From assembly GCA_013138865.1 (NCBI GenBank), contig WTBY01000033.1:489-64488 (forward strand): DNA of 64,000 nt, read 5' to 3'. The DNA comes from Helicobacteraceae bacterium (GTDB lineage Bacteria > Campylobacterota > Campylobacteria > Campylobacterales > Sulfurimonadaceae). Below are positions 1 through 64,000 of the stretch, piece after piece. Numbering within the stretch: the stretch's first letter is position 1; the number at the start of each line of letters is the position of its first letter. The position numbers were made by a program, and so were the translations under genes. The notes beneath the pieces were generated by a model. It saw nothing but the letters and a program-made list of their open reading frames with translations, did no database searches and had not been told where the DNA came from.

Positions 1-417
1 TTTGATTATACAACTAACAATGATGAGCACAATGGGTATATAAAATTAAATTTACTTTTCGATTCTAATTCTAAAGATGAAATTATTCAAAAACTAATTT
101 TAACTTCTAAAAATAATGCAGTAAATGGTTCTCTTAAAAGAGTTAGTGAACGAATCTTTAAATTAACTAAATATCAAATAAGTAAAAAATTGATTGATTC
201 AATTCAATCTGAAATTTTTGATAAAAGGAATTCAATTGTTCATGAATCTGAAAACCATATGATAAAAAAAGAGAATATTGAAAGTTATTTTCAACTAACT
301 GAAAAATATTTATTTGAATTGGGTAAAGCATGTAAAAAAATTGGTGCTCCATACCTTGATCAAGCGAACTGGTTAGAAAAACCTAACAAAAACGAGGAGA
401 CCAATAGTTTACCCTAG
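1..417 (+). CDS. C-terminal part of a HEPN-like domain protein (5' end outside window)
   Basis: Frame 1 is open from base 1 to the stop at 415-417, so the listed 190..417 ORF is only the tail. The translation contains KRNSIVH, which matches the R-N-x3-H (Rx4-6H) HEPN motif, in a helical context. Confidence 0.45.
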   Translation, partial: FDYTTNNDEHNGYIKLNLLFDSNSKDEIIQKLILTSKNNAVNGSLKRVSERIFKLTKYQISKKLIDSIQSEIFDKRNSIVHESENHMIKKENIESYFQLTEKYLFELGKACKKIGAPYLDQANWLEKPNKNEETNSLP

Positions 418-802
418 CGGGAAAATTATTGCTTATGATAAACGTTAAGTTGCTAAAGCACTTACTTTTGGAACATAAAATACTCATATTAGTTTTACGT
501 GTTCCACAAAGTGTTCAAAAAGTAAAAACTACAAAGTTCCATAAACATTAAGGGATTATGGAACAAATAAAGTGTGCTTTTAAATTATATATTTAAAGCT
601 TTATCCAATCTTCCTTCAAAAAATATAGCCAGCTGTGAAAGTGTTATAGATTTTTATTTAATGAAATTAGGTAAAAAACTTAATTTCAAACCCCCGAAAG
701 TTTCATTAAGTCACAAATACCTATAAATATTTCAAGAGAAGAAAAGCTACTTTAAATAACTACTAGGGTAAAGTAATCTAAATTTATCTAAGAAGGTGTA
801 GT

Positions 803-1027
803 ATGATTGAGTTTATGAAAAAAGCTGTTGATTGGGTTTTACAAAAAGAGCAAGAGGCAGCTCAGGAGTGTCATATTAGCGTTGTTGATGTTGATAAGCA
901 GATAGAAACTATGCAGAATAAAAAAGATAGTATTACAGCTCAGTACAGTGAAAATATTGAAGAGATTGACCATGTTTTAGGTCGCTTAGAGAGTATTAAA
1001 AAAAGTGCAAATAAGTGTACTAAATAA
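803..1027 (+). CDS. small hypothetical coiled-coil protein
   Basis: 74-aa ORF with AAGGTG 5 nt upstream of the ATG. No recognisable motif. It ends just before the fumC start. Confidence 0.3.
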
Positions 1028-1028
1028 C

Positions 1029-2426
1029 ATGAGTTCTCAATATCGTATAGAAAAAGATACTATGGGCGAAATTAAAGTTCCAAAAGATCTCTATTGGGGA
1101 GCACAAACGCAACGTTCAATAGAGAATTTTGCGATCGGTGAAGAGAAAATGCCTTATGAGATCACTCGTGCATTTTCATACTTGAAAAAAGCTGTCGCAC
1201 TTGTAAACAAAGACCTTGGCAAGCTAGATAAGAAAAAAGCAAATGCAATCGCGTCAGCTGCTGATGATATGTTAGCTGGTAAGTTAGACGGAAACTACCC
1301 TTTAGTTGTATGGCAGACGGGTTCAGGTACTCAGTCAAATATGAACAACAACGAAGTTTTAGCATCTCGTGCGACAGAGATACTTGGAGGAGACTTTAAA
1401 AAAGAGAAGTTAGTTCACCCTAACGATCATGTAAATATGTCTCAAAGTTCTAATGACACCTACCCTACTGCACTGCATGTTGCTTCTGTGATCGCAGTTG
1501 AAGAGCAACTTCTTCCTGCAATTAAAAAGTTAAAAAAGACACTGAAAAAAAAGTCGAAAAAGTTTGAAAAAATTGTTAAAATAGGTCGTACTCACTTACA
1601 AGATGCAACACCTATAACACTAGGTCAAGAGATTAGCGGTTGGGTGGAGATGCTTAAAAAATGTGAAAAGATGGCTAAAACTTCACTTAAAGATGTACGA
1701 GAGTTAGCACTAGGTGGAACAGCCGTAGGAACTGGCCTAAATGCTCATCCAGAACTAGGTAAAAGAGTCGCAAAAAAATTGAGCTCTCTTACTGGACATA
1801 AGTTTATTACTGCACCAAATAAGTTTCACTCACTAACTTCACATGATGCACTTGTTTTTGCTCATGGGGCACTAAAAGCACTAGCCGCTGATATGATGAA
1901 AATAGCTAACGATGTTCGCTGGTTAGCTTCAGGTCCACGTTGTGGTATAGGCGAAATAGAGATCCCAGCTAATGAGCCTGGAAGCTCCATCATGCCAGGA
2001 AAAGTAAACCCTACTCAAGCCGAAGCTGTAACCATGGTTGCATGTCAAGTTATGGGAAATGATGCAACGATCGGCTTTGCGGCAAGTCAAGGTAACTTTG
2101 AGTTAAATGTTTTTAAACCTGTGATCGCGTACAACTTTTTACAATCAGTAAGACTTTTAAGTGACTCTATAATCTCTTTTAACGATCACTGTGCGGTTGG
2201 AATAGAACCAGTCAAAGAGAAGATAGACTATTATTTAAATGAGTCATTAATGCTAGTAACGGCACTTAACCCACACATAGGTTATGAAAATGCAGCCAAA
2301 ATAGCTAAGAGCGCACATAACAATAACTCTACTTTAAAAATTGAAGCTGTAAAGTTAGGTTTTCTAACAGAAGAAGAGTTTGATAAGTATGTAGTACCTA
2401 AAAATATGACAACACCAAAAGTATAA
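1029..2426 (+). CDS. fumC: class II fumarate hydratase
   Basis: [13 protein letters not shown] signature and the full-length fumarase/aspartase pattern ([21 protein letters not shown]). The start is moved to the in-frame ATG giving [18 protein letters not shown]. Confidence 0.95.
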
Positions 2427-2482
2427 GATCATAAATAACAGTGTACAATATAAAAATTTATTTATTAAAATAGGAAAATGTT

Positions 2483-3316
2483 ATGAATAAAAGTCTAGTT
2501 GGTGTAGCTGTAGCAGTTGTTGTAGTCAGTGGTTTTTTTGTGCTTAATAGTTCTAAAGAAGATGTTAAACAGAGCACAATAGTTAAAGAAAATAGTCCAC
2601 AAAAGAGTATAGTGCTTAAAGAAAAAGTCTCTAAAAAGAGTACTGAGCCTACACCAAAAGTAAAAGTAGCAAAGAAAAAAGAGTTAAAGTTAGCTCCTTC
2701 TATACTTTCAAAAGTAACAGACCTTGATGCTTCTATTTTAAAAGATCTGCGATCCGATAAAGATACTTTTAGTGAACTTTATAACAAAAATAGACTTGTA
2801 GTTTTTGTAGAAAATGAGCTTGATTATAGAAAATCGAAAGTAAACTCTACACTAAATAAAATAGTCTCTTCAAATCTTGAGGGAATAATTAAGATTAGAG
2901 AAGACTCTGAAGGAGAGATCTACTTAGAGATAGTAGACTATGGAAAAAATAGCAATAACAGTAGTGAAAGTAGTGAAAGTAATTATAAAAAAGTAAATAC
3001 ATCTTACAACTTCAAGTATGACGAAGCAACAATTCAAGATATACAGAGTGTTGAAGATTTCATATCTTTTTTAAACTCTATGCAAGGTGCTGTGAAAAGT
3101 GTAATTATAGTAGGTTATACGGACTCAAAAGGTTCTAAAAATTACAACATGGTTCTCTCAGCTAAACGTGCAAAAGTTTTAAACGATATGCTTAAAGAGT
3201 ATAACTTTAATGTTAAATATATAGCAAAAGGTGAGTCAAACCCTATAGCTTCAAATAAAAATGAAGAGACTAGAGCATTAAATAGACGTGTTGAAGTTTA
3301 CGTTGACGTTGAGTAA
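2483..3316 (+). CDS. OmpA/MotB-family peptidoglycan-binding protein with N-terminal membrane anchor
   Basis: N-terminal hydrophobic segment. C-terminal OmpA-like motif GYTDSKGSKNYNMVLSAKRA...NRRVEV. Confidence 0.8.
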   Translation: MNKSLVGVAVAVVVVSGFFVLNSSKEDVKQSTIVKENSPQKSIVLKEKVSKKSTEPTPKVKVAKKKELKLAPSILSKVTDLDASILKDLRSDKDTFSELYNKNRLVVFVENELDYRKSKVNSTLNKIVSSNLEGIIKIREDSEGEIYLEIVDYGKNSNNSSESSESNYKKVNTSYNFKYDEATIQDIQSVEDFISFLNSMQGAVKSVIIVGYTDSKGSKNYNMVLSAKRAKVLNDMLKEYNFNVKYIAKGESNPIASNKNEETRALNRRVEVYVDVE

Positions 3317-3352
3317 ATAATTTAAATATAACAGATATAGAAGTATTTACTT

Positions 3353-4546
3353 CTATATCTTCTTGCCACTATAAAGAACAGGTGTAAACTTCCAAGCCCA
3401 CAATATAAACATAACCAACCACAACGCTAAAGAGATATCAAATAAGAAAAATAACTTATGGTTAATGCTAACCCCTATAGAGAAAATAAAACGCGCTATT
3501 ACGACCACTTGAGTTAAGTAAAATACTTTTAGTATAAAGCTAGAAGCATGAGGTGGTTGACCTGAGTGACCAAGTGTAACACGCGTTCCAAAGCCTATAA
3601 GCATAGTAGTTATGAAACCAAGTGCAACAAGGTGAGTTTGTGCATAAACAAAACTACTACCACTAAGTAACTCTACAAGCCCAACAACAGCTCCAACTCC
3701 AAACGCGATCGGAAGCCACCACAGTGCTACATGAAGTATTTTCAGTATTTCAGGTGCTTGTTTATAATTTAGATCCCATCTTTTAAACTCTTTAAAAATT
3801 ATAAATGCAAGAGTTGCATCTACTGCTATGCTGAAATAACTCATAGCTAAAACAGTCCCAACTACCTTTAGAACTAAAAGTTTAAAAACTAATGGCAAAA
3901 ACTCTTCATTTTTCTCAGCAAATGAGTGTGAGAAAAAAGGAACCATTCTTTGTGCTACTGAAAGTGTTAAGAGTGTCAAATAGAGTGTAAAAGCTACAGA
4001 TGTAGCAAAGTGAGGTAAATCTAAAAAGATCTCTAAAATAGCCATAAAATTCAGTAAAACCCCTGCGCTAAGTGCTATTAAGATCCATTTTTGATCGTAC
4101 ATTTGAGGAGAGTTTGAGTTGTTGTAAATGCTAAAAAGCTTATACCAAAACATAGATATACCAGCAAGTAGAAACAGCATACCAACTACTAAAAGCTCGC
4201 TACTAACAAAAGCTCCACCAACATAAAGAAGCCCACCTATATTTAAAAGAGCGAATGTCTTTAAATAATAAGATTTTTCTATAACTTCACTTTGACAAAA
4301 ACGAGGAAATGTAGTATATAAAAAGCCTATAAATAGTTGAGTAAATAGAATGTAGATCATAGAGTATGAGTGAAAGTCTATCGGTGTGACAGTTAAAATT
4401 GCACTACCTTTAAAGAGTAGTTTGTAAGCCACTCCAAATACGATCATAAGAGCGATCGCCCATATAACTCCAAAAAGAAAAAATGGTTGGTGTACTTGAG
4501 AGAGAAAATAGTTCTCTTTTTTAGCTTTAGTCTGAAAATTTTGCAT
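3353..4546 (-). CDS. NnrS-family polytopic membrane protein
   Basis: About 12 predicted TM helices in 397 aa. The N-terminal FFLFGV pattern and overall layout are typical of NnrS. Confidence 0.7.
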   Translation of the reverse strand: MQNFQTKAKKENYFLSQVHQPFFLFGVIWAIALMIVFGVAYKLLFKGSAILTVTPIDFHSYSMIYILFTQLFIGFLYTTFPRFCQSEVIEKSYYLKTFALLNIGGLLYVGGAFVSSELLVVGMLFLLAGISMFWYKLFSIYNNSNSPQMYDQKWILIALSAGVLLNFMAILEIFLDLPHFATSVAFTLYLTLLTLSVAQRMVPFFSHSFAEKNEEFLPLVFKLLVLKVVGTVLAMSYFSIAVDATLAFIIFKEFKRWDLNYKQAPEILKILHVALWWLPIAFGVGAVVGLVELLSGSSFVYAQTHLVALGFITTMLIGFGTRVTLGHSGQPPHASSFILKVFYLTQVVVIARFIFSIGVSINHKLFFLFDISLALWLVMFILWAWKFTPVLYSGKKI

Positions 4547-4578
4547 CTACTGCCTTTTTTAAATATTTGCGATTATAT

Positions 4579-5040
4579 CTATAAGAGTTTTAAAATACTC
4601 TTCTTATTCATTTTACGTGCAAAATCTTTTGCAGTTAATCCTTTGTCTTCAACAGCCTCTTTATCTACCCCAGAGTCTAAAAGTTTTTTAACCATTTCGG
4701 CTCTGCCATAACAAGTAGCCGCCATAAGTGGAGTAAAACGACTTCGTCTATCTGTTTTACTTACGTCTATACCCTGCTCTAGTATATACTCAAAAAGCAC
4801 AATGTTGTTATATGTGATTGCATTGTCAAAGATAGATACACCCTGATCATCAAACTCGTAAATATTTGCACCACTCTCAACAAGAAGCATAATAAGTTCA
4901 CTATCACAGCGAAGACGTAGTGCGATCGCTAATACACTCTCTTCGCTCTCATTTGCTTCATTAAGATCTGCACCATCTTTTATATACTTTTTTGCACCTA
5001 AATAGTCATTATTTGTTAAAAGTTTGATCCATTCATTCAT
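4579..5040 (-). CDS. ankyrin-repeat protein
   Basis: Repeated ankyrin-like units (TPLMAATCYGRAEMVKKLLDSGVD, SVLAIALRLRCDSELIMLLVESGANI). Confidence 0.8.
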   Translation of the reverse strand: MNEWIKLLTNNDYLGAKKYIKDGADLNEANESEESVLAIALRLRCDSELIMLLVESGANIYEFDDQGVSIFDNAITYNNIVLFEYILEQGIDVSKTDRRSRFTPLMAATCYGRAEMVKKLLDSGVDKEAVEDKGLTAKDFARKMNKKSILKLL

Positions 5041-5101
5041 GATAAATACCTCATTAATTTTAATATGCTAAAATTGCGTAAATTTAATTTAGGAATTATA
5101 T

Positions 5102-6298
5102 ATGAAAATTATTGAAACTACGGACGAATTTAAGTCTTGTGTTGAAAACATCAAAAAAACTAAAGGTTACAAAGACCCAATAGGCTTTGGTATTTGTAGA
5201 GTAGACCTAGGTCAAAAGAACTTAGACAAAACTCTTCAAGCTACTTACCCACTTGTAAACTGGGGAGAGAACTTTGGTAGTGCTGCTGTTTTCATAAACG
5301 CTTTAGCAGAACAAGGTGTAAATGTAGACTGTTCAGCTAATGAAGTTGTTTGTGACATAAACTCAGAGTTTTTACTAACAGCTCTTAATACATTTGCTCC
5401 ATATGTAGACGAAGCTTTTGATGATGCTCATAAAAATATTCAAGTTGTTGCAACTCTTTACTCTCTAATAAAACAAAATGGTATGTTAGATGGCGAATTT
5501 AAAGTAGTATTTATTTTTGCAGACGAAGCAGTTGAGAGTGTTGAAGCAGCTTATTTAAAACTTTACGTACTTTCTCAAGCTAAAGTAGAGTTAAGAGGAA
5601 TTAACCTTAATGGTGCTTTTGGTGCTCTACCAAATGTTGCATGGTCTCAAGGAAGTCCGATCGAGCTTGACTACTTAAGAGAGAACGAAATAGAGCTTAA
5701 GCTTGCAAATGAATACCCACATATCGACTTTGTAGATAAATTTCCACGTTTTTTACAACACATAATTCCACAAGACAACACTCGTATTTTAGAGACTTCA
5801 AAAGTACGTTTTGGTGCACAACTTGCAGGTGGAACTACTGTTATGCCTGGTGCTAGTTACATTAACTTTAATGCTGGAACAACTGGTAGTGTTATGGTTG
5901 AAGGTCGTATCTCTTCATCTGCAATCGTAGGTGCAGGTAGTGACGTTGGTGGTGGTGCTTCTATACTTGGTGTTTTAAGTGGTACAGATGGTAACCCAAT
6001 CTCGATCGGTAAAAATACTCTTTTAGGTGCTAACTCTACTTGTGGTATTCCTCTAGGTGACGCTTGTATTATTGACGCAGGTTTAGCTATTTTAGAGGGA
6101 ACAAAAGTTGGAATTTACCCAGCAGAACTTACTAAGATCCAAGAAGCAAACACAGGCTGCACAATAGCTGGAGAAGTTTTTAAATGTAAAGACTTAGCAG
6201 GACTTAATGGTCTTCACTTTCGTGCTAACTCTATGACTGGAGAGATCACAGCATCTCGTTCAACTCGTGAAATTAAGCTTAATGCGGATCTTCACTAA
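5102..6298 (+). CDS. dapD: tetrahydrodipicolinate N-succinyltransferase, long epsilonproteobacterial form
   Basis: C-terminal left-handed beta-helix hexapeptide repeats (GAGSDVGGGASILGVLSG, IGKNTLLGANS). Size and layout match the roughly 390-aa Campylobacter-type DapD. Confidence 0.75.
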   Translation: MKIIETTDEFKSCVENIKKTKGYKDPIGFGICRVDLGQKNLDKTLQATYPLVNWGENFGSAAVFINALAEQGVNVDCSANEVVCDINSEFLLTALNTFAPYVDEAFDDAHKNIQVVATLYSLIKQNGMLDGEFKVVFIFADEAVESVEAAYLKLYVLSQAKVELRGINLNGAFGALPNVAWSQGSPIELDYLRENEIELKLANEYPHIDFVDKFPRFLQHIIPQDNTRILETSKVRFGAQLAGGTTVMPGASYINFNAGTTGSVMVEGRISSSAIVGAGSDVGGGASILGVLSGTDGNPISIGKNTLLGANSTCGIPLGDACIIDAGLAILEGTKVGIYPAELTKIQEANTGCTIAGEVFKCKDLAGLNGLHFRANSMTGEITASRSTREIKLNADLH

Positions 6299-6329
6299 AC
6301 TTAAACCTTTTAAGGTTTAAGGGCCCAAT

Positions 6330-7199
6330 ATGGCAAAATTTGTTCTATTAATACTATTTAATATAGCTCTTTTTGCTGAGCCTCTTGCACTAAAAGAGTC
6401 ATACTTTTTTAGCGATCATAAGATCAAAGTAAACGATATTTTCAATGATCTTAATAGCTCCTCACTTATCTACCAAATAAATAGACACAAAACAAAAGTT
6501 AGAGTAAAGTCAAAAGTTATTATAAAAGCGTTTAAGGCATTAGGAATTGATGTTAAAAAAAGTTCTAAAAACTATGTAACTTTTTACATGGAGTCTAAGC
6601 TTGATTTAGAGTTTTTAAAACTCTCATTAGCCAACTACTACAAACGTTTTTACAATACACTTCAAATTGACTCTATTCAGATAGCACCTCGATCCTTTAC
6701 TGCAGAGCTTCCAGAGGTTTATAAAATAGAGATTCCTAACAACAGTTTTAAAAGATCTACTTCAACCTTTTACATTGAAAGTGATAATAAAAAACGTATT
6801 TTTTTCAACTACACCATAAAAGCGACTATAGGAGTTTTTAGAGCAAGGGATGATATAAAACGAGGTACTAGACTTGAACTTACAAATATTAAAAAAGATC
6901 GTATTGCACTCTCTCAAGTTAAAGTAACACCCATTCAAAGCAGTAGCAGAGCAATGCTAGAGGCAAGACGACACATTAGAGCAGAACATGTAATAACCAA
7001 GAGTGATGTAAGAGCTGAAAACTTAGTTGTTAGAAACCAGTTCATAAGTGCAGTTTTACGTGAAGGTGGACTTAGTATCTCTTTTGATGCACGTTCAACT
7101 CAAGAGGGTGCATTAGGTGATAACATAATGATCATAAAACCAGATGGATCTAAAATAAGAGCAACCGTTATAGGTGAAGCTCAAGTAGAGGTAAAATAA
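6330..7199 (+). CDS. flgA: flagellar basal-body P-ring formation chaperone FlgA
   Basis: Signal peptide. C-terminal SAF/ChapFlgA-like segment (GALGDNIMIIKPDGSKIRATVIGEAQVEV). It abuts ubiX, as in other epsilonproteobacteria. Confidence 0.6.
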   Translation: MAKFVLLILFNIALFAEPLALKESYFFSDHKIKVNDIFNDLNSSSLIYQINRHKTKVRVKSKVIIKAFKALGIDVKKSSKNYVTFYMESKLDLEFLKLSLANYYKRFYNTLQIDSIQIAPRSFTAELPEVYKIEIPNNSFKRSTSTFYIESDNKKRIFFNYTIKATIGVFRARDDIKRGTRLELTNIKKDRIALSQVKVTPIQSSSRAMLEARRHIRAEHVITKSDVRAENLVVRNQFISAVLREGGLSISFDARSTQEGALGDNIMIIKPDGSKIRATVIGEAQVEVK

Positions 7200-7717
7200 T
7201 GAGAGTAGTAGTAGCTATAAGTGGTGCAAGTGGTGCAGAATTAGGTCTAAAAGCCTTAGAGTTACTTCCGAGTGTAGTTGATAAGCATCTTATTATGAGC
7301 GATAGTGCAAAAGTTGTTTTAAAAAAAGAGCAAAATATTACGATCCATGACAATAGTGATATATCAGCAAGTGTTGCTTCTGGATCATTTAAGTGTGACG
7401 CAATGCTCATAATACCTTGCTCAATGAATACACTAGCAAAGGTCTCTTGTGGCATAGCTGACAACTTAATCACAAGAGTAGCCTCTGTTATGATTAAAGA
7501 GAGACGTACCCTACTCCTAGCTCCAAGAGAGATGCCATTTTCAGCTATATCATTAGAAAATATGTTAAAACTATCTCGTCTAGGTGTGATCATAGCTCCA
7601 CCTGTTTTAGCCTACTACTCAGAACAACAAACACTAGAACAGATGGAAAACTTTATGATCGGTAAGTGGTTTGACCTTATAGGTATAGATAACGAGCTTT
7701 TTAAGAGGTGGTCTTAA
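7199..7717 (+). CDS. ubiX: flavin prenyltransferase UbiX
   Basis: The N-terminus MRVVVAISGASGAELG and the PCSMNTLAK motif are typical of the UbiX/Pad1 flavoprotein family. Confidence 0.85.
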   Translation: MRVVVAISGASGAELGLKALELLPSVVDKHLIMSDSAKVVLKKEQNITIHDNSDISASVASGSFKCDAMLIIPCSMNTLAKVSCGIADNLITRVASVMIKERRTLLLAPREMPFSAISLENMLKLSRLGVIIAPPVLAYYSEQQTLEQMENFMIGKWFDLIGIDNELFKRWS

Positions 7718-9450
7718 AAACTAACTATATTCCGCCCTGCATTTTTTGATGTATATAGAAGTTCGTCGACTCTTTTAAAAACTTGATCTATATCTTCAGC
7801 ATCTTTTAATTCCACAACACCCACACTTATAGTTAACTTATCAACTACTTTAAAAGAGTGTGATTCTACTTTTTCTTTAACTCTTTGTGCAAATATTTTA
7901 GAATTTTCCAATGTACTATGTGGAAGTACAATTATAAACTCCTCTCCACCATAACGACCTATTAAATCAACATCTCTAAGATTAATTTTAACTAACTCAG
8001 ATAGTTCTACTAAAATATCATCACCTACACTGTGCCCATAAGTATCATTTACTTTTTTGAAAAAATCTATATCATACATAATAAGTGAAAGTGGTGTCTC
8101 ATATCTACTTGAGCGACTTATCTCAGAAGTTACTATATTCATTAAAGAGTACCTATTATGCAACTTTGTAAGAGAATCAGTCGTAGCCAATAGCTCAAAA
8201 GAGTCTTTTAACTCTAGAAGCTCTGTTGTTCTTACTTTTACTCTCTGCTCTAATGTTTTGTTAAGCTCTTCTAACTCTTCACTTTTATTGTTTATCTTTT
8301 TTTCATACTCTTTGAAATAGAGTCCTATTCTCGTAGATATATAGAAGGAGAGTACAAGTGCTAAAAGTACGATCACTAAAGCTATATAAAATATCTGTTT
8401 TGATTCTTTGTTATAGATGTCATAAAGTGCTACTTTCTCTTTATTTACTTTAGTATTAATTTCTGAAAAGTAAAAACCACTACCTATAATCCAGTCAGAA
8501 TTTGGTATTCTTTGAATATAAGAGTATTTTTTTTCAACCTCTTTACTGTTTTTGTTATACCAATTATAAACGTGTGCATTATTTATTTTGCCTTTTAAAG
8601 AGTCAATAATTTTTTTTATAGTTTTTTGAACAAATGGATCATCTATATTTTCTATACTTTTATCAACAAACTGTGGTAAAAAGTCATGTAAAACAAGCTT
8701 ACCTTTAGTGTTTAAAATAAAAATGTAGTTATCGCCTATATTATCAACTTTTTGAATTATAGAAAATAGCTCTTCATCTGTTTTTTTTATTGCTGTATCT
8801 ATATATTCTGATGTTCCAAAGTACCAATTATAGTGTCCAAATTCTTTTACAAAAGCAACTTGCTTATACTGTTTTTTCGGATCACCATTATGCTTAGTAA
8901 AAGTATCCCATAAAAAACCACTACCTTTGCTCTTACAAATGGCAATTTCTTCTTGTATTATAAGGCTTCCTGTTGCATCTTTTAGCTCTATTATAGAGCT
9001 ACCTTCTAAATGTTTTAAATACTTAGGTGCTAATTGAAAAATGCCATCATAATCAACTATCCAGATAAAACTTTCACCATCATTCCATAAGAACGGCTCA
9101 AGTGCCGTTTTAATCATAAGTTTGATCTCTTCTGCTGTTTTTGTATTTTTATTTTTTGCGTAAATATTATGAGCTATATAGTATGCGTTATTTACACGTT
9201 CTTGTAACTCAACATAAAGTCTTTTTTTTATAACTGATTTTTTATAAACTATAAGGTCTAGCATATTCAAGACTTTATTTTTTACTTCTTCTTTCTTGCT
9301 CTCAAGTAAATTTGTTTCTAACCTATGCACTCTTAGCTCAAAACTATTAGAATATGCTTGATAAAAGAGCACACTCATCGTTACCATAAACAGTGGTATA
9401 ATTATGAGAGGTGCATAAGTGACAATATTCAAAAAATATTTTTCTTTCAT
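7714..9450 (-). CDS. Cache-type sensor diguanylate cyclase (GGDEF)
   Basis: Two TM segments flank a roughly 300-aa periplasmic Cache-like region. The C-terminal GGDEF domain has an intact GGEEF and an RxxD (RDVD) I-site 5 residues upstream. Confidence 0.85.
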   Translation of the reverse strand: MKEKYFLNIVTYAPLIIIPLFMVTMSVLFYQAYSNSFELRVHRLETNLLESKKEEVKNKVLNMLDLIVYKKSVIKKRLYVELQERVNNAYYIAHNIYAKNKNTKTAEEIKLMIKTALEPFLWNDGESFIWIVDYDGIFQLAPKYLKHLEGSSIIELKDATGSLIIQEEIAICKSKGSGFLWDTFTKHNGDPKKQYKQVAFVKEFGHYNWYFGTSEYIDTAIKKTDEELFSIIQKVDNIGDNYIFILNTKGKLVLHDFLPQFVDKSIENIDDPFVQKTIKKIIDSLKGKINNAHVYNWYNKNSKEVEKKYSYIQRIPNSDWIIGSGFYFSEINTKVNKEKVALYDIYNKESKQIFYIALVIVLLALVLSFYISTRIGLYFKEYEKKINNKSEELEELNKTLEQRVKVRTTELLELKDSFELLATTDSLTKLHNRYSLMNIVTSEISRSSRYETPLSLIMYDIDFFKKVNDTYGHSVGDDILVELSELVKINLRDVDLIGRYGGEEFIIVLPHSTLENSKIFAQRVKEKVESHSFKVVDKLTISVGVVELKDAEDIDQVFKRVDELLYTSKNAGRNIVSF

Positions 9451-9506
9451 GTCTCTACTCTATCATTTTTATAATTAAATTTTAATTATATCTTAATCAA
9501 TAGCTA

Positions 9507-11387
9507 CTAAAGAGTCTCTTTTTCAGATGTAATATGAAGAGTTTGAGTAGGAAATGCAAACTTCAAGTCATTAGTTTTTACAATATCCATAATTCTCAGT
9601 ATGACATCTTGTTTTAGATCTAACCAGTCATTTAGAGCAACACTTCTTGAAAATGCTAAAACTGCTATATTTATAGATGAATTAGTTAACTCATCAATAT
9701 GTACTCTTATAGCTGTTTTTATTCCTAGTTTGTCGTCTTTAGAGACTAATTTACTATCTTGCACCAAATCAGCATATAGTTCATCTTTATTGAAATTTTC
9801 TTCTGATGCTATATCTCGATGCGAGCCGAGCATATCTTTTATATCTTTAACAACATTTAGTAAATTTTGTGTAGATGAGTCATAAGTGAGTGCTATATTC
9901 ATCTTTAAAAGTCTCCCTACACTTCTTCTACTTGAATTTATAAGTGGAGCATTTGCGAGCATTGAGTTTGGTACTGTTATGAAAGAGTTATCTGTTGTTC
10001 TGATAGTTGTACTTATAAACTTGATCTCTACAACTGAGCCTTCAAACTCAGTTGTACTTATATAGTCACCTTGAGAAAATGAGTTATCGGCTAGAATTTT
10101 TATAAGCCCAAAGAAGTTACTTAATGTATCTTTTGCTGCGAGTGCAACTGCCACACCACCTATACCAAGTGAAGCTAGTACACTTGTAATATTTACTCCA
10201 AGTTTTACTAAAAATAGAAGTAACGCTACAAAGTAAACAGTTATTTTAATAATAGAGAGCACTAGGTTTAAAAGTTCTGATCGCATACTCTTTGAGCTTT
10301 TATTTGTCATAGAGTAGTAGAACATATTGTCTATTAAAGCTACGATCATATAACTTATAGTAGTAATAAATACAAAGTAAAATATAACTCCATTCTCTTG
10401 AAACTGTGCAGGGTATAAAAGGGCTTCAATAGAGAGCTCTAAACCAAAGAAGAAAGTAAGAATTAAAAATGGTTTTCTCAGTTTTTTTAAATTAAGAAGC
10501 AGTAACTCCTTGTTTACAGAGTTAGAGTTCAATATAAACTTTTTCATAATTGAGTAAACTTTTATATATATAAAAAAGCTTATAAGGAGTGTTAAAGTCA
10601 TAGTTACAAGGAAGAGACTCAAACGACCTAAATCAATATGTAAAAAGCGTAAGTAACTATTTATATAAGTTGCGCCTTTAGTTTCATTTGCATACTCAAT
10701 AAAGTTATTAAGATCTAAAATAGATATAAATGAGCGATAGCTTAAAGCTTTAGCATTAACTTGTATATAGTTTAAAAAGCCTGTATAAAAGGCATAGCTT
10801 TTATACAGCTCCTCCAAATTTCTTTTTATCATTTTAGCACGCTTGGAGTTTTTAGCACTATTATATAGCTGTTCAAAATCATCTGGAAAGATCTCTTCAA
10901 TAGCATCACGATCACTATCAACCATGTTATTAAACTCTTCCATAGTTATTTGTGTCCAAGTATGCGAAAGAGTGAGTAAAAAGATATATATCTTCTGCTC
11001 TATAAGAAGCTCTTTAATTTTAATTTCATCTCTTAAAACAGCATCCAAGTAACCATGCTTTTGATTCGATTTGATCTTATATTTTAGTCTATAGATCTCT
11101 TTTTGGGTATCTTCATAATCAAAATACCTATTTTCATCACTATCATCTATGGGAGCAATTTTCATAATTTCTACTAAAGCAATATATGCTTTCGCTTCAT
11201 CATCTATATTTTTAAATAGGTTCATCTCCAAATCTACATTTTCTGTATTATTGTCATCTTTTTTTAAATTGTTGGTTTCTAAATATGTAAAGTGTTCATT
11301 CTCAACTGCTATAAGAGTGTCCCAAATATTTTCACTTGCCATTAAACTCATATAGACACTTACTAATAGAACTAATTTTATAAACAT
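9507..11387 (-). CDS. MscS-family mechanosensitive channel with large N-terminal periplasmic domain
   Basis: Signal peptide, multiple TM helices, and an MscS core (GIGGVAVALAAKDTLSNFFG, GDYISTTEFEGSVVEI). Confidence 0.8.
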   Translation of the reverse strand: MFIKLVLLVSVYMSLMASENIWDTLIAVENEHFTYLETNNLKKDDNNTENVDLEMNLFKNIDDEAKAYIALVEIMKIAPIDDSDENRYFDYEDTQKEIYRLKYKIKSNQKHGYLDAVLRDEIKIKELLIEQKIYIFLLTLSHTWTQITMEEFNNMVDSDRDAIEEIFPDDFEQLYNSAKNSKRAKMIKRNLEELYKSYAFYTGFLNYIQVNAKALSYRSFISILDLNNFIEYANETKGATYINSYLRFLHIDLGRLSLFLVTMTLTLLISFFIYIKVYSIMKKFILNSNSVNKELLLLNLKKLRKPFLILTFFFGLELSIEALLYPAQFQENGVIFYFVFITTISYMIVALIDNMFYYSMTNKSSKSMRSELLNLVLSIIKITVYFVALLLFLVKLGVNITSVLASLGIGGVAVALAAKDTLSNFFGLIKILADNSFSQGDYISTTEFEGSVVEIKFISTTIRTTDNSFITVPNSMLANAPLINSSRRSVGRLLKMNIALTYDSSTQNLLNVVKDIKDMLGSHRDIASEENFNKDELYADLVQDSKLVSKDDKLGIKTAIRVHIDELTNSSINIAVLAFSRSVALNDWLDLKQDVILRIMDIVKTNDLKFAFPTQTLHITSEKETL

Positions 11388-11408
11388 ATAATCTCCTGTA
11401 ATCTTTTA

Positions 11409-11693
11409 TTATATTATCGAAAATAGATAAAATATAGCAAACTGTGCGATCACAATAGAAATAAACTTTAATAAAAACGATCTTTTTGAGATCTTATGTC
11501 TAAAGTAAAAAATAGCCAATAGTGAGCCGACACTTCCACCAAAAAAAGAGAAACTTAAAAGTGCAAATTCAGAAATACGTCTAACTTTTTTTTTACGAAA
11601 AGCTTTAAATTTATCAATACCAAAAAGTAAAAAAGTAAATATATTTATAAGTAAGAGGTAGATGAGAGAGTAGTAAAGAAGCAACTCTCTCAT
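11409..11693 (-). CDS. DUF1294-family small membrane protein
   Basis: GIDKFKA...RRISE...GGSVGSLLAIFYFRHK pattern characteristic of DUF1294. Confidence 0.65.
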   Translation of the reverse strand: MRELLLYYSLIYLLLINIFTFLLFGIDKFKAFRKKKVRRISEFALLSFSFFGGSVGSLLAIFYFRHKISKRSFLLKFISIVIAQFAIFYLFSII

Positions 11694-11698
11694 AAAAA

Positions 11699-12865
11699 TT
11701 ATTTGTAAGTTTGTACGAAAGTCTCTATTCGTTTAATACCCTCACGGATACTCTCTATATTTGTAGCAAAAGAGAATCTAAAGTAACCCTCACTACCAAA
11801 GCCAACACCAGGGACAACTGCAACACCAGTTTCACTTAAAAGTTTTTTACAAAATTCCATAGAGTCATTTGTAACCTCTTTAACGTTTACAAATAGATAA
11901 AATGCACCATCTGGTTTTAAAACGCTTAATTTATCTACTTTGTTGAATAGCTCGACTGCTTCATCACGACGAGCTTTAAAAGCTTTTCTCATCATCTCTA
12001 TATCAGCGTCAGCACTTCCATCAAGTCCTGGGATCGCACACTTTTGAGTGATAGAGTTTATGTTTGATGTACTTTGACTTTGAAGTTTTTTTGTAGCTTT
12101 TACAAGTTCTACGTTTGCAGATGCCATATAACCAAAACGCCAACCAGTCATAGCAACCGACTTACTAAGACCATTTATAGTGATCGTTCGCTTAAACATA
12201 TCTTCACTTATAGAAGCAACTGAGACAAACTCTCCATCATAAATTAACTTCTCATACATCTCATCAGAAGCTACAAAGATATCTGTACCTTTTAACACTT
12301 CAGCTAGAGATTCTAATTCAGCTTTAGAGTATACGGCACCTGTTGGGTTAGAAGGTGTTGTTAAGATAAGAAGTTTAGTCTTTGGTGTGATCGCACTTTT
12401 TAACTGCTGCTCAGTTATTTTAAAGTTACTAGTATCATGAGTTTCGATCTCAACTGGAGTTCCACCACAATACTTAACTAACTCAGGGTAAGTAACCCAA
12501 AAAGGTGCAGGAATAATAACCTCATCACCCTCTTCTATTAATGCAGAAAAAAGGTTAAAAAGTGAGTGTTTAGCACCATTGTTAACTATAATCTGATTCG
12601 GTGCATATGTTAAGTTGTTGTCTCTTTTTAACTTATTTGCGATCGCCGCTTTAAGTTCAGGGATACCATCAACCGCAGTATATTTAGTAAAACCGTCATT
12701 TATAGCTTTAATAGCTTCATCTTTTATAACTTGTGGTGTGTCAAAGTCGGGCTCACCTGCTGAGAAGCTAAGAATATCTTTACCTTCTGCTTTTAACTCA
12801 CCTGCTAAGGTAGTGATCGCTATTGTTATTGATTCTGATAGAGTGTTTATACGTTTAGTAAGCAA
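11699..12865 (-). CDS. aspC: class I PLP-dependent aspartate aminotransferase
   Basis: Full-length aminotransferase class I pattern, including the SKS lysine motif (NGLSKSVAMTGWRFGY) and PSNPTG. Confidence 0.85.
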   Translation of the reverse strand: MLTKRINTLSESITIAITTLAGELKAEGKDILSFSAGEPDFDTPQVIKDEAIKAINDGFTKYTAVDGIPELKAAIANKLKRDNNLTYAPNQIIVNNGAKHSLFNLFSALIEEGDEVIIPAPFWVTYPELVKYCGGTPVEIETHDTSNFKITEQQLKSAITPKTKLLILTTPSNPTGAVYSKAELESLAEVLKGTDIFVASDEMYEKLIYDGEFVSVASISEDMFKRTITINGLSKSVAMTGWRFGYMASANVELVKATKKLQSQSTSNINSITQKCAIPGLDGSADADIEMMRKAFKARRDEAVELFNKVDKLSVLKPDGAFYLFVNVKEVTNDSMEFCKKLLSETGVAVVPGVGFGSEGYFRFSFATNIESIREGIKRIETFVQTYK

Positions 12866-12912
12866 AGTACTTTCCTTTGTAAAAAAATTTAATGATTATA
12901 ACTTTTATTTGC

Positions 12913-13767
12913 TTAAGAAATATGTCTGAAAGAGTTTTTATTTGACATTATAAGATTTGTAATAGATATTTTATTTTCAATTTTTGGCTTTAAGAACTCT
13001 TCTTGTGCAGGTATAAAAACAGTCTGTTTTAAAGTTTCATAACCATAACCAATGTAGTTGAGCAGATCACAGTTATACTTCATAGTTTCAAAACCACTAT
13101 AACTCTCTTCGTAAACATGTCTATTTGAACTTATTAAAAGTTTTTTACTCATAGGCTTAAGTTTAGTAAACTCTGCACTCTCTAACAAGTCAAACTCTTT
13201 TAAAAAAACATACTTATCTGCAAAAGCATTCATCTCTGTCTCATAAATAGTGATCGCTGTACTTTCACTTTTAGAGGTGTTGATCATATCTTGAAAATGT
13301 CTTAGTTCATGTATTAATGTAGCTGCCATAGCTTTTACAGATTGATTAGTTTGAAGAAAAATTCTTGTTTTATAAATTGTATCAGGAGAGAACCTAGTTA
13401 AGCCAAAAGCGTGAGTATTTGCGACACCTATATCTATCTGTTTTCTATTTTTTAAGAATGTAAACTCACTTTTAAGTGAAAGCCCTACTTCGGTTGAGAA
13501 GATCATAGACTCAACCTGTTCTAAAAGCTCTTTTTCGTTAATTGCCAAATTTTGCGCAAACTCTTCTCTTGGCATATTAGGAGTTATAAATATATTATCG
13601 TGCTCTTCAACAAAATTTTTGAAAGCTTTACGAGTAACAGTCTCACGAGTTACTTTTTTTATTGGGTTAATTTTACCCATGTTTATTTTAGGAGTTAAAG
13701 GGTTAATAGATGAACGTGCTACTATCGCTGCTGCATTAGAATAAGCCATACTACTAGCACTAATCAT
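12913..13767 (-). CDS. hypothetical protein with HEXXH zinc-metallopeptidase motif
   Basis: 284 aa with a single HELRH motif (ATLIHELRHFQD). No signal peptide or TM segment is visible. Confidence 0.45.
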   Translation of the reverse strand: MISASSMAYSNAAAIVARSSINPLTPKINMGKINPIKKVTRETVTRKAFKNFVEEHDNIFITPNMPREEFAQNLAINEKELLEQVESMIFSTEVGLSLKSEFTFLKNRKQIDIGVANTHAFGLTRFSPDTIYKTRIFLQTNQSVKAMAATLIHELRHFQDMINTSKSESTAITIYETEMNAFADKYVFLKEFDLLESAEFTKLKPMSKKLLISSNRHVYEESYSGFETMKYNCDLLNYIGYGYETLKQTVFIPAQEEFLKPKIENKISITNLIMSNKNSFRHIS

Positions 13768-13828
13768 AATAATCTCCTAATCTTATACAACTATAATCGA
13801 CAGTATCTAAAAAATCATAAACTTCTTT

Positions 13829-13837
13829 TGCTATAAT
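13829..13837 (+). promoter_or_regulatory. extended -10 promoter element TGCTATAAT
   Basis: TGnTATAAT preceded by a T-run. The -10 ends 10 nt before the ATG at 13848 and there is no Shine-Dalgarno sequence in between. Confidence 0.5.
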
Positions 13838-13847
13838 TCAAACTATT

Positions 13848-15386
13848 ATGGAAAACAAAAAAGTAGCCATTTTTGGTGCAACTGGATACGTAGGTCTAAT
13901 TTTAGTAAATAGACTAATAGAACAAGAGATACATATAAAACTATTTCTTAGAAATAAACAGCGTGTTAAACATCTTCGTGCCTACCCTAACATTAAGATG
14001 TCAGATATTGAACTTACTTTAAATAACAGACGTTTAATTGCAGAAAAGCTTCATGGTATTGAGACTATTTACTATCTTATTCACTCTATGGATGCAGTTC
14101 ATAGTGATGACTTTGAAAAAACTGATCTTATACTGGCGCAAGTAGTTTCGCAAGCTGCTTATGTTGCTAATGTTAAAGAGATCATCTACCTTGGTGGTTT
14201 AGGTGTACAAACACCAACTCACCCACTCTCTGCACACTTAAGAAATAGGCATGAAGTTGGTGATAAGCTCCGAGAGAGTGGCATGAGTATAACAGAGATA
14301 CGCGCTGGTGTGATCATAGGTGCAGGCTCTGCTAGTTTTGAAATTATACGCTCACTTGGAAAGAGGTTACCTTTTATACCTAAACTTCCATACCAACAAG
14401 GAAGATGCAACCCTGTTGACATAGACGATATGATCGCTTATCTTTTGAATGCTTATCATAAAGAGTCATATCGTGGCAAAATTATTGAAGTCGGTACTAA
14501 GCGTAGTTATAGTTATGATGAGATGATCGCTATATTTGCAAAAGTAGTTACAAAAAGAGAGCTGAAAATTATAAATATTTACTTTTTGGGCTACTTGTTA
14601 AACAAAAAAATTCTCTCTTACTTAGTCTCTTACTTCTCTGCAATCCCTTACGCTCTGTCTAAACCACTAATCGAGGGTATTGACTCTATTGCAACTAAAG
14701 GTGAGTATGATGTTGAACTTATAGACAACAGCATAACTCCTTTAGAGCTAGAAGACTCAGTTGCAAAAGCTTCAGAGCATGAAGAGAATAAGCAAGTAGA
14801 GAGCTTTTGGGCAATACCGAGCTCTCTTCAAGTCCTCGCAAATAAGAATGAAGAGTTTCTCCACGTTAATAATAAAGAGAAAGAGTTTAGCATACTTGAC
14901 AACTATAAACAACGTGGAATTCTTTATGAAATTCGTGAACGAATAGTAGCTGAAGAAGATGTTGAAGCGATCTTTAATGAGATTCAAAAAATTGGTGGTG
15001 AACATGGCTACTGGTCACCTAGTTGGATGTGGAAAATAAGAGCTAAATTTGACAAAATTTTAGGTGGTCCAGGTATGAGCGTAGGACGACGTACCCATCA
15101 AGCTAACATGCGTATAGGTGAAAGACTAGACTTCTGGATTATCTCCGCTTACCAGAACGAAAAAGAGTCGAAAGTTCTAACATTAAAAGGAAGACTAAAG
15201 AGTCCTGGTGACTCATGGTTACAGTTCGTGATCATAAAAGTAGAAGATAAGTGGAAATTCACACTACGTGCCTACTTCAATCCAAAAGGCTACTTAGGTT
15301 ACGCCTACTGGTACTCACTATTTTTTGTACATAAATATATTTTTGACACTATGATAGATAATATAATGATTGAGGCTAAAAAATAG
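13848..15386 (+). CDS. NAD(P)-binding SDR/NmrA-like protein fused to a DUF2867-like C-terminal domain
   Basis: Rossmann motif VAIFGATGYVG at residues 6-16. The long C-terminal region resembles DUF2867. Confidence 0.65.
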   Translation: MENKKVAIFGATGYVGLILVNRLIEQEIHIKLFLRNKQRVKHLRAYPNIKMSDIELTLNNRRLIAEKLHGIETIYYLIHSMDAVHSDDFEKTDLILAQVVSQAAYVANVKEIIYLGGLGVQTPTHPLSAHLRNRHEVGDKLRESGMSITEIRAGVIIGAGSASFEIIRSLGKRLPFIPKLPYQQGRCNPVDIDDMIAYLLNAYHKESYRGKIIEVGTKRSYSYDEMIAIFAKVVTKRELKIINIYFLGYLLNKKILSYLVSYFSAIPYALSKPLIEGIDSIATKGEYDVELIDNSITPLELEDSVAKASEHEENKQVESFWAIPSSLQVLANKNEEFLHVNNKEKEFSILDNYKQRGILYEIRERIVAEEDVEAIFNEIQKIGGEHGYWSPSWMWKIRAKFDKILGGPGMSVGRRTHQANMRIGERLDFWIISAYQNEKESKVLTLKGRLKSPGDSWLQFVIIKVEDKWKFTLRAYFNPKGYLGYAYWYSLFFVHKYIFDTMIDNIMIEAKK

Positions 15387-15560
15387 GGAGTTTTTAATAA
15401 CCCTAAACTCTTTAAAAAAACCACTTCAGCTTTGTTGCAAAACAGTTCCGATCGCATACACTTGAAAACTATTTTAAAACTCATAACCTAGTTGTGCATC
15501 AAACCTATAGCTGTAGGAGTGGTAGTAGTTTTTTCATTTTGCTTGTTTCCATTTTTTGGT

Positions 15561-15566
15561 TATAAT
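15561..15566 (+). promoter_or_regulatory. candidate -10 box TATAAT for the small structured transcript
   Basis: TATAAT preceded by TTTTTTGG. It lies 5 nt upstream of the 5' arm of the long palindrome. Confidence 0.4.
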
Positions 15567-15570
15567 GCTC

Positions 15571-15697
15571 TTGCTGATATAAACTTATTACTTCGATGGA
15601 GTGGTAAACCTAGGCTTTGGGATTTTTTCTCTTAGCCTTTTTTTTTGCCCTCCAAAGAAGTAATAAGGGGGACTTATGGATAAGCTTATATCAGCAA
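15571..15697 (+). other. 127-nt imperfect palindrome / structured leader enclosing a ribosome-binding site
   Basis: Perfect helices read directly from the sequence: 15571-15582 pairs with 15686-15697 (12 bp), 15584-15594 with 15657-15667 (11 bp), and 15597-15601 with 15650-15654 (5 bp). Confidence 0.55.
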
Positions 15698-15735
15698 TAT
15701 TGCTTATGTGCATTTTTGCACCTATGTTAAATTAG
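15676..15735 (+). CDS. 19-aa hydrophobic peptide MDKLISAILLMCIFAPMLN (candidate type I toxin-like small ORF)
   Basis: ATG preceded by AAGGGGGA (15665-15672). The entire peptide is hydrophobic. It sits inside the structured element and upstream of a terminator. Not in the supplied ORF track because it is short. Confidence 0.3.
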   Translation: MDKLISAILLMCIFAPMLN

Positions 15736-15746
15736 TTTAACATAGT

Positions 15747-15778
15747 CAAGGGGTTTTGCCCCTTGCCCCTCTTTTTTA
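15747..15778 (+). terminator. rho-independent terminator
   Basis: CAAGGGG-TTTTG-CCCCTTG hairpin (15747-15765) followed by CCCCTCTTTTTT. Confidence 0.55.
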
Positions 15779-15835
15779 TTAATATATTAAAAATAACTAC
15801 TAGTACTTTTTCATTTAAAAGAGAATAAATTCTTT

Positions 15836-15844
15836 TGCTATAAT
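15836..15844 (+). promoter_or_regulatory. extended -10 promoter element TGCTATAAT
   Basis: It lies within a 19-nt stretch TTCTTTTGCTATAATTCAA (15830-15848) identical to 13823-13841. AGGAG and an ATG follow about 20 nt downstream. Confidence 0.5.
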
Positions 15845-15871
15845 TCAATCTATATTTGCAGGAGTTTGAAA

Positions 15872-17269
15872 ATGATAAACTTTAAAAACTACTCTCAAGA
15901 GACTTTTGAGAGTGCAAAAACACAAAACAGACCTATTTTTATTTTTGTTGGTTGTAGTGCAAGTGTGCACTCTTTAAACATTGAGAAAGAGCTTTTTACA
16001 AACGAGCAAATAGTCTCTTTTTTAAACGCACACTTTGTTTGTGTTAAAGTTGACAAAGATGAGCGGACAGAGCTTGATCTTTACTACCAAAAAGCCTACA
16101 AACTTTTAAACAATGCGAATGGAGGTTGGCCTCTTTTAGTATTTGCTACACCCTCAAACCAACCTTTTCACGCTAAAACTTATATGCCAACACACTCTCA
16201 AGATAAACTTTTAGGTTTTTACGAGTTTTGTGAAATTATAGTTGATAAAATAGAGAGTAAAGATAGTGACTTTTTTAAAAATGCAGATGAAGTAGCAGAG
16301 CATCTTACTCTTAGCGATCGCAACAAAGAGGCTACACGTTTAAGTTTGATACTTACTCAGAGTTACATAGCACAAGCAAAAGAGAATTTTGATGAGAATA
16401 GTGGTGGTTTCTTCGCAGATCCAAAGTTTCCAAACAGCTCAATCGTAAATACGCTTTTAGACTTTTATGAGAAAGAGAGTAACGCTGAAGTATTAAACAT
16501 GGTTACTAAAACTTTAAGCATGTTAAATAGAACTGCCTCTAAAAATGCTAAAGGCTTTTGGTACCGTCACGCTTACTCTGAAGAGTTTACACTCTACGAT
16601 CAAGCTCTTTTAGTTCAAACATTTGTAAAAGCTTACAAGATTTTAAAAAATGAAGAGTACAAAGATGTTGCTTTTAAGTGTTGTGAATTTATGCTAGAGA
16701 ACATGAGTGATGATGGACTATTTTACCTGTATGAAAACGACAAAAGAGTTATAACTTCACAAAACTCTATGATGATTAGTGCTCTTTTTAAAGTAAGTGA
16801 GTTAGACGAAAAGTATCTTCCGATCGCACTTAACTCACTTGAGAAGCTTAGTGCTAAAATGTATGTTAACTCAACTCTTTACCACTACGAAAATGTAAAG
16901 GGCTTTTTAGAGGACTTTGCATACTTTGGAGTGGCTCTTATAAATGCATATGAAAAAAGTGGTGATGAGATCTACTTTATTCAAGCACAACTAATAGCAA
17001 ACTCTGCTTTGAGTAATTTTTATGATAATGGTAGATGGTTTTACACAAAAACTAAATTTAGTATAGATGGTGACATTTATGATTCTCACATGCCAAGCTA
17101 CATAGGTGCTATTTGCGAGCTAATGGTAGCTTTAGCAGAAAAAGAGCCTAAATATATTAGCTTTACTAAGAAGAGTATTGAGTACTATTCTTACTCATTA
17201 GCAAGAGATATGATCTACTCTTCATACCTTTTTAAAGAAGCGATGAGTATAATCGCGAATAAATTATAA
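15872..17269 (+). CDS. thioredoxin-fold/DUF255 (YyaL-like) protein with alpha-toroid C-terminal domain
   Basis: The N-terminal pattern KPIFIFVG...FVCVKVDKDERTELD resembles the DUF255 thioredoxin-like domain, although the CxxC is not conserved. ATG at 15872 is preferred, 8 nt after AGGAG. Confidence 0.65.
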   Translation: MINFKNYSQETFESAKTQNRPIFIFVGCSASVHSLNIEKELFTNEQIVSFLNAHFVCVKVDKDERTELDLYYQKAYKLLNNANGGWPLLVFATPSNQPFHAKTYMPTHSQDKLLGFYEFCEIIVDKIESKDSDFFKNADEVAEHLTLSDRNKEATRLSLILTQSYIAQAKENFDENSGGFFADPKFPNSSIVNTLLDFYEKESNAEVLNMVTKTLSMLNRTASKNAKGFWYRHAYSEEFTLYDQALLVQTFVKAYKILKNEEYKDVAFKCCEFMLENMSDDGLFYLYENDKRVITSQNSMMISALFKVSELDEKYLPIALNSLEKLSAKMYVNSTLYHYENVKGFLEDFAYFGVALINAYEKSGDEIYFIQAQLIANSALSNFYDNGRWFYTKTKFSIDGDIYDSHMPSYIGAICELMVALAEKEPKYISFTKKSIEYYSYSLARDMIYSSYLFKEAMSIIANKL

Positions 17270-17293
17270 CTATTAGGAACAATTTTGGAAAAT

Positions 17294-18427
17294 ATGTGTT
17301 ATTACGAAGTACTAGAAGTTACAAAGAGTGCAGACAAAGCGACTATTAAAAAAGCTTACAGAAAAATGGCGAAGAAGTGGCATCCAGACAAAAACCCTGG
17401 TGATGAAGAAGCAGAAAAAAACTTTAAAGTGTGTAACGAAGCTTACCAAGCTTTAAGTGATGATCAACAACGCTCTATTTACGATCGTTATGGTAAAGAG
17501 GGTCTTCAAGGTGGAATGGGTGGCGGTGGTCGCTCAAGTGGAGGCTTTGGTGGTTTTGATGACCTTGGATCAATGTTTGAAGAGATGTTTGGTGGAGGCG
17601 GCGGCGGTGGTCGTGGACGTTCACGTCAGTCTCGTGCAGATATGGACAACTTCGATCTTGACGCAGAAGTTAGAATGAACATTAGTTTCAATGAAGCAAT
17701 TTTTGGTTGTGAAAAGAATATTGACTTTCGTTATAAATGTTCTTGTAAAAAGTGTAAAGGAACAGGTGCTAAAGATGGCAAAGAGTCAACTTGTTCTCAG
17801 TGTGATGGACATGGTCAAGTCTATATGCAACAAGGTTTCATGCGAATTCAACAAGCTTGTCCAGTTTGTCATGGTGCAGGTAAAATGGCAACTGATAAGT
17901 GTGGTGAGTGTCGTGGAAATGGTTACACTGAAGAGAAAGAGAGTGTAAGCGTTAAAGTTCCTGCTGGAGTTGATAGCGATAATAGACTTCGTGTTTCAGG
18001 TAAAGGTAACAAAGGTAAAAAAGGAAACCGTGGAGATCTTTACACTACATTTAATGTAGAGAGTGACTCACACTTTCAACGTCATGGAAATGATGTCTAC
18101 TTAGAAGTACCCGTTTTCTTTACACAAGCAGTTCTTGGTCATACGATCACAATCCCTTCACTTCGTGGTGAGTTGGAGTTAGAACTAGACAAAGGTACTA
18201 AAGACAAGGCACAGTTTACATTTTCAAACGAGGGTGTTCCAGATGTTCATGGACGTGGAACTGGTAACTTAGTTGCACAAGTTACACTTACTTACCCTAA
18301 AAAACTAACAGCTGAACAAGAGTCTCTTTTAGTTCAATTACAAGAGAGTTTTGGTGTTGATGCTAAGCCATATGAGAGTAGTTTTGAGAGTGCATTTGAC
18401 AAAGTTAAGAACTGGTTTACAAAGTAA
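17294..18427 (+). CDS. dnaJ: molecular chaperone DnaJ
   Basis: J-domain with HPD ([11 protein letters not shown]), a Gly-rich linker, four CxxCxGxG zinc-finger repeats and a C-terminal substrate-binding domain. Confidence 0.9.
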
Positions 18428-18433
18428 ACTTTT

Positions 18434-19099
18434 TTGTTAAATATAAACAACTCTTGGAGCCAAAAACTACAAGAGGAGTTTGCAAAACCTTACTTTCAAG
18501 AACTCCAGAGTTTTTTAAACTCTGAGTTTAAAACTCACACTATCTACCCTCCTAAAGATCATATTTTCAACGCTTTTAACTTAACACCTTTTGAGAATGT
18601 CAAAGTTGTTATTTTAGGTCAAGATCCATACCATGGTAAAAATCAAGCTCATGGTTTAGCTTTTTCAGTTTTGAACGGTATTAAAACTCCACCTTCATTA
18701 GTCAATATTTTTAAAGAGCTTAAAAGTGACATAGGTTGTAAAGAAGCCTCAACTACAGAGCTTACAAGCTGGGCTACACAAGGCGTTTTTTTAATAAATG
18801 CAGTTTTAAGCGTAAGAGAAGGCGAGCCAAATTCACATAAAGCAAAGGGCTGGGAAATATTTACTGACAGTGTTATAAAAAAACTTTCATATGAGAGTGA
18901 GAATTTAGTATTTATTTTATGGGGAAAACCTGCTCAAAACAAAGTCAAACTGATAGATGAATCAAAGCACCTAGTGCTAAAAGCTCCACACCCATCACCT
19001 CTAAGTTCATACAGAGGTTTTTTTGACTCTAAGCCATTCTCTAAAACAAATGAGTACTTACACACTCATAGTAAAAAAACTATAGAGTGGTGCTTATAA
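18434..19099 (+). CDS. ung: uracil-DNA glycosylase
   Basis: GQDPYH water-activating loop, HPSPLS motif, correct length. TTG start. Confidence 0.9.
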   Translation: MLNINNSWSQKLQEEFAKPYFQELQSFLNSEFKTHTIYPPKDHIFNAFNLTPFENVKVVILGQDPYHGKNQAHGLAFSVLNGIKTPPSLVNIFKELKSDIGCKEASTTELTSWATQGVFLINAVLSVREGEPNSHKAKGWEIFTDSVIKKLSYESENLVFILWGKPAQNKVKLIDESKHLVLKAPHPSPLSSYRGFFDSKPFSKTNEYLHTHSKKTIEWCL

Positions 19100-19462
19100 G
19101 AAAGCTAAAGGAAGAAGACCTATTAGACAACCAATAATTATACCTATAGTCTCAGCTGCTATAAACATATTATGATGACCTAAATCTTCTTCAGTTACTT
19201 TACCAAAAGAGTTATAAACCATACGAGCTACTAAACTACCAGAGAGTACTCCAACTGCATCGCTTAATGTGTTACCTAGACCTGCACTAAACATACTACT
19301 AAAACCAAAAGTCTCTTGGATCCATGTGTCGATCGCAGAGCCTGCAATAACCATAATCGCATTATCCATGAAACCAAAAACAATCATACCTATCATTACA
19401 GCAAAAAAGTTTTTACCAAACATCACTTTAAATAGATTAAAATCCTCTTTTTCTTCACTCAT
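19094..19462 (-). CDS. small integral membrane protein
   Basis: 122 aa with three predicted TM helices. No confident family call. Confidence 0.5.
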   Translation of the reverse strand: MSEEKEDFNLFKVMFGKNFFAVMIGMIVFGFMDNAIMVIAGSAIDTWIQETFGFSSMFSAGLGNTLSDAVGVLSGSLVARMVYNSFGKVTEEDLGHHNMFIAAETIGIIIGCLIGLLPLAFL

Positions 19463-19477
19463 TTTAAAACCCTCTTT

Positions 19478-20194
19478 TTATAAAAATATTTTTTTAGCAC
19501 GTGCAAGATCTTCTTTTGTGTCTATACCAAAACTTACACTTGAAACTTTTACCATACTTATTTTTTTATTATGATAGATCGCACGAAGTTGCTCTAACTT
19601 TTCTATATCCTCGATCGGTGCATCATCTAAGTTACAAAATTCTAACAAACTTCTTTTAGTAAACCCATAAATCCCAATATGACCGAAATAAGTTGCACTA
19701 TTTGAGCGATCGTAAGGAATTGGTGATCTTGAAAAGTAGATCGCATTATGCTCTGCGTCAAGAATTACTTTTACAAGATTAGGATCCTGTGCAGACTCTT
19801 TGTTGATCGCATTAAAACAACTACCCATAATAAATTCTGCTTTGTCATCTTTTAAACTTTGAAGCCTCTGTTTAAGTAACTCAACTACACCAACTTCTAT
19901 AAAAGGCTCATCTGCTTGAACATTTATAACAATCTCATCATCTTGAATGTCAAGAAGTTGAGCACACTCATTTATACGATCAGTTCCACTTTTATGAGTT
20001 GAAGATGTCATAACAGCTTCTATGTTATGCTCTTTACAAGTTTGTAAAATAAGCTCATCGTCACAAGCGACAACTACGCGATCGAGACTCTCAACAGCTT
20101 TAGCAGTTCTAACAACCATAGGTAAACCACCAACATCAGCTAAAACTTTTTGAGAAAAACGTGAAGATGCAAGACGAGCTGGAATAATTATCAT
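19478..20194 (-). CDS. kdsB: 3-deoxy-manno-octulosonate cytidylyltransferase
   Basis: N-terminus IIIPARLASSRFSQKVLADVGGLPMV and overall KdsB pattern. Confidence 0.9.
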   Translation of the reverse strand: MIIIPARLASSRFSQKVLADVGGLPMVVRTAKAVESLDRVVVACDDELILQTCKEHNIEAVMTSSTHKSGTDRINECAQLLDIQDDEIVINVQADEPFIEVGVVELLKQRLQSLKDDKAEFIMGSCFNAINKESAQDPNLVKVILDAEHNAIYFSRSPIPYDRSNSATYFGHIGIYGFTKRSLLEFCNLDDAPIEDIEKLEQLRAIYHNKKISMVKVSSVSFGIDTKEDLARAKKIFL

Positions 20195-20241
20195 TAGTTA
20201 CCTTAGTTTTAAATTTTGTAATTATACTCTATATTTTGTAT

Positions 20242-21390
20242 TTAAACACTCTTAATAGCTTCATTAACTCTTATGGCTTGATAGTGCTCTTTCACATCAT
20301 GAACTCTGATAATAGAAGCTCCATTATCAATAGCTTTTAGATGAATTGCTAATGTTCCACTTAGACGCTCTTCACTCTTTGAGGGTACTATTTTAGCTAT
20401 CATAGACTTTCTTGAAGCTCCTACTAAAAGCTCTTTGTGAAACATTTTAAAATGCTCTAAATTTGCGATCAACTCAAGGTTATGCTCTAGAGTCTTTCCA
20501 AAACCTATACCTACATCTAAAACAATATTCTCTACTCCAAAAGAGTTTAACTTCTCTATACGCTCTTGAAAAAAGTTACTTATATCAGTTAAAATTGAGT
20601 CATATTTAGGGTTGTCTTGCATATTTCTAGGCTCACCTTGCATATGCATTAGAATTGCTTGTGCATTAAACTCTGAAGCTACTTTACATAGTTCATCACT
20701 CTCAAAACCTTTAATATCATTTATAATACTAAAACCATTCTCACAAGCATAACGAGCAACTAAAGGAGTATAAGTATCTACACTAAATGCTACTTTTTCG
20801 TATAGCTTTTTTTGCTTTATGAGATCTACGATCGGCTTAATTCTCTCTAGCTCTTCTAACTCACTAACACCAACACTATTCGGCTTAGAGCTAACTGCAC
20901 CAACATCTATGATATCTGCGCCATCTTCGATCATCTGCTCTATTTTTACGATCGCACTTTCAGTATTAAAACGACTAGCTGAGTAAAAGCTGTCATCATT
21001 AGCATTTATAACACCCATAATTTTGGTGGCTTTGGTGGCTTTGGTGGCTTTATTTAGATGAAGTTTTAGTTGAGCTGAAAGATCTTTAAGCCCAAATGGT
21101 TGTGCTAACTCTTTTTGAACTAGTTTTTCTAATTGAGCCGTGGTAGCTATTAAAATAGCATCAACTCTTTTCTTTTCTGCGGTAACAACACCTTTAGGTA
21201 CAGCCAAGTCTGCACCAATACTAAGGGCATCTTGTTTTAAAATATTTGCAGCACCTACATGCATATCTTTTATGTAAAAGAGGTTTGAGGTTGCTTTTTT
21301 CTTTAATATAGCAACTCCACCACTATCAACACCTAACTCTTTTAAATATTTTTTAAAATCAAGTAAAGTAGATAGTCTTTGAACTAACAT
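20242..21390 (-). CDS. folP: dihydropteroate synthase with N-terminal extension
   Basis: Pterin-binding domain motifs (MGVINANDDSFY, GADIIDVGA, DVGIGFGK). The N-terminal extra domain resembles that of Helicobacter/Campylobacter FolP. Confidence 0.85.
   Translation of the reverse strand: MLVQRLSTLLDFKKYLKELGVDSGGVAILKKKATSNLFYIKDMHVGAANILKQDALSIGADLAVPKGVVTAEKKRVDAILIATTAQLEKLVQKELAQPFGLKDLSAQLKLHLNKATKATKATKIMGVINANDDSFYSASRFNTESAIVKIEQMIEDGADIIDVGAVSSKPNSVGVSELEELERIKPIVDLIKQKKLYEKVAFSVDTYTPLVARYACENGFSIINDIKGFESDELCKVASEFNAQAILMHMQGEPRNMQDNPKYDSILTDISNFFQERIEKLNSFGVENIVLDVGIGFGKTLEHNLELIANLEHFKMFHKELLVGASRKSMIAKIVPSKSEERLSGTLAIHLKAIDNGASIIRVHDVKEHYQAIRVNEAIKSV
21022..21048. repeat. perfect 3 x 9-bp tandem repeat (TTTGGTGGC) inside folP
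   Basis: Encodes KATKATKATK in the linker between the N-terminal extension and the pterin-binding domain. Confidence 0.9.
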
Positions 21391-22011
21391 CTACTTAGAT
21401 ACACTTTTAGGTAAAAAAGTCATTAGTAAATTTATGAGAATAGTTTGAAATCGTCCATTTAGGTTTACTAAATAGTACGCTAATTCAAACGCTTCGGCTT
21501 GAGTTTTACTAAGTGTTACACCATTAATATTTACAGCTAAATTCATTAAGGACTCTAATAACTCTTTTGCGTCATGAGCTTTTAGTCTGTCATATTTTTT
21601 AACAAATGCGAACAGTTGAGCTATATCAAACCTCTTAAGGTCTAGCTCTAAGTTTTCATAACTCTTCTCACTCTTAAAATGTTCTACTCTTAAACGCGAT
21701 CGCACTGTTGGAAGAAGAGCAGATTTTGAGCTAGTTATAATTATAAATTCTATATTTCGAGGAGGCTCTTCTAAAATTTTTAAAAGAGAGTTTTGAGAGA
21801 CTGCATTAAAACTTTTAGCACCTAAAATGATGTACTTAGTGTCAGCTTCACTTATGTAAGCTTCAGCGATCACACCACGAGAGTCATCAACTAAAAAGTC
21901 ATCTTTAACAAAAGAGACAACTCTGTAACCTCTTAGTATCTCTTTTAGTTCTTCATGTTTCTCTTCAATATTTTCACAAATAATTATATGAGAGTTGAGT
22001 TTTTCACTCAC
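21391..22011 (-). CDS. holB: DNA polymerase III delta-prime subunit-like protein
   Basis: KILEEPP motif and SRxxxx clamp-loader sensor motif (TVRSRLRV). Position between folP and hobA. Confidence 0.6.
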   Translation of the reverse strand: MSEKLNSHIIICENIEEKHEELKEILRGYRVVSFVKDDFLVDDSRGVIAEAYISEADTKYIILGAKSFNAVSQNSLLKILEEPPRNIEFIIITSSKSALLPTVRSRLRVEHFKSEKSYENLELDLKRFDIAQLFAFVKKYDRLKAHDAKELLESLMNLAVNINGVTLSKTQAEAFELAYYLVNLNGRFQTILINLLMTFLPKSVSK

Positions 22012-22552
22012 CTACATTAACCTCTGCAAATAGTGCGGCAGACAGTGTTATATCAAAAAGACGAAATAGTTGCATAAGTTTTATGTCTATTAGAGGATCG
22101 TAAGACTTTAAAATAAGAGCATTTGAAAAGTCGTCGTCCATCATCCATAAGTAACTTTTGTCATTACGTTTAGCTATGTCAGCTCTGCGATCATCGCCTT
22201 TACCTATATAAAAAAAGAAGTAGTTATCGTTAAAAGATGTAGAGAGCATATCTTCTAGCATATCGATCATAGCTCCACCCGTTATGTTGTCATAGTTTGG
22301 ATATAAACTTTTTAATGAAACTATAGGAATAATTGGACGCTCTCTTCCAGGTTTATTTATAGAGCTTAGTATGTAACTACTTAGCCATTCACGAGGTTCA
22401 TCTGTGATCAAAATTACAGTTTTAGCTTGGAGTATTTGAGAAAGTGCTTGGTAAGTTGTGGCACTCCATTCAAAACGTGACTCTTCAAGCCAGTTTAGTG
22501 AAGCACCCTCACCTCTTATAGTCTCTAGTGTCCAGCGTTCAAACTCTTGCAA
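22004..22552 (-). CDS. hobA: DnaA-interacting replication initiation factor HobA (call based on synteny)
   Basis: A 182-aa protein between lysC and holB-folP. As far as I recall, this is the conserved position and size of H. pylori HobA. No motif-level proof. Confidence 0.45.
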   Translation of the reverse strand: MQEFERWTLETIRGEGASLNWLEESRFEWSATTYQALSQILQAKTVILITDEPREWLSSYILSSINKPGRERPIIPIVSLKSLYPNYDNITGGAMIDMLEDMLSTSFNDNYFFFYIGKGDDRRADIAKRNDKSYLWMMDDDFSNALILKSYDPLIDIKLMQLFRLFDITLSAALFAEVNVGE

Positions 22553-22562
22553 CTATAAAGAC

Positions 22563-23774
22563 CTAGCTATCAAGTTTATAAGCGCTATGGAGACTTCTAA
22601 CAGATAACTCTGCATATTTCTCTTCTACAACCATAGATACTTTGATCTCTGAAGTTGAGATCATAACTATGTTTATATTTTCATTTGCCATAGTTGCAAA
22701 GGCAAGTGCTGCGACACCTGTATGTGATCGCATTCCAACACCAACAATAGAGACTTTACAGATAGTGTCATCATAATCAGCTAAGTCAACCTCATCAGCC
22801 TCTTGGAACTCGTTGATAACACTTTTAGCGTCTGCTAGTTCATTCATAGGAACTGTAAAAGAGAGGTTAGCATGACCATCACGACCAACATTTTGTATGA
22901 TCATGTCAACATTTACACTTTGAGTTGCTAAACGGTTAAATATGTCAGATGCAATTCCAGGACGGTCTGCTATACCTACTAACGATACACGAGCTTGGTT
23001 TCTGTCTAGTGCTATTCCACTTACTAATGGTTGTTCCATAATATTCTCTTCCTTTGTTATAAGCGTTCCCTCAGCATCGCTGAAACTTGAACGTGTTACT
23101 AAATTTACATCTAATTTTTTTGCTAACTCTACTGATCTATTTTGTAAAACCTTTGCACCAAGTGAAGCTAACTCTAACATCTCATCATAAGAGATCTTCT
23201 CTAACTTTCTTGCATGTGGTTCTATTCGTGGATCAGTTGTATAAATACCATCAACATCTGTATAGATCTCACATAAATCAGCTTCAAGTGAACCTGCGAT
23301 CGCAACTGCACTTAAGTCACTTCCACCACGTCCGAGTGTAGTTACAACACCCTCCTCACTTACACCTTGAAAACCTGCGATCACAATAACATTTCCATCG
23401 CTAAGTGCTTTTTTCATAATGCTTGGATCTATACTTTCAATTCTAGCTTTTGTATGTGAATTGTCAGTTACAACACCAGCATTTCTACCACTCATGCTCA
23501 TCGCTTTATGACCCATCTCATTCAGAGCTATTGAGAGAAGTGCAGAAGTTACTCTCTCACCTGAACTTAACAACATGTCCATATCTGCACGACGTGGGTT
23601 CTTACTAAAGTGTTCAGCAAAACCTACAAGCTTGTTAGTCTCACCACTCATAGCAGAGACAACTACTACAACTTGGTTGCCCTCTTTAAGTGAAGCTGAA
23701 ACACGATTTGCAACATTTTGTATGCGATCTAAATCACCTACGCTTGTACCACCAAATTTTTGTACTATTAGCAT
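22563..23774 (-). CDS. lysC: aspartate kinase
   Basis: N-terminus MLIVQKFGGTSVG, kinase core and two C-terminal ACT domains. Confidence 0.95.
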   Translation of the reverse strand: MLIVQKFGGTSVGDLDRIQNVANRVSASLKEGNQVVVVVSAMSGETNKLVGFAEHFSKNPRRADMDMLLSSGERVTSALLSIALNEMGHKAMSMSGRNAGVVTDNSHTKARIESIDPSIMKKALSDGNVIVIAGFQGVSEEGVVTTLGRGGSDLSAVAIAGSLEADLCEIYTDVDGIYTTDPRIEPHARKLEKISYDEMLELASLGAKVLQNRSVELAKKLDVNLVTRSSFSDAEGTLITKEENIMEQPLVSGIALDRNQARVSLVGIADRPGIASDIFNRLATQSVNVDMIIQNVGRDGHANLSFTVPMNELADAKSVINEFQEADEVDLADYDDTICKVSIVGVGMRSHTGVAALAFATMANENINIVMISTSEIKVSMVVEEKYAELSVRSLHSAYKLDS

Positions 23775-24245
23775 CTATAAAAATCCTTCACTTTTGAAAT
23801 ATTTTACTACTTTTTCATAAACAGGTTTTTTAAAGTGTGCAACATGATCAAAAAGCTCATCTACACTAACAAACTTATGTGAAATAAATTCAGGGTGCTT
23901 AGTCTCTAAATTTATAATAGCTTTCTTCTTTAGCTTTACAAGGTAGTAACGCTGTTTTTGTCCAGCATATGGTTTCATTCTTTTTGCTACACCTTGAGGA
24001 AAGTCATAACTGATCCACTCAGGAAACTCAGCTACAATTTTAACTTTATCGGTTCCGATCTCTTCTTCAAGCTCACGAAAAAGTGCTTCTTCAGCGCTTT
24101 CACCCTCGTCTATTCCACCTTGTGGAAATTGCCAAATATTTGACATATCAGATCTCTCAGCTAAAAAGATCTCTTTTTTTTGGGGGTACTCATTAGAGAG
24201 TATGATCGCAGCAACATTTGGACGGTATAATTTATCTTCTGACAT
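23775..24245 (-). CDS. rppH: Nudix RNA pyrophosphohydrolase
   Basis: Nudix box GGIDEGESAEEALFRELEEEIG. Size and position match the epsilonproteobacterial RppH/NudA. Confidence 0.8.
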   Translation of the reverse strand: MSEDKLYRPNVAAIILSNEYPQKKEIFLAERSDMSNIWQFPQGGIDEGESAEEALFRELEEEIGTDKVKIVAEFPEWISYDFPQGVAKRMKPYAGQKQRYYLVKLKKKAIINLETKHPEFISHKFVSVDELFDHVAHFKKPVYEKVVKYFKSEGFL

Positions 24246-24332
24246 ATGTTCTCATTTTTATAATATTAATCACTCATTCTACTAAAAGTGTGTTTAAAGT
24301 TGTATAATAAACTCAAAAAAAGGTTTATAACT

Positions 24333-25382
24333 TTGCTACTTTACATACACATACCTTTTTGTGATTCTAAGTGTCACTACTGTGCTTTTAACTCCTATGT
24401 TGATCACTTTGATCTTAAAGAGAGTTATATGAAAGCTGTTGTTGAGCAACTTCATTTTGAGCTTAAAAAATTTAACTATGAACCAATCGAGACTATTTTT
24501 ATAGGTGGTGGTACTCCATCTACGATCGCACCTGAACTCTATATTGAACTCTTTAATGTTATAAAAGAGTATTTAGAAAATGAGTGTGAAATCACAGTCG
24601 AGGCTAACCCAAATAGTGCAACACTAGAGTGGTTAGATGGCATGCAAAAGTTAGGGGTTAATAGAGTTAGTTTTGGCACTCAGAGCTTTAATGATGAGAA
24701 GCTAAAACTTTTAGGGCGATCGCATAGAGCTAGTGATGCGATCAACGCCATTAAAAATGCTTCTAAGGTTGGGTTTGAGCATATCTCTTTGGATCTTATT
24801 TATAACGTCGATGGTGACACTTTAGAGCTTATAAAAGAAGACCTTCAAACCTCTTTTTCACTACCTATTGATCACATAAGTGCTTACTCTTTAATTATAG
24901 AAGAACATACGGTTTTTGAGAAAAAAGAGCAGATGTCAAAAGAGAGTGAAGAGATAACAGAGTACCTTTTTAGGACTATTAAGGAACATGGGTTTGAGCA
25001 TTATGAGATCTCTAACTTTGGAAAATATCACTCAAAACACAACATAGGCTACTGGAAGTACAAAGATTATATGGGTGTTGGAGCTGGAGCTGTTGGTTTT
25101 TTAAAAGATGAAAGGTACTACCCTTTAGAAGATATACTGAGTTATATAAAAACTCCTCTGCAACAACGTATTGAGTGTTTAAGTGAAGAGGATATTTTAA
25201 TAGAGAAAATCTTTTTAGGTCTTCGATCGTATGTTGGTTTTAGTAAAGAGATCTTAACATCAGAACAACTTGATAGAGCCACTCTTTTGGTTAAAGAGAA
25301 AAAGCTACTTTTTAAAAATGATACTTTTTACAACACTAACTATCTTATAAGTGATGAAATCGCACTCTTTTTAACTGATTAG
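24333..25382 (+). CDS. hemW: radical SAM heme chaperone HemW (HemN-like)
   Basis: CDSKCHYCAF radical-SAM cluster motif. The in-frame TTG giving MLLYIHIPFC is preferred because a TATAAT (24302-24307) lies inside the longer GTG-started ORF. Confidence 0.8.
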   Translation: MLLYIHIPFCDSKCHYCAFNSYVDHFDLKESYMKAVVEQLHFELKKFNYEPIETIFIGGGTPSTIAPELYIELFNVIKEYLENECEITVEANPNSATLEWLDGMQKLGVNRVSFGTQSFNDEKLKLLGRSHRASDAINAIKNASKVGFEHISLDLIYNVDGDTLELIKEDLQTSFSLPIDHISAYSLIIEEHTVFEKKEQMSKESEEITEYLFRTIKEHGFEHYEISNFGKYHSKHNIGYWKYKDYMGVGAGAVGFLKDERYYPLEDILSYIKTPLQQRIECLSEEDILIEKIFLGLRSYVGFSKEILTSEQLDRATLLVKEKKLLFKNDTFYNTNYLISDEIALFLTD

Positions 25383-25419
25383 CACTAATTATATTATTTT
25401 AGGATAAACTTATAGCAAT

Positions 25420-27480
25420 ATGATAGAAAATGATATTTTAAGACTATTTGATCATGGAAAATTTATACTTTTTAAATGGACGAATAGAGATAATTGGCCG
25501 GTAGAGTTTGTTTCAAGTAATACTAAAGAAATTTTGGATTACGACAAAGAGTTATTTTTAAGTGGTAAAATTAAATACGCTTCAATAATACACAAAGATG
25601 ACATAGAAACTATTTTTGAAGAGGTAGCTATCAACTCTAAAAATGAGGAAATAGATAGTTTTATACATAAACCTTACAGAATTAAAAAAGCTAATGGTGA
25701 GTATATTTGGGTTTATGACTCAACTTCTATTGTTAGAGACTTGGATGGTGACATAACACACTACATAGGCTATATAGCTGACATTAGTGACACTATTGAT
25801 CTTCAAAAAAATCTTCAACTTTTTGAAAATATTTTTGAAAATGCTCATGATGGTATTTTAATAACTGATGAAAAAAATAAAATTTTATCTGTAAATAATG
25901 CTTTTAAACAGATAACAGGTTATTCGCAAGAAGATGTAGTTGGTATGAAACCTTCAATACTATCATCTGGTAAACATAATAAAATATTTTATAAATATAT
26001 GTGGGATTCTCTTTTAAATAAGGGCTACTACAAAGGTGAAATTCAAAATAGGCACAAAAATGGAGAGCTATTTTATGAGTCTATCTCCATAAGTGTTATT
26101 TTTGATCATAATAAAAATCCTCAAAAATTTGTAGCTTTTATTCAAGACGTTACAAAAGATAGACTTACTCAAAAAAAGCTAGAGTTTTTAGCTCACTATG
26201 ATCCACTTACCACGCTTCCAAACAAGCTTATGTTAGATACAAGTATAGGCAACCTAATACTTCAACATAAAATAAAGCCAATAAGGTTTGCTCTGCTCTA
26301 CCTTGACCTTGATAATTTTAAAATGGTTAATGACTCACTTGGACATAAAGTTGGAGATCAACTACTTGTTTGTATTGCTGAAGAGCTTAAACTAAATGTA
26401 AAACGTGCTGATACCATAGCTAGACAAGGTGGAGATGAGTTCTATATTTTAATTAATAACTATCATACAAAAGATGAGTTAACACTAATAGTTGAAAATA
26501 TTTACTTAAGTTTAAAGGGTGCTTTTAATGTCCAAGAAAACAGTATCCATACTACATTCAGTATGGGTATAGCGCTGTTTCCTGAAGATGCAACAACTCA
26601 AACAGGACTCTACAAAAGTGTAGATATGGCAATGTTTAAAGCAAAAGAGTTAGGTAAAAATAGTTACTCTTTTTGTACAAAAGATATGCACGATGACATT
26701 AAGGAGAAACAAATTCTCTCACATAACTTAAGAAGTGCTATTGTAAATAATGAAATATATTTAAACTTTCAACCACAGTATAATCTTAAAACATCATCCA
26801 TAAAAAGTGTAGAAGTTTTAGCAAGGTGGAAAAATAGTGAGCTTGGAATTGTACCACCGTATAAGTTTATTAGTGTTGCTGAAGAGAGTGGAATGATTCT
26901 TGAAATTGGTAACTATATTTTTGAGAAAGCTTGTTTTGAGTTAAAGACTTTAGAAGAGAAAGGTTTTGATGATCTTAGTTTTTCTATAAATATTTCAGCA
27001 ATAGAGTTTCAACAATCTAACTTTATACAAAGATGTAAAAATACAGTAACAAAACTAAAACTTAGCCCTCATAAGATAGTTTTAGAACTTACAGAGTCTG
27101 TTTTAATCAATGATGTAGAGTACTCACAAAGTATTATTAATGAGTTAAGAGAGTTTGGTTTTAGATTTTCAATAGACGACTTTGGAACTGGCTACTCTTC
27201 TCTTGCTTATCTGAAAAACTTCTCTACTGATGAGTTGAAAATTGATCTAAGTTTTATAAGAGAGTTAAAAGATAAAGGTAACGAAGCGATCGTAAAAGCT
27301 ATTTTAAGTCTTGGTGAGAGTTTTGATATGAAAGTTGTGGCAGAGGGAGTAGAAGAGGAGTATCAGTTAGAGTTTTTAAGAGAGCATAACTGTGACATTA
27401 TCCAAGGGTACTACTACTCTAAACCAATAACAATTCAAGAGTTAGAACCATTTATAAAAAAGATAAATAGTGAAAAATAA
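25420..27480 (+). CDS. PAS-PAS-GGDEF-EAL c-di-GMP signalling protein
   Basis: Two PAS modules, GGDEF (ARQGGDEF) and an EAL domain (EVLARW, DDFGTGYSSL). Confidence 0.9.
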   Translation: MIENDILRLFDHGKFILFKWTNRDNWPVEFVSSNTKEILDYDKELFLSGKIKYASIIHKDDIETIFEEVAINSKNEEIDSFIHKPYRIKKANGEYIWVYDSTSIVRDLDGDITHYIGYIADISDTIDLQKNLQLFENIFENAHDGILITDEKNKILSVNNAFKQITGYSQEDVVGMKPSILSSGKHNKIFYKYMWDSLLNKGYYKGEIQNRHKNGELFYESISISVIFDHNKNPQKFVAFIQDVTKDRLTQKKLEFLAHYDPLTTLPNKLMLDTSIGNLILQHKIKPIRFALLYLDLDNFKMVNDSLGHKVGDQLLVCIAEELKLNVKRADTIARQGGDEFYILINNYHTKDELTLIVENIYLSLKGAFNVQENSIHTTFSMGIALFPEDATTQTGLYKSVDMAMFKAKELGKNSYSFCTKDMHDDIKEKQILSHNLRSAIVNNEIYLNFQPQYNLKTSSIKSVEVLARWKNSELGIVPPYKFISVAEESGMILEIGNYIFEKACFELKTLEEKGFDDLSFSINISAIEFQQSNFIQRCKNTVTKLKLSPHKIVLELTESVLINDVEYSQSIINELREFGFRFSIDDFGTGYSSLAYLKNFSTDELKIDLSFIRELKDKGNEAIVKAILSLGESFDMKVVAEGVEEEYQLEFLREHNCDIIQGYYYSKPITIQELEPFIKKINSEK

Positions 27481-27811
27481 ACTTTTAATAGTTTGGTCAA
27501 GTGGTGAGATAGAAGTCGCTAAAAAGTTAGTTCTTCTTTACAGTTCGGTTATGTTAGAGAGAAAATATTGGGATGAGGCTACGATCATGGTCTGGGGTCC
27601 ATCAGCTAAGCTTTTAGCCCAAAATGAAGAGTTACAAGAGCAGATGTTAAAAGTTAAAAGTACAGGTGTAAAGTTTAACGCTTGTGTAGTCTGTACAGAT
27701 GAGTATGGTGTAAGTGATAAAATGAGAGAGTTAGATATTGATCTTATTCATACAGGGGAGATGCTAACACAAGCTCTTCAAAGTGAAGATATAAAAGTTA
27801 TTACTTTCTAA
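27470..27811 (+). CDS. DsrE/DsrF-like family small protein
   Basis: 113 aa. The pattern resembles DsrE_2-type proteins (LLIVWSSGE..., conserved Cys in NACVVC). It overlaps the preceding stop by 11 nt. Confidence 0.45.
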   Translation: MKNKLLIVWSSGEIEVAKKLVLLYSSVMLERKYWDEATIMVWGPSAKLLAQNEELQEQMLKVKSTGVKFNACVVCTDEYGVSDKMRELDIDLIHTGEMLTQALQSEDIKVITF

Positions 27812-27832
27812 CTCACCTTATTACTCTTCAGC

Positions 27833-29230
27833 TCAAAAGTTTTCATCATACTCAATAAACATAATAATTGTTTCAACATTTATGAAAAAAGATTTATCTA
27901 AAAAGTGAGCATCTTCAATATTATTTTCAAAGATCTCTTTTCTCCATACTATAAGATCATTTACAAAGCCTTCAACTAAAGCAGATATATTTACCAACTT
28001 CTCTTTATCATCAAAAAGTATCTGTGAATGTTCTATAAATTTAGCACCAAGTTTAACTATATAACTTCCAAGAGTAGAAAATAGTGGATAATTATTTAGT
28101 AGTTCACCGTACATTTTTATTTTACTACCTAAGTTTATAAAATTTTCTACACTTAAGTCACTTCCCATAATTATATTAACAGCTAAAGAGTCTATATCTT
28201 CTTCTAAGTCTTGAAGCTCGTCTATATCCTTTTTAGATATATACTCAAGATAGTTAATTTTTTCATCTATATCTTCATACTTTACAACCTCTTTTATAAC
28301 TCTTTTTGAAACTATATTCTCAGAATCTTTTAGTTTAATATACTGAACTATAACACCCTCAAAATTTTTATCTAAAATAAAAGATATATCTTCAAAAAGC
28401 TTACTGTTGAAACTATATTTATTAAAAATATAAGCACTGATCGTATTTTTAAACCCTACGCAGATCATAAAAACATCTTCAAGAGATAGGTTCTTATGTT
28501 TAAAAAAGTCAAGCATAACCATAATAACTGGACAGTTTCCAACTTTAGCTTCACCTTTTATAACACTTAAAAAATATTCTATTACTTTAATAGCATAGTG
28601 AGATCTAAAGTATTCTACATCAATACCATTAGTACCTAATTTTTCATGAATAACTTCACTAGCAACCCAAGTTTGTGATATAGTCACCTTGTTAACTTCT
28701 AGATCCTCAAGTAGATCTCTAGCTGAGTTAAAAGTACTTGAGTCTTTAAGCTCAATACTTAACATGTTATCTTCAATCTGCTGATAATGCTTTTGTACTA
28801 ATTTTCTATCATTTACATTTCGTGATGTATTATAGAGTACTTTTTTAAACTGCTCTACTTCAATAGGTTTTGATAAAACTCCATTAACTCCTAACTCTAT
28901 AGCACTATGCAGGTACTCACTATCACTAAAAGCAGTTATTAAAATAATAGCTTGATCAATATTTTGAGTTTTTATCTTTTTAGACATCTCCAAACCATCC
29001 ATGTTTGGCATATTAATATCAGAGATAAGAATGTCATAGTATGTAGTAGTTCTCTCGTAGTACTCCATATATTTATTATAAGCATCTAATCCATCAATAG
29101 CTATGTCAACTATATTAAAATATTTTTTCAGTAATTTAACAGTAAGCTCTCTTAAAATAGCATCATCTTCTACATATAAAACATTTAAGTTTTTTGAACT
29201 TTTTATAATTTTTCTGTTATCAATTTTCAT
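27833..29230 (-). CDS. response regulator: receiver domain plus about 330-aa uncharacterised C-terminal region
   Basis: N-terminal REC (VLYVEDD, DILISDINMPNMDG, SKP). No HTH, GGDEF or other known output motif is visible. Confidence 0.75.
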   Translation of the reverse strand: MKIDNRKIIKSSKNLNVLYVEDDAILRELTVKLLKKYFNIVDIAIDGLDAYNKYMEYYERTTTYYDILISDINMPNMDGLEMSKKIKTQNIDQAIILITAFSDSEYLHSAIELGVNGVLSKPIEVEQFKKVLYNTSRNVNDRKLVQKHYQQIEDNMLSIELKDSSTFNSARDLLEDLEVNKVTISQTWVASEVIHEKLGTNGIDVEYFRSHYAIKVIEYFLSVIKGEAKVGNCPVIMVMLDFFKHKNLSLEDVFMICVGFKNTISAYIFNKYSFNSKLFEDISFILDKNFEGVIVQYIKLKDSENIVSKRVIKEVVKYEDIDEKINYLEYISKKDIDELQDLEEDIDSLAVNIIMGSDLSVENFINLGSKIKMYGELLNNYPLFSTLGSYIVKLGAKFIEHSQILFDDKEKLVNISALVEGFVNDLIVWRKEIFENNIEDAHFLDKSFFINVETIIMFIEYDENF

Positions 29231-31109
29231 TTTTTTCCTTATTTAAGAGTACTACTTTAAAACATACTCCACTGTTTAAGCTATTCTTATCTTTTAAGTT
29301 TTCTACACTCAGAGCACCATTATGGTGCTCTTCGACGATCGTCTTTGACATGTATAAACCTAAACCTGTTCCATTTTTATCTTCCTTAGTTGAAAAATAT
29401 GGATCAAAAATTTTCTCAAGTAGTTCCTCTTCTATTCCTCCACCATTATCACAAACCTTAATCTCTACACCATCTGTTATATCTTTAGTATAAATTATAA
29501 TTTCAGCATTATTAAGATCTTTTTCTTGAAAATTATCTTGAGCATTTTTAAGTAGATTTAAATAGACTTGAACCAACTCATTTTTATGAAGTTTCATATC
29601 AATATGAGAGTCAAAATTTTCTACTACTTTTATATTGCTAGCTATTAATATAGGTTTAACAATATGCAATGCAGTTCTTATTGGGTCAGTAATACTGACT
29701 ACTTCCGCTACTTTATTAGGCTTATAAAAATTTCTAAAATCATCTATAGTTGTTGTTAAGTTAGATACAAAGCTATCTATGCCATTTAAACTATTTTGCA
29801 TATATTTTAAGAACTTGTCACGCTCATCTTCTTTTTCTAAGTTATAGCTTTTTAACTCTATCTGCATATTCATATCTATAGAAGTAGCAGAAATAGCAGA
29901 GAGTGGTTGTCTCCATTGATGTGCGATCATACTAATCATCTCTCCCATTTGTGCTAAACGTGAGTGCTGTAACATTTGCTGATCTTTTTTTCTGTTCTTC
30001 TCTACTTCTTCACTAACTTTTAATGTAAGAGTCTCATTAAATTTTAAAATCTCTTTACGAGATGCTTGAAGTTTTCTATTACTTTGTTCTATAAAATTCT
30101 TATAGTTATTTTCTTTATATAACAAAAAAAGTACAACTGCCATCAAAATATTTAAAATTGTAAACATATACTGAAAATGCTTATTCTGTTTATAGATAAA
30201 ATCAGCACTACTACTTACAACAAAAAGACCAACTAATTTTTTACTTATTGGATTTTGAACTTTTATAAAAGTTATAATCTGTTCTCTTTTTGTATCATAT
30301 AGTGAAATTGACTTAGAGTCTTTAGTTAAATTTTCTATAGTTTCAATAGTTGTTTGAGAAAAAGGTTGTGTAACCTTAATATTTTTCAACTCCATAATTT
30401 CTTTATACATCGCTTTTTCTAAGTAATATTTTTTTATAGGTGAGTGCATATAGTTACTTTTTTCTTCATCAAAAACTTTTTGCTCAACTACACTTTTAAG
30501 TATTAAAAAATTTGAGACAACATCATGACTTTTTATAAACTGAGAGTTCAAAGCAAGTGTATTAAAAGAGATCTCTACACTACCTATATGTTCTTTTTCA
30601 TAAAATAGTGGGTATACAAACCTATACCCATTATAAATTCTACCCTCTTCAAAACCATCAATTGGTTTTTTATTTTTATTAACATACTTAATAGTTGCAC
30701 GTATATCAGTTAAGTTATCACCAAACTTTTTTGGTCTGTGGAATCTTAAGAAGCTTTCATTATTTCGAAGGTGAAAGTGAAGTTGTTTAATATTAAATGT
30801 TTTTAGAAGTTTATATGTATTATGCAAATATTTATGTAGTTGAACTCTAGCTTCATTTTTAAGCTTTTCATTAGTATTTGTTGCATTTTTAAAAATTTCT
30901 AATATTTGAGGGGTATTTATTTTAGTTACATATACAACTTCTGCTAGTCTTTTGTGCTCTTTATAGAGTATATTATAGTCTAAAAGGTACTCTTCGGTTT
31001 TTGAATTTAAATAGCTCTTGATTTCTTCATTTTTTGAGTAGTATAATATAGAATAAGTAATCGTAGAGAAAAGAGCAAAAAGTACAACAAACAAAAATAT
31101 TTTTTTCAT
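29220..31109 (-). CDS. sensor histidine kinase with periplasmic Cache-like domain
   Basis: Two TM segments flank a roughly 300-aa extracytoplasmic region. H-box IAHQWRQPL. HATPase N and G boxes (LLKNAQDN, DNGGGI, GTGLGLYM). It overlaps the regulator gene by 11 nt. Confidence 0.85.
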   Translation of the reverse strand: MKKIFLFVVLFALFSTITYSILYYSKNEEIKSYLNSKTEEYLLDYNILYKEHKRLAEVVYVTKINTPQILEIFKNATNTNEKLKNEARVQLHKYLHNTYKLLKTFNIKQLHFHLRNNESFLRFHRPKKFGDNLTDIRATIKYVNKNKKPIDGFEEGRIYNGYRFVYPLFYEKEHIGSVEISFNTLALNSQFIKSHDVVSNFLILKSVVEQKVFDEEKSNYMHSPIKKYYLEKAMYKEIMELKNIKVTQPFSQTTIETIENLTKDSKSISLYDTKREQIITFIKVQNPISKKLVGLFVVSSSADFIYKQNKHFQYMFTILNILMAVVLFLLYKENNYKNFIEQSNRKLQASRKEILKFNETLTLKVSEEVEKNRKKDQQMLQHSRLAQMGEMISMIAHQWRQPLSAISATSIDMNMQIELKSYNLEKEDERDKFLKYMQNSLNGIDSFVSNLTTTIDDFRNFYKPNKVAEVVSITDPIRTALHIVKPILIASNIKVVENFDSHIDMKLHKNELVQVYLNLLKNAQDNFQEKDLNNAEIIIYTKDITDGVEIKVCDNGGGIEEELLEKIFDPYFSTKEDKNGTGLGLYMSKTIVEEHHNGALSVENLKDKNSLNSGVCFKVVLLNKEKNEN

Positions 31110-31166
31110 ATCTAACCTCTTTATAAACTAGTTTATTAAAAGATAGCATAAATTGAGGTTAAATAT

Positions 31167-31201
31167 AAATATTTATAATATAAAGATAATTATAAATATT
31201 T
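31167..31201. repeat. perfect 13-bp inverted repeat AAATATTTATAAT-N9-ATTATAAATATTT
   Basis: Read directly from the sequence. It overlaps the mutS2 stop codon and lies upstream of the histidine kinase gene. Confidence 0.8.
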
Positions 31202-33416
31202 ACAAAGTTACTACCTTGGCTCCAAAACCACCCATATGTGCAGGTGCATCTTCGTACTTTATAACTGATGGATGAACTTTTAAAAACTCTTTTACAGCGT
31301 AGGATAATTTACCTGTTCCTATGCCATGGTAAATGATCACTTCATCAAAACCATTGATAAGTGCATCAGATAAAAAAACATCTAATTTTTCTAAGGCTTC
31401 TTCTGCATATAACCCATGAAGATCAAGTTTTAGTCCACCACGTTTTTCAGTAGTTCTTTGAATTTGTGCTTTATGTGGTTTTTTAGGTTGGTTGCCACTT
31501 GGTTTAAGCTCATGCAACTTAACACGAAGACGCATGCCCTCCACTTCAACCGTTGCTTCTTTAGACTTTAAAGAGATAATAAGACCATTTTTAGATCTAT
31601 ATTTAACCTTATCACCAACTTTAAAGTTATAGTTCTTTTTAGCACTTGGCTCTACTTGTATATCTTGAGGGAGTTGTTTAGAAGCTTTATTCATCGCACG
31701 ATGAATATCTTCTTTAGTTCCACCTTTTACAGCTTTTTTAGCCTCATCAATCGCACCTTGGTAACTATGCTTTAGCCTTGCTTTTTTATTAAGTAGTTCA
31801 CTCTCAAGTAAAAGCATTTTTTCTTTAAGCTCTTGCTCTTTAGCTTGTAGTTCGGCAATACGTTCATCAACTTGAAAGTTTTTCTTTTTTAGTTCACGCT
31901 CTAGTTCAGATCCACGCTCTATTAACATGTTTAGTTTCTCATGGTTTTCACCAAAAAGAGTTCTTGCCTCATCTACTATATATGGTTTTATTCCATAACG
32001 TATAGCTGTCTCAAACGCGTAACTTTTTCCTATTATTCCATGTAAAAACTCATATGTGGGTAGACGTTTTTCTTCATCATAAATAGCCGCCATAAGATCA
32101 ACATCATCCCTATCAGCCATAAGTGCAGCAAGACGTTTATGGTGAGTGGTCACTACTATTTTAGAGCCTTTTTTTATAAGCTCATCTAAAATAACTTTAA
32201 ATAGTGCCGCGGCTTCATCACTATCAGTTCCTAGCTCAATCTCATCAACTCCAATCAGAGCTGAATGCTTAGAAAAAAGGTGTGTAAACTGTAACATTCG
32301 ACCAGCAAAAGTAGAAATATCATTTTTAACATTTTGAGGATCATCGATCACAGCTTCAACTTGCTTGAAACTTCCAATATGTGACTTATGTTTATCTATT
32401 TTCATAGGTATTAAGTACTTAGCCATAAAAGCAGCACTTAAAATTGACTTTAGAAGCATCGTTTTACCACCAGCATTTACACCAGTGATCATAAGAACAT
32501 TTTTATTAAAGTCAACATCTACACTTTTTGCATTACTAAGTGCTGGATGTTTAAAACCATTTAGACTTATACAATCGCTATTAGAAGTTGCTTGAATAAT
32601 CTGCATATTATATGCTCTAGCATATAGTACACGAGCTTGATAGTGATCTAGTTTATCAAACTCTTTATCTACAAACTTTATAAATGGAGTTAGTGAGTAC
32701 ATGGTTGTTGAAAAAGTTTTTGCATACTCATAAAACAGAGCTTCTCTCTCTTGGTTTATATGACGAATCTGCTCTTTAGTTTTAGTGATCGAGTCTGGTG
32801 AAACATAAAAAAAACCTCCACTACTACGCCCTACTACACTACCTTTTAAAACATGGTTAAAACCACCACGTACAAGTAATGTCTCCTCTTCATTTATGTA
32901 GTGAATCTGAGTGTCCACCAAGTAAGAGGCTAACTTTGAAGAGTAGACAAGTCGCTTCATAGAGCTACTTATGTCACCTTTTAAAGTTGAGATACGCTGG
33001 TTTAGTCCATATAGTTGCTCATCTTTTGACTCTTCAAACTTTCCATCTTCATTAAAGTAACTCTCTATTTCACTAAACTCACGCGGTATCTCAATTTTAG
33101 AAAACCATTCACCTAAAAGTCCATCTAAAGATCTGTTTTTAAAGTAACGAAAATAACGAAGAATTTTTATTATAGAAAATATCTGTTCAAAACGAAGAAC
33201 ACCCTTCTTATTTAAAAAAGCTAAAATATTATGAAAGTATTCTACTTTTGGAGCTGCTTTAAACTCTAGCTTCTCTAAAGCAGTTATAAATTTATAATGA
33301 CGTTCTTGATCGCCCTCTATAAAAAGTTCTTTCTCACGAGATAGAAATGTGTTAAAAGAGTCTATATGAGAAGTTAAGTCTAACTTCTCAATTGTAGGTA
33401 TATTTTTAGAATTCAT
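31200..33416 (-). CDS. mutS2: endonuclease MutS2 (MutS ATPase plus C-terminal Smr domain)
   Basis: Walker A GVNAGGKT, MutS domain V pattern, and a C-terminal Smr (LDLHGL...HGIGTGKL). Confidence 0.9.
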   Translation of the reverse strand: MNSKNIPTIEKLDLTSHIDSFNTFLSREKELFIEGDQERHYKFITALEKLEFKAAPKVEYFHNILAFLNKKGVLRFEQIFSIIKILRYFRYFKNRSLDGLLGEWFSKIEIPREFSEIESYFNEDGKFEESKDEQLYGLNQRISTLKGDISSSMKRLVYSSKLASYLVDTQIHYINEEETLLVRGGFNHVLKGSVVGRSSGGFFYVSPDSITKTKEQIRHINQEREALFYEYAKTFSTTMYSLTPFIKFVDKEFDKLDHYQARVLYARAYNMQIIQATSNSDCISLNGFKHPALSNAKSVDVDFNKNVLMITGVNAGGKTMLLKSILSAAFMAKYLIPMKIDKHKSHIGSFKQVEAVIDDPQNVKNDISTFAGRMLQFTHLFSKHSALIGVDEIELGTDSDEAAALFKVILDELIKKGSKIVVTTHHKRLAALMADRDDVDLMAAIYDEEKRLPTYEFLHGIIGKSYAFETAIRYGIKPYIVDEARTLFGENHEKLNMLIERGSELERELKKKNFQVDERIAELQAKEQELKEKMLLLESELLNKKARLKHSYQGAIDEAKKAVKGGTKEDIHRAMNKASKQLPQDIQVEPSAKKNYNFKVGDKVKYRSKNGLIISLKSKEATVEVEGMRLRVKLHELKPSGNQPKKPHKAQIQRTTEKRGGLKLDLHGLYAEEALEKLDVFLSDALINGFDEVIIYHGIGTGKLSYAVKEFLKVHPSVIKYEDAPAHMGGFGAKVVTL

Positions 33417-33428
33417 TAAATATATTGA

Positions 33429-34970
33429 CTAGTGTAAAAAGTGTCTTTTACCACTGAAGTAAAGACTCATTCCATACTCATTTGCTGCATCTATAACCTC
33501 ATCGTCTCTTACACTTCCACCAGGCTCAATTACAGTTTTAACACCAGCCTCTGCTGCTGCGTCTATTGAGTCACGAAATGGAAAGAAAGCCTCACTAGCT
33601 AGTGCAGATCCACTAACATCTAGTCCCATCTCTTTTGCTTTTGAGAGTGCACATTTAGAAGCATCAACACGACTAGTCATACCCATACCTACAGCCACCA
33701 TTGCTGAGTTTTTAACGTAAACTACACAGTTTGACTTAACTAAAGAAGCAAGTTTATAAGCTATTTCTGCATCTTTTAACTCTTGAGCTGTTGCTTCTCT
33801 TGACGTTTTAAGTTCAGAATTTTTAACTTCATCAGCTTCAACTATATCTGCATCTTGGTAAACAAAACCACCATCAACATGTTTGAAATCTTTCTCATCA
33901 TAATTTAGTACTATACGATCGTGCCCATACTCAAAAAGTTTAAGTCTCTTTTTCTTAGCAAAAACTTCTTGTGCTTCGGCAGTTATACGTCCAGCGATCA
34001 CAACCTCTAAAAACATCTCATTCATTTTTTCAGCAAGGTCAGCTTCAACTACACCATTAACTGCAACAACACCACCAAAGGCAGAAATACTATCACACTT
34101 AAGTGCATCTTCATATGCGTCCATTAGGTTATCACGAATTGCAAAACCACACGGATTACCATGTTTTACGATCGCGATCGCATTCTCATCTTTAAAAGCT
34201 GCTGCAATTTTTACAGCACCATTAAGATCGTTAAGGTTATTAAAGCTAGCTTCACCTTTTAGTGTTTTAAAGTTTTTAGAAAAGTAGTTATCAAACTCGT
34301 AAAGTGAACCATTTTGATGAGGGTTTTCACCATAACGAGTATCCATAACTTTGTTACCAACTATGAACTGTTTAGCACCCATACCGTTGTTAAAACGCTT
34401 GTTCATATAGTTAGCGATCATTGAGTCATATGCAGCAGTATGCTCATACGCTTTGATCATAAGATCTCTTCTAAACTCTATAGTATTAGCGTCATTTTCA
34501 AGTGCATTAAGAACAGAGTCATAATCAACTACATCAGTTACAATCATAACGTCATTAAAGTTTTTAGCAGCACTTCTAACCATAGCAGGTCCACCAATAT
34601 CAATGTTTTCTATAATATCATCAAAGTTATCAGTAGACTCGATCGTAGCTTTAAATGGGTAGAGGTTTACACACACTAGGTCTATCGCTTCTACTCCTAA
34701 CTCTTTAGCTTGGTCAATGTGAGAAATTTTATCACGTCTATGTAAAATTCCACCATGAACGAAAGGGTTAAGAGTTTTAACACGCCCTTCAAAACACTCT
34801 GGAAACTTTGTAACTTCATCGATCTCGATCGCATCTATACCTGAGCTTTTTAACATTTTATATGTTCCGCCCGTAGATATAATCTCAAAGTCACATTTAA
34901 CTAAACGAGTTGCAAACTCAACAACACCACTTTTATCACTAACACTAATTAACGCTCTTTTCATATACAT
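33429..34970 (-). CDS. purH: bifunctional AICAR transformylase / IMP cyclohydrolase
   Basis: MGS-like N-terminus ([15 protein letters not shown]) and a full-length AICARFT domain ending in RHFLH. Confidence 0.95.
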
Positions 34971-34989
34971 TCCTATTTTAATTTATTTT

Positions 34990-35736
34990 TTAAAGAAGAA
35001 CTTGTTGTTCATCTAACACTTCAATATTTAAACCATACTCTTCAATCTCTTTTTTAATAACATCCATATATACAAACTTTATATGATTTACATAAACTTT
35101 CAGATCATCACGGTTAAGTTTACTTAACTCGTCTTTTAATATTTTTGGTGTTAAGTGTTTACTATCAATAGCTAACTGATGTAAAAATGAAGGAAATGAT
35201 AGTTCTGTTACAAGAACCTTTATATCTTTGTTCTCATTTAATATATCATATATATTATTACATATATGTGTATCAGATGTGATCATTAAATAGTTATTTA
35301 TAATAAAACCACAACTACCTTTAGTATGATTATTTTCAAAAGGCATAATAGAATTTTCACCTATTTTATAGACCTTGTTATACTCAATTTCATGATATTT
35401 TATAACAGGTTTATCTGAGTTAATAAGGTTAATTTTAGAAAAATCTGGCCAGACTGAGTTGTTAAAAATACACTCCTTTATAACCTTTAAAACTTCATGT
35501 ATTCCAAAAATATTTATCTGATGTTTTAACTTTTCAAACTTTGCGTCAATTATAAGAGGAAGATCAACTATATGATCTAAATGTGGGTGTGTTATAAATA
35601 TGTTTTCTACTTCTAAAAACCTATCATCAAGTCCAATTATTAAGTTTCCTGCATCAATAATATTTTTTTCATCTATTAAAAAAGTTGTTAAAGAGGAGTC
35701 TTTACCTTTTGTTCCGTGAGCACCAATAATTTCCAT
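34990..35736 (-). CDS. metallo-beta-lactamase-fold hydrolase resembling class II cyclic-nucleotide phosphodiesterase
   Basis: HPHLDH motif (ITHPHLDHIVDLP), close to the class II cNMP phosphodiesterase signature HxHLDH. Confidence 0.55.
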   Translation of the reverse strand: MEIIGAHGTKGKDSSLTTFLIDEKNIIDAGNLIIGLDDRFLEVENIFITHPHLDHIVDLPLIIDAKFEKLKHQINIFGIHEVLKVIKECIFNNSVWPDFSKINLINSDKPVIKYHEIEYNKVYKIGENSIMPFENNHTKGSCGFIINNYLMITSDTHICNNIYDILNENKDIKVLVTELSFPSFLHQLAIDSKHLTPKILKDELSKLNRDDLKVYVNHIKFVYMDVIKKEIEEYGLNIEVLDEQQVLL

Positions 35737-35740
35737 ATAA

Positions 35741-36421
35741 CTACCTACTATCTGCTAAATTAAAGCGGTGATATTTTATTGCTTCATTAATCATCTCAGA
35801 ATATTTATCGCCCAAAGCTGAGTAACGAAATAGCCCTGTTGATATTTTAAAAGGATTTTGTCTACTTTTCATTTTAAGTTTTCTAAACTCTTTGAAAGCT
35901 CGTTTTGTAGCTAAAAAGTAGTAATAACCAGCTATAGAGCCATCAAGTGTTGCGTACTTTCTAACCCAAACAGTATGACCATGGTTAGTATCTTCTGCTT
36001 TCATACGTGGTACACTTGAGTCAAATGCATGTACACCAAAAATATTGTTTCCTTCTCTAAAAAAGCGCGAGCTCCCCCAACCACTTTCGATAGAAGCTTG
36101 CGCCAAAGTTATACTTTGAGGAAATGGCTTAAGTGCTTGAAGTAGCGCTTCGTTAGTGTTAGCATCATACTTACATAGTTGCTTAGATAACCATTGGCTT
36201 TGAGCTTCACTAGGCTTTGACATATCTATAATAACTTCTGCTTTTTCATACGTTTTTTGATATTTTTCATGAATATCATTGATAGCAGGGAGTAATTTTT
36301 CTATAAAAACTTTTTGATCGCTATTTAGTTTCATCTTATCTACTACTGAAATTACACTTTGTGCCAAAACTGTTGTAGTTAAAAATACGCTACAAACTAA
36401 TAATTTTAAACTATTTTTCAT
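35741..36421 (-). CDS. secreted N-acetylglucosaminidase-domain protein (Bax/FlgJ-like)
   Basis: Signal peptide. Motif LAQASIESGWGSSRFFREGNNIFG typical of the glucosaminidase (GH73-like) domain. Confidence 0.7.
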   Translation of the reverse strand: MKNSLKLLVCSVFLTTTVLAQSVISVVDKMKLNSDQKVFIEKLLPAINDIHEKYQKTYEKAEVIIDMSKPSEAQSQWLSKQLCKYDANTNEALLQALKPFPQSITLAQASIESGWGSSRFFREGNNIFGVHAFDSSVPRMKAEDTNHGHTVWVRKYATLDGSIAGYYYFLATKRAFKEFRKLKMKSRQNPFKISTGLFRYSALGDKYSEMINEAIKYHRFNLADSR

Positions 36422-37105
36422 CTATTTATTTCCCATGTTGTCTAATGGACAATTTGCTTTAACTAATCTATCACTTAGAATATTTGCAAAATTTTTAAAT
36501 ATTTGTGTATATATATCTTCTTCGCCTACTTCTGCTTTAGCTTTAATGTTAAAACGAAGAAGTGCTGTTGCGTTGTCATTTGAAATAACTGAAGCACTAC
36601 GAGGCTGTTTTGTGATGTATGCCATCTCACCAAAAACATCTTTAATATGAAGTGTTACTATTATTTTTTTATTCATAACAACGTTTACACTACCTTTAAT
36701 AATAAAATAGATCTCTTCACCATCATCATTAATATCAAAAACGGTCTCACCTTTTTTTACTTTTAGAATACGCACATTAGCACATATAGAGGCTAATGCT
36801 TCATCATTAATACTATCAAAAAACTGTAATCTATTTTTAACTTTTATAAGTGTTAGTTGCGCTTCATTTAAAACTGACTTTGTTTTTGGTGGCGTTGCTA
36901 ATTCATCAATTTTTGATTTTAATTCACTGATTTCTTTATTTTTAGAGTTAATAATGTTATTTATTATAGACGCTTTTATCATATAAAATAGTGACATTTT
37001 GTCTTTTGTTACTAAAATTTTACGTCCATTTCTTGCATGATTACTATAGCGTTCTAAGTTTTGACTCAACTCATCATACGTAATTTTATCTTCTGGTTCA
37101 CTCAT
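36422..37105 (-). CDS. cyclic-nucleotide-binding domain protein with N-terminal coiled coil
   Basis: C-terminal CNB fold signature (FGEMAYI...RSASV). Confidence 0.7.
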   Translation of the reverse strand: MSEPEDKITYDELSQNLERYSNHARNGRKILVTKDKMSLFYMIKASIINNIINSKNKEISELKSKIDELATPPKTKSVLNEAQLTLIKVKNRLQFFDSINDEALASICANVRILKVKKGETVFDINDDGEEIYFIIKGSVNVVMNKKIIVTLHIKDVFGEMAYITKQPRSASVISNDNATALLRFNIKAKAEVGEEDIYTQIFKNFANILSDRLVKANCPLDNMGNK

Positions 37106-37192
37106 TTTCGCTCCATAACTATTATAAGGTTTTTATTTTAACATATATATAATGAAAAACTTTATAAGATTGTAGTATTAAAGGTTTATATT

Positions 37193-38155
37193 ATGAAAAG
37201 AATAGCAATTTTATGTTCAGGTGGTGAAGCATCAGGAATGAATCCAGCACTTAAACGATTTGTTGAGTACTCTTATGAGTTAAATTTAACTCCTTTTTTT
37301 ATATATGATGGTTTAAATGGTCTTATAGATAACAATATAAAAGAAGCATCTTTTAAATTAGTAAGCGGAATTATTAGTCGTGGTGGAACTATTATAAGGA
37401 CATCAAGATCACCACGATTTAAAGAGCTTGAATTTAGAGAAATTGCATTTGAAAATTTAAAACAACATAATATAACTATGCTTGTTATTCTTGGTGGTGA
37501 TGGTACGATTAGAGCATTAGATATTTTCTATAAAGAGTTCAATATACCATTCTGTGCTATTCCTGCTACTATTGATAATGATATATTTGCTTCATCATAT
37601 AGCTTAGGTGTTGATACTGCTTTAAACTCCATTAAGAACTCTATCGACTCTATTCGCGATAGTGCCTCATCATTTAATAGAGCGTTTGTTATTGAGACTA
37701 TGGGAAGAGAGTGTGGTTATTTAGCACTTATTTCAGCTATGACATCTGGTGCAGAAATTTGTCTAATTCCTGAGGTTGAGTATGATCTTGAAAAAATAAG
37801 AACAAAAGCACTACAGCAAATTAAAAATGGTAGAACATATTTTATAGCGGTTGTATCTGAGGGAATTAAACAGAGTTCTGAAGAGATTGCTTTATGGTTT
37901 GAAAAGGAGTTAAATATAGAAGCTAGAGTTACAAAACTAGGACATACTCAAAGAGGTGGAAACCCAACTGTTTACGATCGCGTTATGGCTTACAAGTTTG
38001 TAACACTTGCTATTGATACGCTCAATAGTAACCACTCAAGTAGTGTTATCTGTTTTAACGACTCACACTTTGAGTATAAGAGTATAAGTGAAGTAAGTAA
38101 TCAGAAAAATATTTTAGACCAAGAACTTATAGAAGAGGCAAAAAAGTTTAACTAA
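37193..38155 (+). CDS. pfkA: ATP-dependent 6-phosphofructokinase
   Basis: Motifs GGDGT, PATIDNDI, METMGRECGYLA, LGHTQRGG. Confidence 0.9.
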   Translation: MKRIAILCSGGEASGMNPALKRFVEYSYELNLTPFFIYDGLNGLIDNNIKEASFKLVSGIISRGGTIIRTSRSPRFKELEFREIAFENLKQHNITMLVILGGDGTIRALDIFYKEFNIPFCAIPATIDNDIFASSYSLGVDTALNSIKNSIDSIRDSASSFNRAFVIETMGRECGYLALISAMTSGAEICLIPEVEYDLEKIRTKALQQIKNGRTYFIAVVSEGIKQSSEEIALWFEKELNIEARVTKLGHTQRGGNPTVYDRVMAYKFVTLAIDTLNSNHSSSVICFNDSHFEYKSISEVSNQKNILDQELIEEAKKFN

Positions 38156-38676
38156 TAACCTAGCTTTTGTATAACATTTGAGAGACTTGGTACACTTTCT
38201 AGTTTACTTTGAACTCTATATTTTTCTAGAGCAACAACAACTTTTTGCTCCAAAGAGTTAGGTTCTTGAAAAAGAATATTCAAAATAAACTCTCTACCGC
38301 CTATCTCATTAAAAACATAAATTTGCTCTTGGCTAAGTTTAAAACTCTCTCTTAGGTTCAACTTTTTAATAACATCTTTTTCACTTTTATTTAAACTTAT
38401 ACTCTCTTTTGAGACTACGCTTTTAATATCGTGCATTAAAGTCACAATAGCTTTGGCTTTAAGTATTAACTCTTCACTACTTTTTTCACTCTTTTCAAGT
38501 AGTGTAAAAAGTATTTGTGTTCCACTTTTAAACTCTATTTTAGTAGCCTCTTTTAGTGCATCTTTATAGCTACCATATATATTTACAACATCTAACGCTT
38601 CATCAATTAGATCACTATTTTTTATATTTAAACCTTCAAGCAGGTATTCTGCTTGTTTATGTTTAGAGAGTTCCAT
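38152..38676 (-). CDS. hypothetical protein, last gene of the chemosensory block
   Basis: 174-aa ORF, helical, no recognisable motif. It overlaps the upstream gene by 14 nt and the convergent pfkA stop by 4 nt. Confidence 0.5.
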   Translation of the reverse strand: MELSKHKQAEYLLEGLNIKNSDLIDEALDVVNIYGSYKDALKEATKIEFKSGTQILFTLLEKSEKSSEELILKAKAIVTLMHDIKSVVSKESISLNKSEKDVIKKLNLRESFKLSQEQIYVFNEIGGREFILNILFQEPNSLEQKVVVALEKYRVQSKLESVPSLSNVIQKLGY

Positions 38677-39514
38677 CTTTTAAGCCTTTCGCTATAGCTT
38701 CATCACTATAACCTTTTTTTCTATAATATTCAACTGCTCGTTTAGTATCATCAACTACTTTTGCTTCACTACTTTTAGCAATATATAGCATCTCTATTTT
38801 ATTATAGTTTTGTACTAATGAGCTTATATTCATAATGTTATTTCGTAAAAAACGTGCCTCTTTATCATCACTAAAGAGCCACCTGATCGCACCATTAAAC
38901 ATTTCAGGTGTTCTTCCAGTTTCTGCTATATGCAATCTTAAAATATACTGACCATCTTGATTTTTAAACTCTTGGCGTACAAAACTTGGTTGCAATTTTT
39001 TTCTAAATGTATCAAAATTATTTACAACTCTTTTTATATCTAAGTGAAGTGAATCACTCTGATCTTTGAGTGAATGAGGCTTATGAAAGTCAACACTAAC
39101 TTCTTCTTTAATAATAACAGATGAATTGACTACGTTAACAATAGGGTTATTACTCTCTTTAGGCTCATCTTCTGTCTCAACTAAGGAGTTCTGAGTAAAG
39201 AGTTTATTAAGAGCCTTATATTCGATCCTATACATACTTACTTCATTCCAATTACCGGAGTTAAAAACTTTTATCTCTATTAGTTTATCATTATAAAGTT
39301 TCTTTGTTAAGTCATCTAGTTGTTCAAGTCTGAAAAATGGAAAAAACTCTTGAAGTTCTTTTAGAGTAGTTTTATACCATGCAACACTATTTATAAACTC
39401 TGCAGAATTTTGAAGCCATAAATGAAGTTGTTGTATAAAAATAGCCTCATTTAAACCTAAAAGAGTAGCCATTTCGACTTGAATAACAATAGGGGCTTTA
39501 TTTGTCATAAACAT
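38663..39514 (-). CDS. hypothetical protein, possible N-terminal winged-helix (DnaD/replication-organiser-like) region
   Basis: 283-aa ORF. The N-terminal pattern LLGLNEAIFIQQLHLWLQNS...WYKTTLKELQEFFPF weakly resembles wHTH domains of replication-organiser proteins. The rest is unassigned. Confidence 0.45.
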   Translation of the reverse strand: MFMTNKAPIVIQVEMATLLGLNEAIFIQQLHLWLQNSAEFINSVAWYKTTLKELQEFFPFFRLEQLDDLTKKLYNDKLIEIKVFNSGNWNEVSMYRIEYKALNKLFTQNSLVETEDEPKESNNPIVNVVNSSVIIKEEVSVDFHKPHSLKDQSDSLHLDIKRVVNNFDTFRKKLQPSFVRQEFKNQDGQYILRLHIAETGRTPEMFNGAIRWLFSDDKEARFLRNNIMNISSLVQNYNKIEMLYIAKSSEAKVVDDTKRAVEYYRKKGYSDEAIAKGLKDGTL

Positions 39515-39525
39515 CTAACTAATAT

Positions 39526-39732
39526 TTATGATGGTTTAATCATTATCTTAAAATTTTCACCAAGAGATTGAATAATAAAGTCATGCTTTTTACAAAAATC
39601 TTTTTTCATAGTAGCTACCATACGTTCTGCTTCTTCCTTAGCCTCTAAACTGCTATCAAAGTTTTGAGTCTCAACCATACCACTTCTCAAAAAACATCTA
39701 CATGCATTTTGTACTTCTACTTTTGCCATCAT
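39526..39732 (-). CDS. small hypothetical protein (68 aa, three Cys)
   Basis: ORF packed 6 nt after the receiver gene and 11 nt before the next gene. No motif recognised. Confidence 0.4.
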   Translation of the reverse strand: MMAKVEVQNACRCFLRSGMVETQNFDSSLEAKEEAERMVATMKKDFCKKHDFIIQSLGENFKIMIKPS

Positions 39733-39738
39733 AAACTC

Positions 39739-40626
39739 CTAAAAATCAAAAATATCATCTTCTTCATCAGTTTTTACATCTACATTTTTTTGAAACTCTG
39801 CATTTTGAGGTTTCTTTTCAATAATATTTTCACTAACAGTCATATCAGACTCTACACTCGCTACTTTAGAAAGTTTAAAGCTTATGTTAGAATTATCTAT
39901 TTTATAATCTTTTGTAATAGAGTTTCTAGATAGAACAAGATTTATTAACTTTTCACTAACCTGCTCTACATTTACTATTGTAAAATATATATCTTCTTGA
40001 GACTCTTCAACTATAACTCTAACACTCTCTTTAAGTTTTTTTATAAAAACCTCACCAATAGAGAAAATAGTACGTATAATATCACTAAGTCCATCATACT
40101 TCTCTTCTGAGTCTAGTAGATAATACTCCCAAAACTCTGAAAGAGAGTCCTCTGAAGTTATATTAAATGTCATATGACGTGAGAAAATAGCATTTGTATA
40201 ACTGTTAATATTGTCACTACTTAAACGCTTGTGACTTCTTGAGTCTAAAAGTAGCAAATAGTTTGCTAAACGACTTTGAAAAATATTTACATTTATTGGT
40301 TTTGATATATAATCTTCAGCACCATTTGCAAGTATAGTTTTTTGACGTTGTATATCATCAACAGCAGAAACAGCAATAATTATCGAAGTAGAGTTTTTAC
40401 TTCTAATTATTTTAGTAGCTTCAATACCATCAACATTAGGCATCATAATATCCATGAAAATCAGATTGTATTGTTTTTCATTTGTTTTATCAATAGCGAT
40501 CTGACCATCTTCAGCTTCATCTATATCAAAAGAGACATCATCATTCTCTTCCATATAGTCTTCTAAAAGAAGATGTAAAATCATACGGTTATTTTTGTTA
40601 TCATCAACTATTAAAATATTAATCAT
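39739..40626 (-). CDS. response regulator receiver fused to an uncharacterised roughly 165-aa C-terminal domain
   Basis: REC motifs (ILIVDDN, LIFMDIMMPNVDG, SKP). The C-terminal half has no known output motif and an acidic tail. Confidence 0.75.
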   Translation of the reverse strand: MINILIVDDNKNNRMILHLLLEDYMEENDDVSFDIDEAEDGQIAIDKTNEKQYNLIFMDIMMPNVDGIEATKIIRSKNSTSIIIAVSAVDDIQRQKTILANGAEDYISKPINVNIFQSRLANYLLLLDSRSHKRLSSDNINSYTNAIFSRHMTFNITSEDSLSEFWEYYLLDSEEKYDGLSDIIRTIFSIGEVFIKKLKESVRVIVEESQEDIYFTIVNVEQVSEKLINLVLSRNSITKDYKIDNSNISFKLSKVASVESDMTVSENIIEKKPQNAEFQKNVDVKTDEEDDIFDF

Positions 40627-40672
40627 ACCAATACCTACTTTTTTTGAATTATTTATATTTTATCAAAAGTTT

Positions 40673-41413
40673 TTAAATTCTCTCTAAAAGTTCACTTGTA
40701 AATTTTTGATAATCACGTAAACCTTTTGAGCGCTTAGGGTTAAGAACAACAGGAGAAGCCGACTCAAACATTTTAGCTAGTTTTATATCTACCCCTATTG
40801 GTGAAAATAGTTTATTTTCACCAAAAGATTTTTTCACTTTCTCTAACATTAATTTATGTTCATTTATATGTGGGTTATACATAACAGGTAAAATACCAAT
40901 TTCTGCTATATCACGACCTATTTGTGTTGCTGATTGATATATTGCTCTCATCATCTGACCAACTGCTACTACACCTAAATGATGCGGTTGAAATGGGATC
41001 ACAACTGCGTCACATACTTCTAATGAATTTTTTAACAGTGCATCAAATGTAGGAGGAGTATCAATAATACAGTAGTCAAAAAACTCAGCTATTTTTTCAT
41101 GTTTAAAGCGACTTTTTAAGACACCTCTTAAGTCTGCGTATTCATAAACATCAAAAAATTCTAATGCCGAAGAGACAGTTAATCCATCATGAATAGTTGG
41201 TTTGAAAGTTTCACTTAGAGTTTTACCTAGAAATATAGAGTGAGCGCCACACTCTTCAGATAGTTGGCATCCTACTCCCATAGAAGCATGACCTTGTGTA
41301 TCAAAGTCTATAAGTAAAACAGAACCTTTTTTAGCTAACTCAGAAGCTAAGTTTACCGCTGTTGTTGTTTTAGCTGAACCACCTTTACGGTTACTAATTA
41401 CAATGGTCTTCAC
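40673..41413 (-). CDS. ParA/MinD-family ATPase (chemosensory-array partitioning type)
   Basis: Deviant Walker A ISNRKGGSAKTTT and ParA-like Walker A'/B regions. Embedded in the che block. Confidence 0.8.
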   Translation of the reverse strand: MKTIVISNRKGGSAKTTTAVNLASELAKKGSVLLIDFDTQGHASMGVGCQLSEECGAHSIFLGKTLSETFKPTIHDGLTVSSALEFFDVYEYADLRGVLKSRFKHEKIAEFFDYCIIDTPPTFDALLKNSLEVCDAVVIPFQPHHLGVVAVGQMMRAIYQSATQIGRDIAEIGILPVMYNPHINEHKLMLEKVKKSFGENKLFSPIGVDIKLAKMFESASPVVLNPKRSKGLRDYQKFTSELLERI

Positions 41414-41663
41414 TTAAACTAAATCCTTCTAAAACTTTTTGATAAATAAGTATCTTATCAGAAAACTTATAGTTACAAACACATAACTTTTTATATGCCA
41501 TAATTTGTTGTAAAAGTGCTAAGTGAACATCTTCACATGCAGTAAAATCAAATGTGATTTCAGTAGGTGCAACTTCTAGAAGGTGATCACGAAGTGCTGG
41601 AACTTCATCTTCGTACATAACTCCATCAAAAATTACTTCATTTTCTTTAATATTCATTCCCAT
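41394..41663 (-). CDS. small acidic hypothetical protein (weakly STAS-like)
   Basis: 89-aa ORF overlapping the parA-like start by 20 nt. The segment ITFDFTACEDVHLALLQQIM faintly resembles an anti-sigma-antagonist/STAS core. Confidence 0.35.
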   Translation of the reverse strand: MGMNIKENEVIFDGVMYEDEVPALRDHLLEVAPTEITFDFTACEDVHLALLQQIMAYKKLCVCNYKFSDKILIYQKVLEGFSLSEDHCN

Positions 41664-41678
41664 TTTTAATCCTTTATG

Positions 41679-42452
41679 TTAACTATTTTCTGGTAATTCA
41701 ACTGATTTAATTATATTTACTAAATAGTTGTCAAGGTCTATAATACCTTCAAGTTCTAAAAATTTACTCACTTTATTACTCTCTTTTCTCTCTTTTATAC
41801 TTGAAGGATCAATATGAGCGATATCTACAATAGAGTCAACTTTAATTGCGAAAGTTCCTTTTTCACTACCTTGATAGATAAGTAGTTTTTGTAAAGACGC
41901 GGCAACTATGTCAAATTCTGCTATAAAAGTATCGATAGCACCCATTGTATGGTTATAAATTTCATATACTTCAGTCTCAACTTTTTTTATTGCTGCTTCT
42001 TGATCTACTTCTAAAAGTTCTAATATTTCAACAGCAGACGTATGAAGTGTTTTATGATAAGTATTAAGCTCTTTTAATATTTCACTTACATGCTCATCAT
42101 ACGATGTAAAACCATCTAACCATTTACCAAGTTCACATATATGAGGATTTGTAGTTTTATTAAAAGTGACTTTTTTAGTAACACTCATTTTTAGTGCTTC
42201 TACCCACTCTGTATGTTGAATTTTAAGTTTATCAAATAGAACTTTCAACTCACTCCCATAAGTAGGTAAGTTTATCATTTCACGAAAACCAACAACTTTT
42301 ATTACATTATCTTCATATGACATCATACCCTCTACAAGAGGGTGTGAATTAGGTATATCTGTAAGAATAGGTGCTTGTATAATTCTTTGGATATTTTCTA
42401 TACTAACAGCATACCTATTATTTTGTACTGCAAAAATCATTAAATCTTTCAT
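41679..42452 (-). CDS. CheW-like coupling protein with an internal CZB (chemoreceptor zinc-binding) domain
   Basis: CheW N-half (residues 1-70) and C-half (about 189-257) flank a CZB motif set: H80-x2-W, H104-x-C106-x-LGKW, H133-x3-H137. Confidence 0.8.
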   Translation of the reverse strand: MKDLMIFAVQNNRYAVSIENIQRIIQAPILTDIPNSHPLVEGMMSYEDNVIKVVGFREMINLPTYGSELKVLFDKLKIQHTEWVEALKMSVTKKVTFNKTTNPHICELGKWLDGFTSYDEHVSEILKELNTYHKTLHTSAVEILELLEVDQEAAIKKVETEVYEIYNHTMGAIDTFIAEFDIVAASLQKLLIYQGSEKGTFAIKVDSIVDIAHIDPSSIKERKESNKVSKFLELEGIIDLDNYLVNIIKSVELPENS

Positions 42453-42453
42453 A

Positions 42454-43221
42454 CTATTCTCCTATATTAATTTTATCTATTACACTACGAAGAACTTTTT
42501 GATGTTCTAAAACACCAACAATATTCATCTGTTTATTAGTTCTTCTTAAACGATCATCTGACTGAATAATAGAGCTATCAGTGTGTAATATATCATCTAT
42601 TTTATCAACAATTAAACCAAAAAGTTTATCTCCATTTCTCAATACTAAAAGTTTTTGCATTTCCTTAGATATATTTAAAGTCAAATTAGAAAGCTCATCT
42701 ATATATGAACATGTAGTTTTAAAAAGGGGTTTAACATTTAGCTCAAGTTCCTCAAGTGCTTTTTCTAAACTCTCTTTTCTAGCCTTAACAACTTCAATAC
42801 CACTCTCATGAAAATGGTTATGTGCTTGAACTAATTTTCTTAGTGTAGGTGCAACTTCTGAGTCAAAAGTGTGAAAAGAATCTAACCATTTCCCTAGTTG
42901 ACACATATGAGGATCAAAAGATTTAGTAAATTTTGTGTTATTTTCAACACTTAATTTAAGCTCGTTAAGCCATATAACATGTTGCTCTTTTAGAGAAAGG
43001 AATAGATCTTTTAAGTCATCAGAGTAAGCCGTTAAGTTAACCATTTTTCTAAAAGAGGCTACATTTATAACATTATCTTCAAAGCTCATCATACCTTCTA
43101 CTACAGAGTTAGGTTTGTTATTCTGTTCAAATTTTTCTAACATTATAATTCTATGCACTTGGTCTAGAGGAAGTGCATAATTTAACTTACCTACTGTAAA
43201 AAGTATATAACTTGTTTGCAT
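42454..43221 (-). CDS. CheW-like coupling protein with an internal CZB domain (paralog)
   Basis: Same split architecture: H81-x2-W, H105-x-C107-x-LGKW, H134/H136/H138. CheW-like sequence lies on both sides. Confidence 0.8.
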   Translation of the reverse strand: MQTSYILFTVGKLNYALPLDQVHRIIMLEKFEQNNKPNSVVEGMMSFEDNVINVASFRKMVNLTAYSDDLKDLFLSLKEQHVIWLNELKLSVENNTKFTKSFDPHMCQLGKWLDSFHTFDSEVAPTLRKLVQAHNHFHESGIEVVKARKESLEKALEELELNVKPLFKTTCSYIDELSNLTLNISKEMQKLLVLRNGDKLFGLIVDKIDDILHTDSSIIQSDDRLRRTNKQMNIVGVLEHQKVLRSVIDKINIGE

Positions 43222-43226
43222 ATATA

Positions 43227-46025
43227 TTAACCTACTTTAGCTTCCATCTCATCTTTTAGTTGATGAGCAATACCTAAAATACCTAAAGGATCAATTGCTA
43301 AAATAATTTGTCCATTACCAAGAAGTGCAGTACCACTAAAGATCTGATGACCTTCCATAACACCCTCAAGTGGTTTTTGAACAACGTCTAGTTGACCTAA
43401 GAACTCATTAACTACGATCGCAATTAAGTTACCTTTTACTTCAAGAACAACTACAGATAGAGCTTCATCATCTAAAGCATCTTCGTTAAGCATAGACTTA
43501 ATAAATAGTAGAGGAATAACTTCTCCACGAAGATATACAAAAGCTTCATTATGTAAATACTCTATTTCACTTCTTGCGATTTTTACAGTCTCATTTACGT
43601 TATCCATAGGAATACCATAGTGAATATCATTCATAAAAATATGTAAAAGTGAAGTAACAGCAAGTGAAACAGGAATAGCTAACGTAATTGTAGTACCTTG
43701 GTTTGGAACTGTAACAATATTAATAGTTCCACCAAAACCTTCAATTGACTTTTTAACAACATCCATACCAACACCACGACCACTAAACTCACTAATTTCA
43801 TCAGCAGTTGAGAGACCAGGAAGAAGAACTAACTCAGCTTTTTCATTGTCACTAAGAGCGTCAATTTGCTCCATAGTCATAAGTCCAGCATCAATAACTT
43901 TAGAAATCACTTTAGTTGTATTAATACCAGCACCATCATCTTTGATCTCGATAATAATTTTATCAGACTGCGCAAATGCTCTTAAATCAACATTACCTTC
44001 TGCTGTTTTGCCTTTATCTGTTCTTGTTTCAGGATCTTCTATACCATGATCAAGAGAGTTTCTCATAATATGAATCATTGGATCAGCTAACATTTCGATC
44101 ATATTTTTATCTAATTTAGTCTCTCCACCATCCATACTTAGGTTTACTTTTTTACCAAGTTTTTTAGAGATGTCACGAACAAGTTTAGGATAGCGATCGA
44201 AAACATAAGAGATCGGAAGCATACGCATAGACATAATAAGGTCTTGTAGTTGTTCTGATAGACGGTTTATAAAAGTATATTTTTCCATAATTCCGCGTGA
44301 GATCATCTCTTTAGACATATCATCAACACCCTCAGCTAAATAAGGTAGTGAGTTTTTAGCAACAAGTAGTTCTCCAACGATATTCATTAAGTTGTCAATT
44401 GACTCTTGATCAATTTTAACTGTTTTTCCAACAACAGCTTTAGCTTTAGCTGGTGCAGTTTTTTTAGCATCATCTTTTGGCTCAGGAGTAGGTGTTGCTT
44501 TAACAGTTTTCACAACTGGTTCAGGTGTAACTTCTTTTACAACTTCTGGTGCTTTTACTGCAGGTATAGGTGTAGTTTTAACAACTTTAACAACTGGTGT
44601 AGCTACAACTTCTTTAACAGCTTCTACTACTGGAGCAGATTCACTTTCAAGGCCAAGTTGAGATTTAATCCAAGAGATAGTCTCTTCTGTTGAGTTAAAA
44701 GTTGCAGGCATATTAGCGTAGTACTTACGAGTAAGTTCAAGTATAGCTACAACACGAGGTAATAAAGTATCATCACCTTGCATAGTCTCTAATGCTAATA
44801 GTTGTTGCTCTAAAATAATTTGTAAATTAGTTTCAATATGCTCATCTACAACTACTATTTCAGTAGCAGGTACTTCTTCTTTAACTATTTCAACTGGAGT
44901 AGGTGTATCTTTGCTAACTTCAGTTGTAGCAGGTGAAGTAGCTACAATGCCATCAGCACTATAAGCAGTTCCTAAATCTAGTGTACTAAAGAATGCATTT
45001 AATTCAGCAAAGTCTTCATCTTTTATAGAGTCCATAATCATTAAGAATCTATTTAATTGTGCATATTGAATAGTCTCTTGACCTATTAAAGGTAAAGTTT
45101 TTTCAATTTCTGCTTTCAAAGAAGCTTTATCGCTGGAAGCTAAAAAGCCAGATACGGTTGCATTTAACTCTTTTAAAACATCAAGTTGTAAGTCATGTTC
45201 ACCACTATCAATTTCAAGAAGTGCAGTAGACGAAAGAGGTGAAATTTTAATCTCATCTAAGAAGTTAAATAATGATTCTTCTATTTCATCATAAGTACCA
45301 TACACAACAGCAGTAATTTGACAACGAAGTAAAAGCCCTTCTTCATCTTCACCACTTAAAAGACCTTTAGCACAAGTTTCACTCATACATACGTGAATAT
45401 CTATAACAGCATCACCTAAAAGCGAAAGTGTATATATTGGATCATTACCATAAACCATACTAGACTCATCAATATCAAAAATAATACCATAAAGTCTAGG
45501 TTGAGCAAATGCTGTCTCATCCATTTCAGGTGTAGTTAGTTCTAGTTTATTACTGTTGCGATTAAGTGCAGTAAATGGTAAGTTAACAATTTCAGCAGGT
45601 GACTCTAACATTGCAAATGGTGCTTCCCATGCATCAGCTTCATTACTTTTTCCCATAGATGCACGAAGTTCAGATACGATCTGTTCAACTGTCTCAGGAT
45701 CAGAATCAACGATATCTTCAGTCTCTTCAGCTGCCTCAACAAGGTTTAAAACTTCATCAAAAGCATTAAATAGTGACTCTGTCATAGACTCTTGAAACTC
45801 TATTTGACCTGATCTTAAAAGATCAAGAAGATCTTCAGCATGGTGAGTGATCTCTTTTACAGATTCAAAACCAACAATACCACTACCACCTTTAAGTGTA
45901 TGAGCCGCACGAAAGACCGAGTTTAGAAGTTCTGGATCATCTCCACCAATTGCTTCTATATTTTGATCAATAAAAGCTAAGTTTTCTCTGGCTTCTTGTA
46001 AAAACTGTTCTAATAATGGATTCAT
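43227..46025 (-). CDS. cheA: chemotaxis histidine kinase CheA (long form, no receiver)
   Basis: Hpt AAHTLKGGSG, dimerisation/HATPase boxes (HIMRNSLDHGIE, DDGAGI, GRGVGMD) and a C-terminal CheW-like P5. About 430 aa between Hpt and the kinase core are unassigned, including a Pro/Val/Lys-rich stretch. Confidence 0.95.
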   Translation of the reverse strand: MNPLLEQFLQEARENLAFIDQNIEAIGGDDPELLNSVFRAAHTLKGGSGIVGFESVKEITHHAEDLLDLLRSGQIEFQESMTESLFNAFDEVLNLVEAAEETEDIVDSDPETVEQIVSELRASMGKSNEADAWEAPFAMLESPAEIVNLPFTALNRNSNKLELTTPEMDETAFAQPRLYGIIFDIDESSMVYGNDPIYTLSLLGDAVIDIHVCMSETCAKGLLSGEDEEGLLLRCQITAVVYGTYDEIEESLFNFLDEIKISPLSSTALLEIDSGEHDLQLDVLKELNATVSGFLASSDKASLKAEIEKTLPLIGQETIQYAQLNRFLMIMDSIKDEDFAELNAFFSTLDLGTAYSADGIVATSPATTEVSKDTPTPVEIVKEEVPATEIVVVDEHIETNLQIILEQQLLALETMQGDDTLLPRVVAILELTRKYYANMPATFNSTEETISWIKSQLGLESESAPVVEAVKEVVATPVVKVVKTTPIPAVKAPEVVKEVTPEPVVKTVKATPTPEPKDDAKKTAPAKAKAVVGKTVKIDQESIDNLMNIVGELLVAKNSLPYLAEGVDDMSKEMISRGIMEKYTFINRLSEQLQDLIMSMRMLPISYVFDRYPKLVRDISKKLGKKVNLSMDGGETKLDKNMIEMLADPMIHIMRNSLDHGIEDPETRTDKGKTAEGNVDLRAFAQSDKIIIEIKDDGAGINTTKVISKVIDAGLMTMEQIDALSDNEKAELVLLPGLSTADEISEFSGRGVGMDVVKKSIEGFGGTINIVTVPNQGTTITLAIPVSLAVTSLLHIFMNDIHYGIPMDNVNETVKIARSEIEYLHNEAFVYLRGEVIPLLFIKSMLNEDALDDEALSVVVLEVKGNLIAIVVNEFLGQLDVVQKPLEGVMEGHQIFSGTALLGNGQIILAIDPLGILGIAHQLKDEMEAKVG

Positions 46026-46034
46026 TTAAACTCC

Positions 46035-46403
46035 CTATCGTTTCAATAAAATTTCTATATAAGCTTTAAGTTGATCAGGCTTAATAGGTTTTGTTTCAAA
46101 TAAGTTTGCACCTACTCTATACGCTTCTAATTTATCACTCTCTTTAGCTTGAGTTGTAATCATAATAACCGGAGTTAATTTATATTTAGGTTGTTTACGT
46201 AACTCTAAGACAAAAGAGTAACCATCCATTACAGGCATATTAACATCAACCAAATATAAAGATACATCGTTATCTAAACTACGTTCTAACGCTTCCATTC
46301 CATTTTCAGCTTCAACGATATCAATACCAATTTCACCTAAAATTGCACCATGATAACTTCTTACAGTTTTTGAATCATCTACTACCATAATTTTTGACAT
46401 CAT
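46035..46403 (-). CDS. cheY: CheY-like single-domain response regulator
   Basis: 122-aa REC (VVDDS, LVDVNMPVMDG, TKP). Confidence 0.85.
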   Translation of the reverse strand: MMSKIMVVDDSKTVRSYHGAILGEIGIDIVEAENGMEALERSLDNDVSLYLVDVNMPVMDGYSFVLELRKQPKYKLTPVIMITTQAKESDKLEAYRVGANLFETKPIKPDQLKAYIEILLKR

Positions 46404-46408
46404 ATCTC

Positions 46409-46780
46409 CTAACGTAAACGCAATACTCTAGTTATTGCTTGTTCTAATTGCTCTGGATTAAATGGTTTAACAATCCAACCAGTAAGACCTAACTCTTTTC
46501 CTTGCTTTTTCAACTCATCTTTTGTTTCAGTTGTAAGCATTAATACAGGAGTCCTCGAAGTAACTTCTAACTTACGAAGCTCAATCATAAACTCAAAACC
46601 ATTCATAACTGGCATATTTAAGTCAGTTATAATAAGGTCTGGTTTTACACCTGCATTAAGATCAGCAAGTGCTGCTTGTGCTTCACTATACTGTTTTACA
46701 TCTATTGGCATTGAATTTGTGATCATACGTGTTGAAGCTAATGCTGTTTCACTATCATCTACAAAAATTACTAATGGCAT
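46409..46780 (-). CDS. cheY: CheY-like single-domain response regulator (second copy)
   Basis: 123-aa REC (FVDDS, IITDLNMPVMNG, VKP). Confidence 0.85.
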   Translation of the reverse strand: MPLVIFVDDSETALASTRMITNSMPIDVKQYSEAQAALADLNAGVKPDLIITDLNMPVMNGFEFMIELRKLEVTSRTPVLMLTTETKDELKKQGKELGLTGWIVKPFNPEQLEQAITRVLRLR

Positions 46781-46792
46781 AAAATTCTCCTA

Positions 46793-47623
46793 TTATTTCT
46801 GGTACACTAAAGTGTCACCAATTTTTTTAGCTTTATAAACTGAAACAATTCTACTCATATACTCAGCATGTCCTAAAAGTACATATCCATCTGGATTTAA
46901 CAGATCGTAAAATGTCATTGCAACCTCTTTACGTGAAGCATCATCAAAATAGATAAGCATATTTCTAGAGAAAATAACATCAAACTTACCAAGTTTTCTA
47001 ACATCTGTCTTATCAAAAATATTACATACTTTAAAGTCAACAGTACCTATTAGATCATCTATAAGTTTGTACCCAAACTGTTTTTTATCAAAGTAAGCTG
47101 ATAGAACTTTTTTTGGTATTGCATGAACAGCGCGATCAGAATAGTTTGCTTTTTTTGCTTTTTCAATTACAGTAGAATCAATATCTATACCAACTATTTC
47201 TATATCTCTCTCTTCTATAAGTTTAGCTTCTTCAAGAAGATGTAAGATCATAGAATATGGCTCTTCACCCGTAGAGCTTGGTGCAGAAAGAATTCTTAAA
47301 ATTTCTCCAGCTGGTTTTGAAGCATGAATTTCAGGTAAAATATGGTTAACTAAAACTTCAAACTGATTAACTTCACGATAAAAATATGTTTCATTTACAG
47401 TTACCGCATTCATTAACTCTTGAAATTCTAGCCCATCAGCATCATCAAAACGAAGTTTATAAAAATATTTTCTAAAACTATCAAACTCTAATTCAGTACA
47501 ACGAGATGACATATATTTTACTAACTTATCAAAATGCTTATCTACTTCTAGGTAGATTCCACTTTTTCTATATATATATTCACTAAGTTTATTAAAATTC
47601 TCTTCTGATAACACGACTGACAT
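46793..47623 (-). CDS. cheR: chemotaxis protein methyltransferase CheR
   Basis: N-terminal helical domain plus SAM-binding motif ILSAPSSTGEEPYS and FSRNMLIYFD. Confidence 0.9.
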   Translation of the reverse strand: MSVVLSEENFNKLSEYIYRKSGIYLEVDKHFDKLVKYMSSRCTELEFDSFRKYFYKLRFDDADGLEFQELMNAVTVNETYFYREVNQFEVLVNHILPEIHASKPAGEILRILSAPSSTGEEPYSMILHLLEEAKLIEERDIEIVGIDIDSTVIEKAKKANYSDRAVHAIPKKVLSAYFDKKQFGYKLIDDLIGTVDFKVCNIFDKTDVRKLGKFDVIFSRNMLIYFDDASRKEVAMTFYDLLNPDGYVLLGHAEYMSRIVSVYKAKKIGDTLVYQK

Positions 47624-47624
47624 A

Positions 47625-48251
47625 TTAGTTATCCTTAATAGCTTTGATAGCTTTATCTACACCAAAAGAGACATAAGCATCATCATGGAACCTAGTTTTA
47701 AGATCTTCTAATAATGGAATATCTTCTTCTTCACCTATTTCACCTAAATAATCAACGGCCGTCATTGCAACATTTATATCTTCTTCACTGTCTAAAAGCT
47801 CCACTAGCATATCACGTGACTCTGCAAAGTTAACATCACCAAGAACATTAATAGCAAAAATTCTAAGATCACGATCATCACCTATTAAAAACTTAACTAT
47901 ATAGTATTTAATTGAGTCACCAAAATCTTGTAACATACAAATACCTAAATTTCTAACATAAGCGTCATCTAGTTTCAAAAGGTCCATAATAGACTCTATC
48001 GGAGCAGTTTTACCATCCATTTTAGAGATAGCAGCAGCTATATGAGCCTCAACATTTTTTTCAGTCTCTTCTTCAACTAGTTTAGAAATTAAAAGTTTTG
48101 GACCCTCATTAAATGTCATCATTTGATCAACAGCATGAACACTATGATCAAAATTTATGGAGTTTTCAAAATATTCATCAGCTTCTTCTAAAGAGTCAAA
48201 TGTTGGTAACTCTTCTATAACTTGAGCTGTATGTTTTTTAACTAATGCCAT
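47625..48251 (-). CDS. HEAT-repeat (PBS-lyase-like) protein
   Basis: At least three HEAT-like units (DAYVRNLGICMLQDFGD, DRDLRIFAINVLGDV, DINVAMTAVDYLGEIG). Confidence 0.65.
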   Translation of the reverse strand: MALVKKHTAQVIEELPTFDSLEEADEYFENSINFDHSVHAVDQMMTFNEGPKLLISKLVEEETEKNVEAHIAAAISKMDGKTAPIESIMDLLKLDDAYVRNLGICMLQDFGDSIKYYIVKFLIGDDRDLRIFAINVLGDVNFAESRDMLVELLDSEEDINVAMTAVDYLGEIGEEEDIPLLEDLKTRFHDDAYVSFGVDKAIKAIKDN

Positions 48252-48264
48252 AATATCTCCTTAC

Positions 48265-49374
48265 TTATCTTATAGTAACAATTTTTTTAACAATTTGTGT
48301 AAAAGATAGCTGTTCCATTACTCCACCATTTTCAAAAGCAACACGTGGCATACCATAAACAGTACAACTATCTTCGCTTTCACCCATAGTAAAACCACCA
48401 GCTTCTCTGATCGCTACCATACCTTCTGCACCATCATCACCAATACCAGTTAAAAGGACAGAAGTTATTTTTGCTCCACCAAATACTTTTAAACCACTTA
48501 AAAACGTCTCATCTACACTTGGTTTAAAAAAGCGCCCTTTATCGTTGTCATTTTCACTTACAACTATAGTTCCTGAAACTTTTTTGGTAAATTCCATATG
48601 CGATCCACCACGTGCTAAATAGATATTTCCAGGGCAAATTTCCATACCGTGTTTAGTATGGTGTACATTTAGCTTAGATGATTTATTTAGTCTACCAGCA
48701 AATGCTTCAGTAAACTGTGCAGGCATATGTTGAACAATACAAACCGCGTGAGGAAAATCAGCAGGCAAGGATGAACATATTTGCTCAATTAGCCCAGGTC
48801 CACCAGTAGACGCACCTACAAAAATAATTTTTTTTATATCTTTTGAAGATGTAGTTGGTTTTACTATTTCATTACTTTTAGATACTCTTTCAGTACGATT
48901 AGGTCGTTCAGATATTTCATTTTCAGGTTCATTTCTTCTTATTGGTCTACGAGCTCTATTTGCTTTTATTCTACGTTTTGATATACGACTTAATGCCTGA
49001 AGTTTTTCTATAATATCTTCAGAGTTTTCATGTTTACCGATATTCATAGTACCAGGTTTTGTAACGTAATCAATTGCACCTAAGTCTAATGCTTCCATCG
49101 TTGAAGTAGCATTGTCAGAAGTTAAAGAGCTTACCATAAGAATAGCAGATGGGTTTTTTTTCATAATTTCACCAACAGCAGTAAGACCATCCATCACTGG
49201 CATATTAATATCCATAGTAATTACATCATAATCAGTAGCACATGCTTTATCAACACCCTCTTGACCATTTTTTGCAGTCTCTATTTCAAAATCTAGTCCA
49301 CTACCTTTAATAAGTTCAGACAACTGTTTTCTAACTAGTGCTGAATCGTCGACTATTAGTACCTTTTTACTCAC
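48265..49374 (-). CDS. cheB: chemotaxis methylesterase CheB (REC plus esterase)
   Basis: REC N-terminus, linker, GASTGGP and the CheB esterase pattern. Confidence 0.9.
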   Translation of the reverse strand: MSKKVLIVDDSALVRKQLSELIKGSGLDFEIETAKNGQEGVDKACATDYDVITMDINMPVMDGLTAVGEIMKKNPSAILMVSSLTSDNATSTMEALDLGAIDYVTKPGTMNIGKHENSEDIIEKLQALSRISKRRIKANRARRPIRRNEPENEISERPNRTERVSKSNEIVKPTTSSKDIKKIIFVGASTGGPGLIEQICSSLPADFPHAVCIVQHMPAQFTEAFAGRLNKSSKLNVHHTKHGMEICPGNIYLARGGSHMEFTKKVSGTIVVSENDNDKGRFFKPSVDETFLSGLKVFGGAKITSVLLTGIGDDGAEGMVAIREAGGFTMGESEDSCTVYGMPRVAFENGGVMEQLSFTQIVKKIVTIR

Positions 49375-49387
49375 ATTAAACCTTTAT

Positions 49388-50752
49388 TTAATTAAATATA
49401 TCATTAATTTTAAATAATAATACAAGTCTATTGCCACCATCTAAATGTAGTACATTTGAAAAAAGAGCTGCGTTATCTTTTGCTTCACGAATATCACTAT
49501 CTAAAATATTATAAATTCCACTTACACTATCAACTCTAAAACCCATTTGAGTACCATTAATATTACAAATAATTATTTTTTCTTGGACACTTTTTACTTC
49601 TTGCACACCTAATCGCCTATGAAGAGAAACAAGAGTTACAATCTGACCACGTATGTTTATAATTCCATCAACTCTAGAGTCACTAAGAGCAACATTTGTA
49701 GAGTCTATAACATCCATAATCTCTGCAACATACTCTATATCAAATGCATATTCTACGCTGTCAAGTTTAAAAACAACAACTTCTAACTCGCCCCTAACTT
49801 GAAGAGCTACTTCAGTTTCTGAAGAGTTTGAAAATTTGTCATTTTCAGCAATTAATGGGATCAAGGCTTGAGAAGAGATAATAGATATTAACTGTTCACC
49901 AGAATGTATTACACCAGATATTTTTGTATCTTGAAAATTAATAGGCATACGCTCTAATTCTGATTGTTCATACTCTGCAATATCTAAAATCTGATCAACT
50001 ATAAGTCCAATTTTTTTGTCATTTACATAAACTATAAGTACTCTATTTTTATCACTACTAGTAGCTTCTAAATTATAGTACATTCTAAGATCAGCTATAA
50101 TCATTAACTCTTCTCGAAGTGAAACAAGACCTAAAATTTCAGCAGATGAACCAGCAATATCACTATAATCAGTAGGAACTGTAATAATCTCTCTTAAATC
50201 ATCAATATGCACGGCAAACTGTTCATTCGCCATCTTAAAGACTAAGTATCTCTCTTTATTAGATATTTTTTCAACTACTATTCCAGACTTTGTTCCATCT
50301 TTGATCTCAATAGGATCATATTTTTTTAACTTAACCCCTGAGCTTAAAGTTTTAATATCTAAGACTTGTATTATTTTATTATTATTATTATTATGGTAAA
50401 TTGCACAAATAGCACTTTCATCACTTGAATCAACTGATTCAAGAGACTCTTCATCTACACTCAATGTAATTGTGATAGATGATACTAGCATAGCCATCTT
50501 TTTATCATCATCATTTAATAATAAAAGTCTACTATCTTCATTTTCAACATCAACTTGTCCAATATCTAACAAAATATTCAGATCAAGTGCCGGTGTAATA
50601 TCACCAGCAACAGCACAAAGTCCACGGACTTCTCTTGGCGAGAGTGGTAAAACTGTTAGGTTTGGAACTCTAAGAATTTGGTCTATTTTGTTAGTATCAA
50701 TAGCATAGCTGATATCATCATGCTCTATGACTAATATCTCTTTAATTTGCAT
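49388..50752 (-). CDS. triple CheW-domain coupling protein
   Basis: Three successive CheW-like modules in 454 aa, each with the ...YAI/FAV...V.EI... and ...G.IVD.I... patterns. Confidence 0.8.
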   Translation of the reverse strand: MQIKEILVIEHDDISYAIDTNKIDQILRVPNLTVLPLSPREVRGLCAVAGDITPALDLNILLDIGQVDVENEDSRLLLLNDDDKKMAMLVSSITITLSVDEESLESVDSSDESAICAIYHNNNNNKIIQVLDIKTLSSGVKLKKYDPIEIKDGTKSGIVVEKISNKERYLVFKMANEQFAVHIDDLREIITVPTDYSDIAGSSAEILGLVSLREELMIIADLRMYYNLEATSSDKNRVLIVYVNDKKIGLIVDQILDIAEYEQSELERMPINFQDTKISGVIHSGEQLISIISSQALIPLIAENDKFSNSSETEVALQVRGELEVVVFKLDSVEYAFDIEYVAEIMDVIDSTNVALSDSRVDGIINIRGQIVTLVSLHRRLGVQEVKSVQEKIIICNINGTQMGFRVDSVSGIYNILDSDIREAKDNAALFSNVLHLDGGNRLVLLFKINDIFN

Positions 50753-50755
50753 AAA

Positions 50756-52636
50756 TTAACCTTGTTGTAGCTCATCTGCCATAACAGCTAACTCTTCAAC
50801 ACCATCACCAATATGTGAAATTGTCTCTATAATTAACTCACTAGCTTTTCTTGATTCCATAGCATTTCTTGCCGAAAGCTCAACTGCTTTTTGGATCTCT
50901 GTAACACCAACCATACCTTGGTTTAATCCTTCAAGATTTTGATCATTTACAGATTTAAGTCCCGCGTAACGATCTATTAAATCTACTAACATATCTGAAA
51001 TTTTATCTATATCAGTAAGAAGAGAGTCTATTCTTGTATGCTCTTTTCCTTGATCACTTAAAAGTTGACCCCAGTCATTTCTAACTGTATCAATTTCAGC
51101 ATTCATAGACTCAATAGTATCATTAATTTTTTCAGTATTTGACTCAGAATCTTTTGCTAAGTTACGAATATCAGCTGAAACAACTGCAAAACCTTTTCCA
51201 AACTCACCAGCACGTGCAGCCTCAATAGAGCCACTGATTGCAAGCATATTTAACTGAATAATAGAGTTAGAAATATTTCCAACTGTTTTGTCAACATTTC
51301 TAGTCTCTTTAACAATAACTTCTATCTCATTATTAGCAGAGTTACCCTCATTTATAGAATTTTGAAATGCCTCTTTAATTTTTACGATTGTAGATTTTAC
51401 TGAAAGGAATGAAGTTTTAACTAAATCGAAGTTACGACGAGCAATATTAATAAGTTCATCAATATCTTTAGCCGCAGATAGACCTATCTCTAAGTTATCT
51501 TTATTTTTAAGTGCGCTTTGGTTTGTCGTAGTAGAACTAGCTTCAATTTGGTTAAGAGCACTAGTTACATCTACAAGAGCAGATTGGATCTCTTCCATAC
51601 TACCACCAATAGCGTCAGCACTACTAGCAATCTCTTCAGCAGATTTCATAGAGTCTGTTGAGTATTTAAGCTCTTCTGCTAAGTTTGAAAGCTCTTTAAT
51701 ATCGTCTTCTGTTTGAACCAATGCAGATGACTGAACATCTATTCCATTTAAAGTTTTTTCAACTGAAAGTGCAATTGAGTGAGAAGAGTCAGCAATATCT
51801 TGACTTCCATCATTTACACTTTGAGCAGCTTCACCTAAAGTAGTAGTATAAGAGTGAATACTTCTAGCCGCTTCAACTGAATAGATTGCTATTTTAGTTA
51901 GTTCTTCCATTTTAAGACTTAACTCTGTACCAGTTTCACCAGTTGTAGAGATTATGTCAGTAGTACCAACGATACTTTTTATAATATCATCTATACTACT
52001 TTGAATTTTATTTACTAACTCAGAGATAAATTCTGCATTTTTCTCACTCTCACCTGCAAGTGCACGAGTTTCATCAGCAACAACTGCAAAACCTTTACCA
52101 TGCTCTTTAGCACGACTTGCTTCGATCGCAGCATTAAGTGCAAGAAGATTAGTCTGATCAGCAATTTTAGCAATAAAACCAACAGCTTCACCAATATTTT
52201 CAGAAGATAGTTTTAACTCTTCTGATTTTTTAGAAGATGCTTTTGCAACTTCTACTGCACTGTTCATACGACCTACACTAGAATTAATTGTACTAACAGC
52301 ACCTATAATACTATCACCAGTAGCAGATGTTGAACTAATAACAGTATCAATTGTAGAGTTCATACGATTTATGTTCGCGTTAATAGCTTTTACGTTTTTA
52401 AGAGCTTGTTCACTTGCTCCACTATTCTCTTCAGCTGCAGTTGCAATTTGCTCCATTGAAGACTTAAGTTCTTCGATCGCACTTACACTCTCTTGAGCGT
52501 TGTTTAATATATTAGATGCAACACCTGCAATACCTTCACTAATTTGCTGTTGTTTAGCAAGCGTTCTTTGGCGACGCTTATTATCACTTGCTCCACTTGA
52601 AACTACCGCTGAGTTAGATTTTTTAACTAATGCCAT
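50756..52636 (-). CDS. soluble methyl-accepting chemotaxis protein with two signalling hairpin tips (DosM-like)
   Basis: No TM segment. Tip 1 is QTNLLALNAAIEASRAKEHGKGFAVVADETRALA (aa 161-194). Tip 2 is QLNMLAISGSIEAARAGEFGKGFAVVSADIRNLA (aa 461-494). Confidence 0.9.
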   Translation of the reverse strand: MALVKKSNSAVVSSGASDNKRRQRTLAKQQQISEGIAGVASNILNNAQESVSAIEELKSSMEQIATAAEENSGASEQALKNVKAINANINRMNSTIDTVISSTSATGDSIIGAVSTINSSVGRMNSAVEVAKASSKKSEELKLSSENIGEAVGFIAKIADQTNLLALNAAIEASRAKEHGKGFAVVADETRALAGESEKNAEFISELVNKIQSSIDDIIKSIVGTTDIISTTGETGTELSLKMEELTKIAIYSVEAARSIHSYTTTLGEAAQSVNDGSQDIADSSHSIALSVEKTLNGIDVQSSALVQTEDDIKELSNLAEELKYSTDSMKSAEEIASSADAIGGSMEEIQSALVDVTSALNQIEASSTTTNQSALKNKDNLEIGLSAAKDIDELINIARRNFDLVKTSFLSVKSTIVKIKEAFQNSINEGNSANNEIEVIVKETRNVDKTVGNISNSIIQLNMLAISGSIEAARAGEFGKGFAVVSADIRNLAKDSESNTEKINDTIESMNAEIDTVRNDWGQLLSDQGKEHTRIDSLLTDIDKISDMLVDLIDRYAGLKSVNDQNLEGLNQGMVGVTEIQKAVELSARNAMESRKASELIIETISHIGDGVEELAVMADELQQG

Positions 52637-52652
52637 AATATTTACCTTTTTC

Positions 52653-53075
52653 CTAGTCTAATGTAGCGTAAAGCTCAATTGATTTCTTAATATCTTCACG
52701 AGTTGGTTTCACACGAATTGATACATATTTAGTATTTCCACTTTTGTCAATTGAACGAAGAACTGTTGCATATACCCAGTAATGTCCTCCACCTTTACGT
52801 GCATTTTTAACAAAACCAGTCCAAAATCCTTTTTCTTGGACATCGTCCCATAAGCTTTTAAATGCAGCACGAGGCATATCTGGATGGCGAACAACATTAT
52901 GTGGCTGACCAATAAGATCACTCGGGCACATATTTGCTATTTTAAAAAAAGAGTCACTTGCATAAGTCACTATACCCTTTTCATCTGTTTCTGATAACAA
53001 GTATAAGTCATCATATAATACTTCACCATCATCTAAAAATGTTAGACCTTCTGTGCTTACTGTACAATCTGCCAT
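52653..53075 (-). CDS. standalone Aer/CetB-like PAS (FAD-type) sensor protein
   Basis: GQPHNVVRHPDMPRAAFKSLW...KNARKGGGHYWV closely follows the E. coli Aer PAS core (GQPHNMVRHPDMPKAAF...KNRRKNGDHYWV). Confidence 0.85.
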   Translation of the reverse strand: MADCTVSTEGLTFLDDGEVLYDDLYLLSETDEKGIVTYASDSFFKIANMCPSDLIGQPHNVVRHPDMPRAAFKSLWDDVQEKGFWTGFVKNARKGGGHYWVYATVLRSIDKSGNTKYVSIRVKPTREDIKKSIELYATLD

Positions 53076-53216
53076 TGTTGCTCCTCTTGAAATTAAACTA
53101 AAAAAATAGTTTTTAGAATATAAATTATTAAGTAGAGTATCGTTAAGTTTCTAAAAAAGAATTGAAAAAGAAATTAAAATTGAAAAGTTATTTGATTGGG
53201 GGGAGTTAAAGAGGTT

Positions 53217-53243
53217 AATAGGGTATTAAAGTAACACCCTATT
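53217..53243 (-). terminator. hairpin just downstream of rpsO (possible terminator)
   Basis: AATAGGGT-N11-ACCCTATT, 8 nt after the rpsO stop. There is no clear U-tract, so confidence is low. Confidence 0.3.
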
Positions 53244-53251
53244 GGTTAAAA

Positions 53252-53527
53252 TTAGATATTATCTCTAATAGCTAAATCTGAGACTAATTTGTTGTATGAA
53301 GTTTTGTTTGTACGTTTGAAATAACGCATTAAACGACGACGTTGACCAACTAATTTTAAAAGACCTAAACGTGATGCATGATCTTTTTTATGAGTTTTAA
53401 GATGATCTGTAAGTTCAGCAATACGGCTACTTAAAAGTGCTATTTGTACTTCACTTGATCCTGTGTCACTACCGTTACGTCCATATTTTGAAACAATCTC
53501 TTGTTTTTTCGCCTGATCTAGAGCCAT
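53252..53527 (-). CDS. rpsO: 30S ribosomal protein S15
   Basis: [12 protein letters not shown]...[41 protein letters not shown] is the S15 pattern. The internal ATG start gives 91 aa. Confidence 0.9.
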
Positions 53528-53640
53528 AATGGCCTCCTGATTGGTATAAATTCTAAACATTTTTTAACTAGAAAAAATATAAAGTTCGAAATAATATCTA
53601 AATTAAATAAAAATTTCAACATCAAGTAAAACTTCTTAGC

Positions 53641-53646
53641 TATAAT
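53641..53646 (+). promoter_or_regulatory. candidate -10 box TATAAT for the Rrf2-flhA operon
   Basis: TATAAT lies 32 nt upstream of the ATG, with AGAGG between them. Confidence 0.4.
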
Positions 53647-53677
53647 CACAATAAATATTAATTTATATAGAGGTTTA

Positions 53678-54088
53678 ATGTTACTAACTCGTGCAAGTGA
53701 ATACGCTCTTTTATCATTATTACTTTTAGCTAAGAGTGACAAACCACTTGACACAGAGACTCTTTCGAGTGAACTTAAAATTTCAAAAAGTTTTTTAGCA
53801 AAAATACTTCAAGCTTTAGCACGTCGTAAGATTTTAAACTCATACAAAGGTGTTAATGGAGGCTTTAGTCTAGCTAGAAAAATGGAAGAGATTAGCATTT
53901 TTGACATTATGGAGTCTGCTGAAAAAAAAGCACCGGCTGTGTTTGACTGTTCTGACTCTATTGAAAGTTGTCCATCTCAACAAGCTTCTACTTGTGCAAT
54001 ATGGCCAATGATCAATAACCTTCAAGGACGAATAGATATTTTTTTAAAAAATATCTCTTTAAAAGATATTTTAGAGCAAGAGAGCTAA
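53678..54088 (+). CDS. Rrf2-family transcriptional regulator with three-Cys cluster
   Basis: N-terminal wHTH MLLTRASEYALLSLLLLA typical of Rrf2. Three C-terminal cysteines (C..C......C) suggest Fe-S ligation. Confidence 0.85.
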   Translation: MLLTRASEYALLSLLLLAKSDKPLDTETLSSELKISKSFLAKILQALARRKILNSYKGVNGGFSLARKMEEISIFDIMESAEKKAPAVFDCSDSIESCPSQQASTCAIWPMINNLQGRIDIFLKNISLKDILEQES

Positions 54089-54092
54089 GTCC

Positions 54093-56321
54093 TTGGCAAC
54101 TTTAAAAAATAATTTTCTTCACTATGGAGCTGTAGCTTCTGAATTTTTAGGTAAGACTAAAGACCTTGGTGTTGTCGGCTTTGTTATGGCCGTACTTGCG
54201 ATTATTATCGTTCCACTTCCAAGTATTGTCCTTGACTTTTTATTAGCTATTTCACTCTCTGTTGCTGTTTTAATTCTGCTTATGGCACTCTATGTTCCTA
54301 AGCCAACCGATCTCTCTACATTCCCCTCACTACTTCTAATCATTACGCTATTTAGGCTCTCTTTAAATGTGGCTACTACAAGAATGATCCTAAGTGATGG
54401 TGCTAAAGGTCCTGAAGCAGTGAGTGAGATCATTATTAGTTTTGGTAACTTTGTTGTTGGTGGTAACTTCGTTATAGGTATCATAGTTTTTTCGATCTTA
54501 GTGATTATTAACTTTATGGTAATTACTAAAGGTTCGACAAGGGTTGCAGAGGTTGCAGCTAGATTTACACTAGATGCAATGCCAGGTCACCAAATGGCTA
54601 TTGATGCGGATCTTAATGCTGGTATTATTACTGATGAAGAAGCAAAAGCCAGTCGTGCTGAACTTTTAGAAAATGCTAACTTTTATGGGGCAATGGACGG
54701 TTCGAGTAAGTTTGTTCAAGGTGATGCTACTGCTGGTATTATCATTACTTTTATTAACATTATTGGTGGTTTTTTGATAGGAATGTTTCAGTTTGATATG
54801 AGTGCAGGTGACGCTGCTTCTACATTTACACTTCTTACGATCGGTGATGGACTTTTAAGTCAAATTCCTGCACTTATAATCTCTACTGCTGTGGGTATTA
54901 TGATGACTCGTGCTTCAACAAGTAAAGATGGAGATAACTTTGCAACGGGCGCTGTTGATCAGCTAATGAGTCAGGCTAGAGTTATTATGATCGTTGGTGC
55001 GATTATGCTTATGTTTGCATCTGTTCCTGGACTTCCTACATTATCACTTGGCTTTTTAGGTCTTCTATTTTCAGGTTTAGGTTTTGTTCTTTATAAACAA
55101 GACAAAGGGGAACCTTTCTTTAAAAGACTAGAAGAACAAGATATTACACCCGGCAAACCTGGTGAAAAACCAAAAGCTGGTGCTAAAAGTAAAGGCAAAA
55201 GTAAAGGCAAAGATGCTGAAGAAGAGAAAAAACCTGAAAAAACAGCTGCAGAGATCCAAAAAGAGGAAGAGAGTGCACTAAACGATATTTTAAAGATAGA
55301 GATGTTAGAGCTTACACTTGGTTACCAACTAATACGCTTAGCTGACAAATCACAAGGTGGGGATCTTCTTGAGAGAATCCGTTCTATGAGAAGAAAAATA
55401 GCTACCGACTTTGGCTTTTTAATGCCTCAAGTACGTATACGTGATGACCTTCACTTAGGACCTGATCAGTATGAAGTTAAACTAAAAGGTGTTGGGATTG
55501 GTGATGGAACTATAAAAGTTGAAAAACTACTAGCAATGGATAGTGGTATGGCAACTGGTGATGTTTTTGGGGAGCCAACAAAAGAGCCTGCTTTTAATCT
55601 TGACGCTTTATGGATTGAGCCTGATCTAAAAGAAGATGCTATTATGAATGGCTATACAGTTGTTGATCCATCAACTGTAATCTCTACACATATGAGTGAG
55701 CTAATTAAGCGTAATGCTGAAGATATGTTAACTAGGCAAGAGACTCAAAATCTTATAGATAAAATTAAAGAAGACTACCCTGTTGTTATTGATGATGTTT
55801 TAAGTGTTGCAAAAATTGGTTTAGTTCAACGTGTATTTAAATCACTTCTTCATGAACAAATTCCTCTTAAAGATATGCTTACTATTTTAGAAACTATTGC
55901 CGATATTGCTGAATATACGAAGAGTGTTGAGTTTATTACAGAGCAAGTGCGTACACGTCTTTCACGTATTATTACTAATATGTACGCAAATCATGAGGGT
56001 GTTATTAAACTTTTAACGTTTGATACTCCTAGTGAACAGAGAATTTTGGAGACTATAACTGAGCAAAATGATGTTGTTCACCTAGGTCTAAATGTTGGGG
56101 AAATTAATAATATAATTCAAGCAACATCACAAAAAGCTACAGAGGCTCTTCAACTAGGAATATCACCTGTAATAATTATAGTTGATCCTAAACTACGTCG
56201 TCCATTGGCGGAAATTTATGAACGCTTCTCTTTAGATGTTATAGTTCTCTCTCACGCAGAGATCAACTCTACAGCTAAGTTTGAAGTTGTTGGCTCTATT
56301 AGTGTAGAAAATAATATATAG
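54093..56321 (+). CDS. flhA: flagellar type III export protein FlhA
   Basis: Eight-TM N-domain with the FHIPEP motif region (ARFTLDAMPGHQMAIDADL), a Lys-rich linker and a cytoplasmic C-domain. TTG start 4 nt after the Rrf2 stop. Confidence 0.95.
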   Translation: MATLKNNFLHYGAVASEFLGKTKDLGVVGFVMAVLAIIIVPLPSIVLDFLLAISLSVAVLILLMALYVPKPTDLSTFPSLLLIITLFRLSLNVATTRMILSDGAKGPEAVSEIIISFGNFVVGGNFVIGIIVFSILVIINFMVITKGSTRVAEVAARFTLDAMPGHQMAIDADLNAGIITDEEAKASRAELLENANFYGAMDGSSKFVQGDATAGIIITFINIIGGFLIGMFQFDMSAGDAASTFTLLTIGDGLLSQIPALIISTAVGIMMTRASTSKDGDNFATGAVDQLMSQARVIMIVGAIMLMFASVPGLPTLSLGFLGLLFSGLGFVLYKQDKGEPFFKRLEEQDITPGKPGEKPKAGAKSKGKSKGKDAEEEKKPEKTAAEIQKEEESALNDILKIEMLELTLGYQLIRLADKSQGGDLLERIRSMRRKIATDFGFLMPQVRIRDDLHLGPDQYEVKLKGVGIGDGTIKVEKLLAMDSGMATGDVFGEPTKEPAFNLDALWIEPDLKEDAIMNGYTVVDPSTVISTHMSELIKRNAEDMLTRQETQNLIDKIKEDYPVVIDDVLSVAKIGLVQRVFKSLLHEQIPLKDMLTILETIADIAEYTKSVEFITEQVRTRLSRIITNMYANHEGVIKLLTFDTPSEQRILETITEQNDVVHLGLNVGEINNIIQATSQKATEALQLGISPVIIIVDPKLRRPLAEIYERFSLDVIVLSHAEINSTAKFEVVGSISVENNI

Positions 56322-56338
56322 TAAAAAAGGTAAAAATT

Positions 56339-57424
56339 ATGTCAAAAACTGTTCATCATCTATCTCACACTGACCTTGATGGTTATTCGGCTCAACTTAT
56401 CATGAAATATACACCCTACTCTATGAGTTACTACAACGCTAACTATGGTGCTGAAGTTGGTGAGAGAATATCTCAAATATTAGAAGCGATCAAAGAGCAA
56501 AAAAATGATGCTACTATATTAATAAGCGATCTTAACCTTACAATGGATGAAGCAAAATCACTAAATAAAGAAGTTGATCGCATAAATGAGACTTCTAAAA
56601 TGAGTGTTACTATACTTCTTCTTGATCATCATGGTAGTGGTGAGGACTGCGCTAAAAAGTTTGAGTGGTACTATCTTGACACTCACAGATGTGCAACGAA
56701 AATAGTTTACGACTATGTAAAAGTAAACTTTGAGTTTGATGAACCAACATGGATGTGTGAATATGTAAATGCGGTAAATGCAGTTGATCTATGGAAACAA
56801 GAAGAGGTAGAAAACTTTGAGTATGGAAAAGTTTGTATGCGTCTTATTTATGAAACACGTGAACTTAACCGAGTTATGTTTGCATCTTCTGATCATGAGT
56901 ACAAAACTCAACTACTAATAAATGCTGCGCAAATGATTAATCATGATAATGCGAATATAGCTCTTGATGAGTCTATACACAGAATGAAAAAAGAGTTCTT
57001 TAAAGTAGATAAAGATGACACACTTGACAATTTAGCTACTAATAAAATAGTTAAACTATTAAGTGAGCAAAAAGCTAATAACACAATTTACTACAAAAAT
57101 TACAAAGGCTATATGAGCTATGGTGTTGGTAATACTTCGATCGTTGGTAATGGTTTTTTAGTTGCTAATGATGATTATGACTTTATAGTTGATGTAAGTA
57201 GTCGTGGAACTATGGGTTTTAGAGCAAACAACAAAGTTGACGTATCTCTGATCGCAAAAGAGTTAGGAAATGGTGGTGGACATCCAAATGCAAGTGGTGG
57301 TAGAATGCAAGGCTTTAAAGAGCAATTTCGCTACGACAAAGCAAAAGCACAAGTTCTTAATGCGATAGACAAAGCAGAAGCAACTGCTGGTAAATTAGAG
57401 TTTAAAAAAGAAACGTTATCTTAA
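56339..57424 (+). CDS. DHH/DHHA1-family phosphoesterase (NrnA-like)
   Basis: DLDG, LLDHHG (DHH) and GGGHPNASGG (DHHA1) motifs. Confidence 0.8.
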   Translation: MSKTVHHLSHTDLDGYSAQLIMKYTPYSMSYYNANYGAEVGERISQILEAIKEQKNDATILISDLNLTMDEAKSLNKEVDRINETSKMSVTILLLDHHGSGEDCAKKFEWYYLDTHRCATKIVYDYVKVNFEFDEPTWMCEYVNAVNAVDLWKQEEVENFEYGKVCMRLIYETRELNRVMFASSDHEYKTQLLINAAQMINHDNANIALDESIHRMKKEFFKVDKDDTLDNLATNKIVKLLSEQKANNTIYYKNYKGYMSYGVGNTSIVGNGFLVANDDYDFIVDVSSRGTMGFRANNKVDVSLIAKELGNGGGHPNASGGRMQGFKEQFRYDKAKAQVLNAIDKAEATAGKLEFKKETLS

Positions 57425-57609
57425 AGACTCTCTTTTTCAACTGCAACTAGTGCCTCTTGCATAGCTTTTAAAATTAACTCTCTTGCATAAGTTTCATCAC
57501 ATTCTGGAACAGAGTAACCTATAAACTTCATATTCGCTTTATAAATAGCACTCATTTCACTTATAATTTCATCGTGTTGTGTCTGCATTGCTTGATCTTC
57601 AGCTCTCAT
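57421..57609 (-). CDS. small hypothetical protein (62 aa)
   Basis: Internal ATG preceded by AAGGGA. No motif. Divergent from the next gene. Confidence 0.3.
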   Translation of the reverse strand: MRAEDQAMQTQHDEIISEMSAIYKANMKFIGYSVPECDETYARELILKAMQEALVAVEKESL

Positions 57610-57631
57610 AATATCCCTTTTTGAGTATTTT

Positions 57632-59308
57632 ATGTATAATACTATAAATAACAAAAATTCAAGGTATATTTTGAACTCAGCAATTTTAAAATTTTTTATT
57701 CTCCTTTACTTATTTATGCAAACTGCAACTGCAGTAGACTTTATTGGTAAATATACAGTTGTTCTATGCTCTACTCAAAACTTAGAAAATACAAAAGCCT
57801 TTATAAAGAGTAAAATAGACAAAGCAAATACTGACATATACATATTCAAAAATAAAAATAGATTTTTAACAACCTTTGGATCATTTGACTCACAAGAGCA
57901 TGCAAAAGAGTTTAAAAAGTCACTACCACCAACTCTTCAAGAGCTTAACCCTTATGTTTTTACATTCGATAAAATTTTACTTCCTGCTCAAAACCCATCT
58001 ACTGATGCACCAAAATATTCACTAGCAATCTCTAATTTGCAAAATTTAAAAAATGCTGATGATTTTCTTCAACAAAACCTTCCAAGTCCAATAGCAAACA
58101 TATATGTATTTAAAACTAGAGAGAATAGGTTTATTACTACTTATGGTTCATTTAATAGTGCTGATGAGGCTAGCGCTTTTAGAAGTAAACTACCACCAGC
58201 TCTTTTAGCTAAAAATCCTTATGCAAAACAGATCATTGGTTCAAAACAGATTACTGCACTTGTACAAGTATTTCCATTTATACAGCCAAATGATAATAAA
58301 CTAGTTAAAATTTTACGTTTTAAATATAAAAAAGAACGTAACCTTAGAAAAAAACCAATTAGAAGATCACAACCTACAAGAGCAATGCAACCAAAGCCCA
58401 CTCCTACAACACTAAAGAGAACAGTAATACCAATAATTGCTAATACAACTCCCCAAGCACCTGTTGTAAATAGAGTACAACAAGTTACAAAAAAAGAACA
58501 GATTATACTTGCAAAGCCCGTTCAACAAAGTGAAGTTATTACCATAACTAAAGTAAAACCTCAAGTTGATAATCAACTTTTTACTATTAAAATTAAACGT
58601 AAGAACAAAGCAATAGAGACAAAGTTAGCAAAAAAAGATAGCAAAATCAAATTTAAACTAGCTCTTGCCTATACACCTATGTCACTTGATTCTTCGTTCT
58701 CATATGGAACTAATAATCCTGTAATATCAACCAAAAATACATTAGGACTTAATAGTGAATCAGGAGTACTTATTCCAACATTTGCTATTTCAAAAGCTGA
58801 TCATAGCATTTATCTAACTTACATAGGCAATAACTATAGTGCTACTAAAACTAATACGACTGCTTTTACACTTATGAATCAATCATATGCAGTTGGCGAT
58901 CAGATTTCTAGCCTTGTAGATACTAAGTGGTTTAACTTAGGCTATAAGTACACTATAGGAAACTTTAAAGTTGGTGCTGGTTATCATATGTACTCTCAAA
59001 GTTTTAAAATAACCTCTGCTACTGCAAATACTGATATTAATGCAAACTATAACTTTTTATCTACAAGTGTAGACTATAACTATGACGTTAAGTATGTTAT
59101 GTTAAATATTGGACTTAAGTATGGAACAGATATGTCTGATCTTGGTTATTATGACTACTACTTAAGTGTTAGTAAATATTTAGAAGAGCTTTATGGATCA
59201 ACTATTTCGTTTGGCTTTGCACAACAGCACTTTAATCTAGTAGATACAAACTATAAAGGTGACATAGACTATGCTGGTTTTTACCTAAAAATTAGTAAAG
59301 AGTTTTAA
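57632..59308 (+). CDS. secreted protein with two SPOR-like repeats and a C-terminal beta-barrel-like domain
   Basis: Signal peptide. Internal duplication (YIFKNKNRFLTTFGSFDSQEHAKEFKKSLPP / YVFKTRENRFITTYGSFNSADEASAFRSKLPP). Basic linker. Alternating-hydrophobic C-terminal region ending in Phe. The true start may be the TTG at 57671. Confidence 0.55.
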   Translation: MYNTINNKNSRYILNSAILKFFILLYLFMQTATAVDFIGKYTVVLCSTQNLENTKAFIKSKIDKANTDIYIFKNKNRFLTTFGSFDSQEHAKEFKKSLPPTLQELNPYVFTFDKILLPAQNPSTDAPKYSLAISNLQNLKNADDFLQQNLPSPIANIYVFKTRENRFITTYGSFNSADEASAFRSKLPPALLAKNPYAKQIIGSKQITALVQVFPFIQPNDNKLVKILRFKYKKERNLRKKPIRRSQPTRAMQPKPTPTTLKRTVIPIIANTTPQAPVVNRVQQVTKKEQIILAKPVQQSEVITITKVKPQVDNQLFTIKIKRKNKAIETKLAKKDSKIKFKLALAYTPMSLDSSFSYGTNNPVISTKNTLGLNSESGVLIPTFAISKADHSIYLTYIGNNYSATKTNTTAFTLMNQSYAVGDQISSLVDTKWFNLGYKYTIGNFKVGAGYHMYSQSFKITSATANTDINANYNFLSTSVDYNYDVKYVMLNIGLKYGTDMSDLGYYDYYLSVSKYLEELYGSTISFGFAQQHFNLVDTNYKGDIDYAGFYLKISKEF

Positions 59309-59314
59309 GACTAT

Positions 59315-60106
59315 ATGAAATTAAACAAGCAAGTAAACCTTTTAACAATTAGTCTTAAAGATTTTACTAATCCTAAAATTATACGTATTGCTATATTGCC
59401 TTTCATTGTTACTTCTATAGTAATGTATTTACTATTTTTCACAGTTGCAAACAAGACTATAGAAGCACTTGGGAACTCAACTATTCAAACAACCTCTAGT
59501 TCAAGTTATGTAGATCAAAATGGCTATACTCATACTGAAAAAGTAGATGAGACATATAGTGGTAGCTCTATTATTGACTTTTTAATGAAACATGCAATTA
59601 CATCTTATTTGATAAGTTTTTTTGTATACACAGTTGGTAGTTTTTTAATACTACTACTCTCAATTTTTATCTCGATCATTGTCATAGGCTTTTTAACACC
59701 GCATATATTAGGTATTATTCAAAAAGAGCATTATCCTCAGATAGAGTTTAAAGGGTTTGGTAATATTTTCATATCACTCCTTTACTTACTGAAAACTTTT
59801 ATAGTTATGATACTACTATTTTTACTCCTTACTCCACTTTACTTTATACCGCTAATAAATATGGTTGTTATAAACTTACCATTTTGGTACTTCTTTCATA
59901 AGTTACTAATTTTTGATGTAGGTTCAACTCTAAACACTAAAGAAGAGTATGACCAAATAGTTTATTTTAATTCTAGTTCATTAAAGCTAAAAACACTCTC
60001 ACTATACTTACTCTCTTTAGTACCTTTTGTAATTTTATTTACATCTGTCTTTTATATAGTTTACATAGGACATAGCTTTTTTAATGAGAGCAAAAAACTA
60101 AGATAA
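59315..60106 (+). CDS. polytopic membrane protein, family uncertain
   Basis: 263 aa with about five TM helices. Confidence 0.5.
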   Translation: MKLNKQVNLLTISLKDFTNPKIIRIAILPFIVTSIVMYLLFFTVANKTIEALGNSTIQTTSSSSYVDQNGYTHTEKVDETYSGSSIIDFLMKHAITSYLISFFVYTVGSFLILLLSIFISIIVIGFLTPHILGIIQKEHYPQIEFKGFGNIFISLLYLLKTFIVMILLFLLLTPLYFIPLINMVVINLPFWYFFHKLLIFDVGSTLNTKEEYDQIVYFNSSSLKLKTLSLYLLSLVPFVILFTSVFYIVYIGHSFFNESKKLR

Positions 60107-60166
60107 AAAGTATTTTATAAAGTTATAAATGCTAAAGTGTTTTATAAAATAAAAAAGGTTATATAA

Positions 60167-60439
60167 ATGAATAAAATTTTAACAGCTTCACTAATAGCTT
60201 CAAGCCTATTTGTAATAACTGCTCAAGCACATGAAAATGCTTCTAAAAGATGTACTGAATCAAAAGAGTATGCTAAAAGATATAAAAAAGATATCTTAAA
60301 TAGTACTAAGCGCTTTGTTGAGTGTATTAATTCTAAAGAGCAAGGTAAAGACTGCTTTTACGAGTTTAATAGAATTCAAGCACCTCTGAATGAGCTAGGA
60401 AAGACTATTCCAAGCATTAAAGCTCACTGTCCAAGATAA
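60167..60439 (+). CDS. small secreted Cys-containing protein
   Basis: 90 aa with a signal peptide (cleavage after AQA) and four Cys. Confidence 0.45.
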   Translation: MNKILTASLIASSLFVITAQAHENASKRCTESKEYAKRYKKDILNSTKRFVECINSKEQGKDCFYEFNRIQAPLNELGKTIPSIKAHCPR

Positions 60440-60451
60440 ACTAAATAGTTT

Positions 60452-60468
60452 ATGCCCATAAAGGGCAT
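60452..60468 (+). terminator. hairpin ATGCCC-ATAAA-GGGCAT followed by TTT
   Basis: It begins 13 nt after the preceding stop. The T-tract is short, so the call is weak. Confidence 0.35.
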
Positions 60469-60579
60469 TTTAGCTAAGAGTGTTCAATAGTCTGTGTCAG
60501 TGTCAAGTAATCCATAAACCACGGTAGAATTTAACAACGTCTTTCATGCCACCTTTAAAAAAACTTCTGAAATTGGAAA

Positions 60580-60993
60580 ATGTATAAAATGAAAAAAAAT
60601 GTATTAATTTTATGTACTGGTAATAGTTGTCGCTCTATTATGGCTGAAGCATTAATAAACGCTAAGTTAGGTGATTGTATTCAAGCACAAAGCTCTGGTG
60701 TTAAAGCGAACGGAACTGTAAATCCAAATGCACAAGCTCTTTTGCAAAAGAGAGGTTACTGGAAAGATGAGTATCACTCTAAAGTAATTGAAAGCGTTAT
60801 AAACAGACCATTTGACTTAATAGTTACAGTTTGCGATCATGCAAAAGAGACCTGCCCTATATTTGCTAAGGCTACAAAAACTATACATATAAGTTTTGAT
60901 GATCCATCTAACAAAGCAGTAGAAGAGTATGAAAAAACATTAAATTTAATTGAAAAAGAACTACTGCCAATGCTCAAAGAGGAACTTTGCTAA
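60580..60993 (+). CDS. arsC: thioredoxin-coupled arsenate reductase (LMW-PTP family)
   Basis: CTGNSCRS P-loop (CX5R) and a second Cys pair VCDHAKETC, spaced as in pI258-type ArsC. The start could instead be the ATG at 60589. Confidence 0.8.
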   Translation: MYKMKKNVLILCTGNSCRSIMAEALINAKLGDCIQAQSSGVKANGTVNPNAQALLQKRGYWKDEYHSKVIESVINRPFDLIVTVCDHAKETCPIFAKATKTIHISFDDPSNKAVEEYEKTLNLIEKELLPMLKEELC

Positions 60994-61938
60994 ATGTGGT
61001 ATGAATACTCAAAAGAATTTATCTATAATATAGTAGAACTTGATGGTAAGTTAGCCGATGCTACTCACTTTTTTATATACGACACTATAAAGATTTGGTT
61101 TTTACTTATTACAATTATTTTTATAGTCTCATTTTTAAGGACTTGGGTAAATACAGAATATGTTCGTGCTCATCTTCAAGGTAAGTCATCACTTTATGGA
61201 CATGTAGGTGCTTCACTATTTGGAATTATCACACCATTTTGTTCATGTAGTGCTATTCCACTTTTTTTAGGGTTTATACAAGCCCGTATTCCCGTTGGCG
61301 TTACTTTTAGTTATCTTATCTCAGCTCCCATGAATAATGAGATCGCAATTGCAATGCTCTTTGGACTCTTTGGGTTCAAAGTGACCGCTATTTATATTGG
61401 TTTTGGTCTTTTAGTAGCAATACTTGGTGGTTACTTCATAGGTAAGATGGGAATGGAAAAAGAGATTTTAATGGACATAAAGCCAATTGATACTGATCTT
61501 GAAGCTAGCCTTACAAAGCTTTCTATTAAAGAGAGATCTAAAGAAGCTTGGGATTATACATATGATATTTTCAAAAAGATTTATCTTTATGTGCTTGTAG
61601 GAGTTGGTGTTGGTGCATGGATACATGGGTATATTCCAACAGACTTTATAGCTCGCTATACTGGTGAAGGAAATCCATTTGCAGTTATAATAGCTGTTCT
61701 GATGGGTATTCCAATGTATTCTAATGCGGCAGGAGTTATGCCTTTAGTAGAGGTGTTAACATCTAAAGGAATGCTACTAGGAACTGCACTTAGCTTTATG
61801 ATGGCAGTTACAGCTTTGAGTCTACCAGAAGCATTAATACTTAAAAAAATAATTTCTCTTAAACTCATAGGTATATTTTTCACAATTGTTGGAAGCGGAA
61901 TTATTGCAATCGGATATTTATTTAATTTAATACTATAA
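60994..61938 (+). CDS. arsP: ArsP-like permease (DUF318 family)
   Basis: About 8 TM helices with the conserved vicinal-Cys motif TPFCSCSAIPLF. Immediately follows arsC. Confidence 0.65.
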   Translation: MWYEYSKEFIYNIVELDGKLADATHFFIYDTIKIWFLLITIIFIVSFLRTWVNTEYVRAHLQGKSSLYGHVGASLFGIITPFCSCSAIPLFLGFIQARIPVGVTFSYLISAPMNNEIAIAMLFGLFGFKVTAIYIGFGLLVAILGGYFIGKMGMEKEILMDIKPIDTDLEASLTKLSIKERSKEAWDYTYDIFKKIYLYVLVGVGVGAWIHGYIPTDFIARYTGEGNPFAVIIAVLMGIPMYSNAAGVMPLVEVLTSKGMLLGTALSFMMAVTALSLPEALILKKIISLKLIGIFFTIVGSGIIAIGYLFNLIL

Positions 61939-61947
61939 GGAATAAAA

Positions 61948-62181
61948 ATGAAAATAGAAGTTTTAGGAACAGGTTGTCCAAAATGCATCACTTTAGAGAG
62001 AGTTGTCAAAGAGGCAGTTGCAAAGAGTGGTAAGTTTGCTCAGGTTGAAAAAGTAGACGATATTATGAAAATAATGGAGTACCAAGTAGTAAGTACTCCT
62101 GGACTTGTTATAAATGGGAAAGTAGTTAGTACTGGTAAAGTTTTGAGTGTAAATGAAGTAGTAGCACTTATAAATGAGTAA
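61948..62181 (+). CDS. thioredoxin-fold redox-active disulfide protein 2 family
   Basis: 77 aa starting MKIEVLGTGCPKC. This is a typical partner of DUF318 permeases. Confidence 0.75.
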   Translation: MKIEVLGTGCPKCITLERVVKEAVAKSGKFAQVEKVDDIMKIMEYQVVSTPGLVINGKVVSTGKVLSVNEVVALINE

Positions 62182-62454
62182 ATTTGTAAGAAACTGTTTT
62201 AGCACTTCTTGAATCAAACTCACTGTTCGCTCTTGGTGTTATGATAAGCTTCTCAATTTTAGGTTTCATTGTAGCAAAGTTTGGTGGCTTTTTCTCAATA
62301 GCACCTATCTGGGCATATATTTTGGCTGCAATCTTTAGTATAATAATTGGTCTATATGCTTGGGGTATCTTTGGTTCAATAGATAAATCATCAATAATGA
62401 TAAGGCTTATAATTTTAAGAGTTGTACCCACTTAGTTGTGGGTCACAATAGATA

Positions 62455-62913
62455 TTACGCAACTGGTATGTAAGCATATCCTCTATTTTGCCACTTTATA
62501 AGTCCATAGTACTTATTTACAATAGGTGTAACTTCTTTAAATAGTGACTTTGCAGTTATATTTCTAGCAGCCATACCTTTAGAACATATTTCAAAAACTA
62601 CATCGTAATTTTCTATTAACTCTTTTATAGCAGTATGAGTTTTATGCTGTTGTTCACCATAAAGAGACTTTTCATTTTTAAAAGGTGAGTTCTCTAGATC
62701 TTCTATAAAATATTTATATGCACTTCCAGAGATCACAACTGTAACTTTTAATTGCTCGTTCTCTTTTTTAAATGTTGTATGCAAAAATTTAATGTTCTTA
62801 AACACTCTTTTTTCTATTGTTTTTATTTTACCACTTGTTAAGTCAAAGACAACTTTTTGCACTCCTGCAAAAAGAGTTAAGTTTAGTAAAATTATTAAAA
62901 GTAAAATTTTCAT
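62455..62913 (-). CDS. secreted DsrE-like family protein
   Basis: Signal peptide. Layout (VVFDLTSG..., VVISGSA..., FEICSKGM) resembles the DsrE/COG1416 fold. Confidence 0.45.
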   Translation of the reverse strand: MKILLLIILLNLTLFAGVQKVVFDLTSGKIKTIEKRVFKNIKFLHTTFKKENEQLKVTVVISGSAYKYFIEDLENSPFKNEKSLYGEQQHKTHTAIKELIENYDVVFEICSKGMAARNITAKSLFKEVTPIVNKYYGLIKWQNRGYAYIPVA

Positions 62914-62921
62914 CTATTATC

Positions 62922-64000
62922 CTAATAATTCACAGCTACTTTGTAAGTAGGATCATCCTCTTCGTAAGAACAATATGGTGCAGCTTTTTTCAAAATAGCT
63001 TTACAGTCTGCACTTAAGTGACGAAGTAAAATTTGTCTCCCACTATCTTCATACTTACCTATTAGGTTGTCAATAGCTTCAACTCCACTACTGTCCATTA
63101 CACGAGTATTTTTAAAGTCTATAACAATTTTTGGAGGATCATTTCTTAGATCAAAATTATCATGAAACGTTGTTGCACTTGCAAAAAATAGTGGGCCATC
63201 AAGTTCATAAACTTTAGTTCCATCATTTTCAGTATGATCTCTAGCTATAATTTTTGCATGTTCCCAAGCAAAAACAAGAGCAGAAATAATAACACCTGAA
63301 ATAACCGCGATCGCAAGGTCAAACACTACAGTAATAATAGTTACTACAACCATAACAAATGCATCACTCTTAGGCATAGTTTTTAAATGAGAAAAACTTG
63401 ACCACTCAAAAGTTCCAATACTTACCATAAACATAATACCAACAAGAACAGCAACAGGAATAACATTTAAAACATCAGTAAGAGAGACTACAAGAATCAT
63501 AAGACCAACAGCTGCAACAAATGAACTTAAACGTCCAAGACCACCTGAGCTAAAGTTAATGATTGATTGACCAATCATTGCACAACCTGCCATTCCACCG
63601 AAAAAACCACAAGTAACATTACCAGTTCCTTGAGCTATACACTCTTTGTTACCACTACCACGAATTCCACTCATCTCATCTAAAACAGTTAGAGTTAAAA
63701 GTGACTCTATTAGTCCTACAAGAGCAACAAGAACAGCGTAAGGTAATACAACAAAAAATGCATCCATAGAAAATAGTGTTGTAGGGATACCAAAAGATGG
63801 TAGTTGTCCTTGAAACTGAGAAAGATCCGTTAGTGAACCTACAAGAAGAGTATTAAAATCTAAAAGATATACAGCTAACGTTAAGCCAACGATCGCAACT
63901 AAACCAGAAGGAATAGCTTTAGTAACTTTAGGTAAAGAGTACATAATAGCCATAGTAACTAATACAAGTACATACATCATAGCACCCTGCCCCTCAAAAA
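62922..64000 (-). CDS. SulP-family anion permease, C-terminal part with STAS domain (5' end outside window)
   Basis: TM core plus C-terminal STAS (LDGPLFFASATTF, VIDFKNTRVMDSSGVEAI). The frame stays open upstream of the listed Met to the window edge. Confidence 0.85.
   Translation of the reverse strand, partial: FEGQGAMMYVLVLVTMAIMYSLPKVTKAIPSGLVAIVGLTLAVYLLDFNTLLVGSLTDLSQFQGQLPSFGIPTTLFSMDAFFVVLPYAVLVALVGLIESLLTLTVLDEMSGIRGSGNKECIAQGTGNVTCGFFGGMAGCAMIGQSIINFSSGGLGRLSSFVAAVGLMILVVSLTDVLNVIPVAVLVGIMFMVSIGTFEWSSFSHLKTMPKSDAFVMVVVTIITVVFDLAIAVISGVIISALVFAWEHAKIIARDHTENDGTKVYELDGPLFFASATTFHDNFDLRNDPPKIVIDFKNTRVMDSSGVEAIDNLIGKYEDSGRQILLRHLSADCKAILKKAAPYCSYEEDDPTYKVAVNY

Follow-up and report, generated by a model that had tools for sequence, protein, structure and literature searches.

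Background

Highly Iterated Palindrome 1 (HIP1), the octamer GCGATCGC with its CGATCG and GATC cores, is a long-unexplained feature of cyanobacterial genomes. It is phylum-wide, reaches 300-2700 copies per Mb and has published observed/expected (O/E) ratios of 55-228 (Elhai 2015, PMC4390886) and 15-300 (Xu 2018). Methyltransferases for GATC and for CGATCG are found together with HIP1 (Elhai 2015, PMC4390886), and methylated HIP1 raises transformation of Synechococcus PCC 7002 by a factor of more than 100 (Kamoku and Nielsen 2024 preprint). Selection on HIP1 has been argued from the conservation of sites between cyanobacterial genomes, and biased repair is the type of explanation proposed by Elhai. 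If the reading given below is true, the feature has a second origin outside the cyanobacteria.

Several other systems provide partial parallels. USS (Pasteurellaceae) and DUS (Neisseriaceae) are short intragenic motifs, present at roughly 1 per kb, that accumulate against codon preference, with enriched near-matches and a bias to core genes. In Escherichia coli, Dcm/Vsr drives a methylation site above expectation (an excess of CCWGG and a deficit of CTWGG), an effect well under 2x. Campylobacter jejuni is reported to import DNA only when RAATTY is methylated by CtsM (for example, PMC8468864), a Campylobacterota precedent for methylation-dependent recognition of self DNA; RAATTY has not been reported to be a driven, over-represented motif.

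Results and discussion

The window analysed here is a 64-kb stretch of a single metagenomic contig with 58 ORFs, 3.7 kb of intergenic DNA and a GC content of 32.5%. Judging from its genes, the source organism is a sulfur-oxidising member of the Sulfurimonadaceae (Campylobacterota). The genes that carry the motif are typical of Campylobacterota (for example, HobA's neighbours, PurH and KdsB) and are 77-86% identical to Sulfurimonadaceae proteins; PurH has at most 86% identity to anything found in collections.

A machine count gives nine copies of GCGATCGC, all at the positions listed by eye in the earlier note, and 39 of CGATCG (tandem copies counted; 38 inside ORFs and 1 intergenic), within its estimate of 35-40. 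The tallies by eye were therefore not inflated. The tandem CGATCGCGATCG (34169-34180) and the longer CGATCGCGATCGC (34169-34181) also lie where they had been placed, and six of the nine octamers do encode Ala-Ile-Ala, in NnrS, the ankyrin protein, AspC, LysC, PurH and SulP. Variants are frequent, as had been remarked: TGATCGC occurs 17 times, GCGATCA 14, CGATCGG seven and CCGATCG three, among 316 GATC. The density of CGATCG is 0.61 per kb overall and 0.64 per kb in ORFs. All sites are listed in Table 1.

Table 1. Positions and coding context of the CGATCG and octamer sites in the window
Site	Location	Coordinates	Context
CGATCG	Lyase_1 (fumarase/aspartase-like)	1132-1137	GCG-ATC-GGT (A-I-G)
CGATCG	Lyase_1	2068-2073	ACG-ATC-GGC (T-I-G)
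CGATCG	NnrS	3706-3711	CCG-ATC-GCG (P-I-A)
GCGATCGC	NnrS	4452-4459	Ala-Ile-Ala
GCGATCGC	Ankyrin-repeat gene	4922-4929	Ala-Ile-Ala
CGATCG	DapD	5658-5663	CCG-ATC-GAG
CGATCG	DapD	6003-6008	TCG-ATC-GGT
GCGATCGC	Aminotransferase (AspC-like)	12639-12646	Ala-Ile-Ala
CGATCG	Sole intergenic site	15449-15454	479-bp spacer 15387-15865; expected 0.023
GCGATCGC	DUF255/thioredoxin gene	16314-16321	AGC-GAT-CGC (S-D-R)
CGATCG	DUF255 gene	16821-16826	CCG-ATC-GCA
CGATCG	DnaJ	17482-17487	TAC-GAT-CGT (Y-D-R)
CGATCG	TMEM65-like gene	19330-19335	GCG-ATC-GAC
CGATCG	KdsB	19612-19617	CCG-ATC-GAG; relatives CCG-ATA-GAA (synonymous gain)
CGATCG	KdsB	19707-19712	TAC-GAT-CGC; relatives TAY-GAC-AGA
CGATCG	KdsB	20079-20084	CTC-GAT-CGC; relatives V-D-D or I-D-N
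CGATCG	FolP	20829-20834	CCG-ATC-GTA
CGATCG	FolP	20949-20954	GCG-ATC-GTA
GCGATCGC	DNA pol III delta'-like gene	21696-21703	Phase CGA-TCG (R-S)
GCGATCGC	LysC	23296-23303	Ala-Ile-Ala
CGATCG	HemW	24523-24528	ACG-ATC-GCA
GCGATCGC	HemW	24716-24723	Phase CGA-TCG (R-S)
CGATCG	HemW	25224-25229	Phase CGA-TCG
CGATCG	PAS-GGDEF-EAL gene	27287-27292	GCG-ATC-GTA
CGATCG	Sensor histidine kinase	29336-29341	ACG-ATC-GTC
CGATCG	PurH	33916-33921	CAC-GAT-CGT (H-D-R); relatives mostly [A/S]-D-K
Overlapping tandem CGATCGCGATCG + flanking C	PurH	34169-34181	Octamer 34174-34181; A-I-A-I, relatives A-V-C-I
CGATCG	PurH	34640-34645	ACG-ATC-GAG; CGATCG at same site in 15 relatives
CGATCG	PurH	34826-34831	GCG-ATC-GAG; CGATCG at same site in 13 relatives
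CGATCG	Phosphofructokinase	37975-37980	TAC-GAT-CGC
CGATCG	CheA	43415-43420	GCG-ATC-GTA
CGATCG	CheA	44194-44199	TTC-GAT-CGC
CGATCG	MCP	52123-52128	GCG-ATC-GAA
CGATCG	MCP	52474-52479	GCG-ATC-GAA
CGATCG	FlhA	54838-54843	ACG-ATC-GGT; relatives ACC/ACT-ATC-GGN (synonymous gain)
CGATCG	361-aa hypothetical gene	57138-57143	TCG-ATC-GTT; relatives TCC/TCT-ATY-GTN
GCGATCGC	SulP	63307-63314	Ala-Ile-Ala; relatives A-T-A
CGATCG	SulP	63890-63895	GCG-ATC-GTT; relatives A-I-I
GATC (background tier, 316 sites)	Whole window	1-64000	ATC 54% of Ile codons after G-ending codon, else 7%

Size of the excess

The excess of CGATCG is real and amounts to about 12 times the number predicted from the proteins and their codon usage. 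Our confidence in this is very high and covers the whole descriptive part; the mechanism is graded separately. A zero-order model predicts 0.135 octamers and 5.1 hexamers, in agreement with the earlier rough estimates, a dinucleotide shuffle 0.07 and 1.2, and an order-3 Markov model 5.3 CGATCG. Shuffling synonymous codons within genes gives 3.2±1.7 CGATCG for the 38 in ORFs (z≈21), and the expectation is 2.8 hexamers, with 0.2 octamers, when the dinucleotides at codon junctions (codon position 3 to position 1) are preserved as well. Order-1 and maximal-order Markov models both rank CGATCG first among the hexamers (78 observed, 40 expected on both strands for the latter), and under the codon null no other palindromic hexamer has a large z. 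The claim of heavy over-representation thus survives every Markov, codon and junction null and is not an artefact of codons, amino acids or dinucleotides.

Octamer O/E ratios (67x zero-order, about 180x first-order, 57x under the codon null) fall within the range published for HIP1. Under the maximal-order model the octamer shows no gain over its 6- and 7-mers (18 observed, 18.3 and 16.6 expected) and the core is therefore CGATCG. The statistical unit in the window is thus the hexamer (609 per Mb), in contrast to HIP1, and the octamer is sparser (141 per Mb), although counts normalised for coding opportunity do favour the octamer. Enrichment climbs from GATC through CGATC and CGATCG to GCGATCGC. 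With junctions preserved, CGATCG is at 13x, CGATCA/TGATCG at 2.85x, GATC without a C flank at 1.1-1.7x and variants without an intact GATC core at 0-0.96x; as in HIP1 (Elhai 2015), deviations are tolerated least at the central positions. Each flank has an odds ratio of about 3. Six of nine Ala-Ile-Ala tripeptides are encoded GCG-ATC-GCN, carrying the octamer, and conversion of possible sites rises from 14% to 67% with Ala codons on both sides (giving G...C). As had been proposed, the HIP1 octamer is the form preferred, with (T)GCGATCGC(A) as the full palindrome and CGATCG as its core. Such a graded palindrome is as expected of a dimeric reader or writer.

Reading frame and codon usage

All three codon phases are enriched (28 observed for 1.42 expected, 7 for 1.65 and 3 for 0.10). 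NCG-ATC-G accounts for 28 of the 38 sites in ORFs, a preponderance in line with the number of places where each phase could be encoded: there are 137 [APTS]-I-[GAVDE] tripeptides (20% converted) and 24 possible x-D-R sites (29%). Otherwise rare codons (ATC, NCG and CGC) are drawn upon, and ATC and NCG are used mainly where the motif is thereby built. Only the ATY and GAY families shift their usage, solely in the direction that makes GATC. Among 16 Y-ending families, ATY alone reacts to a preceding G (C-ending fraction 0.66 compared with 0.12) and, before C, GAY alone keeps its T ending (0.16 C-ending compared with 0.38-0.59 in other families). The pressure acts on the DNA and not on the protein. 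This upholds the earlier interpretation, including its remark that the codons used are otherwise disfavoured (ATC makes up 7% of Ile codons away from a preceding G). Enrichment in all frames and use of non-preferred codons are shared with HIP1. Bare GATC is enriched chiefly in the xxG-ATC phase (1.06x in xGA-TCx), and intergenic DNA, 3.7 kb in all, shows no excess of it, with 7-8 sites for about 7.5 expected.

Distribution along the window

The density is 1.14 sites per kb in housekeeping genes and 0.25 in chemotaxis/signalling genes (p=2e-4), a contrast that survives normalisation for coding opportunity and recalls the differences in density between gene classes seen with HIP1. The unevenness noticed by eye is borne out by the counts: 31 sites at 1-38 kb (0.82 per kb), four in the che block (39.7-53.1 kb), none at 7.7-11.4 kb and two at 25.4-33.4 kb.

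Comparison with relatives

We compared 80 species-level relatives, whose GATC O/E ratios range from 0.08 to 1.95 (first-order Markov). CGATCG is the most over-represented hexamer in none of them; under the codon null its O/E is 1.45, 1.08 and 0 in three groups of relatives. Most show strong GATC avoidance and no CGATCG (0 observed, 22.7 expected in the avoiding group). The excess is specific to this lineage among the relatives sampled, unlike the phylum-wide HIP1. A literature search found no paper linking CGATCG to Campylobacterota, in keeping with the earlier note, whose author was not aware of it as a feature of that phylum. Given the HIP1 sequence and the lack of excess in about 80 related species, this therefore looks like an independent second origin.

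Alignments with relatives indicate that new sites arose through both synonymous and non-synonymous changes, directed from AT to GC (ATA>ATC, ACY>ACG, GAC-AGA>GAT-CGC, A-V-C-I>A-I-A-I).

Possible explanations

The explanation that we favour overall, and to which we give an even chance, is a positive pressure at the DNA level together with a maintained palindrome linked to methylation; the methylation-linked mechanism itself is our best guess, put at a little below even. The pressure creates and keeps (T)GCGATCGC(A) against the strong AT bias of the genome. One or two solitary DNA methyltransferases (candidates are a Dam-type enzyme acting on GATC and one of the PvuI/DmtC type acting on CGATCG) would target the palindrome, and the methylated site would have a role in cis that favours the gain and retention of sites. 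The process would be analogous to cyanobacterial HIP1, having arisen independently. The 58 ORFs of the window include no gene for a DNA methyltransferase (DmtA and DmtC included), restriction enzyme or Vsr.

It is also conceivable, but unlikely, that methylated CGATCG/GCGATCGC is a tag of self DNA for uptake or recombination and, like USS/DUS, owes its spread to a bias in these two processes and not to selection acting site by site. The density of 0.61 per kb is close to that of USS/DUS, the excess is strongest in housekeeping genes, near-cognate variants are enriched too, and both the Synechococcus result and the reported CtsM requirement in C. jejuni (PMC8468864) are in its favour. However, a palindrome of 6-8 nt is low in information compared with known uptake sequences (9-12 nt, non-palindromic), and none of the genes recognised on the contig is a competence gene. 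Somewhat less probable is neutral repair bias, in which Vsr-like short-patch or methyl-directed mismatch repair makes CGATCG and the sites have no function. The motif is indeed made by AT-to-GC changes in a genome drifting to AT, core-breaking GATC variants are mildly depleted (25 observed, 39.4 expected), and Dcm/Vsr, also with a methyltransferase-target palindrome (here a candidate target) raised by a DNA-level process, is a precedent. But the outer-C deamination product, TGATCG/CGATCA, is enriched rather than depleted, the opposite of the Vsr-linked CTWGG depletion, the inner-C product CGATTG/CAATCG is only at 0.72x (z -1), and the effect (about 12x) far exceeds that in E. coli. The contig has no Vsr gene and, of the MutS proteins, only MutS2; Campylobacterota are not generally known to have MutS1/MutL.

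Retention from a GC-richer ancestor with frequent CGATCG, the sites being shielded (for example, by N4-methylation) during the drift to 32% GC, we consider improbable. The density in ORFs equals that of relatives with 47% GC (0.63 per kb, which for them is close to the codon expectation, at 1.45x), two of the five PurH sites are common to 13-15 GC-richer relatives, and 7 of 31 CGATCG in the purH of these GC-richer relatives are kept in the window compared with 4.3% for control hexamers. Against this, the nearest relatives (L081, L082 and L083) have a sequence other than CGATCG at 10 of the 12 sites that allow comparison, the window has lost sites (alignment columns 277 and 1426) that are common in GC-richer relatives, and its PurH, with five sites, exceeds almost all of theirs; its nearest neighbours in the PurH tree either avoid GATC or are neutral towards it. 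An artefact of composition, codon usage, amino acids, translation-level codon-pair bias or chimeric assembly with cyanobacterial DNA is very improbable and largely refuted. The single dominant phase and the restriction of bare GATC chiefly to xxG-ATC would suit it, but nulls that preserve amino acids, codon usage and junction dinucleotides fall short more than 10-fold, the remaining two phases are each significant, the phase bias follows coding opportunity, GATC-avoiding relatives peak in the same phase with opposite sign, and the host genes are typical of Campylobacterota.

Comparison with described systems

HIP1, which has the identical consensus octamer, is among the closest of the described systems. 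The host differs (an AT-rich Campylobacterota and not a cyanobacterium), and non-coding DNA holds one CGATCG, for 0.023 expected, with bare GATC at expectation. The GATC restriction-site avoidance of related Sulfurimonas involves the same tetramer and the same responding codon positions (Ile after a G-ending codon) but has the opposite sign: ATC makes up 2.5% of Ile codons after G in those relatives and 54% in the window.

Size of the CGATCG excess

At 32.5% GC the window contains 9 copies of GCGATCGC, 39 of CGATCG and 316 of GATC. For the octamers and CGATCG, the machine count bears out the tallies by eye in the earlier note, octamer positions included. The zero-order expectation is 0.135 octamers and 5.1 hexamers, while shuffles preserving dinucleotides expect 0.07 and 1.2. 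GATC is the tetramer with the strongest over-representation in the window. In a first-order model CGATCG ranks first among over-represented hexamers and GCGATCGC has the highest z of all octamers (18 copies against 0.10 expected, both strands). CGATCG is still the top hexamer under a maximal-order (order-4) Markov model (78 against 40, both strands counted). With order-5 and order-6 models, on the other hand, the sub-words of the octamer account for it completely (18 observed; 18.3 and 16.6 expected), and CGATCG is therefore the statistical core.

The coding set comprises 58 ORFs (93% of the window), in which synonymous codons were shuffled within each gene. The ORFs carry 38 CGATCG against 3.2±1.7 expected (z≈21), 9 octamers against 0.31 and 308 GATC against 170. 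A null that also keeps all codon3|codon1 junction dinucleotides expects 2.8 hexamers and 0.2 octamers; on one strand the 9 GCGATCGC thus compare with 0.135 (zero-order) and 0.2 (codon and junction null). Compared with the codon null, GCGATC/GATCGC and CGATCG are the only hexamers that stand far from expectation, and CGATCG is the sole hexamer palindrome with a large z. The CGATCG excess is no coding artefact: the over-representation suspected by eye persists beyond both maximal-order Markov and codon-shuffled expectation.

Other words also deviate from the codon null. In the ORFs, 12 of the 16 tetramer palindromes lie below expectation (for example, GGCC 0.43, TCGA 0.55, GCGC 0.66, AATT 0.67, ACGT 0.75 and CTAG 0.76), and GATC (1.80) is the lone strong excess. 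The hexamers ATCGAT (0.29) and AACGTT (0.39) are likewise depleted. AGAG/CTCT and AAAGAG/CTCTTT occur in the window at approximately 1.6-2 times the codon null; the latter is the top hexamer in many relatives too (for example, loci L009, L006 and L021) and is therefore a family-wide signature.

Anatomy of the motif

The enrichment is graded and palindromic: 13-fold for CGATCG, 2.85-fold for CGATCA/TGATCG and 1.1-1.7-fold for GATC without a C flank. Variants with a broken GATC core reach 0-0.96-fold (in total, 25 against 39.4 expected). Relative to the hexamer, G is preferred at -1 and T at -2, giving the consensus TGCGATCGCA. Flank information falls to ≤0.04 bits by position -4, with no extended consensus past -3, which rules out that the motif is embedded in a longer repeat or a mobile element. 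When normalised for opportunity, conversion to CGATCG is 14% without an Ala flank, 23-29% with one and 67% in Ala-Ile-Ala (6/9). This peak points to the HIP1 octamer as the probable optimum, though it is hidden by Markov models.

One instance in purH is an overlapping tandem, CGATCGCGATCG (see the table of coordinates). At its positions Cys is found in 76 of 81 relatives and Val in 70. The Cys>Ala change (TGT>GCG) requires three base changes.

Coordinates of features in the window
Feature	Position in window	Remarks
Spacer housing the sole intergenic CGATCG	15387-15865	479 bp; no recognised feature
Tandem CGATCGCGATCG in purH	34169-34181	Encodes A-I-A-I; relatives A-V-C-I
Large chemosensory cluster	39739-53075	Low motif saturation
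S15-Rrf2-FlhA-hypothetical gene order	53252-57424	Kept at L082 10756-14894 and L083 10857-14997 (loci of two nearest relatives)

The signal acts on DNA

Of the 38 coding CGATCG, 28 are read as NCG-ATC-G, 7 as NNC-GAT-CGN and 3 as CGA-TCG, and every phase is enriched separately (against 1.42, 1.65 and 0.10 expected, respectively). The phase bias tracks coding opportunity, since conversion to CGATCG has affected 28 of 137 [APTS]-Ile-[GAVDE] tripeptides (20%) and 7 of 24 possible x-Asp-Arg sites (29%). The 3.7 kb of intergenic DNA has one CGATCG against 0.023 expected and no GATC excess. Bare GATC in the xGA|TCx phase also shows no excess (1.06-fold). Scans for tRNA genes and Rfam families in the 64-kb window gave no gene or family at threshold.

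Codon choice is affected as well. ATC makes up 54% of Ile codons behind a G-ending codon and 7% elsewhere, and 50 of the 62 NCG codons preceding Ile are followed by ATC. Among the 16 Y-ending codon families, a preceding G shifts only ATY (0.66 vs 0.12 C-ending) and, before C, only GAY keeps its T ending (0.16 C-ending vs 0.38-0.59). Both deviating families create GATC. The signal acts on DNA; with all three phases enriched and ATC at 54% vs 7%, the argument of the earlier note for the DNA level rather than protein constraint stands.

In the window ORFs, AAY, CAY, GAY and TAY turn C-ending before a codon starting with T (0.60-0.69 vs 0.12-0.28). Because of this switch, GATT/AATC falls further below expectation than any other tetramer (O/E 0.50), for a reason unrelated to GATC. 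Avoidance of GATT as the source of the GATC excess is ruled out because GAC|T follows the general NNC|T rule of all NAY families; G|ATC is unique to Ile.

Uneven density

The density contrast between housekeeping and chemotaxis/signalling genes is real, with a grouping picked after data inspection, and bears out the unevenness seen by eye (see the table of counts). Residence time, recombination rate or expression are possible reasons. The large chemosensory cluster includes genes for a response regulator, a ParA-like ATPase, two CheW-CZB proteins, CheA, two CheY, CheR, a HEAT-repeat protein, CheB, a triple-CheW protein, an MCP and a PAS protein. Its GC3 (0.165) is the lowest in the window; that of housekeeping genes is 0.24.

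CGATCG and Ile codon choice in gene classes of the window (post hoc grouping) and CGATCG in groups of relatives (codon null)
Set	Measure	Result	p
Housekeeping genes before 38 kb	CGATCG	28 in 24.6 kb, 1.14 per kb
Chemotaxis and signalling genes	CGATCG	6 in 24.5 kb, 0.25 per kb	2e-4
Housekeeping vs chemotaxis/signalling	NCG-ATC share of NCN-Ile	23% vs 6-7%	≈0.001-0.006
Housekeeping vs chemotaxis/signalling	ATC behind G-ending codon	65% vs 38-44%
47%-GC relative group	CGATCG	85 vs 58.7 expected, O/E 1.45
Intermediate relative group	CGATCG	64 vs 59.2 expected, O/E 1.08
GATC-avoiding relative group	CGATCG	0 vs 22.7 expected, O/E 0

Comparison with relatives

The top matches of PurH and KdsB are to Sulfurimonadaceae, Sulfurimonas and Sulfuricurvum MAGs, with best identities in the protein collection of ≤86% for PurH and ≤82% for KdsB; the closest PurH lies on a 1.7-kb contig. 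HobA and MutS2 are consistent with Campylobacterota. Across 80 species-level purH loci, GATC O/E ranges from 0.08 to 1.95. L081, L082 and L083, the loci of the closest relatives, are neutral for GATC and carry CGATCG as often as expected. When the count is repeated in this way, as the earlier note had proposed, the CGATCG excess is absent from all of the 80 or more sampled relatives; the group values in the table make it specific to the lineage of the window. In the GATC-avoiding group, ATC accounts for 2.5% of Ile codons after G, a mirror image of the window.

Low-GC Sulfurimonas (loci L016-L077; for example, L047, L049, L071 and L032) mostly show strong GATC avoidance (O/E 0.08-0.4). GATC is the rarest of the 256 tetramers there, and CGATCG is missing throughout 317 kb. 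Such avoidance suggests that a restriction system has long targeted GATC in that clade. In several GC-richer relatives (L001, L008, L012, L025 and L048) the top hexamer by first-order z is GATATC, probably a GAT-ATC codon-pair effect.

Gain or retention of sites

The sites might simply be relics of a GC-richer ancestry, and their density (0.64 per kb) does match that of GC-richer relatives (0.63 per kb). Synteny being poor, the alignable genes are only purH, PFK, KdsB, S15, Rrf2, FlhA, one hypothetical gene and SulP, and 12 sites of the window (in PurH, KdsB, FlhA, the hypothetical gene and SulP) can be compared with relatives in alignments. In PurH, 13-15 GC-richer relatives share CGATCG at two sites, which lie in conserved A-I-E and T-I-E tripeptides. 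At the remaining 10 the nearest relatives have no CGATCG, and the differences include synonymous AT-to-GC changes (ATA>ATC, ACY>ACG, TCY>TCG and GAC-AGA>GAT-CGC) and replacements (A-V-C-I>A-I-A-I, [A/S]-D-K>H-D-R, A-I-I>A-I-V and A-T-A>A-I-A). Some sites common in the 47%-GC group have, moreover, been lost from the window. Such gains and losses indicate that sites were created against compositional drift, and simple retention is unlikely. In purH alone, 7 of 31 CGATCG instances are retained against 4.3% of controls, a figure with 1-2 independent sites behind it. About half of the motif sites fall on amino-acid replacements, which is near background at 65-85% protein identity.

Known systems and possible causes

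After three decades HIP1 still lacks an explanation; it is described as restricted to cyanobacteria and is seemingly conserved by selection (Xu 2018, PMC5861425). It is tied to GATC (DmtA) and CGATCG (DmtC or m4C) methyltransferases and has a density of approximately 300-2700 copies per Mb, or 111 per Mb in the 'weak HIP1' Cyanothece PCC 7822 (Elhai 2015, PMC4390886). Methylated HIP1 raises natural transformation (Kamoku and Nielsen 2024, preprint). The window resembles these genomes in that GCGATCGC is the top octamer, with an O/E (57-180-fold, depending on the null) inside the cyanobacterial range, and in the enrichment of all three reading frames. It differs in its lower density (141 octamers and 609 CGATCG per Mb), comparable only to that of 'weak HIP1' cyanobacteria such as PCC 7822, and in its Sulfurimonadaceae host, where the trait is not phylum-wide. 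Our literature search for CGATCG in Campylobacterota returned no relevant paper; the earlier note likewise knew of no such feature in this phylum.

The enrichment is established on one 64-kb contig, and its cause we infer. HIP1's ties to methyltransferases, conservation and transformation favour a methylated site that would be positively maintained as in cyanobacteria; by this analogy it may well be the cause, and we propose it tentatively. No DNA methyltransferase, restriction enzyme or Vsr was found in the 58 window ORFs (Pfam, all; NCBIfam, nine). In the enzyme scan, a UDG-family match proved to be ordinary Ung and a NUDIX match RppH; the MutS-like gene is MutS2. A neutral bias from Vsr-type repair is disfavoured because the deamination product TGATCG/CGATCA is enriched (2.85-fold) rather than depleted; CGATTG/CAATCG is at 0.72-fold in the window, which is not significant. 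Restriction-site avoidance differs in direction, GATC being at 1.8-fold and CGATCG at 11-13-fold. USS/DUS uptake sequences likewise occur at approximately one copy per kb in core genes (the window has 0.61 overall and 1.14 in housekeeping genes), but they are non-palindromic motifs of 9-12 nt that the uptake machinery recognises and takes up preferentially; the motif seen here is a palindrome of 6-8 nt.

An attractive version of the methylated-site explanation is that the motif would tag self DNA for transformation. C. jejuni already recognises self DNA through a methylated motif (for example, PMC8468864). In full, an AT-rich Sulfurimonadaceae lineage would have independently evolved the cyanobacterial palindrome, with methylated GCGATCGC/CGATCG as a general self tag for natural transformation or recombination, and molecular drive would spread the motif in any genome that combines a methyltransferase pair for GATC and CGATCG with a competence system; taken as a whole, we consider this unlikely. 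Since sister lineages avoid GATC, we would then be seeing a restriction target turn into a self tag inside a single family.

An independent second case of the HIP1 palindrome would offer a natural comparison, in a distant phylum, in a genome of opposite base composition and beside sister lineages that avoid GATC. Genes and properties common to both cases (for example, a CGATCG methyltransferase, competence machinery or a repair enzyme) would be strong candidates for the cause. The young, unsaturated state, with 20% of possible coding sites converted and gene classes that differ, would allow rates of gain and loss to be obtained, and these would tell selection from biased repair. The motif could also mark native as opposed to recently acquired DNA in this lineage.

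Gene order

Synteny around purH is otherwise nearly nil across the 80 relatives. The S15-Rrf2-FlhA-hypothetical gene order is common to the window, Sulfurimonas sp. HSL-1716 (CP147918.1) and one ENA scaffold. In HSL-1716 and the ENA scaffold kdsB adjoins this block, whereas in the window it lies 33 kb away.

Follow-up and report, generated by a model that had tools for sequence, protein, structure and literature searches.

Positions 15557–15777 (plus strand) of the window, by which we mean the whole 64,000-nucleotide stretch of Helicobacteraceae DNA that was analysed, are one autonomous, unannotated gene of about 220 nucleotides (nt) that encodes a 19-residue hydrophobic peptide. Its family, not described before, occurs in Sulfurimonadaceae and in some other Campylobacterales. 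Judging from the sequences and by analogy, we lean towards reading it as a new toxin-like module that resembles type I systems, in which a locked mRNA would encode the 19-residue peptide. Three predicted long-range helices of this RNA, and the pairing of its Shine-Dalgarno (SD) sequence with an anti-SD sequence, are all backed by compensatory changes among the family sequences.

The gene in the window and its family

An earlier note on this DNA had described a small self-contained transcription unit. It listed a TATAAT (15561–15566), an exact 12-bp complement between 15571–15582 and 15686–15697, an exact 11-bp complement between 15584–15594 and 15657–15667, a pairing of TGGAG (15597–15601) with CTCCA (15650–15654), the SD sequence AAGGGGGA at 15665–15672, an ATG at 15676, an open reading frame (ORF) at 15676–15735 that reads MDKLISAILLMCIFAPMLN before its TAG, and a second hairpin. 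All of these are present in the sequence, with the second hairpin at 15722–15745, and the unit has a conserved −10 box of its own. We also observed an inner hairpin (15612–15638) that runs into nine T (15638–15646), a hairpin at 15708–15721 and a C-rich tail (15766–15773) complementary to the SD. The features of the unit are the following.

15557–15566, plus strand: −10 region of the promoter, TGGTTATAAT; the family consensus is TGnTATAAT, 34–41 nt before the ATGGAG motif
15571–15582, plus strand: 5′ arm of helix H1, at the predicted 5′ end of the RNA; exact 12-bp complement of codons 4–8 (15686–15697)
15584–15594, plus strand: 5′ arm of helix H2; exact 11-bp complement of 15657–15667, just 5′ of the SD
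15597–15608, plus strand: 5′ side of helix H3, TGGAGTGGTAAA, with an SD-like GGAG motif; its partner is TTTGCCCTCCA (15644–15654), from the fold and family covariation
15612–15646, plus strand: hairpin H4 (15612–15638) into nine T (15638–15646), terminator-like and inside the 5′UTR, from the fold and family statistics
15647–15654, plus strand: 3′ side of H3, GCCCTCCA, also a possible local anti-SD, from the fold and alignment
15657–15667, plus strand: 3′ arm of H2, GAAGTAATAAG, from the exact complement and duplex energies
15665–15672, plus strand: SD sequence, in the bulge that separates H2 from H1; covariation with the 3′ tail
15676–15735, plus strand: ORF of 19 codons plus TAG, conserved in length and residues within the family
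15686–15697, plus strand: 3′ arm of H1 (codons 4–8), from the exact complement and covariation
15708–15721, plus strand: hairpin GTGCA-TTTT-TGCAC over codons 11–16, from the fold; its four invariant pairs make covariation uninformative
15722–15745, plus strand: hairpin spanning the final four codons and the stop, from the fold; 4 pairs with 12–35 double changes each
15747–15765, plus strand: last hairpin, CAAGGGG-loop-CCCCTTG, from the fold and terminator scan; family mean −11.0 kcal/mol
15766–15773, plus strand: 3′ tail, CCCCTCTT, the 3′-terminal anti-SD, from covariation; complements AAGGGGG of the SD (7 bp including one G-U)
15772–15777, plus strand: run of six T after the tail, present in this copy and not conserved in the family, from the terminator scan and family count

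The conserved extended −10 promoter would drive an RNA that encodes the 19-residue peptide; in GC-richer relatives it is a full TTGTCA-17-TATAAT promoter, with TG at the matching position. A GC-rich terminator had also been proposed at 15747–15778, and this held in part: the terminator scan found both the GC hairpin (15747–15765) and the T run, but the run is not conserved in the family, where the longest T run within the 18 nt scanned 3′ of the hairpin is at most three in 60 of 83 copies. Rfam covariance models matched the region 14800–16400 only at chance level (E ≥ 3.2, far under the gathering scores), and the 64-kb window holds no other copy of the unit.

Of 353 Sulfurimonadaceae genomes, 91 contain the family according to searches with a model of the 5′UTR only; they come from 11 of 23 genera and have 1–7 copies each. 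Among good-quality Sulfurimonadaceae genomes the fraction is 27%. Other Campylobacterales families contain weaker relatives with the same architecture and ORFs of 19–20 codons. The genome from which the window comes has four copies (A–D), each in a different context. Tandem copies occur, namely C and D of this genome and a pair on contig C26 of genome G188, and some copies are decayed (D, L182, L202 and L164). Of these, D and L202 have lost the ORF and retain the promoter, the 5′ arm and the terminator. The arms are about 44–56% identical between copies, versus 90–96% for the rest of the unit; for the paralogues B and C the values are 44% and 96%.

We did not find a conserved neighbour gene: the largest real neighbour cluster adjoins 9 of 114 units, and neighbours of the Sel1-repeat or OMP-like kind, which some copies have in the window's genome, did not recur at 134 other loci. 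Nothing is conserved outside the unit of about 220 nt, upstream included, and no family copy was matched in plasmid and phage collections. The sequence surveys support a multi-copy, patchy family that resembles type I toxin loci; its tandem and decayed copies, too, are behaviour typical of toxin genes. In the literature, we did not find a paper connecting type I toxins with Sulfurimonas.

Two other readings can be weighed on these data. The earlier note had suggested that the palindrome could be a miniature transposable element (MITE) or an ERIC-like element, and a MITE or REP/ERIC-like repeat with an incidental ORF would indeed account for a long imperfect palindrome in an intergenic gap with several copies per genome. 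It fits badly with the rest: each genome has just 1–7 copies, the arms diverge between copies yet stay complementary within each of them, which is the opposite of conserved terminal repeats, and the ORF is conserved in length and residues along with the promoter and the SD. Many copies with a lost ORF, which the earlier note took as the mark of a repeat element, are not what we see; copies are few and the ORF is kept. We reject a repeat element as extremely improbable. The same very low probability applies to a leader peptide or attenuator of the downstream DUF255/thioredoxin-like gene (15866–17269). In the window a short ORF followed by hairpins does precede this gene on the same strand, but the gene has a promoter-like site of its own (15815–15844), and downstream of other copies the gene is on the opposite strand or unrelated.

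The locked initiation region and the peptide

The plus strand of 15567–15785 folds at −82 kcal/mol, compared with −48.1 ± 4.3 kcal/mol for 200 dinucleotide shuffles, none of which was as good (z = −7.95). RNAalifold recovered the outer helix H1 from an alignment of 90 members, with compensatory double changes at 9 of 9 alignment pairs; at one example pair the 90 members have AU 32, UA 25, GC 24 and CG 8 times. This alignment was made with MAFFT in the ordinary way and was not fitted to the structure. Taken together, the fold score and the compensatory changes in the outer helix indicate that the structure of the palindrome exceeds chance. The 5′ end of the RNA pairs with codons 2–8 in the family; the helix thus reaches back to codons 2–3, beyond the codons 4–8 of the earlier description. 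Cognate H1 arms form a duplex of −14.8 kcal/mol versus −5.7 kcal/mol for non-cognate arms. For H2 the values are −13.5 and −3.8 kcal/mol, with the cognate arm being the best partner in 68 of 90 copies. H3 joins GGAGYGG with GCCCTCC and covaries as GCGGT/ACC, GCGGC/GCC and GCGAC/GTC (alignment A2). RNAalifold also offers an alternative pairing of the 15647–15654 element with the SD, for which covariation was not detected.

The SD and the 3′ tail covary over at least five sequence classes, among them GGGGG/CCCCC, GGGAGA/TCTCCC and GGAGGCC/GGCCTCC. One alignment pair of this duplex (170/292) has GC 60, AU 24, GU 4 and other combinations 2 times, a score reached by 0 of 500 shuffles, and in distant relatives the SD-tail duplexes are perfect over 9–11 bp.

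Because H1 and H2 pair in this way, with the 5′ end of the RNA on codons 2–8 and the next segment on the nucleotides immediately before the SD, both SD and AUG are predicted to lie in a closed bulge. Complementarity of the SD to the C-rich tail just after the last 3′ hairpin would provide a second lock, following the logic of hok and aapA1, and the conservation of this pairing with the 3′-terminal tail strengthens the analogy to both. The SD-like GGAG and the CCUCC element of the leader pair with each other and are potential alternative partners. Sequestration of the SD and start, a feature of type I mRNAs, is thus found here in two forms, as SD-tail covariation and as enclosure by H1 and H2. 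This bears out the proposal that pairing of the 5′ end encloses the initiation region, and that pairing is kept by compensatory change. While the structure itself is established by covariation, the structural model suggests that the mRNA is built to hold the peptide untranslated. Activation would then need the locks to be removed or opened, for example by 3′ trimming.

The short hydrophobic ORF of the earlier note proved real and under strong purifying selection. Its length is exactly 19 codons in 126 of 129 units anchored on the 5′UTR, which encode 121 distinct peptides and end in TAG (52), TAA (39) or TGA (35). Among matches recovered by the 5′UTR model alone, the ORF is kept in 30 of 30 and 38 of 40; overall, it is preserved at exact length in about 95% or more of units. 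Codons 4–9 are 100% hydrophobic in frame 0 versus 55–60% in the other frames, and each of the 121 distinct peptides is hydrophobic throughout positions 4–15. The family consensus reads M-[DNE]-K-[LI]-x5-L-[ML]-C-I-F-A-P-[ML]-L-[HNR], in which L10 and C12 are invariant and I13, F14, A15 and P16 are invariant or nearly so. C12 is kept even where the local RNA hairpin of relatives differs. At 19 residues the product falls within the size and hydrophobicity range described for type I toxins (membrane-type peptides of fewer than 60–70 residues; PMC2887945).

Two further coding candidates were rejected. A mini-ORF in the leader, ATG-GAG-YGG-TAA (ATGGAGYGGYAA), which has the only upstream ATG, is without an SD, and its TAA is CAA in many copies. 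A lipoprotein reading of L-L-M-C conflicts with the lipobox rules, since M, L, I or V occupies position −1 and the leader would have just 11 residues.

By analogy, we infer that the peptide may be harmful when made, as a membrane-active, type I-like toxin near Ibs in size. A different reading, possible and yet rather unlikely in our view, is that of a non-toxic micro-protein under tight control, a regulatory or accessory membrane subunit like the small proteins that bind transporters or sensor kinases, whose synthesis the locks would make conditional. The (near-)invariance of L10, C12, I13, F14, A15 and P16 would follow from a specific protein contact, the cysteine is retained despite a differing local RNA hairpin, and an antitoxin was not found. 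Housekeeping micro-proteins, however, are usually single-copy and in an operon with their partner, whereas this family occurs in only 27% of good-quality genomes, in 1–7 sometimes tandem copies with decayed ones among them, and without a conserved neighbour or partner gene, the context differing for every copy. Repression of translation at multiple levels is, moreover, typically seen for harmful products. Against the toxin reading, the invariant C12 and the I-F-A-P motif point to one specific partner more than to generic membrane damage, which would fit a non-toxic regulatory micro-protein too.

The terminator in the leader and the search for an antitoxin

Across the family, hairpin H4 has a mean energy of −16.0 kcal/mol; in all 90 members the T run is exactly nine long and the stem abuts it without a spacer. 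A GC-rich stem-loop directly followed by a U tract is the hallmark of an intrinsic terminator, and termination at this site is predicted from the sequence. The terminator scan called H4 with its T9 in six family units (L009, L157, L160, L166, L171 and L173). It was the sole terminator found by the scan in the units of paralogue B, L157, L160 and L166, while L171 and L173 contain further terminator-like sites. There is no such call for the window copy, as its H4 stem is interrupted by a 2×2 internal loop. On sequence criteria, no canonical terminator other than H4 with its U9, inside the 5′UTR, is conserved in the unit. Since polymerase would meet the GC-rich hairpin and U9 before the SD, most transcripts would end at about 65–92 nt, and the mRNA for the peptide would be a read-through product only. 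In this predicted short RNA of 65–92 nt the 5′ end is mostly unpaired, and the terminator hairpin comes next. The terminator loop (8–10 nt) contains a 6-nt palindrome (TAATTA, TCATGA, TTCGAA or TGATCA) in 80 of 90 members, compared with 14.6 ± 3.3 in shuffles; in the four copies of the window's genome it is a plain U5 without a palindrome.

The antitoxin side was searched for on both flanks and within the unit. Scans at fixed positions relative to four anchors (the ATG, the T9, the ATGGAG motif and the last hairpin) gave no conserved TAnnnT on the minus strand. Minus-strand −10 boxes are depleted, and not enriched, just 3′ of the unit (0.18–0.23 versus 0.25–0.39 further out). A candidate on the minus strand over codons 12–15, TGCAAAAAT, was rejected: the first T of its −10 box is missing in nearly all copies, the last T, which is essential, is missing from 11 of 68 unbiased copies, and the site is absent in distant relatives. 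In the GC-richer relatives, the promoter scan found no antisense promoter inside the unit; the single minus-strand candidate among them (L173, 9/12) is at chance level and located 3′ of the unit. Our sequence scans, which a weak or atypical promoter could escape, thus did not detect a conserved antitoxin promoter within, 3′ of or upstream of the unit. An antisense or divergent antitoxin RNA is a defining part of a type I system. The type I toxin layout proposed at the outset was therefore recovered in its hydrophobic ORF, enclosed initiation region and multi-copy, patchy family, while the antitoxin RNA, looked for in several ways, was not found.

The leader terminator also allows the reverse emphasis, in which the main product is a trans-acting small RNA (sRNA) that ends there and the ORF transcript is occasional read-through, a dual-function or decoy RNA and not a toxin gene. 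The terminator would be explained, the predicted 65–92-nt RNA with its largely unpaired 5′ end and terminator hairpin looks like a classical sRNA, and the decayed copies D and L202 keep promoter, 5′ arm and terminator without the ORF. We nevertheless regard this as improbable. The ORF is kept in about 95% or more of units with exact length and amino-acid constraint, and such preservation indicates that read-through and translation must matter; furthermore, the variable 5′ arm is complementary only to sequences in its own unit.

Returning to the toxin-like module, we know of no described type I system that includes a U9 terminator before the SD or self-complementary terminator loops. These two features, together with the missing antisense promoter, raise the possibility of a same-strand RNA antidote. 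In such an arrangement, which we put forward tentatively and think unlikely, toxin and antidote would be nested sense transcripts from one promoter. Termination at the hairpin-U9 would yield an abundant sRNA of about 65–92 nt, whose free, copy-specific 5′ arm would be the exact complement of the two segments flanking the SD and AUG of the read-through mRNA. The sRNA might then target, in trans, mRNAs that have lost their 5′ arm or in which it has been opened, as a same-strand rather than an antisense antitoxin. Nested transcripts would fit three facts otherwise unexplained, namely that an antisense promoter was not found, that the arms diverge fast and that the terminator loops are palindromic. 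A need for a recognition code private to each copy would account for the faster divergence of the arms. The loop palindromes have the design of kissing-loop dimerisation, to our knowledge the one way for two RNAs of identical sense to meet; this does not apply to the four copies of the window's genome.

Comparison with known type I systems

Type I toxin systems are known chiefly from enterobacteria, Firmicutes and Helicobacter/Campylobacter (PMC8594479, PMC2887945). If the toxin reading is true, fold-back-controlled mini-toxin genes would extend to free-living, sulfur-oxidising Campylobacterota. Type I toxins, which are small and hydrophobic, frequently occur in tandem and frequently escape gene callers (PMC2887945), and the 19-residue product described here, too short for gene callers, was missed by annotation. 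With more than 100 diverged copies, the family is an unusually clean natural mutagenesis set for mRNA silencing. Even if the peptide is non-toxic, it is a conserved 19-residue micro-protein with an invariant cysteine and an I-F-A-P motif.

Within the same phylum, the type I systems aapA1/IsoA1 and aapA3/IsoA3 of Helicobacter pylori resemble the family in that a small hydrophobic peptide is encoded by multi-copy chromosomal loci. Translation of the full-length aapA1 mRNA becomes possible only after processing at its 3′ end, and metastable hairpins of aapA3 sequester the SD (PMC8322730). The published accounts (PMC8322730; PMC6733600) describe two further likenesses, a full-length mRNA locked by pairing in which its 3′ end and the SD take part, and upstream CU-rich or SD-like elements that can sequester the SD during transcription. 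The AapA peptide, however, has about 30 residues and a Lys-rich tail, whereas the family peptide has 19, a different composition and no such tail, and a conserved IsoA-like antisense −10 box was not found over the 5′UTR or the ORF start. The family also differs from aapA in its additional copy-specific lock between the 5′ end and codons 2–8, and in the canonical terminator with U9 within its leader.

In hok/sok of plasmid R1 the initiation region is likewise closed by a long-range interaction between the 5′ and 3′ parts of a heavily structured mRNA, and hok is activated by 3′ trimming. Hok has about 50 residues compared with 19 in the family, in which we found neither a mok-like leader ORF nor a Sok-like promoter and which, unlike hok/sok, was not found on plasmids.

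The ibs/sib loci of Escherichia coli match the family in peptide length. Ibs peptides have 18–19 residues and IbsC (MMRLVIILIVLLLISFSAY) has 19, an M-x-[KR]-L N-terminus is common to both, and the peptides of GC-richer family relatives end in A-Y, A-H or A-F (MRLILFIILLICLLAVRAY). Both ibs and the family have a GC-rich hairpin just 5′ of the SD and a 3′ hairpin with a tail behind it that is complementary to the SD region, and both occur repeatedly within a genome. Within the ibsC locus, the family model matches best exactly in the ibsC leader, and ATGGGGCTGTA is shared with subfamily 2; with E = 0.3 the match is not significant, and homology to ibs is suggestive. The antisense RNA Sib overlaps ibs completely and has a TTGACA-17-TAATTT promoter immediately 3′ of it; the length of the family peptide matches, whereas no such antisense promoter was found 3′ of the family unit. 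In addition, ibsC is without the U9 terminator and the helix between 5′ arm and ORF, both of which are present in the family.

The primary transcripts of tisB/istR-1, zorO/orzO and dinQ/agrB in E. coli are inert and become activated by 5′ processing. The antitoxins of these systems are divergent sRNA genes adjoining the toxin, whereas in the family nothing is conserved beyond the unit of about 220 nt. On the model of its leader structure, the primary transcript of the family appears likewise inert, and a U-rich single-stranded tract in the leader could serve as a ribosome standby or S1 site, a further likeness to the tisB type.

Elements and predicted fold of the window copy

All the elements that the earlier note had listed for the unit in the window (copy A) were found at their places. 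They are as follows:

15561-15566, + strand: -10 box TATAAT (read from sequence)
15571-15582 with 15686-15697, + strand: long-range helix, perfect (sequence)
15584-15594 with 15657-15667, + strand: second long-range helix, perfect (sequence)
15597-15601 with 15650-15654, + strand: third helix (sequence)
15665-15672, + strand: Shine-Dalgarno (SD) AAGGGGGA (sequence)
15676-15735, + strand: ORF of 19 codons, peptide MDKLISAILLMCIFAPMLN (translation)
3′ of those helices, + strand: two more hairpins (sequence)
15747-15765, + strand: GC hairpin, then T's (terminator scan)

The + strand of the unit folds at -82 kcal/mol versus -48 ± 4.3 in shuffles (z = -7.95), and the fold of the reverse strand is nearly as stable. 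Because palindromes fold about equally on both strands, the strand was set on other grounds: the + strand bears the conserved promoter, SD, ORF and U tracts, all four. An Rfam search of the locus returned no family. At 15815-15844 lies a promoter-like site (TTAAAA-18-TATAAT with TG) that belongs to the downstream DUF255/thioredoxin-like gene, a position consistent with transcriptional separateness of the small unit.

A family of mini-genes and its copies in the window's genome

With one genome taken per species, a pattern scan gave 97 stretches, nearly all from Sulfurimonas, Sulfuricurvum or 'Sulfurimonadaceae/Campylobacterota' assemblies, S. indica NW8N among them, with a few evident chance matches (Prevotella, Flavobacterium, others). 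To prevent circularity, a covariance model (R1) was built from the 5′UTR only, from ATGGAG to the start codon. Of 353 Sulfurimonadaceae genomes, R1 detected the element in 91; it was present in 58/214 good-quality genomes and in 11 of 23 genera, with 1–7 copies per genome. At the level of the order, R1 found weaker relatives with the same architecture in other Campylobacterales families, encoding for example MWRLLLIILLLCLLTKKLY, MRLILFIILLICLLAVRAY and MQQLLLIVILLMFVITKLH. Plasmid and phage records gave no match to the family.

The 19-codon ORF was present in all of the 30 best R1 matches and in 38 of 40 lower-scoring ones picked irrespective of ORF, including one that starts with GTG. When units were anchored on leader features, the ORF had exactly 19 codons in 126 of 129, with 121 distinct peptides, invariant L10 and C12, and all three stop codons in use (TAG 52, TAA 39, TGA 35). 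Codons 4–9 are 100% hydrophobic in frame versus 55–60% out of frame. Thus, the hydrophobic ORF proposed in the earlier note is real, and comparison across the family shows a conserved promoter and a conserved ORF that is predicted to be translatable. The same counts, together with the four copies that the window's genome carries, identify a gene family that keeps its ORF and is not a repeat element.

The genome (3.03 Mb, 82 contigs) holds copy B on contig 13 and copies C and D in tandem on contig 26. Copies B and C encode MNKLILTITLMCIFAPMLN and MSKLLFAITLMCIFAPMLN, and the ORF of copy D is broken (ATG AAT TGA and an insert of about 100 nt). Their surroundings are mutually unrelated: NmrA/DUF2867 and DUF255 genes adjoin copy A, Sel1-repeat genes copies B and C, and a gene weakly like an OMP beta-barrel copy D. 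Across genomes there is no conserved neighbouring gene, the biggest real neighbour cluster adjoining 9 of 114 units. We therefore regard the stretch of about 220 nt from the -10 box through the C-rich tail as the conserved unit, which, judged by its contexts, is autonomous.

Copy D (L010 1920-2220, contig 26) has the top leader score of the four copies, 82.9 bits, despite its degenerate ORF. It shares the proximal 5′ arm ACTTATTACTTC, letter for letter, with copy A and not with its tandem neighbour C; copy D could be an orphan short-RNA gene capable of pairing with the copy A mRNA. Beside copy A, the minus strand at 15425-15545 carries a decayed small-gene remnant weakly similar to outer-membrane beta-barrel proteins, which begins MKKLLPLLQL before a stop and has lost an internal segment. 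The remnant is similar to an intact 155-residue gene divergent from and upstream of copy D (L010 1444-1911, contig 26; weak OMP_b-brl match, under the Pfam cut-off). Copy A therefore seems to have arrived through a segmental duplication that took along part of the beta-barrel-like neighbour. Copy B is preceded, at a distance of about 300 nt, by the C-terminal part of a transposase-like gene (L009 1-170, contig 13), which we take to be IS3-type, and several Sel1-repeat genes surround copies B, C and D, an association that fails in other genomes. The region that holds these three copies looks variable and prone to recombination.

Leader helices, leader terminator and 3′ tail

From two family alignments, A1 and A2, the order of elements from 5′ to 3′ was derived as TGnTATAAT, a variable 5′ arm, ATGGAGYGGYAA, the GC-rich hairpin H4, nine T, GCCCTCC, a variable 3′ arm, the SD, ATG and ORF, a hairpin GTGCA-N4-TGCAC, a hairpin across the last codons and stop codon, CAAGGGG-loop-CCCCTTG and the C-rich tail. 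On a plain MAFFT alignment, RNAalifold recovered several of these helices. H1, between the 5′ end and codons 4–8, showed compensatory double changes at 9/9 pairs, and covariation was also seen in the stop-codon hairpin, H4 and the last hairpin. Since the arms align poorly, duplex energies were compared as well. The 5′ arm pairs with its own ORF segment at -14.8 kcal/mol versus -5.7 with the ORFs of other copies (own ORF the best partner in 65/90 copies), and in H2 the proximal arm pairs with the cognate pre-SD segment at -13.5 versus -3.8 kcal/mol for non-cognate ones (cognate best in 68/90). H1 reaches codons 2–3, where arm CTTAT lies opposite ATAAG (Asp-Lys) and CTTTTC opposite GAAAAG (Glu-Lys); in this AT-rich lineage, 63 of 68 unbiased copies use AAG for the Lys codon in the H1-paired region. 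H3, between the GGAG element and the leader CCTCC, covaries in A2 as GCGGT/ACC, GCGGC/GCC and GCGAC/GTC. Divergence in the H1/H2 arms far outpaces that in the remainder of the unit: in pairs with 90–95% identity elsewhere they are 56% identical, and in paralogues B and C 44% versus 96%.

The earlier note overlooked an anti-SD, namely the tail that follows the last hairpin. SD/tail classes are GGGGG/CCCCC, GGGAGA/TCTCCC, GGGAGCC/GGCTCCC, GGAGGCC/GGCCTCC, GGAGGAC/GTCCTCC and GGGAGGC/GCCTCCC. The diagnostic pair is GC in 60, AU in 24, GU in 4 and other in 2 copies, a covariation matched by 0/500 shuffles and by no slid control, and distant relatives have perfect duplexes of 9–11 bp (e.g. GAAGGGGAC/GTCCCCTTC). 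Compensatory evolution across the alignments thus shows that three predicted leader helices and the predicted SD:tail pairing are kept. As SD:tail crosses H1 in a nested drawing, it would be either a pseudoknot or an alternative state.

Also overlooked was that H4 and the T run before the SD form a textbook intrinsic terminator. Mean H4 stem energy in the family is -16.0 kcal/mol, and in 90/90 copies the T run is exactly nine (T9) and the stem runs straight into it. The terminator scan calls H4-T9 in paralogue B and in GC-richer relatives; in the window copy H4 has a 2x2 internal loop that weakens it. By these features the leader is shown to hold a canonical, predicted terminator. An RNA ending at U9 would have 65–92 nt, with its extreme 5′ end largely unpaired. 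As for the 3′ terminator named in the earlier note (15747-15778), the window copy does have T6 after the last hairpin, but in the family a run of at least four T follows in only 23/83 copies.

The apical loop of H4 (8–10 nt) contains a 6-nt palindrome in 80 of 90 members versus 14.6 ± 3.3 in shuffles, of at least four kinds (TAATTA, TCATGA, TTCGAA, TGATCA). The palindrome stays while its sequence changes (examples L025 4981-5073 and L018 1590-1687); all four own-genome copies have a U5 (TTTTT) loop without it. Palindromic loops of this kind are unusual for terminators and characteristic of sites for kissing-loop dimerisation. In the decayed copies D and L202 the promoter, arm and terminator survive and the ORF is lost. 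In one relative, L171, a second GC-rich hairpin with T9 (344-372, minus strand) lies directly upstream of its own promoter, perhaps a terminator that was captured or a tandem unit that was truncated.

Proposed function and comparison with known systems

In the mechanism that we propose, transcription would mostly stop at U9. In read-through RNA the initiation region would be shut in by H1 and H2 from birth and the SD would pair with the leader CCUCC or the 3′ tail, so that this RNA would be untranslatable. Translation would need the locks to be removed or opened; one way would be to trim the 3′ end as far as the last hairpin, in the manner of aapA1 (PMC8322730). Much translation-preventing machinery and multi-copy, tandem, patchy, decaying loci are a signature of type I toxins (PMC2887945, PMC8594479). 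Because the family combines such loci with a heavy translation block on a 19-residue peptide, we consider it moderately probable that the unit is a type I-like toxin gene for a predicted membrane peptide. The main rival, in which the peptide would be a conditionally made, non-toxic micro-protein that has a specific partner, would suit the invariant Cys12 and I-F-A-P; given that signature, we judge it unlikely.

A classical antisense antitoxin is unsupported by the sequence scans. A minus-strand TAnnnT was looked for at positions fixed relative to the ATG, T9, the last hairpin or the ATGGAG motif, and at none of them did it reach 30–40% of copies. The sole recurrent antisense -10 candidate, TGCAAAAAT opposite codons 12–15, was rejected: nearly every copy is without its first T, 11/68 unbiased copies are without the essential last T, and distant relatives lack the candidate. 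In the 24 nt 3′ of the unit, the Sib start place in E. coli, minus-strand -10-like hexamers are depleted, not enriched, and the family alignment shows no conservation 5′ of the promoter. In five GC-richer relatives the promoter scan found no antisense promoter within the unit, a sense promoter in 3/5 and the internal terminator in 5/5. A bolder reading, in which premature termination would yield a sense RNA that acts in trans as an antidote specific to each copy, would fit the fast-diverging arms, strict T9, palindromic H4 loops, decay of D and L202 and missing antisense promoter; we hold it to be quite improbable.

The locked mini-genes form a family that is new, widespread in sulfur-oxidising Campylobacterota and unannotated, with a toxin-like design, two unusual leader features and no antitoxin found by these searches. 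The finding is real, and its strength goes beyond what the earlier note could have known. Our literature search gave no report tying type I toxins to Sulfurimonas; the genomes in T1TAdb are those of species with published systems (PMC8594479).

We do not file the family under aapA/IsoA, hok/sok or Ibs, because the defining antisense partner was looked for and not found and sequence similarity is non-significant. Helicobacter pylori, a member of the same phylum, has the system nearest in logic, aapA/IsoA, with a 3′-end lock and SD-sequestering leader hairpins; a 5′-3′ lock is common to hok/sok and this family. Nearest in peptide is Ibs: IbsC also has 19 residues (MMRLVIILIVLLLISFSAY), and Ibs and the GC-richer relatives both start M-x-R-L and end A-Y. 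The ibsC leader is the best R1 match in its locus, at a non-significant E = 0.3, and has ATGGGGCTGTA in common with subfamily 2, with an 11-nt identity (L048, L054, L093, L113). In E. coli K-12 this leader (L214 1158-1207, minus strand) carries ATGGGGCTGTAACGGTAAAG and then a GC-rich hairpin, resembling ATGGAGCGGTAAAG and hairpin of this family. As here, ibsC has a 3′ hairpin and then a tail complementary to the SD region, ACCCTT matching AAGGGT right before the ibsC ATG. By these likenesses, Ibs and this mini-gene family may be distantly related.

Follow-up and report, generated by a model that had tools for sequence, protein, structure and literature searches.

Organization of the gene block

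The window, a 64,000-nucleotide stretch of contig WTBY01000033.1 from a Helicobacteraceae bacterium, contains a block of 17 minus-strand open reading frames extending from position 53075 down to 38152 (Table 1). The open reading frame list places them exactly where an earlier sequence-only reading had claimed, with neighbours either overlapping or separated by at most 46 nt. From the 53075 end downward the intergenic distances are 16, 3, 13, 13, 1, 12, 5, 9, 5, 1, 15, -20, 46, 6, 11 and -14 nt, and the non-coding total amounts to approximately 156 nt in 14.9 kb. An AGG/GGAG-like ribosome-binding site lies ahead of most starts. Because promoter and terminator scans were uninformative, a single transcript for the block remains putative. 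Directly past the rpsO stop is an 8-bp inverted repeat, AATAGGGT…ACCCTATT, which precedes the cluster's AT-rich leader of 176 nt; it is a possible rpsO terminator, graded weak because the terminator scan did not pick it up.

The domain order assigned by Pfam from the 53075 end is PAS_3; two MCPsignal stretches; three CheW domains; CheB (REC and methylesterase); HEAT_2; CheR; REC; REC; CheA (Hpt, dimerisation, HATPase and CheW); two successive CheW+CZB proteins; the 89-aa protein; ParA/AAA_31; and REC followed by an unrecognised part. Pfam returned no matches for the 89-, 68-, 283- and 174-aa open reading frames. No membrane helix was indicated among the 17 proteins by 19-residue hydropathy windows: the top value of 1.98 falls in the ATPase/P5 sheet of CheA and the second, 1.63, where the 283-aa protein has its N-terminal DnaD-type match, both in soluble domains. 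The domain order and the absence of transmembrane segments are as the sequence-only reading had them. Its placement of the block between pfkA and rpsO is likewise correct, but the location is not a conserved one, being peculiar to this contig in comparison to 41 related loci from species-representative genomes of the Sulfurimonadaceae. Fifteen of the 17 genes recur in these relatives, and the order CheA-W-(W)-STAS-ParA-REC-68aa is found across the set.

Table 1. Features of the block and its flanks, in order of descending position
Feature	Position	Strand	Basis of assignment
rpsO (flanking gene)	53252-53560	-	
8-bp inverted repeat, possible rpsO terminator (weakly supported)	53217..53243	-	Read from sequence
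PAS-only protein, 140 aa, Aer-type PAS	52653..53075	-	Pfam PAS_3 4e-10
DosM-type soluble receptor, 626 aa, two signalling hairpin tips	50756..52636	-	Two MCPsignal stretches
CheW3, 454 aa, scaffold of three CheW domains	49388..50752	-	Pfam CheW x3, 2e-70
CheB methylesterase with REC domain	48265..49374	-	Pfam; NCBIfam CheB 2.5e-105, above curated cut-off
HEAT-repeat protein, 208 aa	47625..48251	-	HEAT_2 7e-16
CheR methyltransferase	46793..47623	-	Pfam CheR 5.5e-49
CheY-like response regulator 1, 123 aa	46409..46780	-	Response_reg 9e-23
CheY-like response regulator 2, 122 aa	46035..46403	-	Response_reg 8.5e-25
CheA kinase, 932 aa	43227..46025	-	Hpt 4-95, H-kinase_dim 534-600, HATPase_c, CheW/P5
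CheW with inserted CZB four-helix bundle, 255 aa, extra paralogue	42454..43221	-	Pfam CheW, CZB
CheW with inserted CZB, 257 aa	41679..42452	-	Pfam; orthologue of Sulfurimonadaceae F9 'W1' after CheA
STAS-fold protein, 89 aa	41394..41663	-	AlphaFold pLDDT 92.6; Foldseek
ParA/Soj-type P-loop ATPase, 246 aa	40673..41413	-	AAA_31, CbiA, ParA, MipZ
REC protein, DDIFDF C-terminus, 295 aa	39739..40626	-	Response_reg 7e-24
68-aa CxC…CxxH protein, last conserved block gene	39526..39732	-	Alignment A9
283-aa protein, N-terminal domain related to DnaD-type replication initiators	38663..39514	-	PHROG 6493
174-aa open reading frame, function unassigned, specific to this contig	38152..38676	-	No homologue in 41 loci
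pfkA (flanking gene)	37193-38155	+	

An F9-class core

Sequence comparison identifies the first nine genes as an F9-class chemosensory cluster of the Vibrio cholerae cluster I type. They encode, in order, the Aer-type PAS protein, the double-tip receptor DosM, CheW3, CheB, the HEAT-repeat protein, CheR, two CheY proteins and CheA. DosM and CheW3 are the published signatures of F9, and the likeness to V. cholerae cluster I that had been proposed beforehand is upheld by the DosM-type double-tip soluble receptor together with the triple CheW. Resemblance to that cluster (VC1394-VC1406) extends to the CheB-(HEAT)-CheR-CheY-CheA order and the lack of membrane components. An F9 order (DosM W3 B. R Y. 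Y A W1) has been described in Sulfurimonas gotlandica GD1 and Sulfuricurvum sp. 17-40-25 (Mo et al. 2022), and the window order DosM-W3-B-x-R-Y-Y-A-W agrees gene for gene with this Campylobacterota order as far as the first CheW past CheA, W1 included (Mo et al. S6). The locus of Sulfuricurvum sp. 17-40-25 (L034), classed as F9 by Mo et al., has the same gene order as the window, with identities of 76% for DosM, 60% for CheA and 75% for CheR.

The two tips of DosM are located at residues 178 and 478, within the motifs AKEHGKGFAVV (176) and AGEFGKGFAVV (476). By arm-length count, arms of 148–150 residues correspond to ~21.4 heptads each and ~43 per hairpin, a count that comes near the 44H of the cognate F9 receptor. 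The N-terminal tail is short, and DosM contains no hydrophobic segment (highest hydropathy 1.03). In most F9 gene orders an unnamed gene separates CheB and CheR ('B.R'; Mo et al. S6); judged by gene order, this slot is occupied in the window by the HEAT protein gene, and a HEAT protein is found in the same slot of a distant locus (L048). CheA (median identity 60%, 40 loci) has ~430 residues separating P1 from the dimerisation domain (P3), which agrees with a CheA insertion described in a preprint as specific to F9. The first CheY-like regulator has a median identity of 80% over 33 loci. The CheY pair is split by a gene of ~130 aa at 30 of 33 related loci; the window has a 5-nt gap there, and so differs from the Campylobacterota F9 clusters in missing this small gene.

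The F9 system of V. cholerae forms cytoplasmic arrays, membrane-free and double-layered, that are stabilised by DosM; in the window, such an array is predicted from the genes. Homology and synteny make DosM, CheW3 and CheA the components from which the two baseplates are built, CheB and CheR the adaptation enzymes and the two CheY proteins the phosphorylation targets.

A candidate redox input

The PAS-only protein had been described as Aer-like, and it does indeed match the E. coli Aer PAS structure (PDB code: 8dik) with an E-value of 9e-30 over 120 residues; a match to the PAS domain of NifL is also seen. At 26 of the 41 related loci its gene precedes DosM (median identity 85%), most of the others being cut before that point, and this placement distinguishes the window from published F9 clusters. 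Judging from these matches, the protein is expected to bind FAD. A sensor is missing from 98% of DosM proteins, and the only two that carry a sensory domain have a CZB. Since the receptor has no sensor domain, input would come from accessory proteins, and the PAS-only protein is a candidate redox input that may dock on the array and report FAD or redox state. A model for such a pairing is CetA/CetB of Campylobacter, a split energy-taxis receptor; by general analogy with it, the gene for the PAS-only protein adjoins that of a sensor-less receptor, and the PAS sequence itself is of the Aer type. In contrast to both Aer and CetA/CetB, however, the putative partner here is the soluble double-tip DosM, which is not membrane-anchored.

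CheW proteins with an inserted CZB domain

Past CheA, the Sulfurimonadaceae loci encode either a single divergent CheW protein or a pair of them. Both of those in the window combine CheW with CZB, as had been noted, with the CZB lying inside the CheW domain and not joined to its end. In the 255-aa paralogue the N-terminal half of CheW (residues 5–69) is followed by CZB (residues 81–145) and then by the C-terminal half. No variation is seen at H81, C107, H134 and H138, which align with the zinc-site motifs of DgcZ, and a Foldseek search with the AlphaFold model matched CheW structures over the full length and the DgcZ CZB over the middle. The insertion point, at about position 65 of 138 in the Pfam CheW profile, may be filled or empty among orthologues. 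Homologues of the 257-aa protein occur in all 41 loci (median identity 51%), and in 11 of these the protein in the W1 position is a CheW of 142–152 aa with a clean gap of ~118 residues at the CZB site. Roughly a quarter of the related loci thus have a CheW without CZB, and the system can therefore do without CZB sensing. The same insertion is also seen within multi-CheW scaffolds elsewhere.

The CheW-CZB architecture is catalogued by Perkins et al. (2021) and mentioned by Muok et al. (2023), in neither case with experiments on it. The window proteins have in common with it, and with TlpD and DgcZ, a CZB with a predicted His/Cys/His/His zinc site; they differ from the catalogued description in that the CZB is inserted within the CheW fold, in a subfamily where the conserved CheW Glu38/Arg62 pair is reversed to Arg/Glu. 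As a consequence of this swap, partner binding may differ from that of ordinary CheW. The paralogues would join the baseplate, and zinc or thiol-reactive oxidants would modulate kinase coupling through the Cys/His site of the inserted domain.

The STAS, ParA, REC and CxC…CxxH proteins

The 89-aa protein is encoded in 40 of the 41 loci, and the 3' end of its gene overlaps the start of ParA by 20 nt. Foldseek matched the predicted structure to RsbV (E 8.8e-4), then to SpoIIAA and MlaB, and Pfam STAS_2 gives a weak match in 8 of 28 family members. Of 606 homologues, all among the 120 matches listed are 89 or 90 aa in length. C42, D44, H46 and C87 are invariant, and D44-x-H46 starts helix 2. Predicted fold and topology resemble those of SpoIIAA, RsbV and MlaB, although the protein is shorter than these and has conserved Cys/His residues. 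Manual comparison with SpoIIAA suggests that the invariant H46 replaces the usual phosphorylatable serine of SpoIIAA and RsbV. A further difference from these two is that the gene is coupled to a ParA ATPase, with no RsbW-like kinase (HATPase_c_2), PP2C phosphatase or sigma factor in the window block.

The ParA protein has the deviant Walker A motif KGGSAKTT and matches solved ParA/Soj structures over its full length (E 1e-22). Its inclusion in the cluster, already suggested by the sequence-only reading, is supported by its presence in 39 of the 41 loci; with a median identity of 74% it ranks with the best-conserved genes of the block (43–51% for the CheW proteins), and the homologue search was filled by relatives of 75–83% identity. 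A ParA/MinD-family ATPase thus sits within the che cluster, after a cheW paralogue. A distant lineage likewise pairs ParA with an F9-like cluster, in the order ParA-TPR-multiCheW(CZB inserted)-CheB-HEAT-CheR-CheY-CheA (L048).

The REC protein lacks a ~145-aa helical domain that is present in all relatives (alignment A4, 25 homologues, ~440 aa), and the middle and C-terminal domains have no Pfam or PDB match. Because the window has lost both this C-terminal domain and the ~130-aa gene between the CheY genes, decay is possible. The 68-aa protein, found in 33 of the 41 loci, has invariant residues C10, C12, C46 and H49; in relatives, the gene next to it encodes a cytidylyltransferase (Pfam CTP_transf_3) on the opposite strand. 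Both proteins may belong to the downstream side of the system, whether as phosphate sink, as relay or as output.

Proposed system and alternative explanations

We favour, with moderate confidence, a reading in which 15 of the 17 genes (53075-39526) constitute an F9 membrane-free array system with a Sulfurimonadaceae accessory module, having FAD-PAS and CZB inputs and positioned by ParA/STAS. The class of the system is given by its core genes; its inputs, positioning role and output are what we infer.

The system could act on the rotation of flagella, on their biosynthesis or on another process. A tentative alternative, which we hold to be somewhat less likely than not, is that the system is no taxis pathway and controls flagellar biosynthesis or some other programme, with the REC-DDIFDF protein, and in relatives the adjoining hybrid kinases as well, as the real output. 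This bears on output alone and can be reconciled with the proposed array anatomy. Mutants in Che2 of Rhodospirillum centenum, which has a tripartite CheW and is F9 in Mo et al., are hyper-flagellated or aflagellate, yet chemotactic; deletion of the F9 cheA of V. cholerae gave no detectable phenotype under standard conditions; F9 clusters usually occur in genomes where a different class drives the motor; and relatives carry REC-PAS-HK and large hybrid kinases beside the cluster. However, a pair of free-standing CheY proteins with a full CheB/CheR adaptation set is what one expects of a motor-directed pathway, and F9 is placed among the flagellar (F) classes, 97% of its carriers being flagellated. 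The window also encodes flhA nearby, which shows flagellation but does not decide the question of output.

In the favoured reading, ParA would be responsible for placing the array on the nucleoid and for its partitioning there, by analogy with PpfA/TlpT or ParC/ParP. The arrangement resembles that of ParC/ParP of the Vibrio polar arrays in having a ParA-like gene inside the che cluster, next to one whose product has the CheW (SH3-like) fold, although Vibrio cluster II is of class F6 rather than F9; with PpfA of Rhodobacter sphaeroides it shares a cytoplasmic array as presumed cargo. No partner with an N-terminal ParA-interacting region of the ParP or TlpT type was found, the CheW-CZB proteins starting directly at the CheW fold; the gene coupled to ParA encodes instead the 89-aa STAS protein, which, being translationally coupled, may be the ParA partner or an adaptor to the CheW paralogues. 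We know of no STAS protein that partners ParA. It is possible, but unlikely, that ParA is tied to the array without nucleoid partitioning, through ParC-like pole targeting or FlhG/MinD-type control of assembly or number, with the STAS protein switching its state. ParC is not seen on the nucleoid and acts via a polar landmark, FlhG undergoes ATP-dependent partner switching, and a manual reading of the ParA/Soj alignment apparently puts a histidine at what we take to be the position of the Soj DNA-binding arginine. Against this, the only precedent for cytoplasmic membrane-free arrays is PpfA, on the nucleoid, and the window ParA, which lacks an additional amphipathic helix at its C-terminus, finds its closest solved relatives in chromosomal ParA/Soj.

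Still less likely, in our view, is that the STAS to 68-aa genes are an independent unit beside the F9 cluster, with ParA serving another cargo or with a small STAS-based switch. None of the four proteins has a chemotaxis-specific domain, and the largest gap of the block (46 nt) separates ParA from the REC gene, where some relatives carry an additional kinase gene. Two rearranged loci (L030 and L032) have ParA without adjoining REC and 68-aa genes, but there ParA and STAS are still joined to CheA-CheW. Moreover, ParA and STAS follow the cheW paralogue in 39–40 of the 41 loci, in Sulfuricurvum the STAS gene is flanked by two cheW paralogues, and the distant L048 cluster starts with ParA and a small adaptor-like protein beside the multi-CheW gene. 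A STAS switch is further disfavoured by the missing kinase, phosphatase and sigma factor and by the apparent histidine at the phospho-serine position.

The claim that all 17 genes form one functional system fails for the last two and is very improbable: although the 283-aa and 174-aa open reading frames share the strand and are tightly spaced (an 11-nt gap and a 14-nt overlap with the preceding genes), which makes read-through transcription likely, neither has a homologue in any of the 41 related loci, where the block stops at the 68-aa gene, and the 283-aa protein is kin to phage and plasmid replication initiators (9e-18 to PHROG 6493, a DnaD-like helicase loader, with tblastn matches of residues 2–118 to phage and plasmid DnaD-domain genes). 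The 174-aa frame has no match in Pfam, NCBIfam or PHROG, and on this sequence evidence we place both outside the chemosensory system.

The sequence-only reading had recognised no described system in this combination of genes. This goes too far for the F9 core with its CheW after CheA (Mo et al. 2022) and for the catalogued CheW-CZB proteins, but appears to be right for the tail. Published descriptions of Campylobacterota F9 clusters end at 'W1', whereas the window continues with CheW-CZB, STAS, ParA, REC-x and CxC…CxxH, and the V. cholerae F9 order (DosMW3B.RYA.YM; Mo et al. S6) is without such a tail. The conserved STAS, ParA, REC-x and CxC…CxxH genes thus appear to be undescribed. The membrane-free sensing array of class F9 is a known type that is poorly understood, and the sulfur-oxidising relatives of Sulfurimonas carry a conserved add-on to it, which may sense the redox or zinc state and may position the array in the cell.

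Organization of the gene block

The block consists of exactly 17 minus-strand ORFs, and the positions of its features are collected in the table below. Intergenic gaps range from 1 to 46 nt, two gene pairs overlap (by 14 and 20 nt), non-coding sequence totals approximately 156 nt in 14.9 kb, and AGG/GGAG-like ribosome-binding sites precede most starts. The domain order proposed in the sequence-only reading was reproduced with Pfam and NCBIfam. A 19-residue hydropathy scan identified no membrane helix in any block protein; the two highest windows lie in the ATPase/P5 sheet of CheA and in the N-terminal, replication-protein-like region of a 283-aa protein. The earlier description of the block, with its gene number and order, tight spacing and lack of membrane segments, is thus borne out. 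Pfam matches identify the flanking genes as pfkA and rpsO. Promoter and terminator scans returned matches no more frequent than in shuffled sequence, and zero Rfam families and zero tRNA genes were found in the entire window.

Positions of features in the window and in related loci, with occurrence among the 41 loci of the genome scan
Feature	Position	Strand	Loci
flhA and Rrf2-family regulator gene	53678-56321	+	
8-bp inverted repeat	53217-53243	-	
Whole block	38152-53075	-	
First ORF of the block	52653-53075	-	
DosM			32/41
Gap between the two CheY genes	46403-46409		
CheA			40/41
CheW paralogues with CZB, both	41679-43221	-	41/41 (CheW with or without CZB)
First paralogue	42454-43221	-	
Second paralogue	41679-42452	-	
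89-aa (STAS) protein	41394-41663	-	40/41
ParA			39/41
REC-x	39739-40626	-	36/41
68-aa protein	39526-39732	-	33/41
283-aa protein	38663-39514	-	0/41
174-aa protein (last ORF of the block)	38152-38676	-	0/41
Three genes beyond pfkA	34990-37105	-	
Sensor histidine kinase	29220-31109	-	
Approximately 130-aa gene, locus L004	L004:6398-6805		
REC-x with helical domain, locus L004	L004:14139-15458		
Post-CheA CheW subfamily, locus L041	L041:9992-11137		
Distant locus L048 (GCA_964479735.1)	L048:8708-18270, contig CAYZNT010000005.1		

The core is of chemosensory class F9

The soluble double-tip receptor DosM is a 626-residue protein with two MCP signalling domains and no sensor domain. Its hairpin tips (AKEHGKGFAVV at residue 178 and AGEFGKGFAVV at residue 478) are flanked by arms of approximately 150 residues. 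DosM is followed by a triple-CheW protein (CheW3), CheB, a HEAT protein, CheR, two CheY proteins and a CheA of 932 residues, in which the stretch from P1 to the dimerization domain spans approximately 430 residues. The PAS protein matches the PAS domain of E. coli Aer (E 9e-30). DosM and CheW3 are architectures unique to class F9, that of Vibrio cholerae cluster I, and the usual F9 gene order is DosM-W3-B-.-R-Y-A (Mo et al. 2022, Table S6). In V. cholerae, the F9 components assemble into flat cytoplasmic arrays of two layers, which DosM stabilizes. The HEAT gene occupies the slot of the unnamed gene between CheB and CheR in most F9 orders of Table S6, and does so in the distant locus L048 as well.

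Table S6 lists two Campylobacterota with the full set, Sulfurimonas gotlandica GD1 and Sulfuricurvum sp. 17-40-25, both with the order [DosM W3 B. R Y. Y A W1] (Mo et al. 2022). The Sulfuricurvum genome is the source of our locus L034, which is collinear with the window and shares 76% identity in DosM, 75% in CheR and 60% in CheA. Because the signature DosM and CheW3 proteins, the Table S6 order and a collinear locus that is already listed all coincide, the core is assigned to the known, catalogued class F9. The kind of system had therefore been recognized correctly as a cytoplasmic array of the V. cholerae cluster I type, although the view that it was not a described system does not hold for this core (Mo et al. 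2022). That view does stand for the conserved tail, namely the CheW paralogues with CZB, the 89-aa protein, ParA, the REC protein REC-x and the 68-aa protein with its CxC…CxxH motif, which appears to be undescribed.

Conservation in Sulfurimonadaceae

A genome scan with an alignment of the CheW-CZB paralogues as query, using one genome per species (GTDB), yielded 41 loci, all from Sulfurimonas, Sulfuricurvum or unnamed Sulfurimonadaceae. The window proteins were mapped onto the ORFs of these loci, many of which are truncated, either at a contig end or at the 10-kb limit set on the flanks. The gene order that recurs is PAS, DosM, CheW3, CheB, HEAT, CheR, CheY1, a gene of approximately 130 codons, CheY2 and CheA, followed by one or more CheW paralogues, the 89-aa protein, ParA, sometimes a REC-PAS histidine kinase, REC-x and the 68-aa protein.

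An extent of 17 genes proved too generous. In close relatives, with ParA 81-82% identical, the block stops at the 68-aa gene and is followed by an opposite-strand cytidylyltransferase gene (Pfam CTP_transf_3), and the 283-aa and 174-aa proteins were found in none of the 41 loci; by this comparison the conserved system is therefore one of 15 genes, the final two ORFs being specific to this contig. The placement between pfkA and rpsO, for which a comparison across Campylobacterota had been suggested, likewise does not recur: none of the 41 loci, all from Sulfurimonadaceae, has either gene within 10 kb of the cluster, and the genomic location is not conserved. Seven Sulfuricurvum loci (L005, L008, L033, L034, L036, L038 and L041) have further genes downstream of the 68-aa gene, encoding a 1056-1450-aa hybrid kinase with a REC domain, a REC protein of approximately 295 residues and a PAS-containing protein. 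Several Sulfurimonas loci instead have a REC-PAS-HisKA-HATPase kinase inserted between ParA and REC-x.

The gene of approximately 130 codons lies between the two CheY genes in 30 of 33 related loci and is missing from the window, where the gap is only 5 nt. Its product contains an invariant motif of the QYQDIIxQQ type and ends in an acidic-aromatic stretch (EIEFF). A CheZ-like identity, suggested by these two features, found no support in a PDB profile search or in Pfam, and the resemblance is confined to the motif. REC-x is similarly reduced. In 25 aligned relatives it has approximately 440 residues, comprising REC, a middle domain of approximately 130 residues, a linker, a helical domain of approximately 145 residues and an invariant DDIFDF end. 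The 295-residue window protein cleanly lacks the helical domain in frame and keeps DDIFDF; every homologue has the domain (L004 and 24 further loci). Similar motifs bound the deletion on both sides, with VFDY where the missing domain starts and IFDF at the C-terminus. Profile searches of PDB sequences and Pfam returned nothing credible for the middle and C-terminal domains. The loss from the window copy of two elements that are present in most relatives may reflect streamlining or decay.

CheW paralogues with a CZB insertion

Both paralogues match the CheW profile of Pfam to about position 66, then CZB, after which the CheW match resumes. The zinc-ligand positions H81, C107, H134 and H138 are invariant and align with the zinc-site motifs of DgcZ. 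In an AlphaFold model (pLDDT 74), beta strands at both ends enclose a helical bundle at residues 68-188; in Foldseek searches the entire chain matched whole CheW structures and the middle matched the CZB domain of DgcZ. In 11 loci this position is occupied by a CheW of 142-152 residues, which can be aligned with the two halves, leaving a clean gap of approximately 118 residues; on this alignment CZB is inserted into the CheW fold and was gained or lost in the course of the family's history.

In a full HMM search, 59 representatives had E<1e-30 and 1051 had E<1e-10, among them multi-CheW proteins of 620-770 residues with the same CZB insertion in one CheW domain. CheW-CZB proteins make up 1.4% of CZB proteins (Perkins et al. 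2021) and are listed also by Muok et al. 2023; both papers catalogue them without experimental study. The Glu38/Arg62 salt bridge of CheW (Ortega et al. 2013) is reversed in the post-CheA subfamily, with or without CZB, which has Arg at position 38 and Glu at position 62, whereas the CheW3 domains and the P5 domain of CheA in this cluster keep the usual polarity. The N-terminal region that defines ParP is absent from the paralogues.

The STAS, ParA and 68-aa proteins

The model of the 89-aa protein (pLDDT 92.6) has a beta-beta-alpha-beta-alpha-beta-alpha fold, and since its best structural matches are RsbV, SpoIIAA and MlaB, the predicted fold is that of a STAS domain. STAS_2 is weakly matched in 8 of 28 family members, and one UniRef name agrees. 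Residues C42, D44, H46 and C87 are invariant, and manual comparison with SpoIIAA places an invariant histidine at the phospho-serine position of STAS domains. The gene overlaps the start of ParA by 20 nt; in Sulfuricurvum it lies between two cheW paralogues.

ParA has a deviant Walker A motif (KGGSAKTT) and can be aligned over its full length with ParA/Soj proteins of solved structure; at a median identity of 74%, it ranks with the best-conserved genes in the block. The matches listed in a homologue search were all relatives at 75-83% identity and give no information on families further away. The distant locus L048 has the order ParA, a TPR protein, multi-CheW(CZB), CheB, HEAT, CheR, CheY and CheA, with ParA 30% and the CheA kinase core 36% identical to those of the window. 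Its multi-CheW protein has 768 residues with CZB inserted in one CheW domain, its CheA has two Hpt domains, and no receptor gene lies within 10 kb. Since L048 has this pairing besides the window type, a ParA-type ATPase and a small adaptor-like protein occur beside an F9-like CheW scaffold at least twice. L048 thereby lends independent support to a ParA-array link, and together with the recurrence of ParA in the related loci it upholds the earlier assignment of ParA to the array system.

The CxC…CxxH motif of the 68-aa protein is invariant. Neither this protein nor the 174-aa protein matched anything in Pfam, NCBIfam or PHROG scans. Invariant Cys/His clusters are found in three small components, CZB (H, C, H, H), the STAS protein (C42, H46, C87) and the 68-aa protein, which suggests a common metal or thiol-redox theme.

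Contig-specific ORFs and neighbouring genes

The 283-aa protein has PHROG matches to 'DnaD-like helicase loader' and 'replication initiation protein', and its first approximately 118 residues resemble phage and plasmid DnaD-domain genes. The 174-aa orphan lies next to it, and the pair sits between the chemosensory block and pfkA. Because no meaningful repeats flank the two ORFs and none of the viral contigs encodes a relative of the 283-aa protein, it is the replication-protein homology that points to their possible origin as a mobile-element remnant.

An 8-bp inverted repeat without a clear T-run directly follows the rpsO stop codon and may mark the end of the rpsO transcript, upstream of the AT-rich 176-nt leader of the cluster. 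Divergent from rpsO are genes for an Rrf2-family regulator and the flagellar export protein FlhA (FHIPEP, 742 aa), the latter approximately 1 kb upstream of the F9 block; the presence of flhA beyond rpsO indicates that the organism is flagellated. Beyond pfkA, three same-strand genes encode a cNMP-binding-domain protein, a glucosaminidase-domain protein and a metallo-beta-lactamase-fold protein with a class-II cAMP phosphodiesterase match, possibly a cyclic-nucleotide signalling unit. Further along is a sensor histidine kinase with a dCache_3 double sensory domain.

A proposed mechanism and its implications

By homology, the block encodes the parts of an F9 array together with adaptation enzymes and CheY proteins as targets. 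As 98% of DosM proteins are without sensors (Mo et al. 2022), input would have to be supplied by accessory proteins, the candidates here being the PAS-only protein of Aer type and the CZB bundle that the CheW paralogues would bring into the baseplate. Only two DosM proteins in the same set have a sensory domain (Mo et al. 2022), and since both carry CZB, CZB input to F9 arrays would seem to recur. On the model of PpfA/TlpT and ParC/ParP, positioning or partitioning of the array would fall to ParA together with the STAS protein, and REC-x and the CxC…CxxH protein would come into play downstream of the kinase. A further joint proposal, which we consider unlikely to hold as a whole, is that the STAS protein serves as cargo adaptor and ATPase partner of a ParA dedicated to the partitioning of F9 arrays, and that the Cys/His sites of CheW-CZB, STAS and the CxC…CxxH protein make coupling, assembly or inheritance responsive to zinc or thiol redox state. 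If true, this would represent a new type of ParA partner and a new path by which sensory signals reach the array, via the baseplate instead of the receptors.

Che2 of Rhodospirillum centenum, which is F9 by its tripartite CheW and the table of Mo et al. 2022, controls flagellar biosynthesis and not taxis. Deletion of the F9 cheA of V. cholerae gave no detectable phenotype under standard conditions. To our knowledge, the flagellar-biosynthesis phenotype of Che2 is the one F9 output known; the structure of F9 arrays is known from V. cholerae, and we are aware of no known signal or positioning mechanism.

The Sulfurimonadaceae carriers inhabit the boundary between oxic and sulfidic zones, a setting in which redox-guided behaviour is of central ecological importance. 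Experiments in this family are feasible because the F9 core is listed for a cultured species, S. gotlandica GD1 (Mo et al. 2022), and Sulfurimonas aquatica has at least the STAS gene. The Sulfurimonadaceae variant brings candidate inputs (an Aer-type FAD-PAS protein and zinc/redox CZB in CheW) and a candidate positioning ATPase together in one conserved cluster, and so makes three questions directly testable: what F9 systems sense, whether signals enter through the baseplate, and how membrane-free arrays are inherited.
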